Origin: Candidatus Entotheonellaceae bacterium
Lineage (GTDB): Bacteria > Tectomicrobia > Entotheonellia > Entotheonellales > Entotheonellaceae
Assembly: GCA_965238075.1 (NCBI GenBank)
Contig: OZ250173.1
Location: 1,696,001-1,760,000 of the forward strand
DNA: 64,000 nt
Direction: 5' to 3'
The position numbers and the translations under genes are program-made. Below, in pieces: positions 1 through 64,000 of the stretch. Position 1 is the stretch's first letter, and every line of letters starts with the position of its first letter. A model generated the notes under the pieces. It saw nothing but the letters and a program-made list of their open reading frames with translations. It had not been told where the DNA came from and ran no database searches.

Positions 1-1320
<1,320 letters not shown>

Positions 1321-1435
1321 CTTGTTTTATACTACGCTGGCTTGACGCATCATGTCATTGTTAAACCATGATTCACCCAAACCAACTGCGGCAGAGATCT
1401 ACCTTAACTTGTTGGCCTGTAACCCTGGAGGCACG

Positions 1436-1984
1436 ATGAGCTATGCGAAGTCTGTAAGTCTGCCACTCGTTGTCCTGGCTCTATTGGCGACAAGCTCCAT
1501 TGCCCAAACCGACAAATTGCCGGACATCACGAATACACGAGTCCACTCACCTATCGTTGCGTCATCCGGACAGCCGTCCAAGGGGCAGTTTGAGGACATT
1601 TCGAGATCTGGCGTGAAGGTCGTGATAAACCTCGCTCCGAAATATTTGCCAGACTCCATAAGGAACGAAAGGAAGCTGGTTCGCTCTGAGGGCATGGAGT
1701 ACTTCTTCATTCCGGTAGATTGGGACAGACCCTCGCAGAATAATGTCGACAAATTCTTGACGGCAATGGATAAAGTACGCGGCAAGCGCGTGCTAGTACA
1801 TTGTTGGTTAAATTACCGGGCGTCGGCGTTCGTATATCTCTATCGAGTCTTACGTGAGGGTGCTTCCCAGGATGAAGAATACAAAATTCTCGAAGAGATC
1901 TGGGATTACGACAAGGACTACGCGTTGAAAAAGGTCCCCCACTGGAGAAAGCTCCTAACAGTGGCCTTGGAGAGGCACCAGTAG
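1436..1984 (+). CDS. Secreted DUF442/protein-tyrosine-phosphatase-like (sulfurtransferase-like) protein in the 23S-5S spacer
   Basis: GGAGG RBS at 1427-1431, N-terminal signal peptide, SSGQP...GVKVVINL...IPV...VLVHCWLNYRAS motifs. Confidence 0.8.
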   Translation: MSYAKSVSLPLVVLALLATSSIAQTDKLPDITNTRVHSPIVASSGQPSKGQFEDISRSGVKVVINLAPKYLPDSIRNERKLVRSEGMEYFFIPVDWDRPSQNNVDKFLTAMDKVRGKRVLVHCWLNYRASAFVYLYRVLREGASQDEEYKILEEIWDYDKDYALKKVPHWRKLLTVALERHQ

Positions 1985-2003
1985 CGAAGTGAAGCGACCA
2001 AAA

Positions 2004-2090
2004 GCAATCGCCCGGTCAAAGTTCTAGCCCGATGCGCTTAGTGTCGCTACGCTCCTGCGCCCGCGGCTCAAAACAGAAGCGTTCGATAGC
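2004..2090 (+). repeat. Imperfect hairpin resembling a degenerate integron attC / REP-like site
   Basis: Arms GTTCTAGCC..GCGC / GCGC..GGCTCAAAAC, central GTCGCTACGCTC, ends in GTT at 2081. Confidence 0.35.
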
Positions 2091-2119
2091 TACGTCACCG
2101 ATTGATACTTGTTCTGAAT

Positions 2120-2237
2120 TTTCGGCAGCTATAGCGAAGGGGCAACACCCGTTCCCATCCCGAACACGGAAGTAAAGTCCTTCAGCGCCGATGGTACTGC
2201 ACGGGTCACTGTGTGGGAGAGTAGGTCGCTGCCGAAA
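2120..2237 (+). rRNA. rrf: 5S rRNA
   Basis: TTTCGGCAG...CTGCCGAAA terminal stem, CCCATCCCGAACAC and GAGAGTAGGTCGCTGCC motifs. Confidence 0.97.
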
Positions 2238-2472
2238 TTCTCCCCTCCCATAATTCCTTCACCGCACACCGCAGTCTCTGCATGTTCTTGTAAGCCTTCC
2301 TCCTCGCCTTGTCTGATCGAAGAGTCCGCAGACCACGAATGCCGGGATTGTTTGGGTCGCATTGCGGGTGTTAGACTTTCGGATACCAATCCTTTCCCCT
2401 ATAGCATCGGTCGATTTCCACGTGCAATCGGAGCATGGATGCCACGTTGACGGCTACATGCCTGACGCAAAG

Positions 2473-3920
2473 ATGGCAGAAACGGTCTCCCTTCCAACCT
2501 GGGTAGTGGTAGTTGCCGGCGCGCTTTCACTTTGGGTAATTCTTGACCGCCTGATTGTTCCAAGCACCCGCTGGCTTTTCGGGCGGCGTGTCAGTCGTGT
2601 GATTAATGAACTCAATACTCGCCTGCAACTGCAAATACCTCCTTTCCAACAGACGAAACGACAGGTCCTTATCGATCGCCTCACGCACGATCCCAGGGTA
2701 ATGGAGTCGGTCGAGGCCGAGGCGCACAAGTCCGCTGTGGCGCGAGAAGTTCTGATCCGCGAAGCCGGACGCCATGCGCGTGAGATTGTCCCGTCGTTCA
2801 ACGCCTACGTCTATTTTCGCATTGGATATTACCTAGCGCGGCGCATTCTGCAATTTCTCTATCGTGTCCGCCTAGGCTATGCCGACGACGAAGCGCTGGC
2901 CAGAATAGAGCCCAACGCAAGTGTCGTGTTTCTCTGATGAATCACCGCAGCCATACGGACTACATCATCGTCGCCTATATGGCCACGAACCGCGCCACCT
3001 TGAGCTATACGGTGGGCGAATGGGTACGCACCTGGCCGCTGCTTCAGTCGTTGATCAAATCTCTCGACGGTTCTTCGTGCGTCGAGAATCCGACAATCCT
3101 CTCTACCGCCGAGTACTGGCTCCCTACGTTCAGATGGCGACGGCCGGTGGTGTCGTGCAGGCGTTCTACCCCGAGGATCAGTTTACCCGCGACGGGTATC
3201 TCCAAAAGCCAAGGTTCTGTCTCATCAACTACATGCTCTCGACGTTCGACCCCAAGGGCGAACGGGATCTCGTGTTCATCCCGGCGAGTATCAATTACGA
3301 TCGAGCGCTGGAAGATCGCACCCTGGTCGGCAAACTCGACCCGCGGGCCATTCCACGTAGCGGGACGTATACTGTCGCCCTTTCTCAGGTTCCTCGGCCA
3401 CAATGTCAGACTCCTGCTGGAACAACGCTGGTATCGCTTGGTTATGTCTGTGTCGATTTTGGAACGCCGATTGCCATGCGGTCATACACCGAACGCACCA
3501 AGATCGATTTTCGCCTTTTGGACTTAGAAGATCGTTTTGAAGCCGCAGAGCGGCTTGGCAGTGAGCTGTTCGGCGCCATCGCCATAACCATTCCGGTATT
3601 GCCGGTGCCACTCATCGCCACCGTGTTCTTGCGCCATCCTCACATGGCCATGAGCGAATTTGAGATTAAGGCACATGCTCATGCGCTCATCAACGACCTT
3701 GAGCAGCGCGGGGCGTACGTCCATATCCCCAGGTCAGACCACACGCAACCACAATGGGGCTTTGGATGGTGGCACTGCGGCACTTGGTGCAGGAAACGGA
3801 CGGTCTCTACCGGGCGAGCGATACCGAACACAATATGCTGCGCTACTACGCCAACTCGATAGCTCACTTCCTGCCCAAGCCGTGACAGTTCTCTGCGCCG
3901 ACGCCACCCAGGAATCCTGA
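2473..3920 (+). pseudogene. Glycerol-3-phosphate acyltransferase (PlsB-like), multiply frameshifted
   Basis: NHRSHTDY (HX4D), FFVRR, FYPE..TRDG and INYDR motifs spread across different frames. Confidence 0.8.
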
Positions 3921-4008
3921 CGCAACCGTCTCTCGACTGGCTGCGTAGTGAACTTATCTGCCCTTTTGCATACCGGAATTCAGGACCAGTGAACAAGGAA
4001 GGACGGAT

Positions 4009-5547
4009 ATGTCGAGAGAGTTCCCGACGCCGGAGGACCGGCAGGTCATAATTTCCCGAGGAATCACGGAGGAAACTATCGCGGCGCAACTGGCTCTTTT
4101 CCAGAAAGGAACGCCATGGATCAAGCTGCATCGACCTTGCACGGTCGGCGACGGCATTGTCGTACTTCGTACGGATGAGATAGAGGTCTTATCACGCAAA
4201 TATGCAGAGGCTGCTGCTGCTGGTCGGGTCATGAAATTTGTGCCGGCGTCCGGAGCGGCCTCGCGGATGTTTCAGGGACTCTTGCAGCAGTATGAAACAG
4301 TCCCCATACCTCCGAACAACGAGGCTTCGATTGCCAGTCAGTTTTTGACGGAGCTACGCCGCTTTGCGTTTTATGATGATCTGGAAATAGCATTACGCGT
4401 TGAAGGACTGGATATCCAGACATGCATTGCCCAACGCCAGATTCACAAAATCTGGGAACATCTCTTAACCTCGCGTGGACTCAATTACGCCAATTTGCCC
4501 AAGGCGTTAATCAAATTCCATCGATACGCTACTGGCTATTGTCGAATGCCTTTGGAAGAACATGTGGTGGACGCCGCAGCGCATACACTCGACCGGGATA
4601 ATGTCGTTCGAGTGCACTTTACAGTCAGCCCAGGATGTGAGGCTGAGGTTAACAGTGCTATTGAGGAGATGCAGGAGCGTTACCAAGAAAAAGGCATTCA
4701 GTACCGCATCACGTTGTCGCACCAACACGCCTCCACCGACACGATTGCAGTTGATACTGACAATCGTCCTTTCCGCGACCGACATCATCGTTTGCTATTC
4801 AGGCCGGGGGGGCATGGCGCGTTACTTGAGAACCTACAGGCAATCCAGGCCGATATGGTTCACTTGAACAATATCGACAACGTGGTTCATGGACGCCTCA
4901 AGGAGGATACGCATACCTATAAGAGAGCCCTAGGGGGTTATCTTGTGACATTGCAAGATCAAGTATTCACCCATTTGAGACTTTTGGCAGATGGACAGGT
5001 GAGTTCGTCGCAGTTAGAGCAAATTTTCACATATGCCAAACAATATTTATCATTAAGCGTTCCAGAATATCTGCTTGATCGATCAATCGCCGAGCAGTCG
5101 CACTTTCTATTTACGAAACTCAACAGACCCTTGCGCGTCTGCGGCGTAGTGAAGAACCTTGGGGAGCCGGGCGGCGGACCCTTTTGGACGGAAAGCGCTG
5201 GGGACAACCTATCATTGCAAATCGTGGAGAAGTCACAAATCGACACCTCGGTGGAGGGACAACAAGCCATTCTGAACGCCTCGACCCACTTTAATCCGGT
5301 GGATATCGTCTGCGGAATGCGTGATTACCAAGGTCGGCCTTTCAGGCTTGAGACGTTTAGGGACCCGGACGCTTATTTCATCGCCTACAAGACCCATGAA
5401 GGGCGTCCTTTGAAAGCCCTCGAGCTTCCGGGCTTGTGGAACGGCACCATGGCTCACTGGAACACGATGTTCGTGGAAGTACCTCTCAGCACCTTTAATC
5501 CAGTCAAAACCGTGTTCGACCTCCTGCGTCCCGAACACCAGCCGTAG
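4009..5547 (+). CDS. DUF4301 family protein
   Basis: KFVPASGAASRMF, FRPGGHGALLENL, GEPGGGPFW, ELPGLWNG signature motifs. Confidence 0.88.
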   Translation: MSREFPTPEDRQVIISRGITEETIAAQLALFQKGTPWIKLHRPCTVGDGIVVLRTDEIEVLSRKYAEAAAAGRVMKFVPASGAASRMFQGLLQQYETVPIPPNNEASIASQFLTELRRFAFYDDLEIALRVEGLDIQTCIAQRQIHKIWEHLLTSRGLNYANLPKALIKFHRYATGYCRMPLEEHVVDAAAHTLDRDNVVRVHFTVSPGCEAEVNSAIEEMQERYQEKGIQYRITLSHQHASTDTIAVDTDNRPFRDRHHRLLFRPGGHGALLENLQAIQADMVHLNNIDNVVHGRLKEDTHTYKRALGGYLVTLQDQVFTHLRLLADGQVSSSQLEQIFTYAKQYLSLSVPEYLLDRSIAEQSHFLFTKLNRPLRVCGVVKNLGEPGGGPFWTESAGDNLSLQIVEKSQIDTSVEGQQAILNASTHFNPVDIVCGMRDYQGRPFRLETFRDPDAYFIAYKTHEGRPLKALELPGLWNGTMAHWNTMFVEVPLSTFNPVKTVFDLLRPEHQP

Positions 5548-5830
5548 AACACATCCAGGCGCGTCTGAGCGCTACGGAAAATCTTCTGGCAGATCAGGGT
5601 AAGCGCATATGAGGATTGCCATGGGTTCTGATTCAGGTTATCCAGAGTCATCGCGTGTAAGGACACTCAGCCTGGAGAAGAGCTGGGCATGGAAAAACCC
5701 GCGTCGTCTCGATTGTTGAATCACTTTGCCTCGGTCAGTGATCCTCGAGACCCCAACATCCGACACCCTTTTGACATCTTCGTGATTGCCTTGTTCGCCG
5801 TCATCAGTGGCGCAGAGGGCTGGGAAGACC

Positions 5831-5848
5831 CTGAATCAGGTTCAGGGC
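5831..5848 (+). repeat. Family A element, truncated, at ISAs1 deletion junction
   Basis: (CC)CTGAATCAGGTTCAGGGC. Confidence 0.75.
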
Positions 5849-6527
5849 CGATGACAAGTTCAATGAAATCATCGCCATTCCCCACTTGCTCGGGCTGTTG
5901 GCCCTCGACGGGGCGACGGTGACGACCGACGCCATGGGATGTGAAAAGGAGATCGCCCATAGCACCGTCGAGCAAGGGGTTGATTATGTCTTGGCTCTCA
6001 AAGACAACCACGCGACGCTCCACAACGCGGTCACAACGACTGCGTTGCGGGATGTGAGATGCGATGATTACCGCAGTATGTATACCGATCATGGTCGTAT
6101 CGAGACGCGCCACTATTGGCTCACGCCTGACATTGAGTGTTTGGGGGTGAAGGGCTCGTGGGCGGGTATTGCCGGCGTTGGCACGGTCGAGTCGCAGGTG
6201 GAGTTGGCGATGGGGTGTCTTGTGAGCGGCGTTATTTTCTGGCCTCACTGTCGTGTGATGCGGCGCGTTTTGCGCAGGCGGTGAGTCGGCATTGGGGCAT
6301 CGAGAATTCACTTCATTGGGTGCTTGACGTGAGTTTTCAGGAAGACGACCGTCGGATTCGTCAAGACGCCAGCGCTCAAACGATGTCGGTGTTGCGTCAC
6401 ACCGCCCTGAACCTGATACGACGAGAATTGAGTCACAAGCGCGGCATGAAGGCCAGACGCAAACGGGCTAGGTGGACCGACGCTATCTGTTGCAGGTCTT
6501 AACCGGATAACGTCATATGCGCTTACC

Positions 6528-7449
6528 CACTGTACAGGACAAAATTATATTGGGTAGAGTGGATGAACAAGTGCTTTTGGCGGGCCTTTGATGCGTCTTG
6601 AGTTGAATCGGCTTGACGACATGCCGCCAGGCACCCCCACATGTAGGCCCAGCAAAAAGCTATCGCCAACACACCACATAACGTCTCCAAGCGCTTGGCA
6701 TCTCTCAAGCGTGTCTCTTCAAGGCTGAACCCTCTTGATTTAAGAGCCTCGAAGAGCACTTCTATCTGCCACCTCTGCTTGTACCTCTCCAGGGCGTCAT
6801 CACACGGACTCGACACAACGATCAGGTAAGTCCCAGAGGGCAAGCGCATACCGGTTGCCCAAAGCCAGTGAAACGAGACGCGGCCCGATCTAAGGAACAC
6901 GAGGTCGAACGGGGAAGACGTCTGAAAAAGTTCCGTGCCGGTGAAGGAGGAGGACGTCAAGGCTGCTTCGGGATAGCCACCCGGGTTGAAGTCCCTTAAC
7001 GTGCAGAAAATGGGACTTCTCTCCGTGCCGTTGACATCGATGCGCTCATGGGTATTGGAGTTACACTTTTTCGCGCCAAGGTGTAGGGGGGGTCACGAGT
7101 AGAAAAGAGAGCACGAATGGCGCCATCCGAGCGGGTTGGAGCCGAACGTGTTTGAAAAAATGTTGCAGGCGGTCGATCTCGGCAGGACCAGGAAAGCCCG
7201 CGGGCAGCTGGGTCAGATTAACGGTTTCGACCTTGAACAGGGCGATGACGAGAGCCGTCAGGCAGGTGATGCGCGCGGTGTAAGCCAAAGGTCAATTGGA
7301 GTAAGTCGGTGAGCCGCCTAGTAGAGTGATTCACGGTGTAATTTCCTGAGACGTCAGTCGGTGTAGAGAGGCTTGGTTGGCCTTCCACCGTAGGTGGTTA
7401 CACCTTTTCTTTCAACTACTCAATGACTTTTGTCGTGTATAGTTCAGTG
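6528..7449 (-). mobile_element. IS4-family (ISAba1/IS10-like) element, internally deleted
   Basis: IRs CACTGTACAGGACAAAA / TTTTGTCGTGTATAG; YKQRWQIEVLFEALKSRGF motif; homologous to 42882-44161. Confidence 0.85.
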
Positions 7450-7564
7450 GCGCTTCCCTGCCTGGCAGCTAAAAGCAATTGCTATTTACAAATGACTTAT
7501 ATGTGGTGGGATCTTATGTCGGAATAACATGAAAACATTTTGAATTCCTTGCATTAGGTATATG

Positions 7565-8864
7565 CAATACTTCGGACAGAATTTAGGCAGCCCTGTCGGT
7601 GATCGTGCCATCGTTGCAAAGGGTTTGGTAATCGGGGCTGGATTTTTCCAGGCTATGCCCCTGGGCTAGATGCTGAGAAATTCGCTCCAGCAGATATTGG
7701 TTGAAGGCACGCCGTTTGAGACTCGCCATCGAAAACCCTGCCTGAGCACCAACGCTTTGTTGTCGCGCTTCCAGTTTGCCCAAAGTGAGAGCACTCATAC
7801 TGGCATTGAAGTGAAAATGCAGCTTCGCTTGCGAGCGCGCTTGACAGGCACTCAGAGACGCAAACTGCTTGGCGTCTCTGAAGAGAAACTCGATTTGGAA
7901 GCGCGCTTTGTACCCACGATAAAGCGTCTGCGCATCCACGTCGGTATCGGTGCGGAACAGGACCACCCGCCGTTGGGTGCGGGTATCCACCACGAGCACG
8001 ACTCGCAGATTGCGCCGAAGATGAACGTGGTTGAGGACTTGATGATAGAGCAAGGTGGCGTCGTCTTCGCTGTACACCCGCTCAAAGCGTGACAGGTCGT
8101 CCCAATGGACCTTGCCGCCGTAGGTCTTGGGCGCCCCGGTCCCTGGTAGAGATAGCGCAGATTGGCGTCGCGGCGCAGTTTGCCAATCTGGTCCAGCCCG
8201 AGGGCGCGAACCCCGTCAAAGAATTTGCGTTTTGTAATAGCCATCCGTTATCACATAGCATAGATGACCCAGGTGATGGCCGCAGAGCACGCCTCTCAAT
8301 TGCTCCAGATAGGCATCGATGCGTGTGCCTTGCGGCTCAGCGCTCTTGTCGCTCGGCGGCGTCTGCTCGACACTGAGGCCATAGGCGCAGTTGTCGGTAA
8401 TGTCGAGCCACGCCACGGCAGAGACTTCCAGACCTTTTTCACTGCGCAGGTGGCGGCTGTTCCAGAAGCGCTCAAGGCCATAGGTGTGGGTACCATTTTG
8501 GGGATGAAGCTGGTATCAATGAGCAAGGCCTGCTGATGTCCGGGCGGGATAACCTGGGTAATCGCCGCCTTGTTGAGTGAGACAAAGTCAAACGGGGGGT
8601 CGTACCAAGGCACGAAGGTGCGCTCGTGATACGAACTGTAGCGGCTGAGATTGCGAAACGTGGCATGGCCAGGAAGCATCAGCAGAAGTCCCAGCAGATG
8701 GGCGATGAATTTGCGTTGCGGTCTCTTGGTTTTGGACAACGTCGTAAGTATACTCTGAAGCAGTCGCACGAGGCACCTCCATTCTTCGGTTGCGTTGGCT
8801 AACACAACTATAGAATTGGAGAACTCGTGCGGCTACCTGGCTGTCAAAACTGTCCAAAGTATTG
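7565..8864 (-). mobile_element. DDE transposase IS (IS4-like), frameshifted pseudogene
   Basis: IRs CAATACTTCGGACAG / CTGTCCAAAGTATTG; YKARFQIEFLFRDAKQF motif; ORF broken into several pieces. Confidence 0.85.
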
Positions 8865-8885
8865 ATGTGGGGACATGCAGTTATT

Positions 8886-10634
8886 ATGAGCATACAAAGC
8901 CAACCGTATATACCAAGGATTAAAGACCGCGGCGCTGATTTGTTCGTCGCTTTGCTGCAGGCTCAGGGTGTGAAGCAAGTTATGGCTTTGACGGGCGGTG
9001 CCATTATGGAAGGGATGGATGCCTTGCAGGAGGCAGAACACCTGGAAATGTCTATCTTCCAAACTGAACCGGGCGCAGCGTGGGCTGCGATGGGGTATGC
9101 GCGGGCTACGGGCAAAGTTGGGGTATGTGTGGTGACGTCGGGACCGGCCGCAACCAATACCATTACGGCCATTGCGGACGCTTACCGTGACAACGTGCCG
9201 TTGGTGGTTGTAACGGGCCAAGTGCCAACGTTTGCCCGTAACACCGATGCCTTTCAAGAAACGGACATCACCAGAATTGCCGCGCCAACGGCAAAGAAGG
9301 TGTACTACGTGAGCCGGCCCGAGGAGATGCCTGACGTGGTCCGCGAGGCATTTCATCTTGCCAGGGAGGGTCGCCCGGGGCCGGTGCTGATCGATCTCAC
9401 AAAAGATGCCCAACAGTCTCTGGTAGATCTTGGTGCTTATCGCGCCGACCTGGAACCGATCGATTCAGCCATCTCAAATGAAACGTTTAATGAAACCCTA
9501 AGCGCCGAATTGGACGAGGTGACAGCCCATCTCAACACCGCGGAACGGCCTGTCATCATCGTGGGTTACGGCTTGGTGCTGGCTGGGGCTGAGCGCGAAC
9601 TGGAGCAATTCCTAGAGGTCGTGCCAAGTCCAGTGGTCTACACCATTCCTGGCAAGCCCGCGCTTGCCACCTCGCATCCATGCAACTACGGATTGCTTGG
9701 CATGCACGGATTCTATGTCGCCAACTGGATCGTGCATCATGCCGACCTGGTGATTTCACTGGGTTCGCGCTATGACGACCGCATCACGGGGGACACAGCC
9801 CGGTTTGCGCCACAGGCCAAGCGCCTGATCCATTTTGACATCGACCCGGGACAAATTCATAAAGTGCTGCCCGAACGGAAGCTTGGAATCGTTGGTGACC
9901 TGAAGGAAACTTTGGGCGCGTTGAGGTGTCGGCTTACGGGCGTATTCGATTATCCCGATTGGCGTCAGGCTATTGCGGAGGTTGAGAAGGAATACCCCTC
10001 AACCTACACTCGCCGCCCGAAACAGCTGCAAGCGCAGCACGTCTTGCAGTTGCTCAATGAGGTTGTGGGCCAACGCGTCGCGGTTGACCCTTGTCGGGTC
10101 ATCTACACCACGGAGGTCGGCGACCACCAGATGTGGGCCGGACAATACCTGGCCATGGAGCAAGGTTGGCAATTCATGACTTCCGGCGGTCAGGGTGCGA
10201 TGGGCTCCGGTCTACCCATGGCCATTGGGGCGCAAATGGCCGAACCTGACGCCCTTGTCATTTGTCTGGCTGGCGACGGTAGCTTGCGCTTCTCCGAGGC
10301 TGAGTTGGAGACCATTTGGGACGAGAATCTGGCCGTAAAGGTCCTGGTGCTCAATAACGACGGCTACGGCATTGTGCGAATGTGGAATCACCGTTTCTAT
10401 CAAGGTCGAGAGACGGGTGTCGTCAAACGGGGCAAAAATTGGACCTTGCTCGCCCAGGGAAATGGCTTTAAAGCCGACTTCGTAGACCGCGTCTGCAAAC
10501 CGGAAGACGTGAAGCCCGCTCTGCAACGCGCGCTATCCCACCGCGGTCCGCATTTTATCGAGTTTGTAACGCCCTACGAGGAATGCCTGCCTTTGATGCC
10601 GCCGGGACAATCGTTCCAAGAGGTGATTGTCTGA
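8886..10634 (+). CDS. ilvB: Acetolactate synthase large subunit (ThDP enzyme)
   Basis: TSGPAATN, TDAFQE, LGMHG, DDRITG, GDG..NN motifs. Confidence 0.85.
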   Translation: MSIQSQPYIPRIKDRGADLFVALLQAQGVKQVMALTGGAIMEGMDALQEAEHLEMSIFQTEPGAAWAAMGYARATGKVGVCVVTSGPAATNTITAIADAYRDNVPLVVVTGQVPTFARNTDAFQETDITRIAAPTAKKVYYVSRPEEMPDVVREAFHLAREGRPGPVLIDLTKDAQQSLVDLGAYRADLEPIDSAISNETFNETLSAELDEVTAHLNTAERPVIIVGYGLVLAGAERELEQFLEVVPSPVVYTIPGKPALATSHPCNYGLLGMHGFYVANWIVHHADLVISLGSRYDDRITGDTARFAPQAKRLIHFDIDPGQIHKVLPERKLGIVGDLKETLGALRCRLTGVFDYPDWRQAIAEVEKEYPSTYTRRPKQLQAQHVLQLLNEVVGQRVAVDPCRVIYTTEVGDHQMWAGQYLAMEQGWQFMTSGGQGAMGSGLPMAIGAQMAEPDALVICLAGDGSLRFSEAELETIWDENLAVKVLVLNNDGYGIVRMWNHRFYQGRETGVVKRGKNWTLLAQGNGFKADFVDRVCKPEDVKPALQRALSHRGPHFIEFVTPYEECLPLMPPGQSFQEVIV

Positions 10635-10687
10635 TTCGCACCGAGAGCCGGTACAGCATGCCTTGAGCGTCTGCATCGAACAGCAAG

Positions 10688-11098
10688 TTATGGCAGGGGT
10701 CGAAACTTCGGCAAGGTAATTTCTGGCGTTACGTCGTCGAAAACAACTTCTACGGGCAGCCCCAAGCGCAACCGGTCGGCGGGCAAATCAAGCACGTGGG
10801 AGACCATCCGAACGCCCTCCTCCAATTCCACCACAACAGCGGCATACGGCAATTCCTCCGCAAAGCCAGGGTGCAAAGCGCGGTGAATCACAGTCCAACT
10901 GAAGACTTGCCCCTTGCCGCCGGCGCGCTCCCAGGTCCAGTTGAACGAGCCACAGGTCTGACAACTCTCACGGGGCATGTGTCGCCATGTTCCACAATCC
11001 CGACAGCGCTGGAAGCGCAATTCATGCTGCTTACAGAACTGGTAGAACTCGCCGTTGAAGTCCTCGCCACGAGGTAACGGCTTGCCATAGGCTTCCAT
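10688..11098 (-). CDS. Zn-ribbon/OB-fold protein (DUF35/ChsH2-like)
   Basis: CxxC..CxxC plus ELEEGVRM OB-fold; adjacent to thiolase-like gene. Confidence 0.9.
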   Translation of the reverse strand: MEAYGKPLPRGEDFNGEFYQFCKQHELRFQRCRDCGTWRHMPRESCQTCGSFNWTWERAGGKGQVFSWTVIHRALHPGFAEELPYAAVVVELEEGVRMVSHVLDLPADRLRLGLPVEVVFDDVTPEITLPKFRPLP

Positions 11099-11101
11099 TG
11101 G

Positions 11102-12268
11102 TTACCTCCTGAGAATAACCAGGCTGCCGTCGCCGAAATCACCCCATCCAGTCACCAAGCCCAACTCGCAATTCTCCACCTGCAAACCGGCTTCATGCCG
11201 CAATTGCCGGGTCGCCTCCACAACATGATTGAGGCCCCAAACGTGCGCCTCGGAATGCAGACCGCCGTGCGTGTTACAGGGCAAGTCGCCATCAACGCGC
11301 AATGTGCCGCCTTTAACAAACTCACGCGACTCGCCTACCCCGCAAAATCCAAGCGCCTCCAGTTGCAACATTACAACGTACGTAAAGCAATCGTAAATCT
11401 GGGCAAAATCCATATCCTGAGGCGTCACACCAGCCATTCCGAAGGCGTGCGGTGCGGCGAAGCTGAGGCCAATCCTGAAGAAATCGGGGCGATTCGGGAT
11501 GTCATCAGCAGGATAGGGGTGCCCTTCCGCAATGCCCATGATGTACACGGGGTCATGTTGCAGGTCGAGAGCGCGTTCCGCCGACGTCACGACTACCGCA
11601 CAAGCGCCGTCTGTTTCCAGACAGCAGTCAAGGACACGGAAGGGAGAAGCAATCATGGGGGATTGGAGGTACTGTTCCATGGTCAACATACGGCCATACA
11701 TGTAGGCGCGGGGGTTGTGCTGGGCGTGGAAACGGCTGGCGAGGGCAACTTCGCCCATTTCTTCGTCAGTCGTGCCATGAAGTTCTCGATGCCGCGTGGC
11801 CAGCCAGGCGTAGTGCTGAACCGGGGCCAGCGCGCCATAAGGGGCATAGTAGTTGCGCAGGGCCTGGCTCAGGGCATTATCGGGTCGCGGCGGCGCGTCG
11901 GGCCGCTCGCGACGGCTGATACGTGCCTCCGAGTAGCCGTTCCAGCCAAAAGGGACCAGCACGTTGCGGGCGACGCCCAGAGTGACGGCCATAGCGGCGC
12001 TTTGTAAGGCCGTTACTGGGCTGGCACCACCCATTTGCACCGTCGTGGAGTACCGCAGATCGCTCACCCCCAGATTGGCGGCCAAGGCTTCCTGATAGAT
12101 GTAGGACGAAGACAAGACGAAGCCGTCAATGTCCTGCACCGTCAACCCGGCGTCGCGGATGGCATGCCGGGAAGCTTCCAGTACCAGACGCAGAACGGTC
12201 TTCTGCGACCCTCTGGTGTAGGCACTTTCTCCAACCCCGACGATGCAGGCTTGGTCTTTCAAGGTCAT
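11102..12268 (-). CDS. SCP-x thiolase-like / lipid-transfer protein (Ltp2-like)
   Basis: [23 protein letters not shown] motifs. Confidence 0.9.
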
Positions 12269-12396
12269 GGATGCGTTCCTCTCGGTATGTTGTACCGGTC
12301 ACCGCATGTGCTCCATGCAGACAAATCATGCTACCATACGCTGTTCTTAGAGCAAGAAACTCCCAAGAGCAGTCCTTTGAGAGGGAGCAGCGACCC

Positions 12397-13683
12397 ATGT
12401 ACGCCGAACTTTTCCAATTTTCCGTCGGCCGCGATGGTTATTACGGGCAGTTTGGCGGAGCATTCATCCCGGAAATCCTGCACGAAACCATTCAGGAATT
12501 GACGGCAGCCTTCAACGACGCCCAGTCCGACCCTGCCTTCTGGGATGCGTATGTTGCCTTGATGTCGAGTTACTCCTGCCGCCCCACGCCGCTGACCCAC
12601 TTGGAAAATTTGAGCAAGGACCTTGGCGGCGCGCAGATTTACGCCAAACGGGAAGATCTGAACCACACCGGTGCGCACAAGGTCAACAACGTGATGGGGC
12701 AGGGATTGTTGGTGCAGCGCATGGGCAAACAACGGGTTATCGCGGAAACGGGGGCCGGCCAGCACGGCGTGGCCACGGCAACCATGGCGGCGCGCATGGG
12801 ATTTGAGTGCACGATTTACATGGGATCGGTGGACGTGGAGCGACAGCGGCCGAATGTGTTCTGGATGGAGCAACTGGGTGCGCGCGTGGTGTCCGTGGAC
12901 GACGGCACCAAAACTCTGAAAGACGCCATTAACGCCACGCTGCGCGATTGGGCCGACTCGATGCACACGACGCACTACGTCATGGGCACGGTATGCGGTC
13001 CGCATCCCTTTCCGCAAATGGTCACCTACTTCCAATCGCTCATTGGCCGGGAGGCCCGTTCGCAGACGTTGGAGCAGACCGGCAAGCTACCGAAAAGGGT
13101 TTATGCGTGTGTCGGCGGCGGATCGAATGCCTCGGGCATCTTTGCCGGCTTTCTGGATGACGCAGAGGTGGAGCTAGTGGGCGTCGAAGCGGGCGGCCTG
13201 GGCTTGGACAGCGGCCAACATGCAGCTCGGCTGGCGCGCAATGTGGGGTCCACTGGGGTCGCGCAGGGTTACAAAACGCGCTTTCTGCAAAATGCCGAAG
13301 GGCAGATGCGGCCAACGCATTCAGTCTCAGCAGGTTTGGATTATGTTGGCGTAGGTCCCGTCTTGGCACACCTGCATGACATCGGCCGCATCCGCGTTGA
13401 AGCCGCCACGGACACCGACGTTCTGGCTACCTTGCAACAGGTGATGCGGCGCGAGGGCATCATTCCCGCCCTGGAGAGCACCCACGCCTTTGTCACCGCG
13501 CTGAAGGAAGCCCCGCATTTGTCATCGCAGGACAGCATTTTGATCAATCAGTCGGGGCGCGGTGACAAGGACATTTTTACGATTGCTGAAGCGCTCGGCG
13601 ACGACCCCTGGCGGGCATTCTTGCGGCAAAAGGTGGGGGAATGGAATGCAGGGACAACCGCAAACGACGGGATGCCGGCATGA
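12397..13683 (+). CDS. trpB: Tryptophan synthase beta subunit
   Basis: KREDLNHTGAHK, ETGAGQHG, GGGSNA, SAGLDY. Confidence 0.97.
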   Translation: MYAELFQFSVGRDGYYGQFGGAFIPEILHETIQELTAAFNDAQSDPAFWDAYVALMSSYSCRPTPLTHLENLSKDLGGAQIYAKREDLNHTGAHKVNNVMGQGLLVQRMGKQRVIAETGAGQHGVATATMAARMGFECTIYMGSVDVERQRPNVFWMEQLGARVVSVDDGTKTLKDAINATLRDWADSMHTTHYVMGTVCGPHPFPQMVTYFQSLIGREARSQTLEQTGKLPKRVYACVGGGSNASGIFAGFLDDAEVELVGVEAGGLGLDSGQHAARLARNVGSTGVAQGYKTRFLQNAEGQMRPTHSVSAGLDYVGVGPVLAHLHDIGRIRVEAATDTDVLATLQQVMRREGIIPALESTHAFVTALKEAPHLSSQDSILINQSGRGDKDIFTIAEALGDDPWRAFLRQKVGEWNAGTTANDGMPA

Positions 13684-14486
13684 CACGCTTGGAAGACTAT
13701 ATTCGCCAGCGTTTGCAGCGGAAACGACTCCTGGTGATGACCCATGCCATCGTCGGATACCCTTCCTTCGAGGCCAACATGACCATGCTGGAAGCCATGC
13801 AGCGGGCGGATGTCGATCTCGTGGAACTCCAACTCCCCTTCAGTGAGCCAATCGCCGACGGTCCGGTGTTCGTGCGCGCCAACCAGTGCGCGCTCGAAGC
13901 CGGCGTCGCCTGGGAAAACTACTTCGCGTTCATGCAGCGGGCCACCACCGCGTTTGACTTCAAAGTCCTGATGATGGGTTATTACAATAGCATTCTTCAG
14001 ATGGGCCATGAACAGTTTTGCGCTTGTCTGGCGGAGCACGGCGGTGGCGGGTTCATCGTGGCCGACCTGCCCCCGGAAGAGGCTGACGACCTGCATCAAT
14101 ACGCTGCCGCCTACCAGCAATCGCCCATTGTCATGATGACGCCGGTCAACTCCGAGCCGCGACTTCGGGAGATTGCCTCCAAAGCCAGCGGCTTCGTGTA
14201 TTGTGTCGCACGTCGGGGTGTTACCGGCCGCCATACGCAGGTCGATGAGGGTCTGGAAGCCTTCATCGCGCGTTGTCGTTCAGCTACATCTTTGCCGTTG
14301 GCGCTTGGCTTTGGCCTCCGCACACACCAGGATTTGCAGCGCGTCAAAGGGCTCGTTGACATCGGCATCATTGGCACCGCATTGTTGACGGCCTGGGAGC
14401 AAGGCGGGGCCGAACGTTACGGTGCCCTGTTGCAAGAGTTGACGTCGGCGGTGACGCGACCGGATGGGACGCCTCCCCGAACATAG
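13680..14486 (+). CDS. trpA: Tryptophan synthase alpha subunit
   Basis: PFSEPIADGP, GFVY..RGVTG; ATGA overlap with trpB. Confidence 0.95.
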   Translation: MTRLEDYIRQRLQRKRLLVMTHAIVGYPSFEANMTMLEAMQRADVDLVELQLPFSEPIADGPVFVRANQCALEAGVAWENYFAFMQRATTAFDFKVLMMGYYNSILQMGHEQFCACLAEHGGGGFIVADLPPEEADDLHQYAAAYQQSPIVMMTPVNSEPRLREIASKASGFVYCVARRGVTGRHTQVDEGLEAFIARCRSATSLPLALGFGLRTHQDLQRVKGLVDIGIIGTALLTAWEQGGAERYGALLQELTSAVTRPDGTPPRT

Positions 14487-14566
14487 CCCTGTTATCAGGT
14501 CCTGAACATGACAAGGTTCACCAGTCTGCAAGCATATAATGTCATTTGGCCAAGGAGGACAAAAAT

Positions 14567-14785
14567 ATGGCTATCGTTCTGATGGAAGAAGTGCTCATGG
14601 GGTTGGAAGATGCCAAGGATTCGTTGGAACAGGCCGTTCTCACGCTGGAAGGCATGACCGAAGACATGCATCCTGACATGGCGGATTTGAGGGAGGTCAT
14701 TGAGCAGACGCTATTGCTGCCCCTGCAGTCTCGCGCCGCCGTGTTGGAGACCTTGCTGGAGGAGGTCGCCGATACCATTCCATGA
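14567..14785 (+). CDS. Small acidic helical hypothetical protein
   Basis: Strong AAGGAGG RBS; 72-aa amphipathic ORF. Confidence 0.65.
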   Translation: MAIVLMEEVLMGLEDAKDSLEQAVLTLEGMTEDMHPDMADLREVIEQTLLLPLQSRAAVLETLLEEVADTIP

Positions 14786-14795
14786 ATGGCCGGGT

Positions 14796-15710
14796 TCAAT
14801 CCGTATGATATCGGGGCACGACGAGCTTGGCCAACCGAGCCAGCTGATTGTAGAACGCCGCGCCGGAAACCATCGGGCGCAGGACGAATTTGCTGACACC
14901 CACTTCCACATATTCGTCGATTCGGCGCAGAATGGCATCCGGTTTACGCCAAGCGGCATAGGATTCGAACGGCGTGTTCGGGTCGATACGCTTCATCAAC
15001 GTCTGGATCTCAGCGCTTAGGTCCCCATCTCCGAAGTGAAACGGAACGATCGTTCCGTAATGATCCTCCGGCACCTCCCGTCCATACGCCTCAGCCGCGC
15101 TGCGGATTGCGCCCACGGCCTTCCCTGCCTCAGAAGGCGGTTGGTACGATCCCAAGAAGCCGTCCCCCAAACGGGCCACCCGCTTATAAGCCGCTTGGGA
15201 GCGACCCCCGAACCAGACCGGCAAGGGTTGCTGACAAGGCTTGGGCTGAATCGTCAACTCGTGGGTGCTGTAGAATTCGCCCGCATGCGAAACCGCCTCC
15301 TCGCTCCACAAACGGCGCATCAGCGGCACGGCCTCGTCGGTCATAGCGCCCCGGCGCTGCGGCGTCCTGCCCACCGCCAGCCACTCTGCTTCCTGGGCTA
15401 CCCCCAGCCCGAAAGCCGGCAGCATGCGGCCGTTGCTAAGGAAGTCGATGGTGGCGATTTCCTTGGCCAGGATCAGCGGGTCGCGCACCGGCAGCACCGC
15501 CACACTCATGCCGAATTTGATGCGCTGCGTTCGTCCTGCAATCATAGCCAATGCCGTGATGGGTTCGAGCGCCGGAGCAGGGTTGCGGATGCGATCATTC
15601 AGCCAGATTGAATCCAGCCCGCTTTCTTCCACGAGATCCACCATATCCCAGAAATCGTCGACGCACTCGAATGGCCAGCCGGAAAATCCAACCCCGATCC
15701 GTATTTTCAT
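14796..15710 (-). CDS. LLM-class flavin-dependent oxidoreductase
   Basis: ATIDFLSNGR, PKPCQQPLPVWFGG luciferase-like motifs. Confidence 0.9.
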   Translation of the reverse strand: MKIRIGVGFSGWPFECVDDFWDMVDLVEESGLDSIWLNDRIRNPAPALEPITALAMIAGRTQRIKFGMSVAVLPVRDPLILAKEIATIDFLSNGRMLPAFGLGVAQEAEWLAVGRTPQRRGAMTDEAVPLMRRLWSEEAVSHAGEFYSTHELTIQPKPCQQPLPVWFGGRSQAAYKRVARLGDGFLGSYQPPSEAGKAVGAIRSAAEAYGREVPEDHYGTIVPFHFGDGDLSAEIQTLMKRIDPNTPFESYAAWRKPDAILRRIDEYVEVGVSKFVLRPMVSGAAFYNQLARLAKLVVPRYHTD

Positions 15711-15744
15711 GCCCACCCTTCTCCCCGCCTGACAGTTGAAGCCA

Positions 15745-17562
15745 TCACGCCGTCGTCGTACAGGCGTCCCGCAGCCAAGCGCGGTGTTCCGGCACCAGCA
15801 GCGGTTCCATCGTTTGTAGGACACGCTCATGATACTCGTCGAGCCAAGCGGCCTCGGCGGCAGAAAGCTGTTCCCGGTCGATCAGGCGCTGATCGAAGGG
15901 GATCAGCGTCAGCGGCTCGAATCGCAGCCAGCCCTTGCCGGACGGATGCGGCGGCATGTCGTCATCGGGTACCACAACGTACAGGTTTTCCAGGCGGATG
16001 CCGCCCCAACCCTCCTCGTAATAGCCGGGTTCGTTCGAGACCACCATGCCGCGCTTCAGCGGCTCGCCGCTGCCGTGCGGCGACAGGCGCTGCGGACCCT
16101 CATGGACATTGAGAAACGCGCCCACGCCGTGCCCGGTGCCGTGTCCGTAATCCAGACCGGCATTCCACATCAGGGAGCGCGCCACCGCGTCTAGCGCCTC
16201 ACCGCTGGTGCCCTCGGGAAATTTCTGCCGCGCCAACTGGATATGGCAGCGCAGCACGAGAGTATACAGTCGGCGCTGGCGGTCCGTGCACGAGCCGACA
16301 ACGACGGTGCGCGTGTCGTCCGTCGTCCCTCCCATGACTTGCGCCCCGGAATCCACCAGAAACAGGTCTCCGTCGGTGAGCAAAACGTCATCACTGGCTT
16401 GGCTATAGTGCACAATCGCGCCGTTCGCCCCGGCCGCGGCGATGGTGGTGAAGCTCAAGTCACTAAACCCCTCCTCGCTGGAATACTCCTCATGCAGCAT
16501 TTCCGAGTACGCCCGTTCGCTCACACCCTGGCCCGCGTCAAGAAGTTGCTCAAGGCGAGCCAGGCTGCGAATCTTCGCCGCCGCGGCGTGCAGATGCGCT
16601 CGCTGCATGCTGGCGACCTCGGCGTCGTTCTTCTCCGCCTTCATCGCCACCACGGGGTTGCGGTGCTCACGAATGCAGGCCGTCTCCGGCAGCAGCAAGC
16701 GCGTGCCCATCGTCGTGCCGTCGGGGTCGAGCCACACCGCCTGCCCGGCGGGTATCTCCAACTGCCGCACCGCCTGGGGGTATGCCTCATAAGCCTGGAA
16801 AACGATGTCGGGTGCGACCTCCTGACGAAGAGTCGCGGAGGGCGTAGCGTGGGTGAAGCAGATGGCGCGCTCGCTCTCGACGATCAAGTAGGACTCGAAC
16901 ACCGGATTGTAGTCGATGTCACTACCCCGCAGATTGGTTATCCAGGCGATCTCGTCCAGCTTTGTGACGATCAGCGCCCCGGCTCCGGCCTCGGTCATCT
17001 TCTGGCGAATGGCCGCCAGCTTGTCGCCGACCGATCGGCCCGTCACCTCATCAGGCAGAGCATAGATCGGCTGCGCCGGCGCCGCCGGGCGGTCGTCCCA
17101 CACCTCGTCAATCAGATTGATGTCGATCGGCACCAAGGCCGAGCCGGACGCCGACAGGGCCGCTGCGTAGGACGCATGGGACGCCATGGCGTGCAGAAAC
17201 GGATCGAAGCCGACCCGCAATGTCCCGTGCTGCTTTTCCATTTCGGCGAGCCAGCCCTTCAGGGTATATGCGTCGGCCAACCCAACCTTGTGAACACGAA
17301 ACTGACCGGGATCGACTTCCTGTTCAGCCTGCAGGTGGTAGCGCGAGTCCACGAACAGGTGGTTCCCGTAAGGCGACAGCAGCACGTCGCCCGCCGACCC
17401 GGTAAAACCGCTGATGGCGGCGCGGCGGCACTGGTAGGTTGGCACGTATTCGTTCAGGTGGGCGTCGGAAGAGGGAACCAGATAGGCGTCGACCTGATAC
17501 TCGGTCAGCCGCTGTTGAACCCGCTCAAGCCGTTGGACGAGACGATCGGAGGCATCGGACAT
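15745..17562 (-). CDS. Xaa-Pro aminopeptidase (aminopeptidase P, M24)
   Basis: DSGAQ..GTTD, HGTGHGVG, VHEGP, SNEPGYY, GIRLEN. Confidence 0.95.
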   Translation of the reverse strand: MSDASDRLVQRLERVQQRLTEYQVDAYLVPSSDAHLNEYVPTYQCRRAAISGFTGSAGDVLLSPYGNHLFVDSRYHLQAEQEVDPGQFRVHKVGLADAYTLKGWLAEMEKQHGTLRVGFDPFLHAMASHASYAAALSASGSALVPIDINLIDEVWDDRPAAPAQPIYALPDEVTGRSVGDKLAAIRQKMTEAGAGALIVTKLDEIAWITNLRGSDIDYNPVFESYLIVESERAICFTHATPSATLRQEVAPDIVFQAYEAYPQAVRQLEIPAGQAVWLDPDGTTMGTRLLLPETACIREHRNPVVAMKAEKNDAEVASMQRAHLHAAAAKIRSLARLEQLLDAGQGVSERAYSEMLHEEYSSEEGFSDLSFTTIAAAGANGAIVHYSQASDDVLLTDGDLFLVDSGAQVMGGTTDDTRTVVVGSCTDRQRRLYTLVLRCHIQLARQKFPEGTSGEALDAVARSLMWNAGLDYGHGTGHGVGAFLNVHEGPQRLSPHGSGEPLKRGMVVSNEPGYYEEGWGGIRLENLYVVVPDDDMPPHPSGKGWLRFEPLTLIPFDQRLIDREQLSAAEAAWLDEYHERVLQTMEPLLVPEHRAWLRDACTTTA

Positions 17563-17886
17563 GATCGCACCTGCTCCTTATGGGTTGCTGCACACATGGG
17601 CTCTACGAGAATATGCCAGAATGACTCGTTACACGCTGCATGTCATGGAATCGAATGGTTGCCAATTCTACAGGGCTCTGCTCCCGGTTGCACCGGCAAA
17701 GCATCGCACCGTGTCTGCTGGCGCGGAATTGACCGGTACGCCGCGATGCAGTATAAACGGCGCACAGTAAACGGAATCCCTTCAGCCGATCCCGCCGGCA
17801 CGGTCTCCGGCAAGCGTTCCGATACGACATCTTTCCCTATTCTTTAGAGTATGCCTATGGCGTGCGGCGCAACAGGAGGCGTCACC

Positions 17887-18711
17887 ATGACCCGCTCGGA
17901 GGCACCCGAAACACTGGAAGGCTGGTACATCCAGCACGACATGTACACGGTAAAGTGGCCCGAGTGGCGCGCCATGGCACCAGCGGAGCGTGACGCCGTC
18001 ATCGCCGAAAGCGCCGACTGGCTGGCGACGCAGGCCACCCCGGAGCAGGGCATGAGCGCCTTCTTCAGCGTCCTGGGCCACAAGGCGGACATCCTGGCGG
18101 TGCATTTCCGGCCCACGCTGGAAGCCCTCAACGGCGTTGAGCTCGGGCTGCGCCAGACCGCGCTGTTCCCGTATCTGCAGCCCGCCTACAGCTATCTATC
18201 CGTCGTCGAACTAGGCTTGTACGAGGTGCTGGGAGTCGTCAACCGGAAGCTCGCCGCCGAGGGTCTGGAACCCGGCGTCGAGGGCTTCGAGGCCGCCCGC
18301 GAACGCGAGTTGGCGGCCCAGAAGGAGGCGCTGCGTCCCCGCCTGTATCCCGCCGTTCCGGCTGGCCGCTACGTGTGCTTCTATCCCATGGACAAGAAAC
18401 GCGGCGAGACCTACAACTGGTACGCCCTTCCGATGGAAGAGCGCCGGCAGTTGATGCGCGGCCACGGCATGGTGGGGCGCAAGTACGCCGGCAAGGTCAC
18501 GCAGATCATCAGCGGCTCGGTGGGGTTCGACGACTGGGAATGGGGCGTGACGCTGTTCGCCGACGACCCGCTGGTGTTCAAAAAGCTGATCTACGAGATG
18601 CGCTTCGACCCTGCCAGTTCACACTACGCCCTGTTCGGCGGCTTCTACGTCGGCATCCGCTTCGAGCCGTCCGAAATCGGGGCGCTGCTGTCCGGCAAGC
18701 CGCCGGCATAA
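17887..18711 (+). CDS. hemQ: Coproheme decarboxylase / chlorite dismutase family heme protein
   Basis: TLEGW..HD, SVVEL, CFYPMDKKR, WY.LP.EER, GSVGFDDWEWGVTLF. Confidence 0.85.
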   Translation: MTRSEAPETLEGWYIQHDMYTVKWPEWRAMAPAERDAVIAESADWLATQATPEQGMSAFFSVLGHKADILAVHFRPTLEALNGVELGLRQTALFPYLQPAYSYLSVVELGLYEVLGVVNRKLAAEGLEPGVEGFEAARERELAAQKEALRPRLYPAVPAGRYVCFYPMDKKRGETYNWYALPMEERRQLMRGHGMVGRKYAGKVTQIISGSVGFDDWEWGVTLFADDPLVFKKLIYEMRFDPASSHYALFGGFYVGIRFEPSEIGALLSGKPPA

Positions 18712-18721
18712 AGGAGACGCG

Positions 18722-19666
18722 ATGACGGCTTACATCCCGCGCGGCGTGATTCCCGCCAACCTGCTGCCATTCACGCCGGATTGGAAAATCGATGCCCCGG
18801 CGTATCGCCAACACCTGCGCGACCTGGCCGCGGTGGAGGGCATCACGGCAATCACCACCAACGGCCACGCTGCCGAGGTGCACGCGCTGTCGGCGGACGA
18901 GCAGCGAGAGGTGCTGGACATTACCCTGGACGAATTGGGCGACAAGTTGCCCATTATCTCCGGCATCTATGCGGACGACTCTCTGCAAGGCGCCCGTTTG
19001 GCCCGCTTGGCCCAAAGCGCGGGAGCCTGGTGCTTGCTGATTTTCCCGCCGCAGCCCTTCATCATGGGCGCCCAACGTCGCCCCGAAATGGTCCTGAAAC
19101 ATTTCGCCACCATTGCTTCCGCAACCGATTTGCCGCTCATCGCCTTCAATTACCCGCTGGCCGGCGGTCAAGGCTATACGACGGACACCCTCGTCCGCCT
19201 CGCCGAAACGGTGCCTTCTGTCGTCGCCATGAAGGACTGGTGCAACGACGGGTTACAACACACCAACAATATCAACGCCCTGCACAACCTCGGGCGCCCC
19301 TTCTCGGTACTCAGCACGCACAGCGCCTGGCTGCTCTCCTCGCTGGTATTGGGCTGCGATGGTCTGTTGTCCGGCATGGGCAGCGTTGTGGCCGATCTGC
19401 AAGTGGCGCTTTGGCAGGCGGTGCAGCGTTGCGATCTGGCCGAGAGCCAGCGCCTGCACGAGCTTCTGTGCCCCTTGGTGCAGGTTTTCTATGCTGCCCC
19501 AGCCGTGGACATGCACAACCGCATGAAGGAAGCCCTGGTTCTCTTGGGAAGACAACCGCGCGCGGTCGTGCGCCCGCCTCTGATTCCAATCACCCCGGCT
19601 GAGCGAGAAGAACTGCGCCGCGCGCTGGTTGAAGCACAGCTTTTGACGCTTTCCGCGGCGGACTGA
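18722..19666 (+). CDS. Dihydrodipicolinate synthase family aldolase
   Basis: DapA-like TIM-barrel motifs, Schiff-base K in VAMKD, VRPPL. Confidence 0.85.
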   Translation: MTAYIPRGVIPANLLPFTPDWKIDAPAYRQHLRDLAAVEGITAITTNGHAAEVHALSADEQREVLDITLDELGDKLPIISGIYADDSLQGARLARLAQSAGAWCLLIFPPQPFIMGAQRRPEMVLKHFATIASATDLPLIAFNYPLAGGQGYTTDTLVRLAETVPSVVAMKDWCNDGLQHTNNINALHNLGRPFSVLSTHSAWLLSSLVLGCDGLLSGMGSVVADLQVALWQAVQRCDLAESQRLHELLCPLVQVFYAAPAVDMHNRMKEALVLLGRQPRAVVRPPLIPITPAEREELRRALVEAQLLTLSAAD

Positions 19667-19679
19667 CGACGTGGATACC

Positions 19680-20252
19680 ATGCAAAGCAAAATAGCCGAC
19701 ATCCTGCAGGACGCCATCCGCACCAAACAGCGGCTGGCCGGCCATGCCGAAAACATCGAACGGTCCGTGCGCCTGCTCATCGACGCGCTTGCCAAGGGCC
19801 ACAAGGTCCTGGTCTGCGGCAATGGCGGTTCCGCCGCCGACGCCCAGCACATGGCCGGCGAGCTGGTCGGCCGGTTCCAAAAGGACCGGCGCGGCCTGCC
19901 GTGCGTGGCGCTGACGACCGACACCTCCATCCTGACCGCGTGCGCCAACGATTTCGGCTATGAAGAGGTGTTCGCCAGACAGGTAGAGGCCATCGGCGCT
20001 GCCGATGATGTTCTCGTCGGCATCTCGACGTCGGGCAACTCGGCGAACGTCATCAAGGCTTTCGAGGCCGCCGCGAGTGCAGGCATGAAGCGGGTGGCCC
20101 TGACGGGGAACGACGGCGGCCACATTGGAAAGATGGATGGTGTCCTGAGTATTGTTGTGCCGTCGTGTTCGACACAGCGCATCCAGGAGGGTCACATCAC
20201 CATCATTCACATCTTGTGCGAGCTGGTGGAAGACGCCCTGTTCGGAGACTGA
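19680..20252 (+). CDS. gmhA: Phosphoheptose isomerase
   Basis: CGNGGSAADAQH, ISTSGNS, RIQEGH. Confidence 0.95.
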   Translation: MQSKIADILQDAIRTKQRLAGHAENIERSVRLLIDALAKGHKVLVCGNGGSAADAQHMAGELVGRFQKDRRGLPCVALTTDTSILTACANDFGYEEVFARQVEAIGAADDVLVGISTSGNSANVIKAFEAAASAGMKRVALTGNDGGHIGKMDGVLSIVVPSCSTQRIQEGHITIIHILCELVEDALFGD

Positions 20253-20267
20253 CACCCTATACCCCCC

Positions 20268-21728
20268 ATGAACACACTGCCGCACAAATCCTGGCCTCGA
20301 AATCCGATAGCGGTCCTCGTTATCGGCGACGTCATGTGCGACACGTACCTGTCGGGACACGTCTCCCGCATCTCCCCCGAGGCCCCGGTACCTGTCTTCG
20401 AAAGCACCGAAAAACGGCACGTCCTGGGCGGCGCTGCCAACGTGGCGGCCAACCTTCGCGCGCTGGGTTGTGAGGTGCGCCTGGTGGGAGCGGTTGGCGA
20501 CGACATCACAGGGCGGTACGTACGGGAACAGGTACGGGCGCAAGGCATTAACGATGACTTGCTGGTGCAGGATGCCGGGCGCCCGACTACCGAGAAGACT
20601 CGCCTCATCGCCCGGCACCAGCAGTTGGTGCGCTTGGATCAGGAAAGCCGCCTTCCTCTGCCGGCTGAGCTGATTGCTCAAACGTTGGCCGGGGCCGAAT
20701 CCATCCTGGCTAAAGTGGATGGTCTCATCTGTTCCGATTACAACAAAGGCGTCTGCGTGCCCGACCTGCTTGTACCCCTCTTTGCCAAGGCAAAGGCCGC
20801 TAACCTACCCATTTTCGTCGATCCCAAGGCGCGGGACTTCACCCACTACCGAGGCGCCACCGTGCTGACCCCTAACCTAGCCGAGGTCAGGCACGCGACG
20901 GGTGACCCTCTAGAGGACGAGATGTCCCTGACCGCTGCCGCCGAATCGTTGTTGCGACAAAGCGAGGCGCAGGCCCTTCTGGTGACGCGCGGCGAAGCGG
21001 GCATGAGCCTGTTTCATCCCCCGGAAGCCCCGCAGCATTTGCCCGCACACACCCGCGACGTTTACGACGTGACCGGAGCCGGCGACACCGTAATCGCCGC
21101 CTTTGCGGCAGCGGCCATCGGCGGCCTGCCATACGCCGAGGCTGCGCGGCTGGCCAACGTGGCGGCGGGCATCGTCGTCGGCAAGACGGGCACGGCAGTT
21201 GTGTACCCGGAAGAATTGGAGGCCCATATACGGGCGCGCAACGCCCCTTGGCGGAGCAAATTGTGCACCTGCGACGAGCTGTCGAGGGCGCTTCAGCAGC
21301 ACCGGCAGCGAGGCGAGCGAATCGTCTTCACGAATGGCTGCTTCGATCTGCTACATGGCGGGCACATTCATTACCTCCAGCAAGCGCGGGCGCTTGGCGA
21401 CTGCCTGGTCGTGGCGCTGAACGACGACGAGTCGGTCCGCAGGCTGAAGGGCGAAAAACGGCCGCTGCGCCCGCAGGACGAACGGGCGCGCATGCTCGCC
21501 GCTCTCGCCTGTGTGGACTACGTGGTTCTTTTCGGCGAAGCCACCCCGTTGGCGTTGATTAAATCCCTCAGGCCGGATGTGCTCGTCAAGGGCGGCGACT
21601 ACGCGCTTGAGATGGTGGTGGGAAGAGAAGAAGTGGAGGCATACGGCGGCTCGGTGCACCTCGTACCCTACGTAGAGGGCGCTTCAACGACTGAACTCAT
21701 CAACGGGTTGCTGCAGCGCTATCGTTAA
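20268..21728 (+). CDS. hldE: Bifunctional heptose kinase/adenylyltransferase
   Basis: [33 protein letters not shown]. Confidence 0.96.
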
Positions 21729-21793
21729 GGCGCATTTGCCGCCTCTGGGGATACCGAGATTCGGCCCCAGCACATTTGAACAGGAGTCATGCC

Positions 21794-22636
21794 ATGATCA
21801 GGAGCAACATTACCGATACTCTGCAGGTTGGCGACGAGTGTAAGCTCGCGCTGATCGGCGGCCCGTGCGTGATCGAGTCCGAGGATTTCACGCTCCGGAT
21901 GGCCGATGGCATCCGCGAGATCTGCGATCGTCTGGGCATCCCGATGATCTTCAAGTCCTCTTTCGACAAGGCCAACCGGACGTCCATCGATGCCTTCCGG
22001 GGCCACCCGATGGATGTCGGCCTCAAGATTCTGCAGCGCGTCAAGGACGAGGTCGGGGTGCCGGTGTTGACGGACGTGCACGAAAGCGCCCAGGCGGCGA
22101 CTGTGGCGGAGGTCGTGGACGTGCTGCAAATCCCGGCCTTTCTCTGCCGACAGACCGATTTGCTGCTGGCCGCCGCTGCTACGGGGCGGACCGTCAACGT
22201 GAAGAAAGGCCAGTTTCTCGCCCCGTGGGACATGCGGCACGTGGTGGGCAAGCTGGAATCCGGCGGCGCGCGGGACATTCTCCTGACCGAGCGCGGCACC
22301 TGCTTTGGCTACAATGCCCTGGTGGTCGATTTTCGCGGCCTACCGCAAATGCGCGAGCTTGGCTACCCTGTCGTTTTCGACGCCACGCACAGCGTGCAGA
22401 TGCCGGGAGGACAGGGGAGCCGGTCGGGCGGCCAGCGGCAGTTCGTGCCCCATTTGGCGCGCGCCGCCGCGGCGCTCGGCATTGATGTGCTGTTCATGGA
22501 AATCCACGAAGACCCCGATAACGCCCCGAGCGACGGACCGAACATGGTTCCGCTGCACCAGCTCGAAGGGCTCCTGCGACAAGTGCTGCAGATACGCGAA
22601 GCCCTGCAGGCGTCGCCGCCGGTCGTCTTGCAATAA
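21794..22636 (+). CDS. kdsA: KDO8P synthase
   Basis: [29 protein letters not shown]. Confidence 0.97.
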
Positions 22637-22699
22637 CGCCAACGAGTCCCATTGGGAAACCCGGGAGGCCACGTGAAAGCCGATCGGATACGCGACAAC

Positions 22700-23671
22700 A
22701 TGACGGCCAGCTTCCTCAACGTGCTGCGTCACGAGCAGGAGGCCTTGGCGCGTGTCGTGCATCGTTTCAGCAGCGATGACGGAACCATTGCCGAGGCGTG
22801 TGAGACCCTGCTGCACGACGAGGAACGGTGCGGCCGCAACCGCATCATCGTGAGTGGCGTGGGCAAGGCCGGCATCGTGGCCATGAAGGTCGCCTCAACC
22901 CTGTCGTCCACCGGCAGCGCCGCCGTCTTCATGCACCCCGTCGAAGCCCTGCACGGCGACCTGGGATTTGTGGGCGAACACGACTGCGCCCTGCTGTTCT
23001 CGTATTCCGGTGAGAGCGTCGAGGTGATTCGCCTGGCGAGGGAGTTACGGCGCATCAACTGCGCCGTGGTGGTGATCACCAGCCGCCGCGCCAGCACCCT
23101 GGGGCGGATGGCGGCAGTTTGCGTCGAAACGGGTGAGGTTCGGGAGGCGTGCTATCTCGGCTTGGCACCGTCATCAAGCACGACGGTGATGCTCGCCATC
23201 GGCGACGCACTGGCCCTGGCGATGGCCGAGGCGCAAGGGTTTGGCGAGGCGGACTTCGGGCTGAACCACCCGGCCGGCAGCCTCGGACAGCGGTTTCGCT
23301 ATGTGCAGGACTTCATGCGGACCGGCGACAAGATCGTGTGCGTCGAACCGACTGCACAACTCAAGCACGTGATTCAATTGATCAGCGACGCCAAAACCGG
23401 CTCGGCCACCCTGATCGACCCCGATGGCGCCCTGGTAGGCATTTTCACCGACGGCGACCTGCGTCGGGCGCTCCTGCAAGGCAGCGCCGTGCTGGAGGAC
23501 GCGACCGAACAGTTTGCCAGCATCCCCTGCCATTTCGTCCTGTACGATACCTCGATCGCCGACGCCCTCAAGCTCTTCCAGAACACGCAGACCGAGGACC
23601 TGCCGGTGCTCGACCCGGAAACGCGACGGGTTCTGGGAACCTTGTGCCTCAAGGACATTACGGCCTTCTGA
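22700..23671 (+). CDS. kdsD: Arabinose-5-phosphate isomerase (SIS+CBS)
   Basis: GVGKAG, HP.EA.HGDLG, HPAGSLG, FTDGDLRR. Confidence 0.92.
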   Translation: MTASFLNVLRHEQEALARVVHRFSSDDGTIAEACETLLHDEERCGRNRIIVSGVGKAGIVAMKVASTLSSTGSAAVFMHPVEALHGDLGFVGEHDCALLFSYSGESVEVIRLARELRRINCAVVVITSRRASTLGRMAAVCVETGEVREACYLGLAPSSSTTVMLAIGDALALAMAEAQGFGEADFGLNHPAGSLGQRFRYVQDFMRTGDKIVCVEPTAQLKHVIQLISDAKTGSATLIDPDGALVGIFTDGDLRRALLQGSAVLEDATEQFASIPCHFVLYDTSIADALKLFQNTQTEDLPVLDPETRRVLGTLCLKDITAF

Positions 23672-23681
23672 ACCCCGCCCC

Positions 23682-24092
23682 TCAGGCGTTCGGTGCGCCG
23701 TCCCGTTCGAGCAGTTGCAACAGCACCCCGTGCGTCGATTTCGGACTAACGAAGGCCAGGCGGTGTCCCGTCGAGCCCTCGGCAACCCTGACCCGCGCAC
23801 CCGTGTCTTGTAGGCGCGCCACGGCCTCGTCCAAGTCCTCGACTTCCAGCGACAAGAGATACATCCCCTCGCCACGCTGCTCGAGAAATTCCGCCACGGG
23901 GCCTGTCGCTGACGCTGGCGTCATCAACTCGATGCGGGCGCCGCCAATCTGCAAAAAGGCATTGTGGATGCCGAGCGACGACACCTCCCCGCCACCCGCT
24001 TTTTCAAGTTCGAAATTGTGCTGATAGGTCGCTACGGCGGCCTCCAAATCCTTCACCACCACCGCCACGTGATCGATGCGCGTCGCTTTCAT
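23682..24092 (-). CDS. VOC family protein, methylmalonyl-CoA epimerase-like
   Basis: IDHVAVVV, FLEQRGEG, PKSTHGVL. Confidence 0.85.
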   Translation of the reverse strand: MKATRIDHVAVVVKDLEAAVATYQHNFELEKAGGGEVSSLGIHNAFLQIGGARIELMTPASATGPVAEFLEQRGEGMYLLSLEVEDLDEAVARLQDTGARVRVAEGSTGHRLAFVSPKSTHGVLLQLLERDGAPNA

Positions 24093-24260
24093 TGCCTCAC
24101 TTTCTCATGCTAAGATGCCCAACCGTTTTGGATATTGCTCACATAGGTTGCGAGGTTGACTTGCCGACGCCTCCGAACGTCCGAGGCACGCCACAAGCCA
24201 TAGTAAATCAATGTTCCATACGGCAAAAGAGCCAACCGCCTTTGCCCGCGGAGACACAGC

Positions 24261-25493
24261 ATGCAGAAAAGCTACCTACAGGAGTTGTTCGCCGAGCGCA
24301 TCGGCGGTAGGAACTACGGCAAAGACACGGCGGTGTACAAGTTTGAAAAAATCCGCCGTGCCCGTGATGCCGCCGTCGAGGCGCGTCCCGACCTGGCGTT
24401 GATCGACATGGGCGTTGGCGAGCCGGACGGCATGGCCTATCCGGGCGTCGTGAACGCGCTGAGCGAGCAGGCAGCGATGCCCGAAAACCGCGGCTATTCC
24501 GACAACGGCCTGCCGGAGTTCAAGGAGGCCGTCGCGCAGTACATGGCGCGCGTGTACGGCGTGGACCTTGACCCGGCTAGCGAGATCACCCACGCCGTCG
24601 GCGCCAAGAACGCCCTGGCTTTTCTGCCAACGTGCTTCATTAACCCGGGCGACGCCGTCATCACGACCGTTCCGGGCTATCCGGTCCTCGGCACCCACTG
24701 CCGCTGGTACGGCGGCGACGTCTATACCCTGCCGCTGTTGGAAGAGAACGCCTACCTGCCCGACCTCAGCAGCCTCACCGACGAGCAATTGGCAAAGGCC
24801 AAAATCCTGCTGTTCAACTACCCGAACAACCCGACCGGCGCCGTGGCCACACCCGAGTTCTTCGAAGAAGTCGTGGCCTTCGCCAAGCAGCACAAGCTGC
24901 TGGTGGTGCAAGACGCCGCCTACGCCGCCTTGGTGTTCGAGGGCCAGCCCCTGAGTTTTCTTTCCATCCCGGGCGCGAAGGAGGTCGGGGTGGAAATCCA
25001 CAGCATGTCCAAGGCATTCAACATGACGGGATGGCGTCTGGCTTGGATTTGCGGCAACGAATTGGCGGTGCGCGCGTTCGCCGATACCAAGGACAATTTC
25101 GACTCCGGCCAGTTCAAGGCCATTCAGATGGCGTCCACGTACGCCTTGCAGCATCCCGAAATCACCGAGGAAATCGCCAACAAGTACAACCGCCGCCTGG
25201 CGATGCTGGCAGATGCCCTCAGCACTATGGGCTTCGAGGCGAAAAAGCCGGCAGCCTCTTTCTTCCTATACGTGCGGGCGCCTCGGGGCGTCGCGGGCGG
25301 CCAGCGGTTCGACACCGGGGAGGATTTCTCGCAGTTTCTCATCCGCGAGAAGCTGATCTGTGCCGTGCCGTGGGACGACGCCGGGCCGTATATTCGGTTC
25401 TCGGTGACATTCCAGGCCGCTTCGCTGGAGGAAGAGAAGGACATCGTGCGTGAGATCGGGGCGCGCCTGTCGGACGTGCCGTTCGAGTTTTAG
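24261..25493 (+). CDS. dapL: LL-diaminopimelate aminotransferase
   Basis: YKFEKI, NYPNNPTGA, SKAFNMTGWR, DSGQF. Confidence 0.88.
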   Translation: MQKSYLQELFAERIGGRNYGKDTAVYKFEKIRRARDAAVEARPDLALIDMGVGEPDGMAYPGVVNALSEQAAMPENRGYSDNGLPEFKEAVAQYMARVYGVDLDPASEITHAVGAKNALAFLPTCFINPGDAVITTVPGYPVLGTHCRWYGGDVYTLPLLEENAYLPDLSSLTDEQLAKAKILLFNYPNNPTGAVATPEFFEEVVAFAKQHKLLVVQDAAYAALVFEGQPLSFLSIPGAKEVGVEIHSMSKAFNMTGWRLAWICGNELAVRAFADTKDNFDSGQFKAIQMASTYALQHPEITEEIANKYNRRLAMLADALSTMGFEAKKPAASFFLYVRAPRGVAGGQRFDTGEDFSQFLIREKLICAVPWDDAGPYIRFSVTFQAASLEEEKDIVREIGARLSDVPFEF

Positions 25494-25494
25494 C

Positions 25495-26094
25495 ATGGAA
25501 ACCATTCAGCGCGTCATGCTGGGCTCGCGGAACAATGCCAAAATCCGCGGCGTACAAGCCGCCTTCAACGGCTTGCAGGCGGCGGTTCAAGGCCCCGACC
25601 TGCGATCGTCAGAGACCTGGACCTGCCAGGTTGAAACCGGTGTCAATGAGGAACCTTGGGGGTTCCCCGCCACCATACAAGGCTCCCAAAACCGGGCACG
25701 CGCCGCGTTTGAACACCTCGAAACGGAAGACGTGCAGGCCGGACACGTCGCGCTCGGCATCGGCGTCGAGAGCGGATTCATCGAGGTAACCCCCACCGCC
25801 TTCACGCTATATAATTTTGACGTCTGCTGCCTGTTTGACGGCAGCTACGACTACTTCGGCATCTCACCCGGCTTTGAATACCCCCGCCGCCTGGTGCGAG
25901 ACATCTTCTTGCACCGGCAACCCTTCCAAGCCGCCCGCCAGTACATCACCACCAGCCCCGACATCGAGCAGCAAGGCGGTATCGTCGGCGTCCTGGCCGC
26001 CGGCCATATCGACCGCCCGGAAATGGCACGCCTAGCATCCCACATGGCGCTCATCCGCTACCTGCAGCGCCACGATTACGAGAGGTGGGGTTAG
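25495..26094 (+). CDS. Inosine/xanthosine triphosphatase (DUF84/YjjX-like)
   Basis: GS.N..K, GV..EP, NRA, GIGVESG, GIVG. Confidence 0.8.
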   Translation: METIQRVMLGSRNNAKIRGVQAAFNGLQAAVQGPDLRSSETWTCQVETGVNEEPWGFPATIQGSQNRARAAFEHLETEDVQAGHVALGIGVESGFIEVTPTAFTLYNFDVCCLFDGSYDYFGISPGFEYPRRLVRDIFLHRQPFQAARQYITTSPDIEQQGGIVGVLAAGHIDRPEMARLASHMALIRYLQRHDYERWG

Positions 26095-26225
26095 AACACG
26101 GGTTGGCAATCATGGCCGCTTGCGCCGCGGCCAAGTCCAAGGGCGAAAAGATTCGGAGCCACACAGGGGTGAAAAGGACAAATTCGTTTTCGATAATTTG
26201 CATTTCAGATGCATAATTTCTACTT

Positions 26226-27448
26226 ATGGATTCACAATATATCAGTCGCTCACTGGAGCCGGTACTAAGAAAGGCGGCCTCGGAGTTTCCGGCCGTGGTC
26301 CTGACCGGGCCGCGTCAGTCGGGCAAGACGACCCTGCTACGGCGTCTCTTCGAAAGGCACTGCCGGCACGTATCGCTGGAGCCGCCGGACGTTCGCGCGG
26401 CCGCCGCGGAAGACCCGCGCGGCTTTCTGGAGCTATACCCCGCACCGGTCATCTTCGATGAGGTGCACTACGCCCCCGATCTACTTGCCTATGTCAAGGA
26501 GAAGATCGACGCGAACCGCGCCAGGAACGGCCAGTATCTGCTGACTAGTTCGCAGAATTTGTTACTCGCCGAGAAGGTGACCGAGTCATTGGTGAACCGG
26601 GCGGCCATGCTACGCGTGTTGCCGCTGTCGAGGCGGGAAGCGGAAGGACGGCCTCGACTTGACCTTGCGCGGGAGCGCAAGCGCCCATCGTCTTGGCGAT
26701 CGCCGCAGGCCTTTGGCGGCCTGTGGGAAAGCTTCCTGAGAGGGGGTATCCCGAACTCGCGGTACAACCCCAGCGAGATGCCTCCCTTTGGCATGCCAGC
26801 TACATCCAAACCTATCTTGAACGGGACGTACGCGCGCTGCGGCAAGTCGGGGACCTGACACAGTATCAGAATTTCCTCCGCGTGTTGGCGGCCCGAAGCG
26901 CGCAGTTCGTGAACCTGACCGACGTCGCCCGGGACCTTGGCGTAGCGGTCAACACGGTCAAGGCTTGGCTCTCCGTGCTTGAGGCCACCTATCAGGTGAT
27001 CGTGCTGCGTCCCTACTTCGCCAACGTCGGCAAACGACTCGTCAAGACCCCAGAGGTGTATTTCACCGATGTCGGCACGCTCTGCTATCTGGCGGGTCTC
27101 AAGGACCCCGAACATGCCGCGTCAGGCCCGATGGGCGGCGCCATCATGGAAACAGCGGTGCTCTCGGAAATCGTCAAGACGTTGACCCATCGGGGGATCG
27201 ACCCGCACCTCTATTTCTGGCGAACCCAGGCCGGAACGAAGGTGGACTTCGTAGTCGATACCGGCGCAGGGCTCGTTCCCATCGAGGTCAAGCTGTCGGC
27301 CACCCCGCGACCCGCCATGGCCGCCGCCATCAGGACATTCCAGCGCGACCTGGGAAGGACCGCGATGCCCGGTTACGTCGTTCATCCTGGCGATATACGG
27401 CTGCCCTTAGGCCCTGGCGTTACCGCGCTGCCTTTCTCCGAGCTTTAA
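26226..27448 (+). pseudogene. AAA_14 ATPase with DUF4143, frameshifted near 26742-26746
   Basis: GPRQSGKT, FDEV, G(G)YPE split across frames at a G run, YLERDV, KRLVKTP..YF.D.G. Confidence 0.85.
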
Positions 27449-27700
27449 ACCGCGCTCCCAATGGGATAGGTACTGAATGCGTTGTAACGGGGTCGATTGA
27501 TTCCCACTGCGCGATGGATACAGGCGTCGAGGAGACAAATCGCGCCCGTATTCGGTGGCGAAGACAACGACCTTTGGGACCATGACACAGAAGGTCGTAG
27601 TAGAGGCGGTTTCATAACTATCTGATAGCTGTCGCAAGTAAATGAGTTAGTGATGTTACGCACTGTTTGAGTCATTGGGTCAAGAAGTGGATGAGAGACT

Positions 27701-28150
27701 ATGAACAGAGAATTCGTAGACCTCTTCAGCGATTACCTCTTGAGTTCCCCCGTTCAAGCCGGGGGCAGGCTCTTTGGCGCAACCACCGCAACGGGTCTCT
27801 CAGACCTGCTCGAAGGTTCCCTCAGCCATGACCCGATAACCCGCTTCCTATCCCAACAACGCTTTGGCTCCAAAACCCTCTGGCAACTCGTCAAACCCAT
27901 GGTGCGCGCCATCGAAGACGACGCGGGCGTCCTTATCTTCGACGACACCATTGAGGAAAAGCCCTATACGGACGAAAACGAACTCATCTCCTGGCACTTC
28001 GACCACAGCAAGAACCGCACCGTCTAAGGCATCAATCTGCCTAACTGTGTCTATCACGCCCAAGGCACCACCCTGCCCGTGGCCTACGAACTCATCGGTA
28101 AACCCATCGTCTACCGCGATGCGAAAACGGGCCGCTTGAAGCGCGAGAGC
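27701..28150 (+). mobile_element. IS701-like transposase N-terminal fragment with in-frame stop at 28025
   Basis: SHD.ITRFL, VLIFDDTIEEKPYTDEN motifs. Confidence 0.75.
27749..27772 (+). repeat. Family A 24-nt element
   Basis: CCCGTTCAAGCCGGGGGCAGGCTC; adds PVQAGGRL. Confidence 0.85.
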
Positions 28151-28158
28151 ACCTGTTC

Positions 28159-28365
28159 CAAGGCCGTTGGCGCAGTTACAGCTGCGAAGAACTGACGGCC
28201 CGCGACAAGACCAGCCTCGACATATTCTGGCTCAAGGACAAGAGCCTGACGGACCTGGACAACCTGCCCGGGCCCGACGACCTTGCCGAAGAGATCATCG
28301 AAAACTTGGAAGCTGGCCTCAACAGCTTCCGCGAAGTGCTCGCCGATTTGCAGCAGGCAGGGTAG
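28159..28365 (+). pseudogene. C-terminal remnant of type I R-M methyltransferase (HsdM)
   Basis: Manual translation GRWRSYSCEELTARDKTSLDIFWLKDKSLTDLDNLPGPDDLAEEIIENLEAGL; no start codon. Confidence 0.75.
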
Positions 28366-28830
28366 TTGAACGAGCGGTCGGAGCAGGGCAAGGCAGCCAT
28401 CTGAAAATACAATTTCCGCCCCCCTGCTATTGTCCTTAAGCGGGTATGGCACCAGAACGGGGAGCCGCCCGCTGTAAAGGGAAAAATCATCGCGATGGCG
28501 TCTCCGTAGTCCGGCTGAAAAACGCTATGTTGCCGCATTTAGCCCGGCAGCAGCATTCGCTCGAAACCCACGAATATATGTACCCGCTCAGAATTCAAAA
28601 GAACCCAATGAGGGAGGCTTCGTGCATATGATCCCGTTACGATTGTTGCTGTGCTTCCTTGCCCTGGTCTTACTGACCTCGGCTCGCCATGACGAACCGG
28701 GGCCGAGGCACTGCTGGTACCGGGCTCGGTCTACGAATGGCCCCGGCCAGGCGAGCACCCCGACCATTGCGCCGTATCGGCGGATTTCCTGTTGTTGGGA
28801 AGGTGATCGTCTGGGCATGTGCGGGAGCCT

Positions 28831-28864
28831 CCCTCTTCCTGGCCCTGCCCCGCCAGGGGGGAGG
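28831..28864 (+). repeat. Family B palindrome, degenerate intergenic copy
   Basis: CCCTCTTCCTGGCCCTGCCCCGCCAGGGGGGAGG. Confidence 0.55.
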
Positions 28865-28989
28865 ACAAGGTCCTGGCGGGACTTGAAGCAGCTACCAAGA
28901 GTGTCTATCATGGCTGCTGTTTGTATCACGAAAAAGGGGACGGAAATCAGGGGCTTGGGTTCTGGAACCACATTCGGGAAACGCGCACG

Positions 28990-30018
28990 ATGAACAGCCA
29001 AATGCACAAGCCGACCGGGGGCGACATCAGCGGCAGGCTGCGGATTCTTCTGGCCGCGGCCGTTTGCGCGATGATGCTTCTGGGCTCGCCGGCTGGTTGG
29101 GCGCAGGAGGCGCAGACGCTGGACGGCATCGCGGCGGTGGTGAACGAGGAAATCATCACCATCGGCGAAGTGCGCGAGGCGATGGCCTTCGAGGTGACGC
29201 AACTGGCCCGGACCTATCGCGGCGAGCGGTTGCAGAAGCAGCTTTCCGCCACGTACAAGCAGACGCTGAACAACCTCATGGACATCCAATTGCAGCTTGC
29301 CCGGGCGCGGCAGTTGCAAATGAGCGTCAGTGACGGCGAGATTGACCGGCAAGTCGATGCGCTGAAGGAACAGAACCAGATTTCCGACGACCAGTTGGTG
29401 CAGATGTTGAAAAGCCGCGGCATGACCCTGGAGACCTACCGGCAGCAGATCCGCGAGGGTCTGCTGGTCACCAAGGTCGTCAACGCCGAGGTGCGGTCGC
29501 GCCTCATCATCCTCGACAGCGAGTTGCAGGAAGCTTACGAGGCGCGGCAGGAAAGCTACCGCATCGCCGGCACCCAGACGGTGAGTCACGTCCTATTTCT
29601 ACTGCCGGAGCGCGCCTCGGATGACGACGTGGCGCAGCGGCGCGCCGAAGCCGAGCGCGTGTTGCAGGAAATCCGAGACGGTGGCGATTTTGCGGCTCTG
29701 GCGCGTCAGCACTCCGAAGGGCCGTCGGCGGAACGCGGCGGCTTGCTGGGTACCTTCCAGGCCAACGAACTGCTGCCGGGCTTCGATGAGGCAACGGCCG
29801 GCCTGCTGCCCGGCGAAGTCAGCGACGTGGTACGCACCCGGGTGGGCCTGCACGTCATTCGCCTCGAAGACCGGCAGGCCGATAGCTTCAAGTCATTCGA
29901 CGACGTCAAAGAGGAACTCAAGAACCAACTGCGGCGCGAGAAGACCGAGGCCAAATACCAGGAATGGCTTGAGGCCCTGCGGCTACAGGCGTACGTCAAG
30001 ATCCTGTATGAGGATTAG
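28990..30018 (+). CDS. SurA-family peptidyl-prolyl isomerase
   Basis: Signal peptide, IAAVVNEEIIT, HVLF, FAALARQHSEGPSAERGG.LG rotamase. Confidence 0.9.
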   Translation: MNSQMHKPTGGDISGRLRILLAAAVCAMMLLGSPAGWAQEAQTLDGIAAVVNEEIITIGEVREAMAFEVTQLARTYRGERLQKQLSATYKQTLNNLMDIQLQLARARQLQMSVSDGEIDRQVDALKEQNQISDDQLVQMLKSRGMTLETYRQQIREGLLVTKVVNAEVRSRLIILDSELQEAYEARQESYRIAGTQTVSHVLFLLPERASDDDVAQRRAEAERVLQEIRDGGDFAALARQHSEGPSAERGGLLGTFQANELLPGFDEATAGLLPGEVSDVVRTRVGLHVIRLEDRQADSFKSFDDVKEELKNQLRREKTEAKYQEWLEALRLQAYVKILYED

Positions 30019-30025
30019 CGCCCGT

Positions 30026-30048
30026 GCCCCTTGAGGGCTCTTTTTTTT
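30026..30048 (+). terminator. Possible intrinsic terminator/attenuator between surA and pyrR
   Basis: GCCC-CTTGA-GGGC followed by TC and T8. Confidence 0.5.
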
Positions 30049-30079
30049 GCCCGCTGCCCAACACTGACGGAGGTTGCAG

Positions 30080-30631
30080 GTGGGAAGACGTACAAAGCTT
30101 GCTGGCAACAGGCAGGTGCTGGACGCCGCGAGCATCGAGCAGGCGCTGTGGCGCATCGGCCGCGAGATCGGCGCGCGTAACACCCCGGCGACACGCCTCG
30201 TGCTCATCGGCATTCGCACCCGCGGCGTGCCGCTGGCCATTCGGCTGGGCACCCTCATCAAGAACGATACCGGCACGGACATACCCGTCGGGACCATCGA
30301 CATCACGCTTTACCGTGACGACCTCAAGGCTCGCCAAGGCCGACCGGTGCAGGCGACACACATTCCCTGCCCGCTCGACGCCCGGCACGTGGTGCTGGTG
30401 GATGACGTGCTGTACACCGGGCGCACCATTCGGGCGGCCATGGACGCACTCACCGATTTCGGGCGCCCGTTGTCGATCCAATTGGCGGTGCTGGTCGACC
30501 GCGGCCACCGCGAGTTCCCCATTCAGGCCGATTACGTCGGCGCCAGCCTGGAAACCGCGCACGATGAGCAGGTGCGCGTGCAGGTAAGTGAAATCGACGG
30601 CCAGGACGCCGTTAGCCTCAAAGCTTGCTAG
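30080..30631 (+). CDS. pyrR: Pyrimidine operon regulator / UPRTase
   Basis: DITLYRDD, VDDVLYTGRTIRAA, DRGHRE.PI.ADYVG. Confidence 0.95.
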   Translation: MGRRTKLAGNRQVLDAASIEQALWRIGREIGARNTPATRLVLIGIRTRGVPLAIRLGTLIKNDTGTDIPVGTIDITLYRDDLKARQGRPVQATHIPCPLDARHVVLVDDVLYTGRTIRAAMDALTDFGRPLSIQLAVLVDRGHREFPIQADYVGASLETAHDEQVRVQVSEIDGQDAVSLKAC

Positions 30632-30737
30632 CCAGAGGCGGCCCCGCCACAGCGAGCGCAGCCGAGCGTATAGACTAAACCCAAGCGAGCGCAGCGAGTC
30701 CTGGCTTGATGCAACCGTTCAGGAAAGACGCAACGTC

Positions 30738-31667
30738 ATGAGTTCGATCAGCTTCCGTGGCCGCGACCTCCTGGACGTTGAAACCCTCTCCGCCGAGGAC
30801 ATTCAACACATTCTGGACGCCGTTCCCTCCTTCAAGGAAGTTTCCGCGCGCGACATCAAGAAAGTCCCGACCCTGCGCGGCAAGACTGTCATCAACCTGT
30901 TCTTCGAACCCAGCACGCGGACGCGCACCTCGTTTGAAATCGCCGGCAAGCGCCTCAGCGCCGACGTGGTGAACATCTCCGTGGCGACCAGCAGCTTCAG
31001 CAAGGGCGAAAGCCTGCGAGACATGGCCGACAACCTTGCGGCGATGCAGGCCGACGTGCTGATCGTGCGCCACCACGTCGCCGGGGTGCCGCATTTCCTG
31101 GCGCGCTCCGTGCCGCAGCCGGTCATCAATGCCGGCGACGGCGCCCACGAGCACCCCACCCAGGCACTGCTGGACGTCTTTACGCTGCAGGAAAAATGGG
31201 GTTCGCTGCAGGGCCGAAGCGCCTTGATCGTCGGGGATATCGCCAGCAGCCGCGTGGCACGCTCGAACGTGCTGGCCATGCGGAAACTCGGCATGCAGGT
31301 CTGCGTCTGCGGCCCGCCTACCATGTTGCCGGTGGGTCTCGATCAGCTCGGCGTCGAGTCCACCAGCGACTTCGACGCGGCCATCCAGTCCACCGACGCC
31401 GTCATGATGCTGCGCATGCAGCGTGAGCGCCACAAGGACGTGCTGTTCCCGTCGCTGGCGGAATACGCCGAGCGCTACTGCCTCACCGGCGAGCGCCTGC
31501 GGCGCGCCAGGGCGGGCGTGGTGGTGATGCACCCGGGCCCCATCAACCGGGGCGTGGAGATCGCCCCCGAGGTGGCAGACGGCTTGGCGTCGGTAATTTT
31601 GCAACAAGTCACCAACGGCGTCGCGGTGCGCATGGCCCTGCTCTACCTGATTCTGGGAGGCGGCTAG
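30738..31667 (+). CDS. pyrB: Aspartate carbamoyltransferase
   Basis: FFEPSTRTR, HEHPTQ, HPGP.NRGVE. Confidence 0.97.
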   Translation: MSSISFRGRDLLDVETLSAEDIQHILDAVPSFKEVSARDIKKVPTLRGKTVINLFFEPSTRTRTSFEIAGKRLSADVVNISVATSSFSKGESLRDMADNLAAMQADVLIVRHHVAGVPHFLARSVPQPVINAGDGAHEHPTQALLDVFTLQEKWGSLQGRSALIVGDIASSRVARSNVLAMRKLGMQVCVCGPPTMLPVGLDQLGVESTSDFDAAIQSTDAVMMLRMQRERHKDVLFPSLAEYAERYCLTGERLRRARAGVVVMHPGPINRGVEIAPEVADGLASVILQQVTNGVAVRMALLYLILGGG

Positions 31668-32998
31668 TGGACTTGCTGATTCGCGGCGGGCGGGTCGTCG
31701 ACCCGGATCAGGGGCTGGATGCCCACCTGGACGTGCGCGTCGCCGAAGGCCGCATTGCCGAGATCGGGCGCGAACTACCGTTCCCCGCCCTCAAGGGGAG
31801 GGGGATGTCGCCTGCAGGCGGGCCGCCGTCCGCGACGCCGCGGGTTGTGGAAGCCGCCGGCTGGATTGTGGCGCCGGGTTTTATCGACATGCACACCCAC
31901 TTCGGCGAGCCGGGCTACGAACACCGCGAAACGATTGCCAGCGGGCTTGCCGCCGCTGCTGCCGGGGGCTTCACCGCGGTGGCAATGATGCCGGATACTC
32001 AACCGGTGCACGATACGCCGACGGTGACCGAATACATCCTGCGGCGCGCCGGCATCGCGTGCGGCACCCGACTCTACCCGGTGGGCGCCATAACCGCAGG
32101 CTTGCAGGGCGAATCGCTGGCCGAAATCGGCGGCATGCACAGGGCCGGCATCGTGGCCCTATCGGATGCCCCCCAATCCGTCGGCAGTGCTCGCCTGATG
32201 CGCCGCGCCATGGAATATGGCCGCATGTTCGACCTGCCGATCCTGTCGCATTGCGAGGATCGAGTACTCGCCGGCAACGGCGTCATGCACGAGGGCGTGG
32301 CGTCCACCGTTCTGGGTCTGCCGGGGGTGCCGGCGGCAGCGGAAAGCATCATCGTGTACCGTGATATCCAATTGGCAACGCTGAGCGGCGCCCATCTGCA
32401 CGTGCAGCACGCGAGCACGGCGGAAACGGTCAGGCTCCTGCGGTACGCCAAGGACCGGGGCTTGAACGTGACGGCGGAGACCTGTCCGCATTACCTGACG
32501 CTGACCGATGAGGCCGTCAAGGGTTACGACACCAACAACAAGGTCAACCCACCGCTGCGCCCGTCGCCGGACGTCGAGGCAGTGCGGGCCGGGCTGCGGG
32601 ACGGCACGATTGACGCCATCGCTTCCGACCACCTGCCGCAGCACGTGGCCGACAAGGAGCAGGATTACCTGGCGGCGGCGGCGGGCATGATCGGCCTGGA
32701 AACCAGTGTCGGCCTGGCCCTGCGGCTGTACCATGACGGCCTGCTTTCCCTGCCGAAACTGGTTGCCGTCTACACGAGTCGCCCGGCCCACATTCTCGGC
32801 CTGCCGCACGGCACGCTGCGAGTCGGTGAGCTGGCCGACATCACCCTGATCGATCCCGAGCACGAGGTCGAAGTTGACGCTGCCGCCTTGCACTCGCGCA
32901 GCCAAAACACCCCGTTTCTGGGTTGGCGGTTGCGCGGTGCGGCGATGGCGACGATTGTCGAGGGGAGGATCATCTTTGAGCGCAAGCAGGGAGTGTGA
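31667..32998 (+). CDS. pyrC: Dihydroorotase (with palindrome-derived N-terminal loop insertion)
   Basis: PGFIDMHTH, KVNPPLR, ASDH. Confidence 0.95.
   Translation: MDLLIRGGRVVDPDQGLDAHLDVRVAEGRIAEIGRELPFPALKGRGMSPAGGPPSATPRVVEAAGWIVAPGFIDMHTHFGEPGYEHRETIASGLAAAAAGGFTAVAMMPDTQPVHDTPTVTEYILRRAGIACGTRLYPVGAITAGLQGESLAEIGGMHRAGIVALSDAPQSVGSARLMRRAMEYGRMFDLPILSHCEDRVLAGNGVMHEGVASTVLGLPGVPAAAESIIVYRDIQLATLSGAHLHVQHASTAETVRLLRYAKDRGLNVTAETCPHYLTLTDEAVKGYDTNNKVNPPLRPSPDVEAVRAGLRDGTIDAIASDHLPQHVADKEQDYLAAAAGMIGLETSVGLALRLYHDGLLSLPKLVAVYTSRPAHILGLPHGTLRVGELADITLIDPEHEVEVDAAALHSRSQNTPFLGWRLRGAAMATIVEGRIIFERKQGV
31782..31805 (+). repeat. Family B palindrome in pyrC
   Basis: TCCCCGCCCTCAAGGGGAGGGGGA. Confidence 0.8.
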
Positions 32999-33004
32999 AA
33001 CGCC

Positions 33005-34093
33005 ATGCGGGCCTTGTTAGTCTTGGCAGACGGAACGGTATTCGAGGGCAAGTCCTTCGGCGCGCCCGGAGAGGTTGCCGGAGAAGTGGTGTTCAACACC
33101 AGCATGACGGGCTACCAGGAAATCCTTACCGACCCGTCATACAAGGGGCAGATCGTCACCATGACGTATCCGCTCATCGGTAACTACGGCGTCAACCAGG
33201 AGGATTTCGAGTCGAGAAAGCCCTGGGCCGAGGGTCTGATTGTGAAGGAATGCAGCCCGGTGGTCAGCAACTGGCGCGCCCAGCAGAGCCTGCCCGACTT
33301 TATGCGCGAACACGACATCATTGGCATTGAGGGCATCGACACGCGCACGCTGACCCGCCGCTTGCGCGACCGCGGAGCCCAAGAGGGCATCATTTCGACC
33401 GTCGAGCTGGACCCTGACGTTTTGGTGGCGAGGGCGCGCGGCGTCCCGTCGATGAGCGGCCGGGATCTGGTAAAGGACGTCACTTGCGAAGCGCCATACG
33501 ACTGGACGGAAGACGCCCCAGCCTCTGCCACGCCGCTTGTCGTCGCCTACGACTACGGCATCAAGCACAACATCCTGCGCTACCTCACCCGCCGCGGCTG
33601 TCGTGTGCATGTGGTGCCGGCCAGCACCTCCGCCGATGCGGTGCTCGATCTGCAGCCGGACGGCGTTTTTCTGTCCAACGGCCCCGGCGACCCGGCAGCC
33701 CTGCCGGCGGCCATCGAACAGGTGCGACGGTTCATCGGCGTCAAACCGATCATGGGCATCTGCCTGGGCCATCAGATTCTCGCGCTCGCCAGCGGCGCCG
33801 AGACCGTTAAGCTGAAATTCGGACACCACGGCGGCAACCAACCGATCCGAGACCTGCACACCGAACGCGTCCTGATCACGGCGGAAAACCACGGTTTCGC
33901 CGTCGATCCGCGCACCCTGCCGGACGTCCTGGAAGTGACTCACATCAACCTGAACGACAACGTCGTCGAAGGCGTCAGGCACCGCGAGCTACCGGTTTTC
34001 TCGGTGCAGTTCCACCCGGAAGCGTCCCCTGGGCCGCACGACGCTGTTGACCTGTTTGAACCGTTTCTCACCAGTATGCGGCAAGGGAGTTGA
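33005..34093 (+). CDS. carA: Carbamoyl-phosphate synthase small subunit
   Basis: [30 protein letters not shown]. Confidence 0.98.
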
Positions 34094-34094
34094 A

Positions 34095-37418
<3,324 letters not shown>

Positions 37419-37429
37419 AAGGGGCCGCC

Positions 37430-38356
37430 GTGCCGAAGCCCGACTTGCGGGTGAACGTTGCCGGGTTGTGCCTGCAAAACCCTGTCATCGCGGCGTCGGG
37501 CACCTGTGGATACGGCGAAGAACTGCACCCCTTCGTTGACCTCGACCGCCTGGGCGGTGTGGTGGTGAAAGGCTTGTCGCTTGAACCGCGTCCCGGCAAT
37601 CCGGCGCCGCGGCTTGTCGAGACCACGGCCGGCATGCTCAACTCCGTCGGTCTCCAGAACGTCGGCATCGAGGCCTTCCTGCGCGACAAGCTGCCGCGTC
37701 TGCGGGGTTATCGCGCGAATATCGTGGTCAACTTCTTTGGTGATTCCCCGGACGAATACGCCGCGGTGGCGGCCCGTGCCAGTGAAGGGCAAGGCATTGC
37801 GGCTCTTGAAGCCAACATTTCCTGTCCCAACGTCCGGCACGGCGGCATGCTTTTCAGCAGTCATGCGCGTCTGACGGCAGAGGTCGTCGGAAAAATACGA
37901 CAAGCCACCCACCTGCCGCTGTGGGTCAAGCTCAGCCCGAATGTCACCGACATAACGGAAATCGCCCGCGCAGCCGAGGAGGCCGGCGCCGATGCGATCT
38001 CTCTGATCAATACAGTACTGGGCATGGCCATCGACCTGGAGGCGCGCCGGGCTGAGCTGCCACTCGGTTTCGGCGGTCTTTCGGGGCCGGCCATCAAGCC
38101 CATCGCGCTGCGCATGGTCTGGCAGGTATGCCAAGCGGTACGCATTCCTGTGGTTGGCATGGGCGGCATTATGAACGGCCGGGACGCGCTGGAATTTCTC
38201 CTGGCCGGCGCTGCGGCTTGCCAAGTGGGTACGGCAAGCTTCGCAGACCCCGCCGCCTGCCGAAAAATCGTATCCGAGATGGAAGACTATCTGCGGCGCC
38301 GCGGCATCGCCACGGCAGCCGAGCTTTGTGGCAAGCTGCAGACGCCAGCGGAGTAG
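37430..38356 (+). CDS. pyrD: Dihydroorotate dehydrogenase, family 1
   Basis: ASGT, NISCPN, KLSPNV, GGLSGPAIKP. Confidence 0.95.
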   Translation: MPKPDLRVNVAGLCLQNPVIAASGTCGYGEELHPFVDLDRLGGVVVKGLSLEPRPGNPAPRLVETTAGMLNSVGLQNVGIEAFLRDKLPRLRGYRANIVVNFFGDSPDEYAAVAARASEGQGIAALEANISCPNVRHGGMLFSSHARLTAEVVGKIRQATHLPLWVKLSPNVTDITEIARAAEEAGADAISLINTVLGMAIDLEARRAELPLGFGGLSGPAIKPIALRMVWQVCQAVRIPVVGMGGIMNGRDALEFLLAGAAACQVGTASFADPAACRKIVSEMEDYLRRRGIATAAELCGKLQTPAE

Positions 38357-38475
38357 CAACCGGGACACGCGGCTTGCGCGTGCGGTTTCCTGGCAATGGC
38401 AATGCACATTTCAATCGTCTATAGTGCCTCGGTTATACTGATCCCCATCCTACCGAGTCCGCCCCGCTAGCGGCG

Positions 38476-39306
38476 TTGGGCGCCCACAAGAAAGTAGAAA
38501 AAATGGTACCAGGACTGAGAGGAAACCCGAGCGGACAAAAGCGAGAAAAATCCGTTTTTCGCGAATACGCCGAATCGATCATTTTTGCCGTGGTTCTGGC
38601 TCTGATCCTGCGCCAGTTTGTCGTGCAGGCCTTCAAGATCCCCTCCGGTTCCATGGAGGACACCCTGCTCATCGGCGACCACATTCTGGTGAACAAATTT
38701 CTCTATCACCTCACCGACCCCAAACAATTCCACGTTATCGTCTTCCGATATCCTTGGGACGAGGAGCGCGACTTCATCAAGCGCATCATCGCGCTCCCCG
38801 GCGACAGGGTGGAAGTCCGAGACCGCCGGGTTTACGTGAACGGCGATGCGCTGGAGCAGGAATGGTACCTGCACGAGACGGCGTCCTTGGGGCACGAGAA
38901 CTTCGGACCGGTTGTCGTCCCGCGGGCGGGAGACACGGTTGAGATCCGGCAAGATCAGAATCTTTACCTCAACAGCGAACGTGTTCCTATTCCCTCCGGG
39001 ATGTTTTACCCACGCGACCATGGTCAGGCGATGGACGGTTTTCAGGTGTTCTACGGGCCGCTGTTCCCGCCCGGAACGACCCTGCGTCAGCCCGTCGGGC
39101 CGCTAGAGGTGGAGCACGATTACTACTTCACCCTAGGCGACAACCGCGGCAACAGCAGGGACAGCCGTTTCTGGGGCTTGGTGCGCAGCACGCGCATCAA
39201 GGGTAAAGCCTTCTTCATCTACTGGTCGTGGAACCGCGCCACCAGCTTTCCGGACTACATCCGTTGGGACAGGCTCGGCAAGTTGCTGCAACCGCCCTCG
39301 CTCTGA
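38476..39306 (+). CDS. lepB: Signal peptidase I
   Basis: IPSGSM..TL..GD, FIKR, GDNR.NS.DSR; start uncertain (38476/38503). Confidence 0.93.
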   Translation: MGAHKKVEKMVPGLRGNPSGQKREKSVFREYAESIIFAVVLALILRQFVVQAFKIPSGSMEDTLLIGDHILVNKFLYHLTDPKQFHVIVFRYPWDEERDFIKRIIALPGDRVEVRDRRVYVNGDALEQEWYLHETASLGHENFGPVVVPRAGDTVEIRQDQNLYLNSERVPIPSGMFYPRDHGQAMDGFQVFYGPLFPPGTTLRQPVGPLEVEHDYYFTLGDNRGNSRDSRFWGLVRSTRIKGKAFFIYWSWNRATSFPDYIRWDRLGKLLQPPSL

Positions 39307-40130
39307 CAGGCGCCCCCATTCGACACCAATCGACGCAACGTCTCGCTGAGTTGGATAAATTGGGCAACAGGCAGTTCCTGCGCCCGTGCGTTGCTACCGA
39401 GGCCGAGGGCGGCGAAAGCCTGCGCGATAACGGCTTGACTGAGGGACGGATCGGGGAGGCTGAGGAGGTTGCCGCGCAGCAGCTTGCGGCGGTGGGCAAA
39501 GGCGTGCCGGACGACGCAGAAGAACAACTGCTCATCGTGGCTCTGCCACGGCAGTTCGGCGTAGGGCGTCAGGGTGATAACGGTTGAATCAACCGCGGGC
39601 ACGGGCGTGAAGGCGTGCGGTGAGACCTCGAAGCCGTGGTGCAAGGCGGCGTAATACTGGAAAAACACAGACGTGGCGCTGTACGCCGAGGAGTTGGGCT
39701 TGGCAAGCAGGCGAGCGGCGACTTCCTTTTGCAGCATGACGACGAGGCGGCTCAGCCGATGGCGGAAGCGAAAGAGTTGTGTCAGAATCGCCATCCCCGC
39801 TTGATACGGCAGATTGGCCACGACGACCAGGGGCTGCGGCAGTTGGTCGTAATCGTAAGCCCGCGCGTCAGCCTGGAGGATGTGAACGTGCGATGCAGCA
39901 GCGAACCGTTGCAGCATGGTCTGGGCGTAACGCGGATCGATCTCCAAGGCGTACAAAGCGGTCGCTTGGCGGGCCAGAGCGGTGGTGAGAATCCCCCGGC
40001 CCGGGCCGATTTCCAGCACGGTCTCGCCGGCCGCAAGGGCGGCAACGTGCATGATTTTTTCGACAACGAGCCGATCGCGCAAAAACACCTGCCCCAGGCG
40101 CTTGCGGCGATGCGAAATATGTCTTGCCAC
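39255..40130 (-). CDS. rsmA: 16S rRNA adenine dimethyltransferase
   Basis: LGQ.FL, EIGPG.G, ANLPY, QKEVA.RL. Confidence 0.95.
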   Translation of the reverse strand: MARHISHRRKRLGQVFLRDRLVVEKIMHVAALAAGETVLEIGPGRGILTTALARQATALYALEIDPRYAQTMLQRFAAASHVHILQADARAYDYDQLPQPLVVVANLPYQAGMAILTQLFRFRHRLSRLVVMLQKEVAARLLAKPNSSAYSATSVFFQYYAALHHGFEVSPHAFTPVPAVDSTVITLTPYAELPWQSHDEQLFFCVVRHAFAHRRKLLRGNLLSLPDPSLSQAVIAQAFAALGLGSNARAQELPVAQFIQLSETLRRLVSNGGACQSEGGCSNLPSLSQRM

Positions 40131-40242
40131 GAGCCGTTTTCCCTTCCTTTTGTGGACCCGAAGCGATCCAAAAACCAGCGTTAACGGCAGTATAGCCGAT
40201 CCCGTGTAACCGACGCCCGACTCTGAGGCCGAAGGAACAGCC

Positions 40243-41460
40243 GTGAAAATCCATGAGTATCAGGCCAAGACGATCTTGCGAGAGCATGGTGTGCCCGTCC
40301 CGGCTGGGTCGTCGGCAGCTTCCGCAGCGCAGGCGAGACAAGTGGCCGAAACGCTTGGCGGCGAACGCTGGGTCGTCAAAGCGCAAATCCACGCCGGCGG
40401 GCGTGGCAAGGGCGGCGGTATCCGACGGGCCGCCAGCCTCGCGGAGGTGGAACAATACGCCGGGCAACTGCTGGGGAGCCGTCTGGTAACGCCGCAAACC
40501 GGTCCGCAAGGGCAGGAAGTGCGTCAGGTTCTCGTCGAGGAAGGCTGCGACATCGCCCAAGAGCTGTATTGCAGCCTGTTCATCGACCGCGCCGCCGGCC
40601 AGCCGGCCTTGATGCTCAGCCCCGCCGGGGGCATGGACATCGAAACGGTGGCGGCCGACCACCCGGAGAAAATCTTCCGTACCCACGTCGACGTACTGCT
40701 CGGCTTGGCCGACTTCCAGGTCCGTGGGCTGGTTGCCAATTTACCCGTCAATGCTGCGGCGCAACGCGCCTTGGCACCCCTGCTGCAGCAACTTTACGGC
40801 GTGTTCCGCGCCAAGGACTGCTCGCTGCTGGAGGTCAACCCGCTGATCCTGACGCCCGACGACCGCCCCGTCGTGCTCGATGCCAAGATGCAGTTCGACG
40901 ACAACGCCCTGTTCCGCCACGCCGACGTTGCGGCGCTGCGCGACCCCGCCGAGGAAGACCCGCTGGAAGTCGAGGCAGCCGCGTATGACCTGACGTACAT
41001 CAAACTCTCCGGCAACGTCGGCTGCATCGTCAACGGCGCCGGGTTGGCCATGGCTACGATGGACGTCATCAAGCTGGGCGGCGGCTCCCCGGCCAATTTT
41101 CTGGACGTCGGCGGCGCCGCTGATGCCGACAGGGTGGAAAACGCGTTTCGCATTCTGATGGCTGACCCGCACGTCAAGGCGGTGCTGATCAACGTCTTCG
41201 GCGGTATTCTGCGCTGCGACGTGTTCGCGGAAGGCGTGTTGCATGCGGTGTCCAAGGTAGCAGTCGAGGTTCCGGTGATTGTTCGCATTGCCGGCACGAA
41301 CGCCGAAGAAGGCCGGCGGTTATTCGCCGAATCGGGGCTGAATTTTCTGGTGGCGGACGACATGGCAGACGCTGCTGCCAAGGTGTCGCAAGTCATCCAT
41401 TCACCCCTCCCCAATCCCTCCCTCAAGGAAAGGGGCTTCATGGCGCAGGACGAAGCATGA
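40243..41460 (+). CDS. sucC: Succinyl-CoA synthetase beta subunit
   Basis: [26 protein letters not shown]. Confidence 0.97.
41404..41435 (+). repeat. Family B palindrome in sucC 3' end
   Basis: CCCCTCCCCAATCCCTCCCTCAAGGAAAGGGG. Confidence 0.85.
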
Positions 41461-42332
41461 GCATTCTGGTCGACGAAAACACCCGCCTGCTGGTGCAGGG
41501 CATGGGACGAGAAGGGCGGTTTCACGCCGAGCAGGCGGTGGACTACGGCACGCGCTACGTCGGCGGCGTGAATCCGGGCCGGGGCGGCGGCGCGGCCTTG
41601 GGGCGGCCGCTGTTCAACACGGTGGCCAGCGCCGTGGCCGACACCGGCGCCGACACCAGCATCATTTTCGTGCCCGCGCCGTTCGCGGCGGACGCCATCT
41701 GCGAGGCCATCGACGCCGGCATCGGCCTGATCGTCTGCATCACCGACGGTATTCCAGTGCTCGACATGGTCACCGTGCGACGCTACATGGCGGGCAAAGA
41801 CGCCACCCTGATCGGCCCCAATTGCCCGGGCGTCATTTCGCCGGGGAAGGCCAAGGTGGGCATCATGCCGGGACATATTCACCAACCCGGACGCGTCGGG
41901 GTGATCTCCCGCAGCGGCACGCTGACGTACGAGGCCGTGGCGCAACTCACGGCGCGCGGCATCGGCCAATCCACCTGCGTCGGCATTGGCGGCGACCCCA
42001 TCGGCGGTCTCAATTTCGTGCAGTGCTTGAGCCTGTTCGCGGCAGATGCGGACACCGACGTCATTGTTCTGATCGGAGAGATCGGCGGCTCAGCGGAGGA
42101 AGAAGCGGCCGCCTATATTGCGGAGCACGTCAGCAAGCCGGTGGTCGGATTTATCGCCGGACAGAGCGCGCCCGCGGGCCGGCGCATGGGGCACGCCGGG
42201 GCGATCGTCGACGGCGCCCGAGGCACCGCGGCCTCGAAAATTGCGGCTATGGAAGAAAACGGTCTCACGGTCGTCCGCAGCCCCGCCGGCATCGGCGCGG
42301 CAGTGGCGGACGTGTTGGACGGGAACACCTGA
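41457..42332 (+). CDS. sucD: Succinyl-CoA synthetase alpha subunit
   Basis: [22 protein letters not shown]. Confidence 0.97.
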
Positions 42333-42344
42333 AAGGGCAGAAAT

Positions 42345-42773
42345 TTGGAACGCACGCTAGCCATCATTAAACCGGACGCCGTGGGGCGCAACCTGGCCGG
42401 CAACATCATCGCACGCTTGCAAGGCGAGGGGTTCGTCGTGCTCGGGCTGAAAATGATCCGCCTCAGCCAGGACGACGCCAAGCGCTTTTACGCCGTACAC
42501 CGCGAGCGGCCGTTCTTCGACAGCCTGACCGCCTACATGGCGTCAGGGCCGATCATTCCGCTGCTGCTGCAACGCGATGAGGCCATCAAGACCTTGCGAG
42601 ACGTGATGGGCGCCACCGACCCGAGCCAAGCGGCGCCGGGCACCCTGCGGCAGGAATTCGGCGTTGACGTGGAGAAAAACTCCATCCACGGGTCCGATTC
42701 GCCCGCTTCGGCGGCGCAGGAAATCCCGTTCTTCTTCAGCCAACTGGCGTGTCACGAGGCAGAACCCCGCTGA
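42345..42773 (+). CDS. ndk: Nucleoside diphosphate kinase
   Basis: ERTLAIIKPDA, NSIHGSDS; TTG start. Confidence 0.96.
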   Translation: MERTLAIIKPDAVGRNLAGNIIARLQGEGFVVLGLKMIRLSQDDAKRFYAVHRERPFFDSLTAYMASGPIIPLLLQRDEAIKTLRDVMGATDPSQAAPGTLRQEFGVDVEKNSIHGSDSPASAAQEIPFFFSQLACHEAEPR

Positions 42774-43349
42774 CCTGCTGTTCCCACCTTGGTACGCGGG
42801 CGTCTCGCCAGCAAATCCCCTGACCTTCCTCACGCGGCCCCCTGCTTCATGCGCCGGGGAACCGGCGCCGTGGTCGGGACGCACTGTACACGACAAAAGT
42901 CATTAAGTAGTTGAAAGAATAGGTGTAACCTCCTATCGTGGAAGGTCTACCAAGCCTATCCACAACACCTGACGTGTCAGGAGATTACACCCATTAAGCA
43001 CTCTGCCAGACTCGCCGACCTGCTCCAATCCACCTTTGGCTTACACCGGGCTCGCGTCGCCTGTCTGGCCGCCCTTGTCATCGCCCTGTTCAGGGTCAAA
43101 ACCGTCAACCTCGCCCAACTCGCCACCGCCTTTCCGGGGACTGCCGAGATCGGCGCCTGCAACGCTTCTGCCAACACGTCCAACTCCAACCCGCGCGCGT
43201 GGTCACATTCGTGCTCGCTTTTCTACCCGACGCCCCCTACACCCTGACTCTCGATCGAACCCAGTGGATGCTTGGCAGGGTGCCCATCAACTTCCTCGTC
43301 CTGTCCGTCGTCCACGACGGCACCGCCTTCCCTCTTTTCTGGCGCGTCC

Positions 43350-43373
43350 CTGAATCAAGTTCAGGGCAGGCTC
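43350..43373 (+). repeat. Family A 24-nt element
   Basis: CTGAATCAAGTTCAGGGCAGGCTC; reads PESSSGQA. Confidence 0.9.
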
Positions 43374-43806
43374 TGGCCAAAAGGGGCAACTCCAATACCC
43401 AGGAGCGCATCGAGTTGCTGGGTCAGTTCCTCACGGTGGTTGGGGGCGACAAGATTGACTGTCTGGTAGCTGACCGAGAGTTTATCGGCGCCACCTGGTT
43501 CGCCTGGCTCAGAGCCAACCACATCCCCTTGTGCATCCGAACACGACATGCGGGTCTCGCGGACAACCGGAGCCTTATCACCGGCGCGCAACTTTTTCAG
43601 AAGTCTTCCCCGTTCGACCTCGTGTTCCTTGATCGGCCCGCGTCTCGTTTGCGGCCACTGGCTTTGGGTAACCGGTCTGCGCTTGTCCTGTGGGGCTTAT
43701 TTGATCGTGGTGTCAAATCGTCCGGGTCATCGAGCCCTGGAGATGTATAAGCAGAGGTGGCAGATAGAGGTACTCTTCGAGGCGCTCAAATCAAGAGGCT
43801 TCAACC

Positions 43807-43830
43807 CTGAATCGAGTTCAGGGCAGGCTT
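43807..43830 (+). repeat. Family A 24-nt element
   Basis: CTGAATCGAGTTCAGGGCAGGCTT; absent from paralogous IS at ~6720. Confidence 0.92.
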
Positions 43831-44053
43831 TTGAGGAGACGCGCTTGAGAGATGCCAAGCGCTTGGAGACGTTATGTGGTGTGTTGGCGATAGCGTTTTG
43901 CTGGGCCTATCATGTAGGTGCTTGGTGGCATCGGCTCAAAGCGATCCCGCTCAAGACGCATCAGAGAGCCGCGAAAAGCCTGTTTCGCCATGGATTTGAC
44001 GGCATTCGCCAAGCCGTCCTTAATGTGACAGACAAGTGGGAGCAGTTTGAGCA

Positions 44054-44077
44054 GAGCCTGCCCCGACCCGATCCGGG
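44054..44077 (-). repeat. Family A 24-nt element
   Basis: Minus strand CCCGGATCGGGTCGGGGCAGGCTC. Confidence 0.85.
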
Positions 44078-44219
44078 GTCCTCAGCCTGCTCTGGAAGGT
44101 GCTCACTTCGCCCAAAGCGCTTCTCCATCCACTCTACCCTACATAATTTTCGTGTACAGTGATCGCGACGTTCCCCTTCATCGTGTGGGAAAAGAAGGGC
44201 TGTCGTACTGGAGGAGGGG

Positions 44220-44615
44220 TCAGCCACTCAGCCCATCCAGCAGCCATTGCGGGAACCTCACCGGCCGTTGCTGGTCGTTGACACACATGTGCGTGGTAGT
44301 GCCGGAGGCCAGGAGTTGCTCCTGTCGGGTGACTTCGTAGGCATAGCACAGTTGGCGGGATTTCAGCTCCTGCACGCGGGTACGCACGGTGATTTCCTCA
44401 TCGTAACGCGCGGAAGCGGTCAGGCGGCACTGGAATTCGGTGACCGGGAAGTAATACCCGCGGCTTTCCAACTCGGTGTACGGCATGCCGACCGCCCGCA
44501 TGTATTCTGAACGGCCGCATTCAAACCACACCAGGTAATTGGCGTAGTAAACGATGCCCATCTGATCGGTCTCGGCGTACCGGGGGCGCAGGTGCAGGCT
44601 GACGATTCGTGACAT
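44220..44615 (-). CDS. Acyl-CoA thioesterase (YbgC/4HBT family)
   Basis: RYAETDQMGIVYYANYLVWFE. Confidence 0.92.
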   Translation of the reverse strand: MSRIVSLHLRPRYAETDQMGIVYYANYLVWFECGRSEYMRAVGMPYTELESRGYYFPVTEFQCRLTASARYDEEITVRTRVQELKSRQLCYAYEVTRQEQLLASGTTTHMCVNDQQRPVRFPQWLLDGLSG

Positions 44616-44650
44616 GGGTTCGCTTTCCGCTCCGCAGGCGGCAGGGGTGG

Positions 44651-45793
44651 TTATTGGTCGTAGGTGATGCGGTAGATGACACCGGCGCGGTCGTCCGAAA
44701 CCAGCAGGGCGCCGTCGGGCATGACTAGCACGTCCACGGGGCGTCCCCACGCTTGCGCGCCGCGCAGCCAGCCGTCCACGAACACCTCGTACTCCTCAGC
44801 CTGGTCGCCCGCCAGTTTCACCCGCATGACGCGATAGCCGATCGGCGTGCTGCGATTCCAGGAGCCGTGCTGCGCCACGAAGATCTGATGCCGGTACGCC
44901 TCGGGAAACATGCTGCCTGTGTAAAACCGCATCCCCAACCCGGCGACGTGCGGGCCGAGGGCAACCACCGGCGACTCGAACTCCGAGCACGGCCGCTCGC
45001 TGCCGAATTTCGGGTCGGGAATTTTGCCCTCGTGGCAGTATGGAAAGCCGAAGTGCAGCCCGGGACGCGGGGCGTGGTTGAGTTCGTCCGAGGGGCGATT
45101 ATCGCCCAGCATGTCGCGGCCATTGTCGGTGAACCACAGCTCGTGGGTTTCCGGGTGCCAGTCGAATCCCACCGAGTTGCGCACCCCGCGGGCAAACGGT
45201 TCCAACCCGGTTCCGTCCGGGCGCATGCGGAGGATGGCGGCGTAGCGCGGGTCGTCGCTACGCTCGCACACGTTGCAGGGCGCGCCGACCGGTACATACA
45301 TCAGGCCGTCGGGGCCGAAGGCGATGAATTTCCAGCCGTGATGGCGGTCGTTGGGCAGGGTGTTGATAACCACTGAAGGCCGCGGCGGGCGGTCCAATCT
45401 GGCTTCGATGTCGTCGTAGCGGAGGATACGGCTCACCTCGGCCACGTACAGCGACCCGTCTCGGAAGGCAACACCGGTGGGCAGGTTCAACCCACGGGCA
45501 ATGGAGATGACGGTTTCGGCCTTGTGGTCGCCGTCGCGGTCCACAACGGCGTAAACTCGGCCCGCGCGGCGGCTGCCTACGAACACGACGCCGCTGGGGC
45601 TCAGGGCCATGGCGCGGGCGTTCGGGACGTCGTCGGCGTAGAGACTGATGGAAAACCCGGGCGGCAGGTTGAGAGTGTGCAGGGGCAGTTGCTTGGCCTC
45701 GACCGCCGTCGCGTATACGGCCACACAAAGGACGACAAGCACGCTGATATGGGCGCCAAGGCTGGGATGTGTTTTCCGTCGTAAAACTGACAT
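44651..45793 (-). CDS. PQQ-dependent sugar/sorbosone dehydrogenase family, secreted
   Basis: HHGWKFIAFGPDG, RGVRNSVG, HGSWNR, GRPVD. Confidence 0.9.
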   Translation of the reverse strand: MSVLRRKTHPSLGAHISVLVVLCVAVYATAVEAKQLPLHTLNLPPGFSISLYADDVPNARAMALSPSGVVFVGSRRAGRVYAVVDRDGDHKAETVISIARGLNLPTGVAFRDGSLYVAEVSRILRYDDIEARLDRPPRPSVVINTLPNDRHHGWKFIAFGPDGLMYVPVGAPCNVCERSDDPRYAAILRMRPDGTGLEPFARGVRNSVGFDWHPETHELWFTDNGRDMLGDNRPSDELNHAPRPGLHFGFPYCHEGKIPDPKFGSERPCSEFESPVVALGPHVAGLGMRFYTGSMFPEAYRHQIFVAQHGSWNRSTPIGYRVMRVKLAGDQAEEYEVFVDGWLRGAQAWGRPVDVLVMPDGALLVSDDRAGVIYRITYDQ

Positions 45794-45896
45794 GAAACCT
45801 CCGGAGCGCCGCGGCGCCGATTCGTCAAGATTGAGTCATCGAGGGTTGGAAACGATTGCAGTCCATGTTAGCGCGTTCGGTCAGCCGCTCGCAAAC

Positions 45897-47492
45897 TCAC
45901 GCCGGGCTTGCCTGTCTCCGGGGCCGGCTGGCCAGCCGCCGCACGACAATCCACGCCATGGGCAGACAGGCCAGGAGGAACGCCACGCCAATCATCAGAA
46001 AGCTGTCGCGGAAGCCCGCGGCAACGGCCTCCAGGTCCATCTGTTGCTTGATCGTCTTCAAGGCTCCCCAATCCGCGTTTCCATCCATGATTCCGGCTCG
46101 ATTCAGGTAGCGCTTCACGTCGTCCAGGGCCGTCGTATGGGTGGGCGCCATGGCGTCGTATTCGTGGTAGCTCACCAATTGGTGCGCAGCGCGCTGCCGT
46201 TCAAAGAACACGCTGGTCACGGTGACCCCGAGGCTGGCGCCGATGTTGCGCGTGACGCCCATCAAGCCCTGGCCCATGCGCACGTCCTCTGGCGGCAGCA
46301 TCTGAACGTTGAGTGCCGTCAGCGAGGTGATGGTCGAAAACATGCAGGTGCGATACAGAATGATGTAGCCGATCAACACGCCGGCGGTCGTCAGCGTCGT
46401 AACCGTGGCGAAACTCATGAACACGCCGGTGAGCACCACGAACCCGACCGTGGCCATGACGGCAGGCGAAATCATGTCGTTGAGACGGCCGCTGACCACG
46501 CCGCTCAGTCCCGATACGATCAGCGCCGGCACGATGATCAGGCCAGCCTGTAATGGCGTGAACCCCATCACCTGCTGCAGAAAGATCGGCACCATGAATT
46601 GGGCGCCGAAAAGGCCGATCATATTGAAGAATGCCGTGACGCAGACGTTTCGAAGCCCGGCGCGGCGAAACAGCCGCAGGTTCACGGCGGGGAAACGGGT
46701 GAACAGTTCCCACAGGATGAACAGGCTGCCGCCGGACGCAGCGCCAATGCCCAGGAGCACGATGGTGGACACGGCGGTGCTGCGGTCCCGCGCCAGGCTG
46801 ATCGCCAGCAGCAGCGGTACCAGAAAGCCGCCCAGGAACGTGAGACCCAGGTAGTCGACCGGCTCGCGGCGCCCATCGCGTTGCTGCGGGAGCATCAGCC
46901 AACCCAACAGCACCGACAGGACGCCGGTGGGCAGGCCCATGAAGAAGATCAGGCGCCACGAGACGTGCTCAAGGAAGTAACCGCCCAAGGTGAACGAAAT
47001 GATGTGTCCGGCCGACCAGCCGACGGTGCGCAGCCCCAGCGCCAAGCCCCGCTGCCGGGCCGGAAACGTCTGTACCAGAATGACCGCCGTCAAGCCCTCC
47101 ATCGGTCCCAGCGCGGTACCTTGCAGCAGTCGGAAGAAAACCAGCATGGGCAGATTGGTAGCCAAGCCGCAGCCGATCGATGAAATGACGAAACCCGCCA
47201 TGATGGTCACGAACAGATTGCGGTTCCCCATGACTGCGCCGAGCCAGCCCAGCATGGGGATCATCAGCGTGCGGGCGATGAGAAAGCCGGTGGTGACCCA
47301 TTGCGTGGTCGCCAAGTCCGTGCCAAACGCCGCCATCAGCCTGGGAATGGCCAGATTCACGCTGTTGCCGGCGAACGTCTGGGTTCCCCCTGCCACCAGG
47401 ACGATAGCGGCCACCAACCACTTGTAGCTCGGCGCTTCGGTATCCAGCGCCAATACGGTAGAGGCGCGCGCGCCTTCTACGGATCTTGCCAT
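45897..47492 (-). CDS. DHA2 (EmrB/QacA) MFS efflux transporter
   Basis: ~14 TM segments; QWVTTGF, FRLLQG, RNIGASLG. Confidence 0.9.
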   Translation of the reverse strand: MARSVEGARASTVLALDTEAPSYKWLVAAIVLVAGGTQTFAGNSVNLAIPRLMAAFGTDLATTQWVTTGFLIARTLMIPMLGWLGAVMGNRNLFVTIMAGFVISSIGCGLATNLPMLVFFRLLQGTALGPMEGLTAVILVQTFPARQRGLALGLRTVGWSAGHIISFTLGGYFLEHVSWRLIFFMGLPTGVLSVLLGWLMLPQQRDGRREPVDYLGLTFLGGFLVPLLLAISLARDRSTAVSTIVLLGIGAASGGSLFILWELFTRFPAVNLRLFRRAGLRNVCVTAFFNMIGLFGAQFMVPIFLQQVMGFTPLQAGLIIVPALIVSGLSGVVSGRLNDMISPAVMATVGFVVLTGVFMSFATVTTLTTAGVLIGYIILYRTCMFSTITSLTALNVQMLPPEDVRMGQGLMGVTRNIGASLGVTVTSVFFERQRAAHQLVSYHEYDAMAPTHTTALDDVKRYLNRAGIMDGNADWGALKTIKQQMDLEAVAAGFRDSFLMIGVAFLLACLPMAWIVVRRLASRPRRQASPA

Positions 47493-47689
47493 TTTCGATT
47501 CTCTTTCCGGCCCGGTTCTGACATCAAGATATGAAGCAGTGTAACCGAATCAGCGAGCCGAGCGTCGGTCTGAGGCCTCCGGTTTGTGCTATGGTAATGC
47601 TATTGGCGTTTTGAGGATATTGACGAGTTGCGGTTGCCCGCGCTGGACGATGACACCATCATTGGCGGTTTATGGGGAGAGAAAACGAA

Positions 47690-48895
47690 ATGGCCACGAC
47701 GCATCTTGACTATGCCAGTCTGTTCGCCAAAAACGCACCCGAAGGGGCAACATCTTGGGGTGGATTTCCGACCTACAACTTCGTCGGCGGCCATAACAAC
47801 CCCGAGACGATGCCCGTTGAAGACTTCGTCGAATCCTCCGCCCGCGTGTTGAGGCAGGAAGGCCAAAACCTGGCGACCTACAACATGGAAAGCGGCCCCC
47901 AAGGCTACACCGGGCTGCGCGGATTCCTCGTTGAGAAACTGGCCCACTATCGCGGCCTGCGGGCGCCCGATGAAAATATCCTGATCACATCGGGCTCCAA
48001 CCAGGGCATCGAGCTCATCAACGAAGTCCTGCTGGAACCCGGCGACACCGTGATCGCCGAGCTCTTCACGTATCAAGGCGTGGTGGGCCGGTGGCGCAAG
48101 CTGCAGGTGAACGTGGTCGGCATTCCGCTGGACGAAGACGGCATGCGCATGGACGCCTTGGCCTCAACGCTCGCTGATCTTCGCAGCAACGGCGTCAAGC
48201 CCAAATTCATCTACACCATTCCCACCCTGCAAAACCCCACCGGCACGGTGCTCAGCCTGGAACGACGACACGAGATGCTGCGGCTCAGCCGGGAGTACGG
48301 GGTGCCGATCTTCGAGGATGAATGCTACGCCGATCTGATCTGGGAAGGCGAATGGCCGCCGGCCATCTGCGGTCTGGACGACAGCCACCACGTCCTGCAC
48401 ATCGGCTCCTTCTCCAAATCCCTGTCGCCCGCCCTGCGCCTTGGCTACGTCGTGGCGCCGTGGCAGGTGCTGAGCCGCATGCTGGCTTGCAAGACGGACG
48501 GCGGAACCGGCGCGCTGGGGCAAATGGTGGTGGCGGACTTTTTCCAGAACCACTACGAGGAGCACATGGACAAGTTGCGGACAAGCCTGAAGGTTCGATT
48601 GCAGACGCTGGCCGACGCCCTCGTCGAGCACTTCGGCTCGTCCGTCGAATTCCAGGCGCCGCGCGGCGGCATGTTCCTGTGGGTCAAGTTTCCGCCGGAG
48701 GTAGACACCCTGAAGTTGGCAGGTCCGGCGCTGGAGGCCGGTATTGCATACAATCCCGGGCCTGAGTGGGCCGTGGAACCCGACGCGGCACGCAACTACC
48801 TGCGGCTGTGTTACGCCCTGCCGTCCGAGCAGCTCATCAGGGATGGGATTGCCAAGCTGGCGCAAGTCTTCCGGCGGGAGGCGGGCATCCCCTGA
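47690..48895 (+). CDS. PLP-dependent aminotransferase (class I/II, 2-aminoadipate/MocR-domain-like)
   Basis: IYTIPTLQNPTG, GSFSK..PALRLG, GGMFLW. Confidence 0.9.
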   Translation: MATTHLDYASLFAKNAPEGATSWGGFPTYNFVGGHNNPETMPVEDFVESSARVLRQEGQNLATYNMESGPQGYTGLRGFLVEKLAHYRGLRAPDENILITSGSNQGIELINEVLLEPGDTVIAELFTYQGVVGRWRKLQVNVVGIPLDEDGMRMDALASTLADLRSNGVKPKFIYTIPTLQNPTGTVLSLERRHEMLRLSREYGVPIFEDECYADLIWEGEWPPAICGLDDSHHVLHIGSFSKSLSPALRLGYVVAPWQVLSRMLACKTDGGTGALGQMVVADFFQNHYEEHMDKLRTSLKVRLQTLADALVEHFGSSVEFQAPRGGMFLWVKFPPEVDTLKLAGPALEAGIAYNPGPEWAVEPDAARNYLRLCYALPSEQLIRDGIAKLAQVFRREAGIP

Positions 48896-48930
48896 CGGCG
48901 CCGGCGGCTTGCGCCGCGGGCCGTCCGACG

Positions 48931-49338
48931 CTATTCGTAGACCATCCATTCCAGTAGGTTGTCGTCCGGGTCGCGGGCATACAGGCTCAACGACGGCGCT
49001 TTGCCGCGACCGCGCCCACCCGAACGCGGCACCGGGCCTTCGATGATCGTGACGCCCGCTTCTTCCAACATGCGCTGGCAATCGGTCACGCTGCCTTCCC
49101 ACACGAAGCAAATGTCCGTGCAGCCGGGCACCGCCGTCGGCCCCCGCAGCCCGGCGGTAAACCCTTCGGGGTGCACGTTGATTTTCGACTCTCCCACCTG
49201 GAGCGAGAAAATCGGCATCGTGCCGGCCCGCCATTCCGCCTCATTGTTGATGGGAAAACCAAGGCCCTTGTAAAACGCGAGCAATGCCTCAGCGTCTGCT
49301 GTCGGCATGGCGATGTGATCGATTCCAACGGTTGCCAT
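48931..49338 (-). CDS. VOC/glyoxalase family protein
   Basis: IDH, EGPVPR.G, SLYARDPD.NL.E. Confidence 0.85.
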   Translation of the reverse strand: MATVGIDHIAMPTADAEALLAFYKGLGFPINNEAEWRAGTMPIFSLQVGESKINVHPEGFTAGLRGPTAVPGCTDICFVWEGSVTDCQRMLEEAGVTIIEGPVPRSGGRGRGKAPSLSLYARDPDDNLLEWMVYE

Positions 49339-49380
49339 TGCAATCCCCCCTTTGCTGTGTCGCCTGATCGATTGCAGGCG

Positions 49381-52300
49381 TTACGTCAGAGCCGCCAAAG
49401 CCGTTTCCACGTTGTTCATCTGTTCCTTACACGTCGCCAGGCGGTCGCGCTCTTTCTGCACGACCTCCGGGCTCGCTTTGCTGAGAAACTGCTCGTTCGC
49501 CAGCTTGCGCTGCGAGCCGGCGATGCGACCGCGAAGCTGATCCCGCTGTTTGGTCAGACGGTCGCGCTCCTTTGTCATGTCAATCACACCCGGGACATAA
49601 ACCTCAACACCGCCCACCACGGCGGTGGCGGCATCCGGGGTGCGTTGGATGTCGGGCGAGATGTCGACGGCGTCAAGGCGCGCCATGTTCATGAGCAGGT
49701 CGGTCACACCCCGCAGTATTTCAGCGTCGGCTTCATTAGCCCGAATATGGGCGGAAATCCTAGCCTGCGGCGGAATCGTATATTTGCTGCGCAAGTCACG
49801 AATGCCGCGTACGACTTCCTGCAGAAACGCGATACGCGCCTCGACAGCGGCGTTCCGCCAAGCCACTTCTGAGGTGGGCCAGGGCGCATGGATCAACAGC
49901 GGCGTGGCCGCCAACGGCTCGTCGATGCCACGCTGCGGCGCTTGCTCGTTGAGGGCTTCCCAAAGACGCTCGGTCAGGTACGGCACAAACGGGTGAAAGA
50001 GACGCAAAACCTGATCGATGGTCATCGCCAAGACCTGCTGGGCAACACCGGCCTGAGCAGCGTCGCGCAAGCGCGGCTTGATGAATTCGAGATACCAATC
50101 GCACAACTCGCCCCAGAAGAAATCCCGCGCTGCCCATAACGCGGCTGCCGGATTATAGGACGATAGGTGGCCGTGCACGGTCTCGACCGCGCGAGAAAGC
50201 CGCGACAGGATCCAGCGATCCTCGGCAGCGAGATCATCGATCTGCAAGGGCTGAAAGGCCGCATCGGTCAGATTCATGAGAGCAAAGCGCACGGCGTTCA
50301 AGAGCTTGTTGCAAAAATTGCGTCCTGCCTCGAAGCGCTCGCTCACCAGCTTGGCCGCCGGCACCTCGGGCATGGTGCCGAGCACGTCAAACTCCTTGCC
50401 CGTTGCCGGACACAGATAGGTAAAAATGCTCTGCCCGTGCTGCGCCGTGGCCAGGTCGATGAAGTCGCCCGTATACGGCGAGATCGCTTGCACCGGCAGG
50501 CGGATATCCTGCATGCCGGTCTGCATGTCGCACAGCACATAGCGCATGGCGTCGGCGCCGTAGCGTTCAATGATGTCCACGGGGTCGATGCCGTTGCCCT
50601 TGGACTTGCTCATCCGCTCGCCCTTGCCGTCCAGGATATTGGCGTGGATGAACACGTCGGTGAACGGCACGTCGCCCATGTTGTAAAGGCCCATGATCAC
50701 CATGCGGGCCACCCACAGGGTGATGATGTCGCGCCCGGTGACAAGGCATGAGCCGGGGTAGTAATAGGACAGGGTGTCGGGAAAGCCGTTCTGGCTTCGC
50801 ATGGGTGGCTGGCCGGCGTTGACCTCAGCGGTTTCCGGGTCGGGCCACCCGAGGGTGCTTTGCGGCCACAGACCGCTGGAAAACCAGGTATCGAGCACGT
50901 CCGGGTCCTGCGTCAGCCCCTGATCGGCGCATATCTGGACCAACGCCGTCTCAGCTTCGAGGTCTCGCAGGCAAGCCATGACTTCCACTTCGCTGCCCGC
51001 GGCGAAGGATTCGGGTAGGCCGCGTGCGTCGTCGGAAGTTTGCAGCACGACGTTCGCCCCGTTGGCATCGACTAGGCGCAAGCACAGGTCGCCCCGCTCG
51101 AGATGCGGCGTGAGGGCGCTCAAAACATCCTGCAGAGCGCTGCCCGTGAACGTGCCGGTCCACACCGGAATGCGATGCCCCCACCAAAGCTGGCGGCTGA
51201 TACACCAATCCCGCTTTTCGCCCAGCCATTGCAGATAGGTGTTGCCGTAGCGCACCGGGTCGGGGTGGAAGCTGACGTTGCGGCCGGTCGGCGAACGCCA
51301 GTCGCCCCCCGTTCGGGCCGGGGGCAGGCTCTGCGCCGCATCCATCGCCGCCTGCGCCAAGCCCGGCGCCGCAAAGGCGTTCGGCGTGCCGCGCCCACAG
51401 ACGATACCGCCGTCAACATCCCCCATTTTGACAAACCACTGTCTGGAGAGATAGGGCTCGATAGGTGTCTTGGAGCGGTCCGAGTGGCCGATCTCGATGT
51501 CGCGCGCCTCCCTGGCTTCTAGCAGATCGCGCGCCTGCAAATCCGCCGTCACGCGCTCGCGGGCCACGAAGCGGTCCAGCCCTCCGTAGGGCCCGGCATT
51601 GGCGTTCAGTGTGCCGTCTTCATTGAGGATATTGATGCGGTCGATCTCGTCCTGATGCCGCGTCCATACGTCATAGTCGTTCGGGTCGTGCGCCGGGGTG
51701 ATCTTCACGCAGCCGCTGCCGAGTTCGGGCTTGACCCACTCGTCGCAAATCAGCGGTATGGGACGGTCCAGCAGGGGCAGGCGCGCTTGGCGACCCTCCC
51801 GAGCCATACGAACCAGGGCGAGCAGCGTGGGCAGATGGCTCGCCTGCCGCTCTTCGAGTCGGGCCACCTCCTCCGCCAGAGCGGCTTGCTCGCGCGGCGG
51901 CGCCTGTTCCAGACGGCGCTGCGTCTCGGCGATGCGGGCCGCGAGAACGCCCGCCGGATCGGGATGACAGGCCACCGCGGTGTCGCCGAGCATGGTTTCC
52001 GGGCGCGTCGTGGCTACCACCACGTGGGTCGGCTCGCCCGGCTGCGGGTCCACGATCGGATACCGTAGATAGTAGAAATGGCCTTGCACGGCCTCGTAGA
52101 CGATCTCGTCATCGGCGACGGCCGTTTGCAGTTGACAGTCCCAATTGACCAGCCGATGACCGCGGAAAATCAGGCCGTCGCGGAACATCGCAAAGAACGT
52201 CCAGCGCACGGCATGCGCGCACACCGGGTCCATGGTGAAGCGCTGGCGGTCCCAGTCGCACGAGCAGCCCATGCTTTGCTGCTGTTGGACGATGCGTTTC

Positions 52301-52677
52301 TGGTACTGGTCTTTCCAATCCCAAATGCGTTTTTCCAGCCCGGCGCGCCCCACGTCGTGGCGCGTCTTGCCCTCCAGTTCCAGGAGACGTTTCTCCACGA
52401 CAGCCTGGGTTGCGATGCCAGCGTGATCGGTGCCGGGCATCCACAGCGTGTTGTCGCCCATCATGCGGTGCCAGCGAGTCAGCAGATCCTGCATGACGTT
52501 GTCCATGGCATGACCCATGTGCAGGGCGCCGGTGACGTTGGGCAACGGCATCATGATGACGTAAGGATTCGCGTTGTCATCCGGGAACGCTGCAAACGCC
52601 TTAGCATTCTGCCAGCGGTCGAAGATACGCTTTTCGATCTCGGCGGGCTCGTATTGCTTGGGTAGCTCACTGGGCAT
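49381..52677 (-). CDS. valS: Valyl-tRNA synthetase (long form with insertions)
   Basis: PNVTG.LHMGH, GTDHAGIATQ, DWCISRQLWWGH, RMSKS, C-terminal coiled coil. Confidence 0.97.
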   Translation of the reverse strand: MPSELPKQYEPAEIEKRIFDRWQNAKAFAAFPDDNANPYVIMMPLPNVTGALHMGHAMDNVMQDLLTRWHRMMGDNTLWMPGTDHAGIATQAVVEKRLLELEGKTRHDVGRAGLEKRIWDWKDQYQKRIVQQQQSMGCSCDWDRQRFTMDPVCAHAVRWTFFAMFRDGLIFRGHRLVNWDCQLQTAVADDEIVYEAVQGHFYYLRYPIVDPQPGEPTHVVVATTRPETMLGDTAVACHPDPAGVLAARIAETQRRLEQAPPREQAALAEEVARLEERQASHLPTLLALVRMAREGRQARLPLLDRPIPLICDEWVKPELGSGCVKITPAHDPNDYDVWTRHQDEIDRINILNEDGTLNANAGPYGGLDRFVARERVTADLQARDLLEAREARDIEIGHSDRSKTPIEPYLSRQWFVKMGDVDGGIVCGRGTPNAFAAPGLAQAAMDAAQSLPPARTGGDWRSPTGRNVSFHPDPVRYGNTYLQWLGEKRDWCISRQLWWGHRIPVWTGTFTGSALQDVLSALTPHLERGDLCLRLVDANGANVVLQTSDDARGLPESFAAGSEVEVMACLRDLEAETALVQICADQGLTQDPDVLDTWFSSGLWPQSTLGWPDPETAEVNAGQPPMRSQNGFPDTLSYYYPGSCLVTGRDIITLWVARMVIMGLYNMGDVPFTDVFIHANILDGKGERMSKSKGNGIDPVDIIERYGADAMRYVLCDMQTGMQDIRLPVQAISPYTGDFIDLATAQHGQSIFTYLCPATGKEFDVLGTMPEVPAAKLVSERFEAGRNFCNKLLNAVRFALMNLTDAAFQPLQIDDLAAEDRWILSRLSRAVETVHGHLSSYNPAAALWAARDFFWGELCDWYLEFIKPRLRDAAQAGVAQQVLAMTIDQVLRLFHPFVPYLTERLWEALNEQAPQRGIDEPLAATPLLIHAPWPTSEVAWRNAAVEARIAFLQEVVRGIRDLRSKYTIPPQARISAHIRANEADAEILRGVTDLLMNMARLDAVDISPDIQRTPDAATAVVGGVEVYVPGVIDMTKERDRLTKQRDQLRGRIAGSQRKLANEQFLSKASPEVVQKERDRLATCKEQMNNVETALAALT
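51308..51331 (+). repeat. Family A 24-nt element, in frame inside valS
   Basis: CCCGTTCGGGCCGGGGGCAGGCTC; adds SLPPARTG. Confidence 0.85.
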
Positions 52678-52728
52678 GGAACCGCCTTCCTTGAGGTTGG
52701 AAACCGTAGTGGAGCTTGGCTTGATCAC

Positions 52729-52851
52729 CCGCTGGCGGTCGCCGGCGAGTCCTGTCGGGGCTGGAAAGCCGGGGTATTCTAGCCCTGCCGAAACGAGCAC
52801 GCAACTCACCGGAGCCTCCCGGGACGGCGTTAATGGCGCCTTTGCCAGCGG
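52729..52851. ncRNA. Candidate structured RNA upstream of valS
   Basis: Nested stems CCGCTGGC/GCCAGCGG, CCGGCGAGT/ACTCACCGG, GGGCTGGAA/TTCTAGCCC. Confidence 0.4.
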
Positions 52852-52979
52852 CTTGCAGTGGAAATATGAATATGCAACACTTGTCGCTTAGTTTTACATT
52901 TTGATCAGTACACAACCCCTTCGATTATAGGCGCTTTGGCGTCGAATCGCTGTGGGGTGTGATTTCGCCGAACGTCGAA

Positions 52980-53054
52980 GGTGGGCGTAGCTCAGCTTGG
53001 TAGAGCACTGGATTGTGGCTCCAGTGGTCGTGGGTTCAAATCCCATCGCTCACC
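52980..53054 (+). tRNA. tRNA-His(GTG)
   Basis: Cloverleaf, anticodon arm CTGGA-TTGTGGC-TCCAG, G-1 present. Confidence 0.95.
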
Positions 53055-53157
53055 TTCAACCAGCGTACTTTGCTCCTCAAGGCGTGCCGCGAAGGCGTAT
53101 TGGCGGGGTCGGGTCGCATTGCGGGATGCGGTGCCCAGCGAGTCGGAAACAAGAACT

Positions 53158-53230
53158 GGGCCGCTAGCTCAATTGGTAGAGCAACGGACTCTTAATCCGT
53201 CGGTTGAAGGTTCGATTCCTTCGCGGCTCA
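53158..53230 (+). tRNA. tRNA-Lys(CTT)
   Basis: Anticodon arm ACGGA-CTCTTAA-TCCGT, GTTCGA T loop. Confidence 0.95.
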
Positions 53231-53235
53231 TTATC

Positions 53236-53319
53236 GGCTGCCTGGTGAAATTGGTAGACACGCTGGCCTTAGGAGCCAGTACCCTCACAGGTGTCCGAGT
53301 TCGAGTCTCGGGGCAGCCA
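53236..53319 (+). tRNA. tRNA-Leu(TAG)
   Basis: CTGGC-CTTAGGA-GCCAG, long variable arm; classic position before tig. Confidence 0.93.
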
Positions 53320-53371
53320 TTCCAAGACACCCGCGCAGAGAGGGCAAGCGCGTCATTGGGAATAGCCAGCG

Positions 53372-54706
53372 ATGAAAGTTGAAGTCGAGCAAACAAACCC
53401 TTGCGAACGGCGTTTAACGATCGAAATGCCGGTGGAGCGGGTGCAACGGGAGATGAACGCGATCTACGGGGGCCTTCAGAAGCGTGTCAAAGTCCCAGGA
53501 TTTCGGCAGGGCAAGGTCCCCCGATCCATATTGGAAAACCACTATCACCACAGCGTGGAACAGGAAATCCTGCAGAAGCTGATTCCCGAAGCGCTTTCCG
53601 AGGCCATGACGCAAGAAAACTTGCAGGCGGTTAGCGAGCCGCAGATCGACCATGTCGACTTGGCCAAAGATCGCCCCTTCCAGTTCGTGGCAACCACGCA
53701 AATTATCCCCGAAATTGTGCTGTCCGATTACAGTTCCTGGACCTTCACCCGGCACGTCCCGCCCGTTACGGATGAGCAACTCGAACAAGCGATGCAGCAG
53801 TTGCGCGAGCGCCATGCGGAGTTGCGCACGGTGAGCGGACGGGCTGTGCACGAGCACGACTTTGTCATTGCTGACTATCAGGGCACTTTTGAGGGCACTG
53901 ACATTCCCGCCATACACGGCACCAATGCGACGCTGGAAGTAGGCGCCGGGCAGGTGCTGCCGGAGATCGAGCAAGGGGTTGTCGGGATGATGGAAGGCGA
54001 AGAAAAGAACATCCCGATTACGCTTCCTGAAGACTACCGCGACGCCGCCTTGGCGGGCAGAATCATTGAAATTCGCCTCACGGCGGTTGAGCTCAAAGAG
54101 AAAGTCTTGCCGAACCTGGATGACGAATTTGCGCGTGCCTACGAAGACGCCGACTCGTTGGACTTCTTGCGAGAGCGTCTGCGGTCCGATGTCGAAGCCG
54201 CCATCGGCGAGCGCGCCGACGCCGAGGTGCGGGCGGACATTCTCAAACGGTTGGTGGACGAGAACACGTTTGAAGTGCCGGAGGTTCTCGTGCATGACCA
54301 GATGCGCCGTGCCTATCTGCAAGGAATACGCGCCGTGAAGGGCGGCCAATTGGACGAGGCCGATTTCAACGTAGACGTGGCGGCTATGGATGAAACGTTT
54401 AGCACGCAGGCGCGCGAGATGGTGCGCGGGCAGTTGATTTTGCGGCATATTGGTGCCCAGGCTGGCATAACTGTCACACCGGAAGAAGTGGATGCCGAGA
54501 TTGCCAGATTGGCAAACCGCATGGCACAAAATCCAGAGGCCCTGAAGCAGACGCTGCAGCGTAATGGCACTCTGGTCGGTATCGAAAATGGTCTGCAGGA
54601 CGACAAAATCTTCGCGTCCATCCTGGCCGATGTGCAGGTGTCCGACAGCGCCGCCGAACGGGCAACCACGACGGAAACGTCAGCGGTGTCGCCGTCCGAG
54701 GCCTAG
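53372..54706 (+). CDS. tig: Trigger factor
   Basis: [13 protein letters not shown]-like domain, LDDEFA. Confidence 0.95.
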
Positions 54707-54749
54707 CCGACGCGGGAACGGCGCAAATGGAGGAGGCAAAGGAAGTAAC

Positions 54750-55388
54750 ATGGCGTTGATACCAATGGTAGTCGAACAGACCAATCGCGGCGAGCGAGCG
54801 TATGACATTTACTCGCGGCTTCTCAAGGATCGCATCATTTTCATTGGCTCACCGATTAGTGATGCAATCGCGAATCTCATCATTGCGCAGTTGCTCTTTC
54901 TGGAAGCAGATGATCCCGACCAAGACATCGCCTTTTACATCAACAGCCCCGGGGGTTCGGTCACGGCGGGTTTGGCAATCTACGATACCATGCAATACAT
55001 CCGCCCCGATGTATCCACCATTTGCATCGGCATGGCGGCGAGTGCTGCAGCCCTGCTGCTAACGGCCGGATGCACCGGCAAGCGGTATGCCCTGCCGCAT
55101 TCGACCGTCATGATTCACCAGCCCATGGGAGGCATGCAGGGTCAGGCCACCGACATTGAGATCCATGCCCGCGAAATTCTCCGTGTCCGCAGTGTGCTCA
55201 ACGACATTCTGGTACGCCATACGGGACAGCCGCAGAGCAAGATTGAAGAGGATACCGACAGGGATCGCTTTATGACGCCGGACGAGGCGCGGACCTATGG
55301 GCTCATTGACGAAGTGATCGTAGCGCGCAACGGCAAGGCGGTAGCGCTGCCCGATGGGGCGGCGGATAATTCGGACTCGGAGTCCTAG
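54750..55388 (+). CDS. clpP: ClpP protease
   Basis: [24 protein letters not shown]. Confidence 0.98.
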
Positions 55389-55428
55389 AGGTCGGTTGCA
55401 CGATATTCCATGACATTGGAGGGCACTG

Positions 55429-56667
55429 ATGTCACGCAAAAACCCGCAGGGTGACAAGCTGCGGTGCTCGTTTTGTGGCAAGAACGAGGACGAGGTGAGG
55501 CGGCTCATCGCTGGCCCGACCGTGTATATCTGCGACGAATGCATTGATCTCTGCAACGACATCATTCTCGAAGAAGGGGCAAACGAAAAGGCCGCGATTA
55601 TGCAGCGCTTGCTGACCCCCAAGGAGATCAACCAGCGGCTCGACGAATACATCATCGGCCAGGTGCATGCCAAGAAAGTGCTTTCGGTGGCGGTGTACAA
55701 CCACTACAAGCGCATCGAGGCGAACGCGAGTTCGGATGACATTGAGTTGCAGAAAAGCAACGTGCTGCTCATCGGCCCGACCGGTTCCGGCAAGACGTTG
55801 TTGGCGCAAACGCTGGCCCGCATTCTGGATGTGCCGTTCACCATTGCGGATGCCACCACGTTGACCGAAGCGGGCTACGTGGGGGAAGACGTCGAGAACA
55901 TTATCCTGCGCTTGTTGCAGGCAGCCGATTACGACGTGGAGCGCGCCGAGCGGGGCATTATCTATATAGACGAGATCGACAAGATCAGCCGCAAGGCTGA
56001 AAACCCCTCCATCACGCGTGATGTCTCCGGCGAGGGCGTGCAACAGGCCCTGTTGAAGATCATTGAAGGCACCGTAGCCAGCGTGCCCCCGCAGGGTGGC
56101 CGCAAACACCCGCATCAGGAATTTCTGCAGGTCGATACCACGAATATCCTTTTTGTCTGCGGCGGCGCGTTTCACGGGCTGGAGAAGATCATTGAGCAGC
56201 GCATGAGCAAACGCACCATGGGGTTTGAAGCCCAGCTTTACTCCAGGAATGACGAACCGCTGGGTGAAATCCTGTCGCGCGTGCAGCCCGAGGACCTACT
56301 CAAGAATGGTCTCATCCCGGAATTCGTGGGCCGCCTACCCATCGTGGCGACGCTTGAGGAACTCACCGAGGACGACTTCGTGTGTATCCTCACGACCCCT
56401 AAGAACGCTCTTGTCCGGCAATATCAGAAGTGTTTCGATTTTGAAAAGGTGGCCCTCACGTTTACCGACGACGCGCTCCGGGCTATCGCCCAAGAGGCGT
56501 TGCACCGCAAGACCGGCGCCCGCGGACTGCGGTCGATCCTGGAAGAAGTGATGCTCGATACGATGTATGAACTGCCTTCCCGACACGACATTCAGGAGTG
56601 CACGATCACCCGCGACGTGGTCACGAAACGCCAGCAGCCGGCGCTATTTTTCAAGCAAGCCAGCTAG
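55429..56667 (+). CDS. clpX: ClpX ATPase
   Basis: CSFCGK zinc finger, [18 protein letters not shown]. Confidence 0.98.
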
Positions 56668-56699
56668 CTTGCAACCCTTTGCGGGCGCCATGTTTTCGC

Positions 56700-56728
56700 T
56701 TGACAAGCGTTTTTTCCAACGGTACTCT
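56700..56728 (+). promoter_or_regulatory. Sigma70-type promoter for tRNA-Val/infC
   Basis: TTGACA-17 bp-TACTCT. Confidence 0.75.
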
Positions 56729-56746
56729 CAGCTCCGTTTTTTTCAT

Positions 56747-56818
56747 AGGCACGTAGCTCAGGGGGAGAGCGCTTGCTTGACGCGCAAGAGGTCGGCGGTT
56801 CAAGACCGCCCGTGCCTA
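56747..56818 (+). tRNA. tRNA-Val(GAC)
   Basis: CTTGC-TTGACGC-GCAAG anticodon arm; AGGCACG/CGTGCCT acceptor stem. Confidence 0.93.
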
Positions 56819-56954
56819 TTCCGAACCATACGGTTTCCAAACAGTGCGCATCGCAAAGAGGGTGAAGATGCGTTTGAAGGGGTCGCGGGCTGGCTAGGCA
56901 GGTGTGCAGAGGCACCTTCTCAATTATGTACTTTGGTCTTAGGAGTAGGTCACT

Positions 56955-57467
56955 ATATCTAAGCAGCAACGTATTAATAGGATGATTCGGGTTCCGGAGG
57001 TTCGCGTCATCGGTCAGGAAGGTGCCCAATTGGGTATCATATTGACGTCGGACGCTTTGCAGATGGCTGAAGAGCAAGGCTTGGATCTGGTCGAAGTCGC
57101 CCCGAACGAAAAGCCGCCTGTCTGCCGAATCATGGATTACGGCAAGTACAAATACCAGCAAAGTAAACGCCTCCAGCAGGCCAAGAAAAAGCAAAAGGTC
57201 ATTCTTGTAAAAGAAATCAAGTTGCGGCCGAAGACTGAAGAGCATGACTATAACTTCAAAAGCCAACACGTACGGCGTTTTCTTCAGGACGGGCACAAGG
57301 CGAAAGTCACCATCGTTTTTCGGGGCCGCGAGATGGCCCATACCGAGTTGGGCCGGCGCATACTGGACCGCATGGCCGGAGAATTGGAAGACGTAAGCAC
57401 CATCGAGCAAACACCCAAGCAGGAAGGCCGCAGTCTGGCGATGGTTCTGAGCCCGCGGTCGTCCTGA
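56955..57467 (+). CDS. infC: Translation initiation factor IF-3 (likely ATA start)
   Basis: LDLVEV..PPVCRIMDYGK; AGGAG at 56941 followed by in-frame ATA. Confidence 0.95.
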   Translation: MSKQQRINRMIRVPEVRVIGQEGAQLGIILTSDALQMAEEQGLDLVEVAPNEKPPVCRIMDYGKYKYQQSKRLQQAKKKQKVILVKEIKLRPKTEEHDYNFKSQHVRRFLQDGHKAKVTIVFRGREMAHTELGRRILDRMAGELEDVSTIEQTPKQEGRSLAMVLSPRSS

Positions 57468-57499
57468 GTTCTTAATGGTGTTTTTTGAGGGATGAGTTA

Positions 57500-57694
57500 A
57501 TGCCAAAGATGAAGAGTAATCGAAGCGCCAGAAAACGCTTCTCTTTCACCTCGCAGGGTAATATACGACGCGCTCACGCCTTTAAGCGGCACAAACTGGC
57601 CATAAAGACGCGCAAACGCAAACGTGGCCTGCGTCAATCCACCCTGGTATCCGCTGCCGACAGCCGGCGTATGAAACGCCTCCTTCTCGTTTGA
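57500..57694 (+). CDS. rpmI: 50S ribosomal protein L35
   Basis: MPKMK..KRF motif; synteny. Confidence 0.95.
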   Translation: MPKMKSNRSARKRFSFTSQGNIRRAHAFKRHKLAIKTRKRKRGLRQSTLVSAADSRRMKRLLLV

Positions 57695-57728
57695 GTTTCC
57701 TTCACCGTCACAAGACAGGAAAAGAATC

Positions 57729-58085
57729 ATGCCACGAGCAACGAGTGGTTCAGTCACGCATCGGCGCCATAAGCGTATGTTGCAACACGCAAAGGGCAAC
57801 CGGGGCGGTCGTGGTAATTTGTACCGGCGAGCTCGCGAGACAGTCGAACGCGGTTGGAAGTTTGCGTATCGTGACCGCAAGGCCCGCAAGAGAGATTTTC
57901 GCCGGTTGTGGATTATCCGTATCAATGCCGCAGCACGCATGCACGGGTTGACCTACAGCAGGTTCATGTCAGGTCTCAAGCTGGCCAATGTCGATCTCGA
58001 CCGCCGGGTATTGGCATCAGTGGCCATGCACGAGCCTGAAGCGTTTGCCGAAGTGGCGGCGCTTGCCAAAAAACACCTGTCCTGA
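57729..58085 (+). CDS. rplT: 50S ribosomal protein L20
   Basis: AYRDRK..KRDFRRLWI.RINAAAR. Confidence 0.97.
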   Translation: MPRATSGSVTHRRHKRMLQHAKGNRGGRGNLYRRARETVERGWKFAYRDRKARKRDFRRLWIIRINAAARMHGLTYSRFMSGLKLANVDLDRRVLASVAMHEPEAFAEVAALAKKHLS

Positions 58086-58142
58086 GGGACAAAGGCTTGC
58101 CGAATCACAAAGCGCCGGCTTTGTGACGCTTGAGGCCCCTGG

Positions 58143-58463
58143 ATGGACGTGAACCAATTCATCATACTTGAAGCTCAGGTTGAGCGATTGCTTCTGTCCC
58201 ATGACCGTTTGAAGCGGGATAACAAGCAATTGCAGTCCGAGATCGGGCAATTGCAATCCGAGATCGGGCAATTGCAGTCCGACGTGTCAGTCCGGGAGAA
58301 GCGAATCACCGGTCTGCAAAACGCACGGGAAAGGTTCACGCAATTGCGTGCGATTGTGCAGGATCTGCAACAGGAGCGGTTCGTCGTACATAAGAAGCTT
58401 CAGGAGTTGTTGCAGATTGTTGAGCAGCTTGAAAATTCCCCTCAGAGGCGTGAAACAGGCTAG
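58143..58463 (+). CDS. ZapB-like coiled-coil protein
   Basis: Heptad coiled coil, upstream of zapA. Confidence 0.65.
   Translation: MDVNQFIILEAQVERLLLSHDRLKRDNKQLQSEIGQLQSEIGQLQSDVSVREKRITGLQNARERFTQLRAIVQDLQQERFVVHKKLQELLQIVEQLENSPQRRETG
58227..58282 (+). repeat. 21-nt in-frame tandem repeat (QLQSEIG x ~2.7)
   Basis: CAATTGCARTCCGAGATCGGG repeated. Confidence 0.9.
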
Positions 58464-58489
58464 GATTCGGGCAAACGAAGGGGCTCAGT

Positions 58490-58780
58490 GTGGTAGAGGA
58501 CGTTGAGGTCGAGATATTCGGACAGACGTTCCGGCTTTCTGCCGGGGCAGCGGAATCCGACTACATGCAACGGTTGGCAGCGCACGTCGATGAGAGAATC
58601 CGCGCCATCGCTGACGTAAGTCCGTCCGTATCTTTCAATCGTTTGGCCATCTTGGCTGCCCTCAACATTGCCGATGATCTCTTCAAACTCCAAGATGACT
58701 TAGACCATGCCTCGCAACTCATGGACGCGAAGACCGACAGGCTCATCGCAGCGATCAAACAACAACTGACAACGAACTAA
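58490..58780 (+). CDS. zapA: Cell division protein ZapA
   Basis: VEIFGQ, LA..VD, AILAALNIAD. Confidence 0.92.
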   Translation: MVEDVEVEIFGQTFRLSAGAAESDYMQRLAAHVDERIRAIADVSPSVSFNRLAILAALNIADDLFKLQDDLDHASQLMDAKTDRLIAAIKQQLTTN

Positions 58781-58904
58781 ACCCTGGCCCCCATCAGCCA
58801 CTGACCGCTCTTGATCTTCCATGAACGGTCCGACCCCCGTTTAGATAAATCCCCGCCCCGCCCGTATTCAACCTTTGTAATCAGCCAAGGCATCAACACA
58901 AACC

Positions 58905-59480
58905 ATGCTCACCAAAGCACAGTTGCGTGAATCGTGTCTGGCTCGACGAGCGGCCCTGACGACGGCGAAACGCCGCCAAATGAGCGCCGCAATCGCCAAG
59001 CATGTTTGCGCCATGCCGGCTTTTCAGGACAGCCAGACGGTCATGCTTTACATGGCGTTGCCGCAGGAAGCGCAGACCGCGGCAATCCTCGCGGAAAGCC
59101 GCTATCAAGGAAAGCGGGTAACGGTCCCCGTCGTAAAGCCGTGCGGACTCGTTGCCGCGGAACTGCCGACGGGCCAACTCCAATTTCAGCCGGGCCCCTT
59201 TGACATTCCCGAACCTGCCGTCAGCACGGCGATCATACCCCCCGAAGATATCAACTGCGTCATGGTCCCTGGCATCGCTTTTGACCGCCGCGGCGCGCGA
59301 TTGGGATTCGGAAAAGGCTATTACGACCGCTTCTTGTGCCAACTCCCCGCCACGACGCATGTGTGCGGCTTGGCCTTCTCGGTGCAGATTGTCCAACATG
59401 TGCCCGACCTGCCGCACGACGTCCGCATGCAGTCGCTGGTGACCGACCAGGGCGTGCTGCTTTGCGAAGACACCCGCTAA
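58905..59480 (+). CDS. ygfA: 5-formyltetrahydrofolate cyclo-ligase
   Basis: VPGIAFD..G.RLG.GKGYYDR, PHD. Confidence 0.93.
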   Translation: MLTKAQLRESCLARRAALTTAKRRQMSAAIAKHVCAMPAFQDSQTVMLYMALPQEAQTAAILAESRYQGKRVTVPVVKPCGLVAAELPTGQLQFQPGPFDIPEPAVSTAIIPPEDINCVMVPGIAFDRRGARLGFGKGYYDRFLCQLPATTHVCGLAFSVQIVQHVPDLPHDVRMQSLVTDQGVLLCEDTR

Positions 59481-60481
59481 GCCGGACGCGCCGCCACCGC
59501 TCCGCTCAAGGTCTGCTGCAAATGGACCAGCAGGCGCTCAAAGACAAGCTGGGGATTGACGTTCATGGCGAGGTAATGGCGAAGCTGCTCAATGAGGTCA
59601 CGCGTATCGAGCAGCCATTCATGCGTCAACGGGCGTGACAGCTCATTCAATTCCGCACGCATGTCCTGGTTATAAAGTGGTGCCGCCGGGGCGACTTTAA
59701 GCACCACCATGTCCCGGCATAGAAGCTCAAGCCATCGCAACAACTCTTCGCACTGTTCCCGTCTGCCGGCAAACTGTCTCGCCTTGCTGAAAAGACTGGG
59801 ATCCTTGGCGCCCAACGCATCGGACAGCAGGGTATACGCCGCCTGTCGTTTGGCGAGTATCTGCGCGGGCTCTGTTTCCGCAAACGCACCCAGACTGCCT
59901 TCCACCAGCGAAGCGGCAGCCCTAGCGGTCTCAGCGTCCACCCCTCGCTGCGAAAGAATGCTTGCAATGTGTTGCGGCGCAAGGGGCTGAAAGGGCAGGA
60001 GTTGACAGCGCGAAATAATGGTCAGCGGCAGCGCCTCCTTCCTGCCAGCCAACAGCAGTAGCAGCGCATTACCGGGCGGCTCCTCCAGCGTCTTCAAAAG
60101 AGCGTGGGCCGCCGGGAGCGTCAGCAACTCACAACCGTCGATGATAATCGTGGTGCGCTGGCTTTCGTACGGCTTATAGCTGAGGCGATTCTGGATCATG
60201 CGAACGGCTTCGATCCTGATCGAGGCGCCCTCCGGCTCGATCAGCAGCACATCGGGATGGTTCCGGCTGGCGATCTTGCGGCACGTTGTGCAGGCGTCGC
60301 AGGCATCGGCGGTGGCAGCGGTGCAATACAGCGCCTTGGTGAATTGCAAGGCCGAGAGTTTCTTGCCCGTGCCGTTGGGTCCATAGAACAGATAGGCATG
60401 CGATAAACGGTCACTTTTCAGCGCTTTTCGCAACCGCGCGACGGCCCGTTCCTGTCCCAAAATACCTTCAAAACTCACCAC
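59477..60481 (-). CDS. holB: DNA polymerase III delta' subunit
   Basis: HAYLFYG, CDAC..C, NHPD, LLKTLEEPP, TIISRC. Confidence 0.93.
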   Translation of the reverse strand: MVSFEGILGQERAVARLRKALKSDRLSHAYLFYGPNGTGKKLSALQFTKALYCTAATADACDACTTCRKIASRNHPDVLLIEPEGASIRIEAVRMIQNRLSYKPYESQRTTIIIDGCELLTLPAAHALLKTLEEPPGNALLLLLAGRKEALPLTIISRCQLLPFQPLAPQHIASILSQRGVDAETARAAASLVEGSLGAFAETEPAQILAKRQAAYTLLSDALGAKDPSLFSKARQFAGRREQCEELLRWLELLCRDMVVLKVAPAAPLYNQDMRAELNELSRPLTHEWLLDTRDLIEQLRHYLAMNVNPQLVFERLLVHLQQTLSGAVAARPA

Positions 60482-60627
60482 CGCTCCTTGTGCTATATAG
60501 TCGAAATATCCCTAACGTATCACGGCGAACCGGCTTCTGCCATCCCGACGCGCGGTGCTCCGCAGGTAAGGATTACGCCACGCAAACCGCCCCAAGATGA
60601 CCGTTAGGAAATTGTTCATCACCGTCC

Positions 60628-60655
60628 TTGCGGTTGAAACGTTGATGGGTATAAT
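60628..60655 (+). promoter_or_regulatory. Possible sigma70 promoter of hrcA
   Basis: TTGCGG-16 bp-TATAAT. Confidence 0.5.
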
Positions 60656-60701
60656 GGCGCATTCTTCGCCCTTGAATTCATCGTGGCAGGAAGGTGTACG
60701 C

Positions 60702-61757
60702 ATGCCTCAGACGCCAGAACTCGAAGTCTTGGATGGACGCACGCAAAGCATTTTGACGGCCATCGTGCATTGTTTCATTCAGAACGCCGAGCCCATCGGT
60801 TCTCGGACGATATCGAAACGCTTCGATTTCGGCCTGAGCCCGGCAACCATCCGCAACGTGATGTCCGACCTCGAGGACCTCGGATTCCTGGAGCAACCGC
60901 ACACCTCCGCAGGACGCATGCCCACCGACAAAGGCTATCGATTCTACGTCAATCACCTAAGCGACCTCGATGTTCTCAGCAGCGAGGATTCCGCTCGTAT
61001 CTCGCAGCGCTATACGCTTTATCGCGGCGAAGTCGACGAGGTGATGGCGGAAACCTCCCGCCTGCTCTCGGAGGTCACGCAGTACGCCGGGGTGGTCCTT
61101 CGCACCTTCACCACCACGATTTTCAAACGCATCGAGTTTGTCAAAGTACGCGACCATCAGGTCATGGCGATTTTCGTCATGGAATCCGGGATGATCCAGA
61201 ACAAGCTGATTATGCTCGACGACGAGTTGAGTCAAGACGACCTACATCGCATCTCCAATTATCTCAATTATGAATTTGCCAACCAGCCGCTGCGTGAGAT
61301 TCGCCGCCAAGTGCTCGAACGCATGCAGGAGGACAAAGCACAATACGACAGCCTCGTCCAGCAGGCGATGCACGTGGGCGAAAAGACGTTTGCCGACACC
61401 GTGGAAAGCGAGAGCGACATTTATCTGGGCGGCACAGTCAACATTCTGGATCAGCCCGAATTCGCCTCGAATGTCGATCAGATGAAGGACCTCTTCGCGG
61501 CGTTTGAAGAAAAGAATCGGTTGATCAGCGTGCTCGACAAGTGTCTTGAGGAAACCGGCGTGAATGTCGTTATAGGCTCGGAAACCCCCTTCAAGGATAT
61601 TCACAAGTGCAGCTTCGTAACCCACACCTACACCTATGCCGACCGCACGATCGGCGTCCTCGGTGTACTCGGTCCAAAACGCATGGCCTATCCGCACGTC
61701 ATGGCCGTCGTTGATTACACCGCACAGCTCGTCAGCAAAATCCTCACCCAGGGTTAG
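60702..61757 (+). CDS. hrcA: Heat-inducible transcription repressor
   Basis: SPATIRN.M.DLE, PHTSAGR.PT..GYR, GPKRM.Y. Confidence 0.96.
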   Translation: MPQTPELEVLDGRTQSILTAIVHCFIQNAEPIGSRTISKRFDFGLSPATIRNVMSDLEDLGFLEQPHTSAGRMPTDKGYRFYVNHLSDLDVLSSEDSARISQRYTLYRGEVDEVMAETSRLLSEVTQYAGVVLRTFTTTIFKRIEFVKVRDHQVMAIFVMESGMIQNKLIMLDDELSQDDLHRISNYLNYEFANQPLREIRRQVLERMQEDKAQYDSLVQQAMHVGEKTFADTVESESDIYLGGTVNILDQPEFASNVDQMKDLFAAFEEKNRLISVLDKCLEETGVNVVIGSETPFKDIHKCSFVTHTYTYADRTIGVLGVLGPKRMAYPHVMAVVDYTAQLVSKILTQG

Positions 61758-61835
61758 CGGTCCTGACCTCTGATGTCCCCACCTTAGCTCCGGCGTCTCC
61801 CTGAAATCCTCCAACTATTGAAACCGGTGGCCTGG

Positions 61836-62771
61836 ATGCAATGGTGGAACGTTTACGTGCAAACGCCGGCGCATACAAGCGATGCGGTTAGCGCCTACCT
61901 CGATCGCCTGGGTTCGGCAGCGGTTATCATCCATGAGCACGCCAGACTGTCGGCCTGCCGGGAACCCTGCGTGGACAACACGCTTTACATTCGGGGCTCG
62001 ACCGTCCTGCAAGCGGCCTTCGCGGGGCATGAAGAACTCTTGACACGGCTTGCCGTCTTGCAACGATTCATGGCCACCGGCGCCGGGTCCGAAGCGATCC
62101 TGCCTTGGGCCTTATACTGCTGCAAACTGAGTGACCAACGATATCTGACCCAATGGCAGGACTTCTTTCATCCTTTCTGGGTGGATGATCGCTTGCTCAT
62201 TCGTCCTTCCTGGGACACCTCACCCATGGCGCGCGACAAGGCATGCCTGACCATTGATCCGGGTTTGGCCTTCGGAACCGGCACGCACCCAACCACCCGC
62301 ATGTGCCTGGACATGCTGGCCGACTACGCCCCGCAATACCAAGGCGGTGATCTTCTTGACGCGGGCTGTGGCTCGGGTATCCTGTCGCTGGCTGCTCTGC
62401 GGCTCGGCTTGCGCACCGCAGTCGGCGTGGACGTGGACCCCCAAGCGGTTGTCGTAGCGATCGACAATGCCGCGACGAATGACCTGCAGAAACAGGTGCA
62501 ATTCATTTCCGGCTGGTGCGACGCTGCCACCGGGCCATTCGACATGATTGTAGCGAATATCTTTCTCGGGCCGTTGGTCGAGATGATGCAAACCCTGCGT
62601 CGTCGTCTGAGGCCGGGAGGCACCCTGATCGCATCTGGAATTATCGCTCCCCAGGAAGCCACGTTGACGGCGTCGCTCAAGACAGCCGGACTGGGTGTTT
62701 GCTCCCGGATGCTGACAGACGGCTGGATTGCCTTGGCTGCCCAATCTGTCCGGGATGCGTCGGCAAAGTGA
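61836..62771 (+). CDS. prmA: Ribosomal protein L11 methyltransferase
   Basis: DPGLAFGTGTHPTT, D.GCGSGIL, VANI. Confidence 0.94.
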   Translation: MQWWNVYVQTPAHTSDAVSAYLDRLGSAAVIIHEHARLSACREPCVDNTLYIRGSTVLQAAFAGHEELLTRLAVLQRFMATGAGSEAILPWALYCCKLSDQRYLTQWQDFFHPFWVDDRLLIRPSWDTSPMARDKACLTIDPGLAFGTGTHPTTRMCLDMLADYAPQYQGGDLLDAGCGSGILSLAALRLGLRTAVGVDVDPQAVVVAIDNAATNDLQKQVQFISGWCDAATGPFDMIVANIFLGPLVEMMQTLRRRLRPGGTLIASGIIAPQEATLTASLKTAGLGVCSRMLTDGWIALAAQSVRDASAK

Positions 62772-62784
62772 GCTCAAGAATCGT

Positions 62785-63528
62785 ATGCACCGCGCGTATG
62801 TAGCCCCGGGAATCCTTGACGAATCCGTCATCTCGCTACCGCGCGATACAGCCCACTACGTCGCCCGCGTGCTGCGGTTAAGGGTGGGCGACCAGATCGG
62901 CCTGTTCGATGGCAATGGCCGGGAATGTGTCGTTCGTCTGACACATGTATCGGCCGGTCTTGTTCAAGGCGAGCGGGTGACCCTGCTGGCGTCGTCGCCG
63001 TCCTGCAGCAGGGTTGTCGTGCTAGGGCAGGGACTTCCTCAGGGCGCCAGGATGGACTGGATCGTCGAGAAATGTTCCGAGTTGGGATTGTCTACGCTGG
63101 TGCCTCTCCACACCGAGCTGTCGGTGGTGCGGAGCGTTGGCCAGCGCATGACTGAGAAAATGGCCCGTTGGCAGCGCATTGCGGCGGCAGCGGCCGGCCA
63201 GTGCGGACGCCGAACGTTGCTCGAACTCGGTACCCCGTCGTCATTGGCCGATTTTTGCGCCCGCTACGACGCGGCACCCGTTAAGATCATTTGTTGGGAA
63301 CAGGAAAAATCACGCGGCATCCGGCAGGTGTTAGAGACCAGAGATGATCGCTACCCCATTGCCGTTCTCGTGGGACCGGAAAGCGGGTTCACCGAAGACG
63401 AAGTCGCCGTGGCCGAGGCGCACGGTTTCGTGCCGGTGAGCCTGGGACCGCGGCGCCTGCGCACCGAAACCGCGGCTGTCGCCGTGACCGGCATCATCCG
63501 CTACAGCCGCGGCGAACTCGATCCCTGA
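62785..63528 (+). CDS. rsmE: 16S rRNA m3U1498 methyltransferase
   Basis: H..RVLR, EK.SELG, VGPE.GF, LRTETA. Confidence 0.94.
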   Translation: MHRAYVAPGILDESVISLPRDTAHYVARVLRLRVGDQIGLFDGNGRECVVRLTHVSAGLVQGERVTLLASSPSCSRVVVLGQGLPQGARMDWIVEKCSELGLSTLVPLHTELSVVRSVGQRMTEKMARWQRIAAAAAGQCGRRTLLELGTPSSLADFCARYDAAPVKIICWEQEKSRGIRQVLETRDDRYPIAVLVGPESGFTEDEVAVAEAHGFVPVSLGPRRLRTETAAVAVTGIIRYSRGELDP

Positions 63529-63538
63529 GGAAGACGGA

Positions 63539-64000
63539 ATGAATAAAATCAAGCGCGCCCTCGTCAGCGTGTCGGACAAGGAGGGCATTGTTCCCTTTGT
63601 GGAGCAGTTGCGGCACTACGACATCGAAATCCTGTCCACCGGCGGCACCGCTACCGCCTTGCGGGATCGCGGCATTCCGGTCGTGTCTGTGGAGGACGTT
63701 ACCGGCATGCCGGAGATGCTCGGCGGCCGGGTCAAGACCCTGCACCCCCGCCTGCACGGCGGGATTCTCGCCCAACGCGACAGACCCGATCAAATGGCTG
63801 ACGCCGTCTCACACGACTTGCCCCTCATCGATCTGGTTGTCGTCAACCTCTACCCCTTCGAGACCATGACGGGAAACGGCGATCTCTCCCTGGACGAAGC
63901 GCTCTCCTACATTGACATCGGCGGCGTGGCGATGCTGCGAGCCGCCGCCAAGAATTTCGCGGACGTGGCGGTGGTGTGCCAACCGCACCAGTACGATGAG
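63539..64000 (+). CDS. purH: Bifunctional AICAR transformylase/IMP cyclohydrolase, truncated by window end
   Basis: RALVSVSDK, STGGT, GRVKTLHP, IDIGG..RAAAKN. Confidence 0.97.
   Translation, partial: MNKIKRALVSVSDKEGIVPFVEQLRHYDIEILSTGGTATALRDRGIPVVSVEDVTGMPEMLGGRVKTLHPRLHGGILAQRDRPDQMADAVSHDLPLIDLVVVNLYPFETMTGNGDLSLDEALSYIDIGGVAMLRAAAKNFADVAVVCQPHQYDE

Follow-up and report, generated by a model that had tools for sequence, protein, structure and literature searches.

We found that a 24-nt repeat, here called family A, enters DNA as an exact block without duplicating its target, and that near-identical copies are present in multiple numbers in many bacterial phyla and also on phage or prophage contigs. 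The unit consists of a hairpin with a 6-7 bp stem and the loop TCAAG, followed by the fixed tail CAGGCT. Family A is probably a non-autonomous, REP-like mini-transposon that would move as single-stranded DNA by means of an enzyme acting in trans. It was encountered in a stretch of 64,000 nucleotides (the window) from a sponge-associated Candidatus Entotheonellaceae bacterium, whose genome is referred to as G000. How REP-like hairpin repeats multiply is a long-standing question, which is sharpest for families that lack a transposase of their own. Family A offers a clean handle on it, with a fixed length of 24 nt, ends and target mapped to within one base, and recent insertions in single-copy essential genes.

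A preliminary description of the window listed five copies and a truncated sixth, and all of these were located at the positions given there. The first (27749-27772, plus strand; alternatively 27748-27771) combines a CCCCCGT/TCAAG stem-loop variant with CAGGCT and lies in a DDE_5 transposase fragment, the host reading frame (27701-28027) having a weak Pfam match to that family. Both homologous IS copies of the congener G004 show an exact 24-nt gap at this position. Three further copies share an IS4-like transposase pseudogene on the plus strand (43199-44162), which is frameshifted into overlapping frames at 43199-43750 and 43548-44162; neither piece has a Pfam match, and its homologues behave as a multi-copy IS. 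The second copy (43350-43373, plus strand), with a CCCTGAA/TTCAGGG stem, corresponds to a 24-nt gap in an in-genome paralogue and in 3/3 congener homologues. The third (43807-43830, plus strand; CCCTGAA stem, loop TCGAG) corresponds to such a gap in a paralogue and in four of five congener homologues, while the fifth (L084) carries a copy at the identical site. The empty paralogous site for this copy, ..GGGTTCAGCC|TTGAAGAG.., lies at about 6708-6743 on the minus strand, in another degenerate copy of this IS. The fourth copy had been described as an exact 24-nt unit at 44054-44077; its position and minus strand were correct, and its length was not, as it measures 23 nt (44054-44076) against 5/5 empty homologues and the longer span had taken in one flanking G. 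This copy is decayed, with an 18-nt hairpin missing one base of its 3' arm.

The fifth copy (51308-51331, plus strand; loop TTCGGGC) lies in frame within the essential gene valS, which is encoded on the opposite strand (49381-52809; valyl-tRNA synthetase, 1142 aa; Pfam tRNA-synt_1, Anticodon_1 and Val_tRNA-synt_C), and adds the residues SLPPARTG. All five congeners have an exact 24-nt gap here, the copy is present only in G000, and contigs from four runs of four studies span it gap-free. The insertion falls between two conserved blocks, in a segment 36 residues longer than that of Thermus thermophilus ValRS (1GAX). The truncated copy (5829-5848, plus strand) retains the full hairpin CCCTGAATCAGGTTCAGGG and a C, with the AGGCT tail missing. 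It occupies a DDE_Tnp_1_assoc (ISAs1-like) fragment in which the reading frame is lost downstream of the copy, and a search for its empty counterpart found none. It was noted that four of the six window copies sit in dead IS genes, where frame is irrelevant, a point absent from the preliminary description. The motif GGCAGGCTY occurs six times in the window against 1.72 +/- 1.22 expected, a count reached in 1/100 shuffles; the sixth match (33286-33294, minus strand) has no hairpin.

Alignment of host sequences to paralogues or congeners, as the preliminary description had suggested, gave 16 loci with empty counterparts. Filled and empty alleles differ by exactly 24 nt at 15 of these and by 23 nt at the decayed fourth window copy, and no target-site duplication was found at any of the 16, which bears out the earlier claim of a fixed block inserted without duplication. 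Eleven of the loci are congener copies with empties in G000 (L008, L009, L017, L019, L024, L032, L033, L038, L050, L051 and L054), drawn from 22 loci with a counterpart spanning both flanks among 50 loci examined. Each pair differs by a single hairpin unit and not by the inverted REP pair that defines a REPIN. The lack of duplication and the asymmetric tail also set family A apart from MITEs, which have terminal inverted repeats and target-site duplications made by a DDE transposase. A gltB copy (L038) is found only in G005 and is absent from five other genomes, and L033 is common to five genomes; family A was active before the species of this genus diverged as well as afterwards.

The empty sites also locate the ends of the unit. 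A register comprising the whole hairpin was rejected, as the empties retain the C, and the outermost C of the 7-bp stem comes from the target, in agreement with an earlier suspicion about the C's preceding the copies. The remaining ambiguity is a single base, with the unit read either as CC..CAGGCT at C^CTG or as C..CAGGCTY at CC^TG. Across 73 sites in this genus, the positions before the junction are G (52), A (36) or C (20), and C (71), and those after it C (48) or T (20), T (59) and G (44). The 142 sites examined across phyla show C (92) or T (31), T (102) and G (57) after the junction. Family A therefore inserts beside a C and before YT(G). The description of the insertions as lying between C and T is roughly right: it is true of all five window copies, though not of every site, the T standing two bases after CAGGCT in 59/73 sites of the genus and 102/142 across phyla. 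Three loci (L009, L035 and L036) have GATG as right flank and fit the rule poorly. The preference for GAC^CTG within the genus may partly reflect survivorship at Asp|Leu codon boundaries. The target ..C^YTG is complementary to the CAGG of the element's tail.

We then assessed the size and structure of the family by scoring stem pairs, loop and tail in a fixed geometry over the whole genome, with the reversed genome as control. This motif search, proposed in the preliminary description, returned 42 copies in G000 at a score of at least 17 compared to 0 in the control, and 21 compared to 7 at a score of 16, establishing a real dispersed family. The layout is a 7-5-7 hairpin followed by CAGGCT. 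Among 50 distinct sequences, 316 of 350 stem cells were Watson-Crick pairs against 259 +/- 4.5 after shuffling (0/2000 shuffles reached 316), and stem pairs 4-7 each used two or three different Watson-Crick pair types, so that the covariation of the arms noticed in the window extends to the family. One orthologous copy had undergone an A-T to G-C change of a stem pair in situ, which was counted as constraint at the level of structure. The CAGGCT flank (AGCCTG on the other strand) was present in 37 of the 50 sequences, the remainder being one-base variants with no GTAG or CGTC. Similarly, 149/178 hairpins carried CAGGCT, and the commonest tail variant had four copies, which is few for assessing covariation of guide and target.

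Family A is cosmopolitan and not local, which the preliminary description had missed. It is found in 6/6 genomes of the window's genus, while none of 8 genomes from sister genera of the same bacterial family, and none of 27 more distant ones, had the strict pattern. In a collection of genome contigs it occurs in at least 120 stretches, with all four free stem pairs complementary in 95/125 matches. Five distant genomes contained 20, 60, 9, 20 and 36 pattern matches, with 0 in backward-pattern controls. The family is multi-copy in Dehalococcoidia, Binatia, Xanthomonadales, Alphaproteobacteria and others, and 29 viral contigs also carry it (24/32 matches fully paired). Cultured, harmless carriers include Dyella flava, Pseudoxanthomonas wuyuanensis and Luteimonas salinilitoris, making transposition assays and protein pull-downs feasible.

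Across phyla the sequence stays nearly the same, and a small set of stem variants keeps reappearing. A conserved host activity, such as a replication or repair enzyme that cuts and rejoins single-stranded hairpin DNA, would explain how the same 24 nt works in so many of them. This reading is also favored by the lack of any element-linked gene among 149 loci and 11 carriers, and by the CGTC REPs, which are described as having no dedicated transposase (Di Nocera, De Gregorio, Rocco 2013, PMC3733652) and which in G000 have the same stem-loop as family A (CCCCGGA-CTTGA-TCCGGGG). However, the patchy distribution, with no strict match in the sister genera or the 27 distant genomes, would be unexpected of a universal activity unless seeding is limiting. 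Type IA topoisomerases typically prefer a C at position minus 4, and no simple preference of this kind was seen in the flank logo of the 73 sites; we know of no candidate enzyme with the required specificity. We consider a host enzyme as the mover unlikely.

The preliminary description had instead proposed an ordinary REP mobilized by a Y1 transposase, of the RAYT (TnpA-REP) or IS200 type, whose gene lies elsewhere in each genome. Family A does have the Y1 signature of a hairpin with a short fixed tag, a short target motif and no target duplication, and its top-strand 3' boundary falls directly after CT, given in PMC8266576 as a dinucleotide cut by TnpA-REP enzymes. One RAYT-like gene is present in G000, and Y1 genes in G001-G004, G043 and G044. 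However, no Y1_Tnp match was found in four of the 11 carrier genomes (G005, G041, G042 and G045), which hold 15-60 copies each, nor did G005 yield a match to the G000 RAYT as protein query, and yet this genome has the lineage-specific gltB insertion. Congener RAYTs share only 37-42% identity with the G000 protein, whereas these genomes all have the same family A. In the window's genus, the Y1 genes (L001 and L088-L093) are flanked by GCAGACA.. or GAGGGCA.. hairpins and never by family A, so the search there for a RAYT or Y1 gene bracketed by the same hairpin gave none; this inspection covered the window's genus only. Neither a GTAG nor a CGTC tag occurs on the element. Mobilization by a cognate Y1 enzyme is hence improbable. 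Among other enzymes, IS110 is patchy (5/11 carriers), TnpB was not found in G000, and no recurrent gene family was found within 2.5 kb of the element at the 149 loci.

The evidence from empty sites, stems and targets points to a mini-transposon that would travel in single-stranded form, cut and rejoined by an enzyme acting in trans. This enzyme would read the hairpin by its shape, which would explain the covarying stems. Its target C^YTG would be chosen by four-base pairing with the CAGG that directly follows the stem on its 3' side, with G.T wobble explaining the C or T at the first target position. Such logic would be that of the IS200/IS605 and REP/RAYT systems, with an enzyme that is no recognizable Y1 transposase. 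The guide lies 5' of the hairpin in IS608 and REPs, and we know of no tested precedent for a candidate guide on the 3' side, as in family A. More tentatively, this could be the smallest transposable unit yet mapped (24 nt), moved by an unrecognized ssDNA strand-transferase or co-opted core enzyme that reads the hairpin and the 3' guide CAGG to pick C^YTG targets, as one conserved system spread over many phyla and phages; we regard this as possible and rather doubtful. If true, a single system would have spread the same few variants, seeding 8-residue loops into essential proteins. The orientation data are a weak point of the model, since a lagging-strand ssDNA mechanism would predict a flip: plus and minus copies number 27 and 12 in G000 without a flip between GC-skew halves, the skew curve there being flat and unclosed and origin and terminus poorly defined, and 30 and 30 in G042 with no obvious two-block pattern.

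Among known elements, we place family A next to the GTAG- and CGTC-tagged REPs, as a third REP-like type headed by AGCCTG when read on the reverse strand. Like the REP superfamilies, it is a short (20-40 nt) palindromic repeat with many copies per genome. It resembles the REPs described in PMC3733652 in having 4-5 nt loops, a brief fixed sequence at the head or tail, numerous families whose stems covary, presence in several phyla, and some copies inside ORFs that are read as protein. Unlike these, it has neither tag nor CCA tail, is strictly 24 nt long, and keeps one nearly invariant sequence across phyla; its boundaries and target were mapped via empty sites, a mapping that the main text of PMC3733652 does not appear to offer. 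REPtrons and REPINs, in which REPs are mobilized by RAYT (PMC8266576, PMC2817692, PMC3116915, PMC3333891), share with it the lack of target duplication and would share the recognition of a single-strand hairpin by shape, and for TnpA-REP a guide tetranucleotide beside the hairpin is proposed to pick the CT or CA cleavage site (PMC8266576). In contrast, no Y1 or RAYT gene examined in the window's genus is bracketed by family A, the mobile unit is a single hairpin, and the candidate guide stands 3' of the stem. IS200/IS605 elements (IS608, ISDra2) and the gene-less PATEs are likewise described as free of target duplication, with precise boundaries, hairpin ends and a target of 4-5 nt matched by pairing to a guide inside the element (PMC8266576, PMC6006769), and family A shares the duplication-free insertion at a specific short target (16 loci; ..C^YTG). 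It differs from them in having one hairpin, only 24 nt and no Y1 link found, and its orientations gave no clear strand bias. IS200/IS605 elements have two different subterminal end hairpins (LE and RE), are hundreds of bases long, depend on TnpA(Y1) and show a replication-strand bias.

Two further systems offer a likeness of behavior. Ogata et al. are said to have reported in 2000 that Rickettsia palindromic elements are selfish palindromes that sit in frame within genes without abolishing their function. Elements of the RPE-1 type measure some 100-150 nt, and RPEs are restricted to Rickettsia. Family A shares with them the in-frame palindromic insertion in conserved open genes, a likeness of behavior only, and differs in being 24 nt, of different sequence and cosmopolitan. 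The mobile GC clusters of yeast mitochondria, for which we know of no enzyme, are likewise very short, GC-rich hairpins able to multiply in their genome, in some cases in frame. Unlike family A, they are organellar, set in an AT-rich context, have other sequences and are flanked by short duplicated motifs. RPE-4 and RPE-6 are given as CGTC REPs in PMC3733652. What is new here is that family A is not local, being multi-copy in several phyla and present on viral contigs.

The copies were also considered as a functional RNA or DNA signal kept by selection (a terminator, an RNA-stabilizing hairpin, or a mimic of the tRNA T-arm and acceptor spread by retro-insertion), with the insertions as a side effect. 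The sequence is strongly conserved, some copies lie at gene 3' ends and even provide the stop codon, and in one subfamily (CCCCG-TTCAAGC-CGGGG + GCAGGCT) the 5-7-5+7 layout and the loop consensus are those of a T-arm with the 3' acceptor strand. However, the main subfamily has an A at the tRNA T54 position, and copies lie in either orientation within genes and within dead IS copies, where a signal function is implausible. No Rfam family was matched, the only overlap being whalefall-1 at 21 bits against a gathering score of 37. A signal function is thus very improbable. Derivation from a host tRNA found no support, the best of 49 G000 tRNAs matching the consensus at 17/24 and none having the acceptor strand GCAGGCT.

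Family A can also be followed into proteins. The earlier claim that copies survive in frame was confirmed in five intact host genes assigned by Pfam: valS, gltB, an ABC transporter, a MacB/FtsX permease and a pseudopilin. Because the unit is eight codons long with five of its six reading frames open, copies in tolerant gene loops persist and are translated, for example as P-G-S-S-P-G-Q-A. There are signs of selection on coding copies: all copies that are read in the single frame in which the loop would encode TGA have a stop-free loop variant, and valS, the pseudopilin copies (G000 and G005) and L051 avoid the reverse-frame TGA. Selfish DNA can thereby supply core proteins of many lineages with preformed 8-residue loops rich in Pro, Gly and Ser, which is of relevance to genome annotation and the interpretation of indels in protein alignments. 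A DDE_5 IS with a copy was encountered six times among the G001 loci examined.

All six sequences of the preliminary description were found at the positions it gave, in a window that spans bases 1696001-1760000 of one 3.35-Mb contig (G+C 62.3%). A full copy of the element, here called family A, is a 19-nt hairpin (7-bp stem and 5-nt loop, mostly TCAAG) followed by CAGGCT. The five full copies in the window, c1 to c5, lie at 27749-27772, 43350-43373, 43807-43830, 44054-44077 (minus strand) and 51308-51331, and a truncated copy at 5829-5848 has the hairpin with AGGCT missing. The stems vary and yet stay complementary among copies (CCCTGAA/TTCAGGG, CCCCCGT/.CGGGGG, CCCCGGA/TC.GGGG). It was noted that GGCAGGCTY occurs six times in the window compared to 1.72 expected, the sixth occurrence being without a hairpin. 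A genome-wide search for hairpin and tail was run on the window's own genome (G000), with a score that combined stem pairing, the loop, the tail and the leading C's, and with the reversed genome as control. The family was enriched: at a score of at least 17 there were 42 sites and none in the control, and at a score of 16 the numbers were 21 and 7, respectively. Among 50 distinct family-A sequences from the window's genus, 316 of 350 stem cells were Watson-Crick; shuffling of partners gave 259 ± 4.5, and the observed value was attained in 0 of 2000 shuffles. Stem pairs 4-7 each include two or three different Watson-Crick pairs, and for these four the covariation is not circular because the pattern used to collect congener copies left them free.

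Alignment of the host sequences to homologues recovered sites lacking the element. The degenerate insertion sequences (IS) of the window, namely an IS4-like gene split into two frames (42900-44200), a DDE_5 fragment (27700-28030), a DDE_Tnp_1_assoc fragment (5690-5925) and a second IS4-like remnant (6520-6960), together contain five of the six window copies. The IS that carries c2 and c3 has in-genome paralogues, which are shorter by exactly 24 nt at each of the two sites. Homologous IS copies in congeners lack 24 nt at the c1 site (2/2), the c2 site (3/3) and the c3 site (4/5, the fifth being filled at the identical site), and c5 corresponds to a clean 24-nt gap in all five congeners at a flank identity of 86-94%. 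The fixed length of 24 nt proposed earlier therefore stood for these four, but not for c4, whose 3' arm has been shortened by one base and where 23 nt are missing in 5/5 homologous IS copies. In the reverse comparison, the sites of 50 congener copies were sought in G000. A counterpart spanning both flanks was present for 22 loci and absent for 28; 11 of the 22 were filled and 11 empty (L008, L009, L017, L019, L024, L032, L033, L038, L050, L051, L054). All 11 gaps are of 24 nt, counting L017, where the alignment shows 22 and was read as a 24-nt gap with a separate neighbouring 2-nt indel. No direct repeat of the target was found at any filled/empty locus compared, in agreement with the absence of duplication claimed from the window.

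The insertions differ in age. Both c5 and L038 are recent, as each is limited to one species, and L033 is old, being filled in five congeners, with a compensatory A-T to G-C stem change in one ortholog (G004). G000 alone is empty at L033 (examined with L098-L101; contig C1, approximately 2173600), and its flanks there differ from those of the congener G005 far more than elsewhere. The empty site may reflect allele replacement by recombination or precise excision, and the unusual divergence of the flanks suggests replacement. At c5, contigs of four runs from four studies (including an RNA library, which may contain DNA) bridged the site with the insertion present and no 24-nt skip, a filled state read from assembled contigs, which are blind to rare alleles.

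The empty sites also delimit the inserted block. They retain one C that forms the outermost stem pair when the site is filled, so that a register of the whole hairpin plus CAGGC was excluded at 10 or more loci. Two equivalent readings remain, CC..CAGGCT at C^CTG or C..CAGGCTY at CC^TG, the second of which is the register of the preliminary description. For 73 non-identical sites in the genus, the target logo was G(52) A/C(36/20) C(71) ^ C/T(48/20) T(59) G(44); the search pattern itself partly dictates the C at -1, yet this C is present in every empty site. The right flank of 142 sites from other phyla was C/T(92/31) T(102) G(57). The target C-Y-T-G is complementary to CAGG of the tail, with C or T at the first position compatible with pairing to G, which from sequence hints at a guide-type target choice.

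Recurrent hosts of family A included the loops of CGTC-type REPs, which are short palindromic hairpin repeats (GGAC^TTGA, CTTGAC^CCGG), other REP loops (GCGC^CTGCGC), and a widespread CCCTCACC^CTAACCCTCTCC repeat. The latter, CCCTCACC..CTAACCCTCTCC..(GGGAGAGGG), was encountered in several phyla as a repeated landing site (L121, L124, L148, L156, L166, L173 and others; G000:C1 875524 and 1055552). The CGTC-tagged REPs of G000 take the forms CGTC-AC-CCCGGA-CTTGA-TCCGGG-GT-CCA and CGTC-AT-TCCGGG-CTTGA-CCCGGA-AT-CCAG (e.g. G000:C1 789563, 1299774 and 2651320, with outer hairpins at 1451359, 2100504, 2595737 and 3178991), and their loops often hold family-A insertions. A DDE_5 (IS701-like) element carries a copy approximately 90-110 nt into its long ORF, near the 5' end (L022, L025, L030, L043, L044 and L046 in G001; G000:C1 1336811). 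Its six occurrences with a copy among the G001 loci examined indicate that the IS multiplied after gaining the insertion.

Several intact genes were found to host copies in frame. The host of c5 is valS (Pfam tRNA-synt_1, Anticodon_1, Val_tRNA-synt_C), where the copy adds SLPPARTG to ValRS between two conserved blocks, in a segment that exceeds its counterpart in the T. thermophilus enzyme of solved structure by 36 residues. Further in-frame hosts were a glutamate synthase large subunit (L038; filled in G005 only, empty in five other genomes), an ABC transporter (L050), a MacB/FtsX permease (L009) and a pseudopilin with two insertions (G000 2244106, common with G005, and L051 in G001). The in-frame tolerance proposed earlier was thus upheld by valS, gltB and other intact hosts, but c1-c4 and the 5829 copy are uninformative on frame because they lie within frameshifted or truncated IS genes. 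A copy at 862852, close to the 3' terminus of an ORF encoding MmeI-type enzyme domains, was not counted since translation past it appears out of frame, and Pfam gave no sign of genuine coding sequence around the copies in ORFs at G000 1635151, 1350512 and 268779. The family-A consensus is open in five of six reading frames, the sixth having a TGA from the loop. The copies in valS, in the pseudopilin of G000 and G005, and at L051 are read in this sixth frame and all have stop-free loop variants, which argues that these copies are translated and filtered by selection. It was also noted that in tandem paralogous genes for small membrane proteins with NQRFDDQ-type repeats (G000:C1 1050300-1051900), a copy overlaps each 3' end, with the loop TGA as stop codon.

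Among 41 relatives sampled, the strict pattern was found in all six genomes of the genus and in none of the 35 others. When one genome per species was scanned, at least 120 stretches with the pattern were returned; the pattern specifies 17 bases, and some tens of chance matches were reckoned for the DNA scanned. Carriers among the matches listed included Dehalococcoidia, other Chloroflexota, Alpha-, Beta- and Gammaproteobacteria, Binatia, Thermodesulfobacteriota, Bacteroidota, Brocadiaceae, Acidobacteriota and others, and three of the carriers are recorded as cultured isolates, with Dyella flava and Pseudoxanthomonas wuyuanensis among the cultured carriers. The four free stem pairs were all complementary in 95 of the 125 matches listed (three in 28, two in 2), where approximately 0.4% would be expected by chance to have all four. 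Five distant genomes (G041-G045) contained 20, 60, 9, 20 and 36 matches, and the backward-pattern control gave 0. Family A was also present on 29 viral contigs (fully paired in 24/32 matches), and the same few stem variants recur across all carriers. Orthologous empty sites were also sought in the genus of G044, where the three copies examined sit in repeat-rich spacers that could not be aligned at 76-80% identity.

Family A therefore has a fixed unit with fixed ends, no duplication, a short target motif and a structure-level constraint on its stem, and we consider it highly probable that it is a real, recently active 24-nt element mobilised in trans. The preliminary description had attributed this mobilisation to an HUH/Y1 transposase. 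The one Y1_Tnp match in G000 is a RAYT-like gene, a Y1 transposase tied to REPs (Pfam 25-26 bits; L001 1120-1834, G000:C1 about 2465350-2466064). It is bracketed by GAGCAGACA..TGTCTGCTC and AGGCAGACA..TGTCTGCCT hairpins (GCAGACA-type) as the REPtron of another REP family; as a query it found nothing in G005 and G003, and matches of 37-42% identity in the other congeners. The congeners have 2, 2, 1, 1 and 0 Y1_Tnp matches, flanked by yet other REPs including GAGGGCA..TGCCCTC hairpins, so the search for a Y1 or RAYT gene flanked by the family-A hairpin found only other hairpin types in the genus. G005, which is without Y1_Tnp, gained a copy after its split from G000, and no Y1_Tnp was found in three of the five distant carriers (G041, G042, G045). 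The attribution to Y1 was accordingly not borne out, the domain being missing from 4 of 11 carriers overall.

Other candidate enzymes were also considered. IS110 was rejected as a common factor (5/11 carriers), TnpB (PF01385) had no match in G000 and matched in 8 of 14 genomes as control, and Y2/IS91 (PF04986) had no match in G000, a negative of no weight since its control matched in no genome. The 2836 ORFs lying up to 2.5 kb from the element at L117-L265 included no gene family that recurred at unrelated loci. An inverted-pair cluster at G000 2803-2805 kb, considered as a RAYT locus, contains an IS5-like transposase instead. Similar to family A, the CGTC REPs "seem lacking a dedicated transposase" according to Di Nocera et al. 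(PMC3733652), and those of G000 carry the stem-loop of family A.

Family A could be moved by cutting and rejoining of single strands, as in IS200/IS605-RAYT systems, with CAGG beside the stem as guide for the C^YTG target. For TnpA-REP, PMC8266576 describes a guide adjoining the hairpin that selects CT or CA cleavage sites. The bottom strand of family A reads CA^G-AGCCTG-hairpin, where CA cleavage would be expected for a guide that ends in TG. We put this guide-pairing mechanism forward tentatively, at somewhat under even chances, given that some carriers have no Y1 enzyme, that the guide would lie on the atypical side of the hairpin, and that no clear replication-strand bias was seen.

Literature searches for 13-15-nt strings of family A matched only an unrelated human primer, though supplementary tables, e.g. 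of PMC3733652, might list the sequence; word searches returned REP/RAYT papers, none describing it. Br-REP1 and Br-REP2 of Bradyrhizobium differ in sequence, and across six loci no Rfam family matched, the sole overlap being a sub-threshold whalefall-1. Short REPs inside genes and REP families without a transposase are already known, so family A is not a new category. Its distinctive features are the size of the unit, the one-base resolution at which boundaries and target are mapped, and a single near-invariant sequence shared by different phyla and phage contigs. A tRNA origin was rejected, since the 3' halves of 49 tRNAs (aragorn) matched the consensus at no more than 17/24 positions. It was noted that tRNA genes His, Lys, Leu-tag and Val-gac lie just downstream of valS (52980-53320 and 56746-56819; aragorn), and that the 3' part of tRNA-Leu(tag) (..GGGGCAGCC) bears a loose likeness to the family-A tail (14/24 positions).
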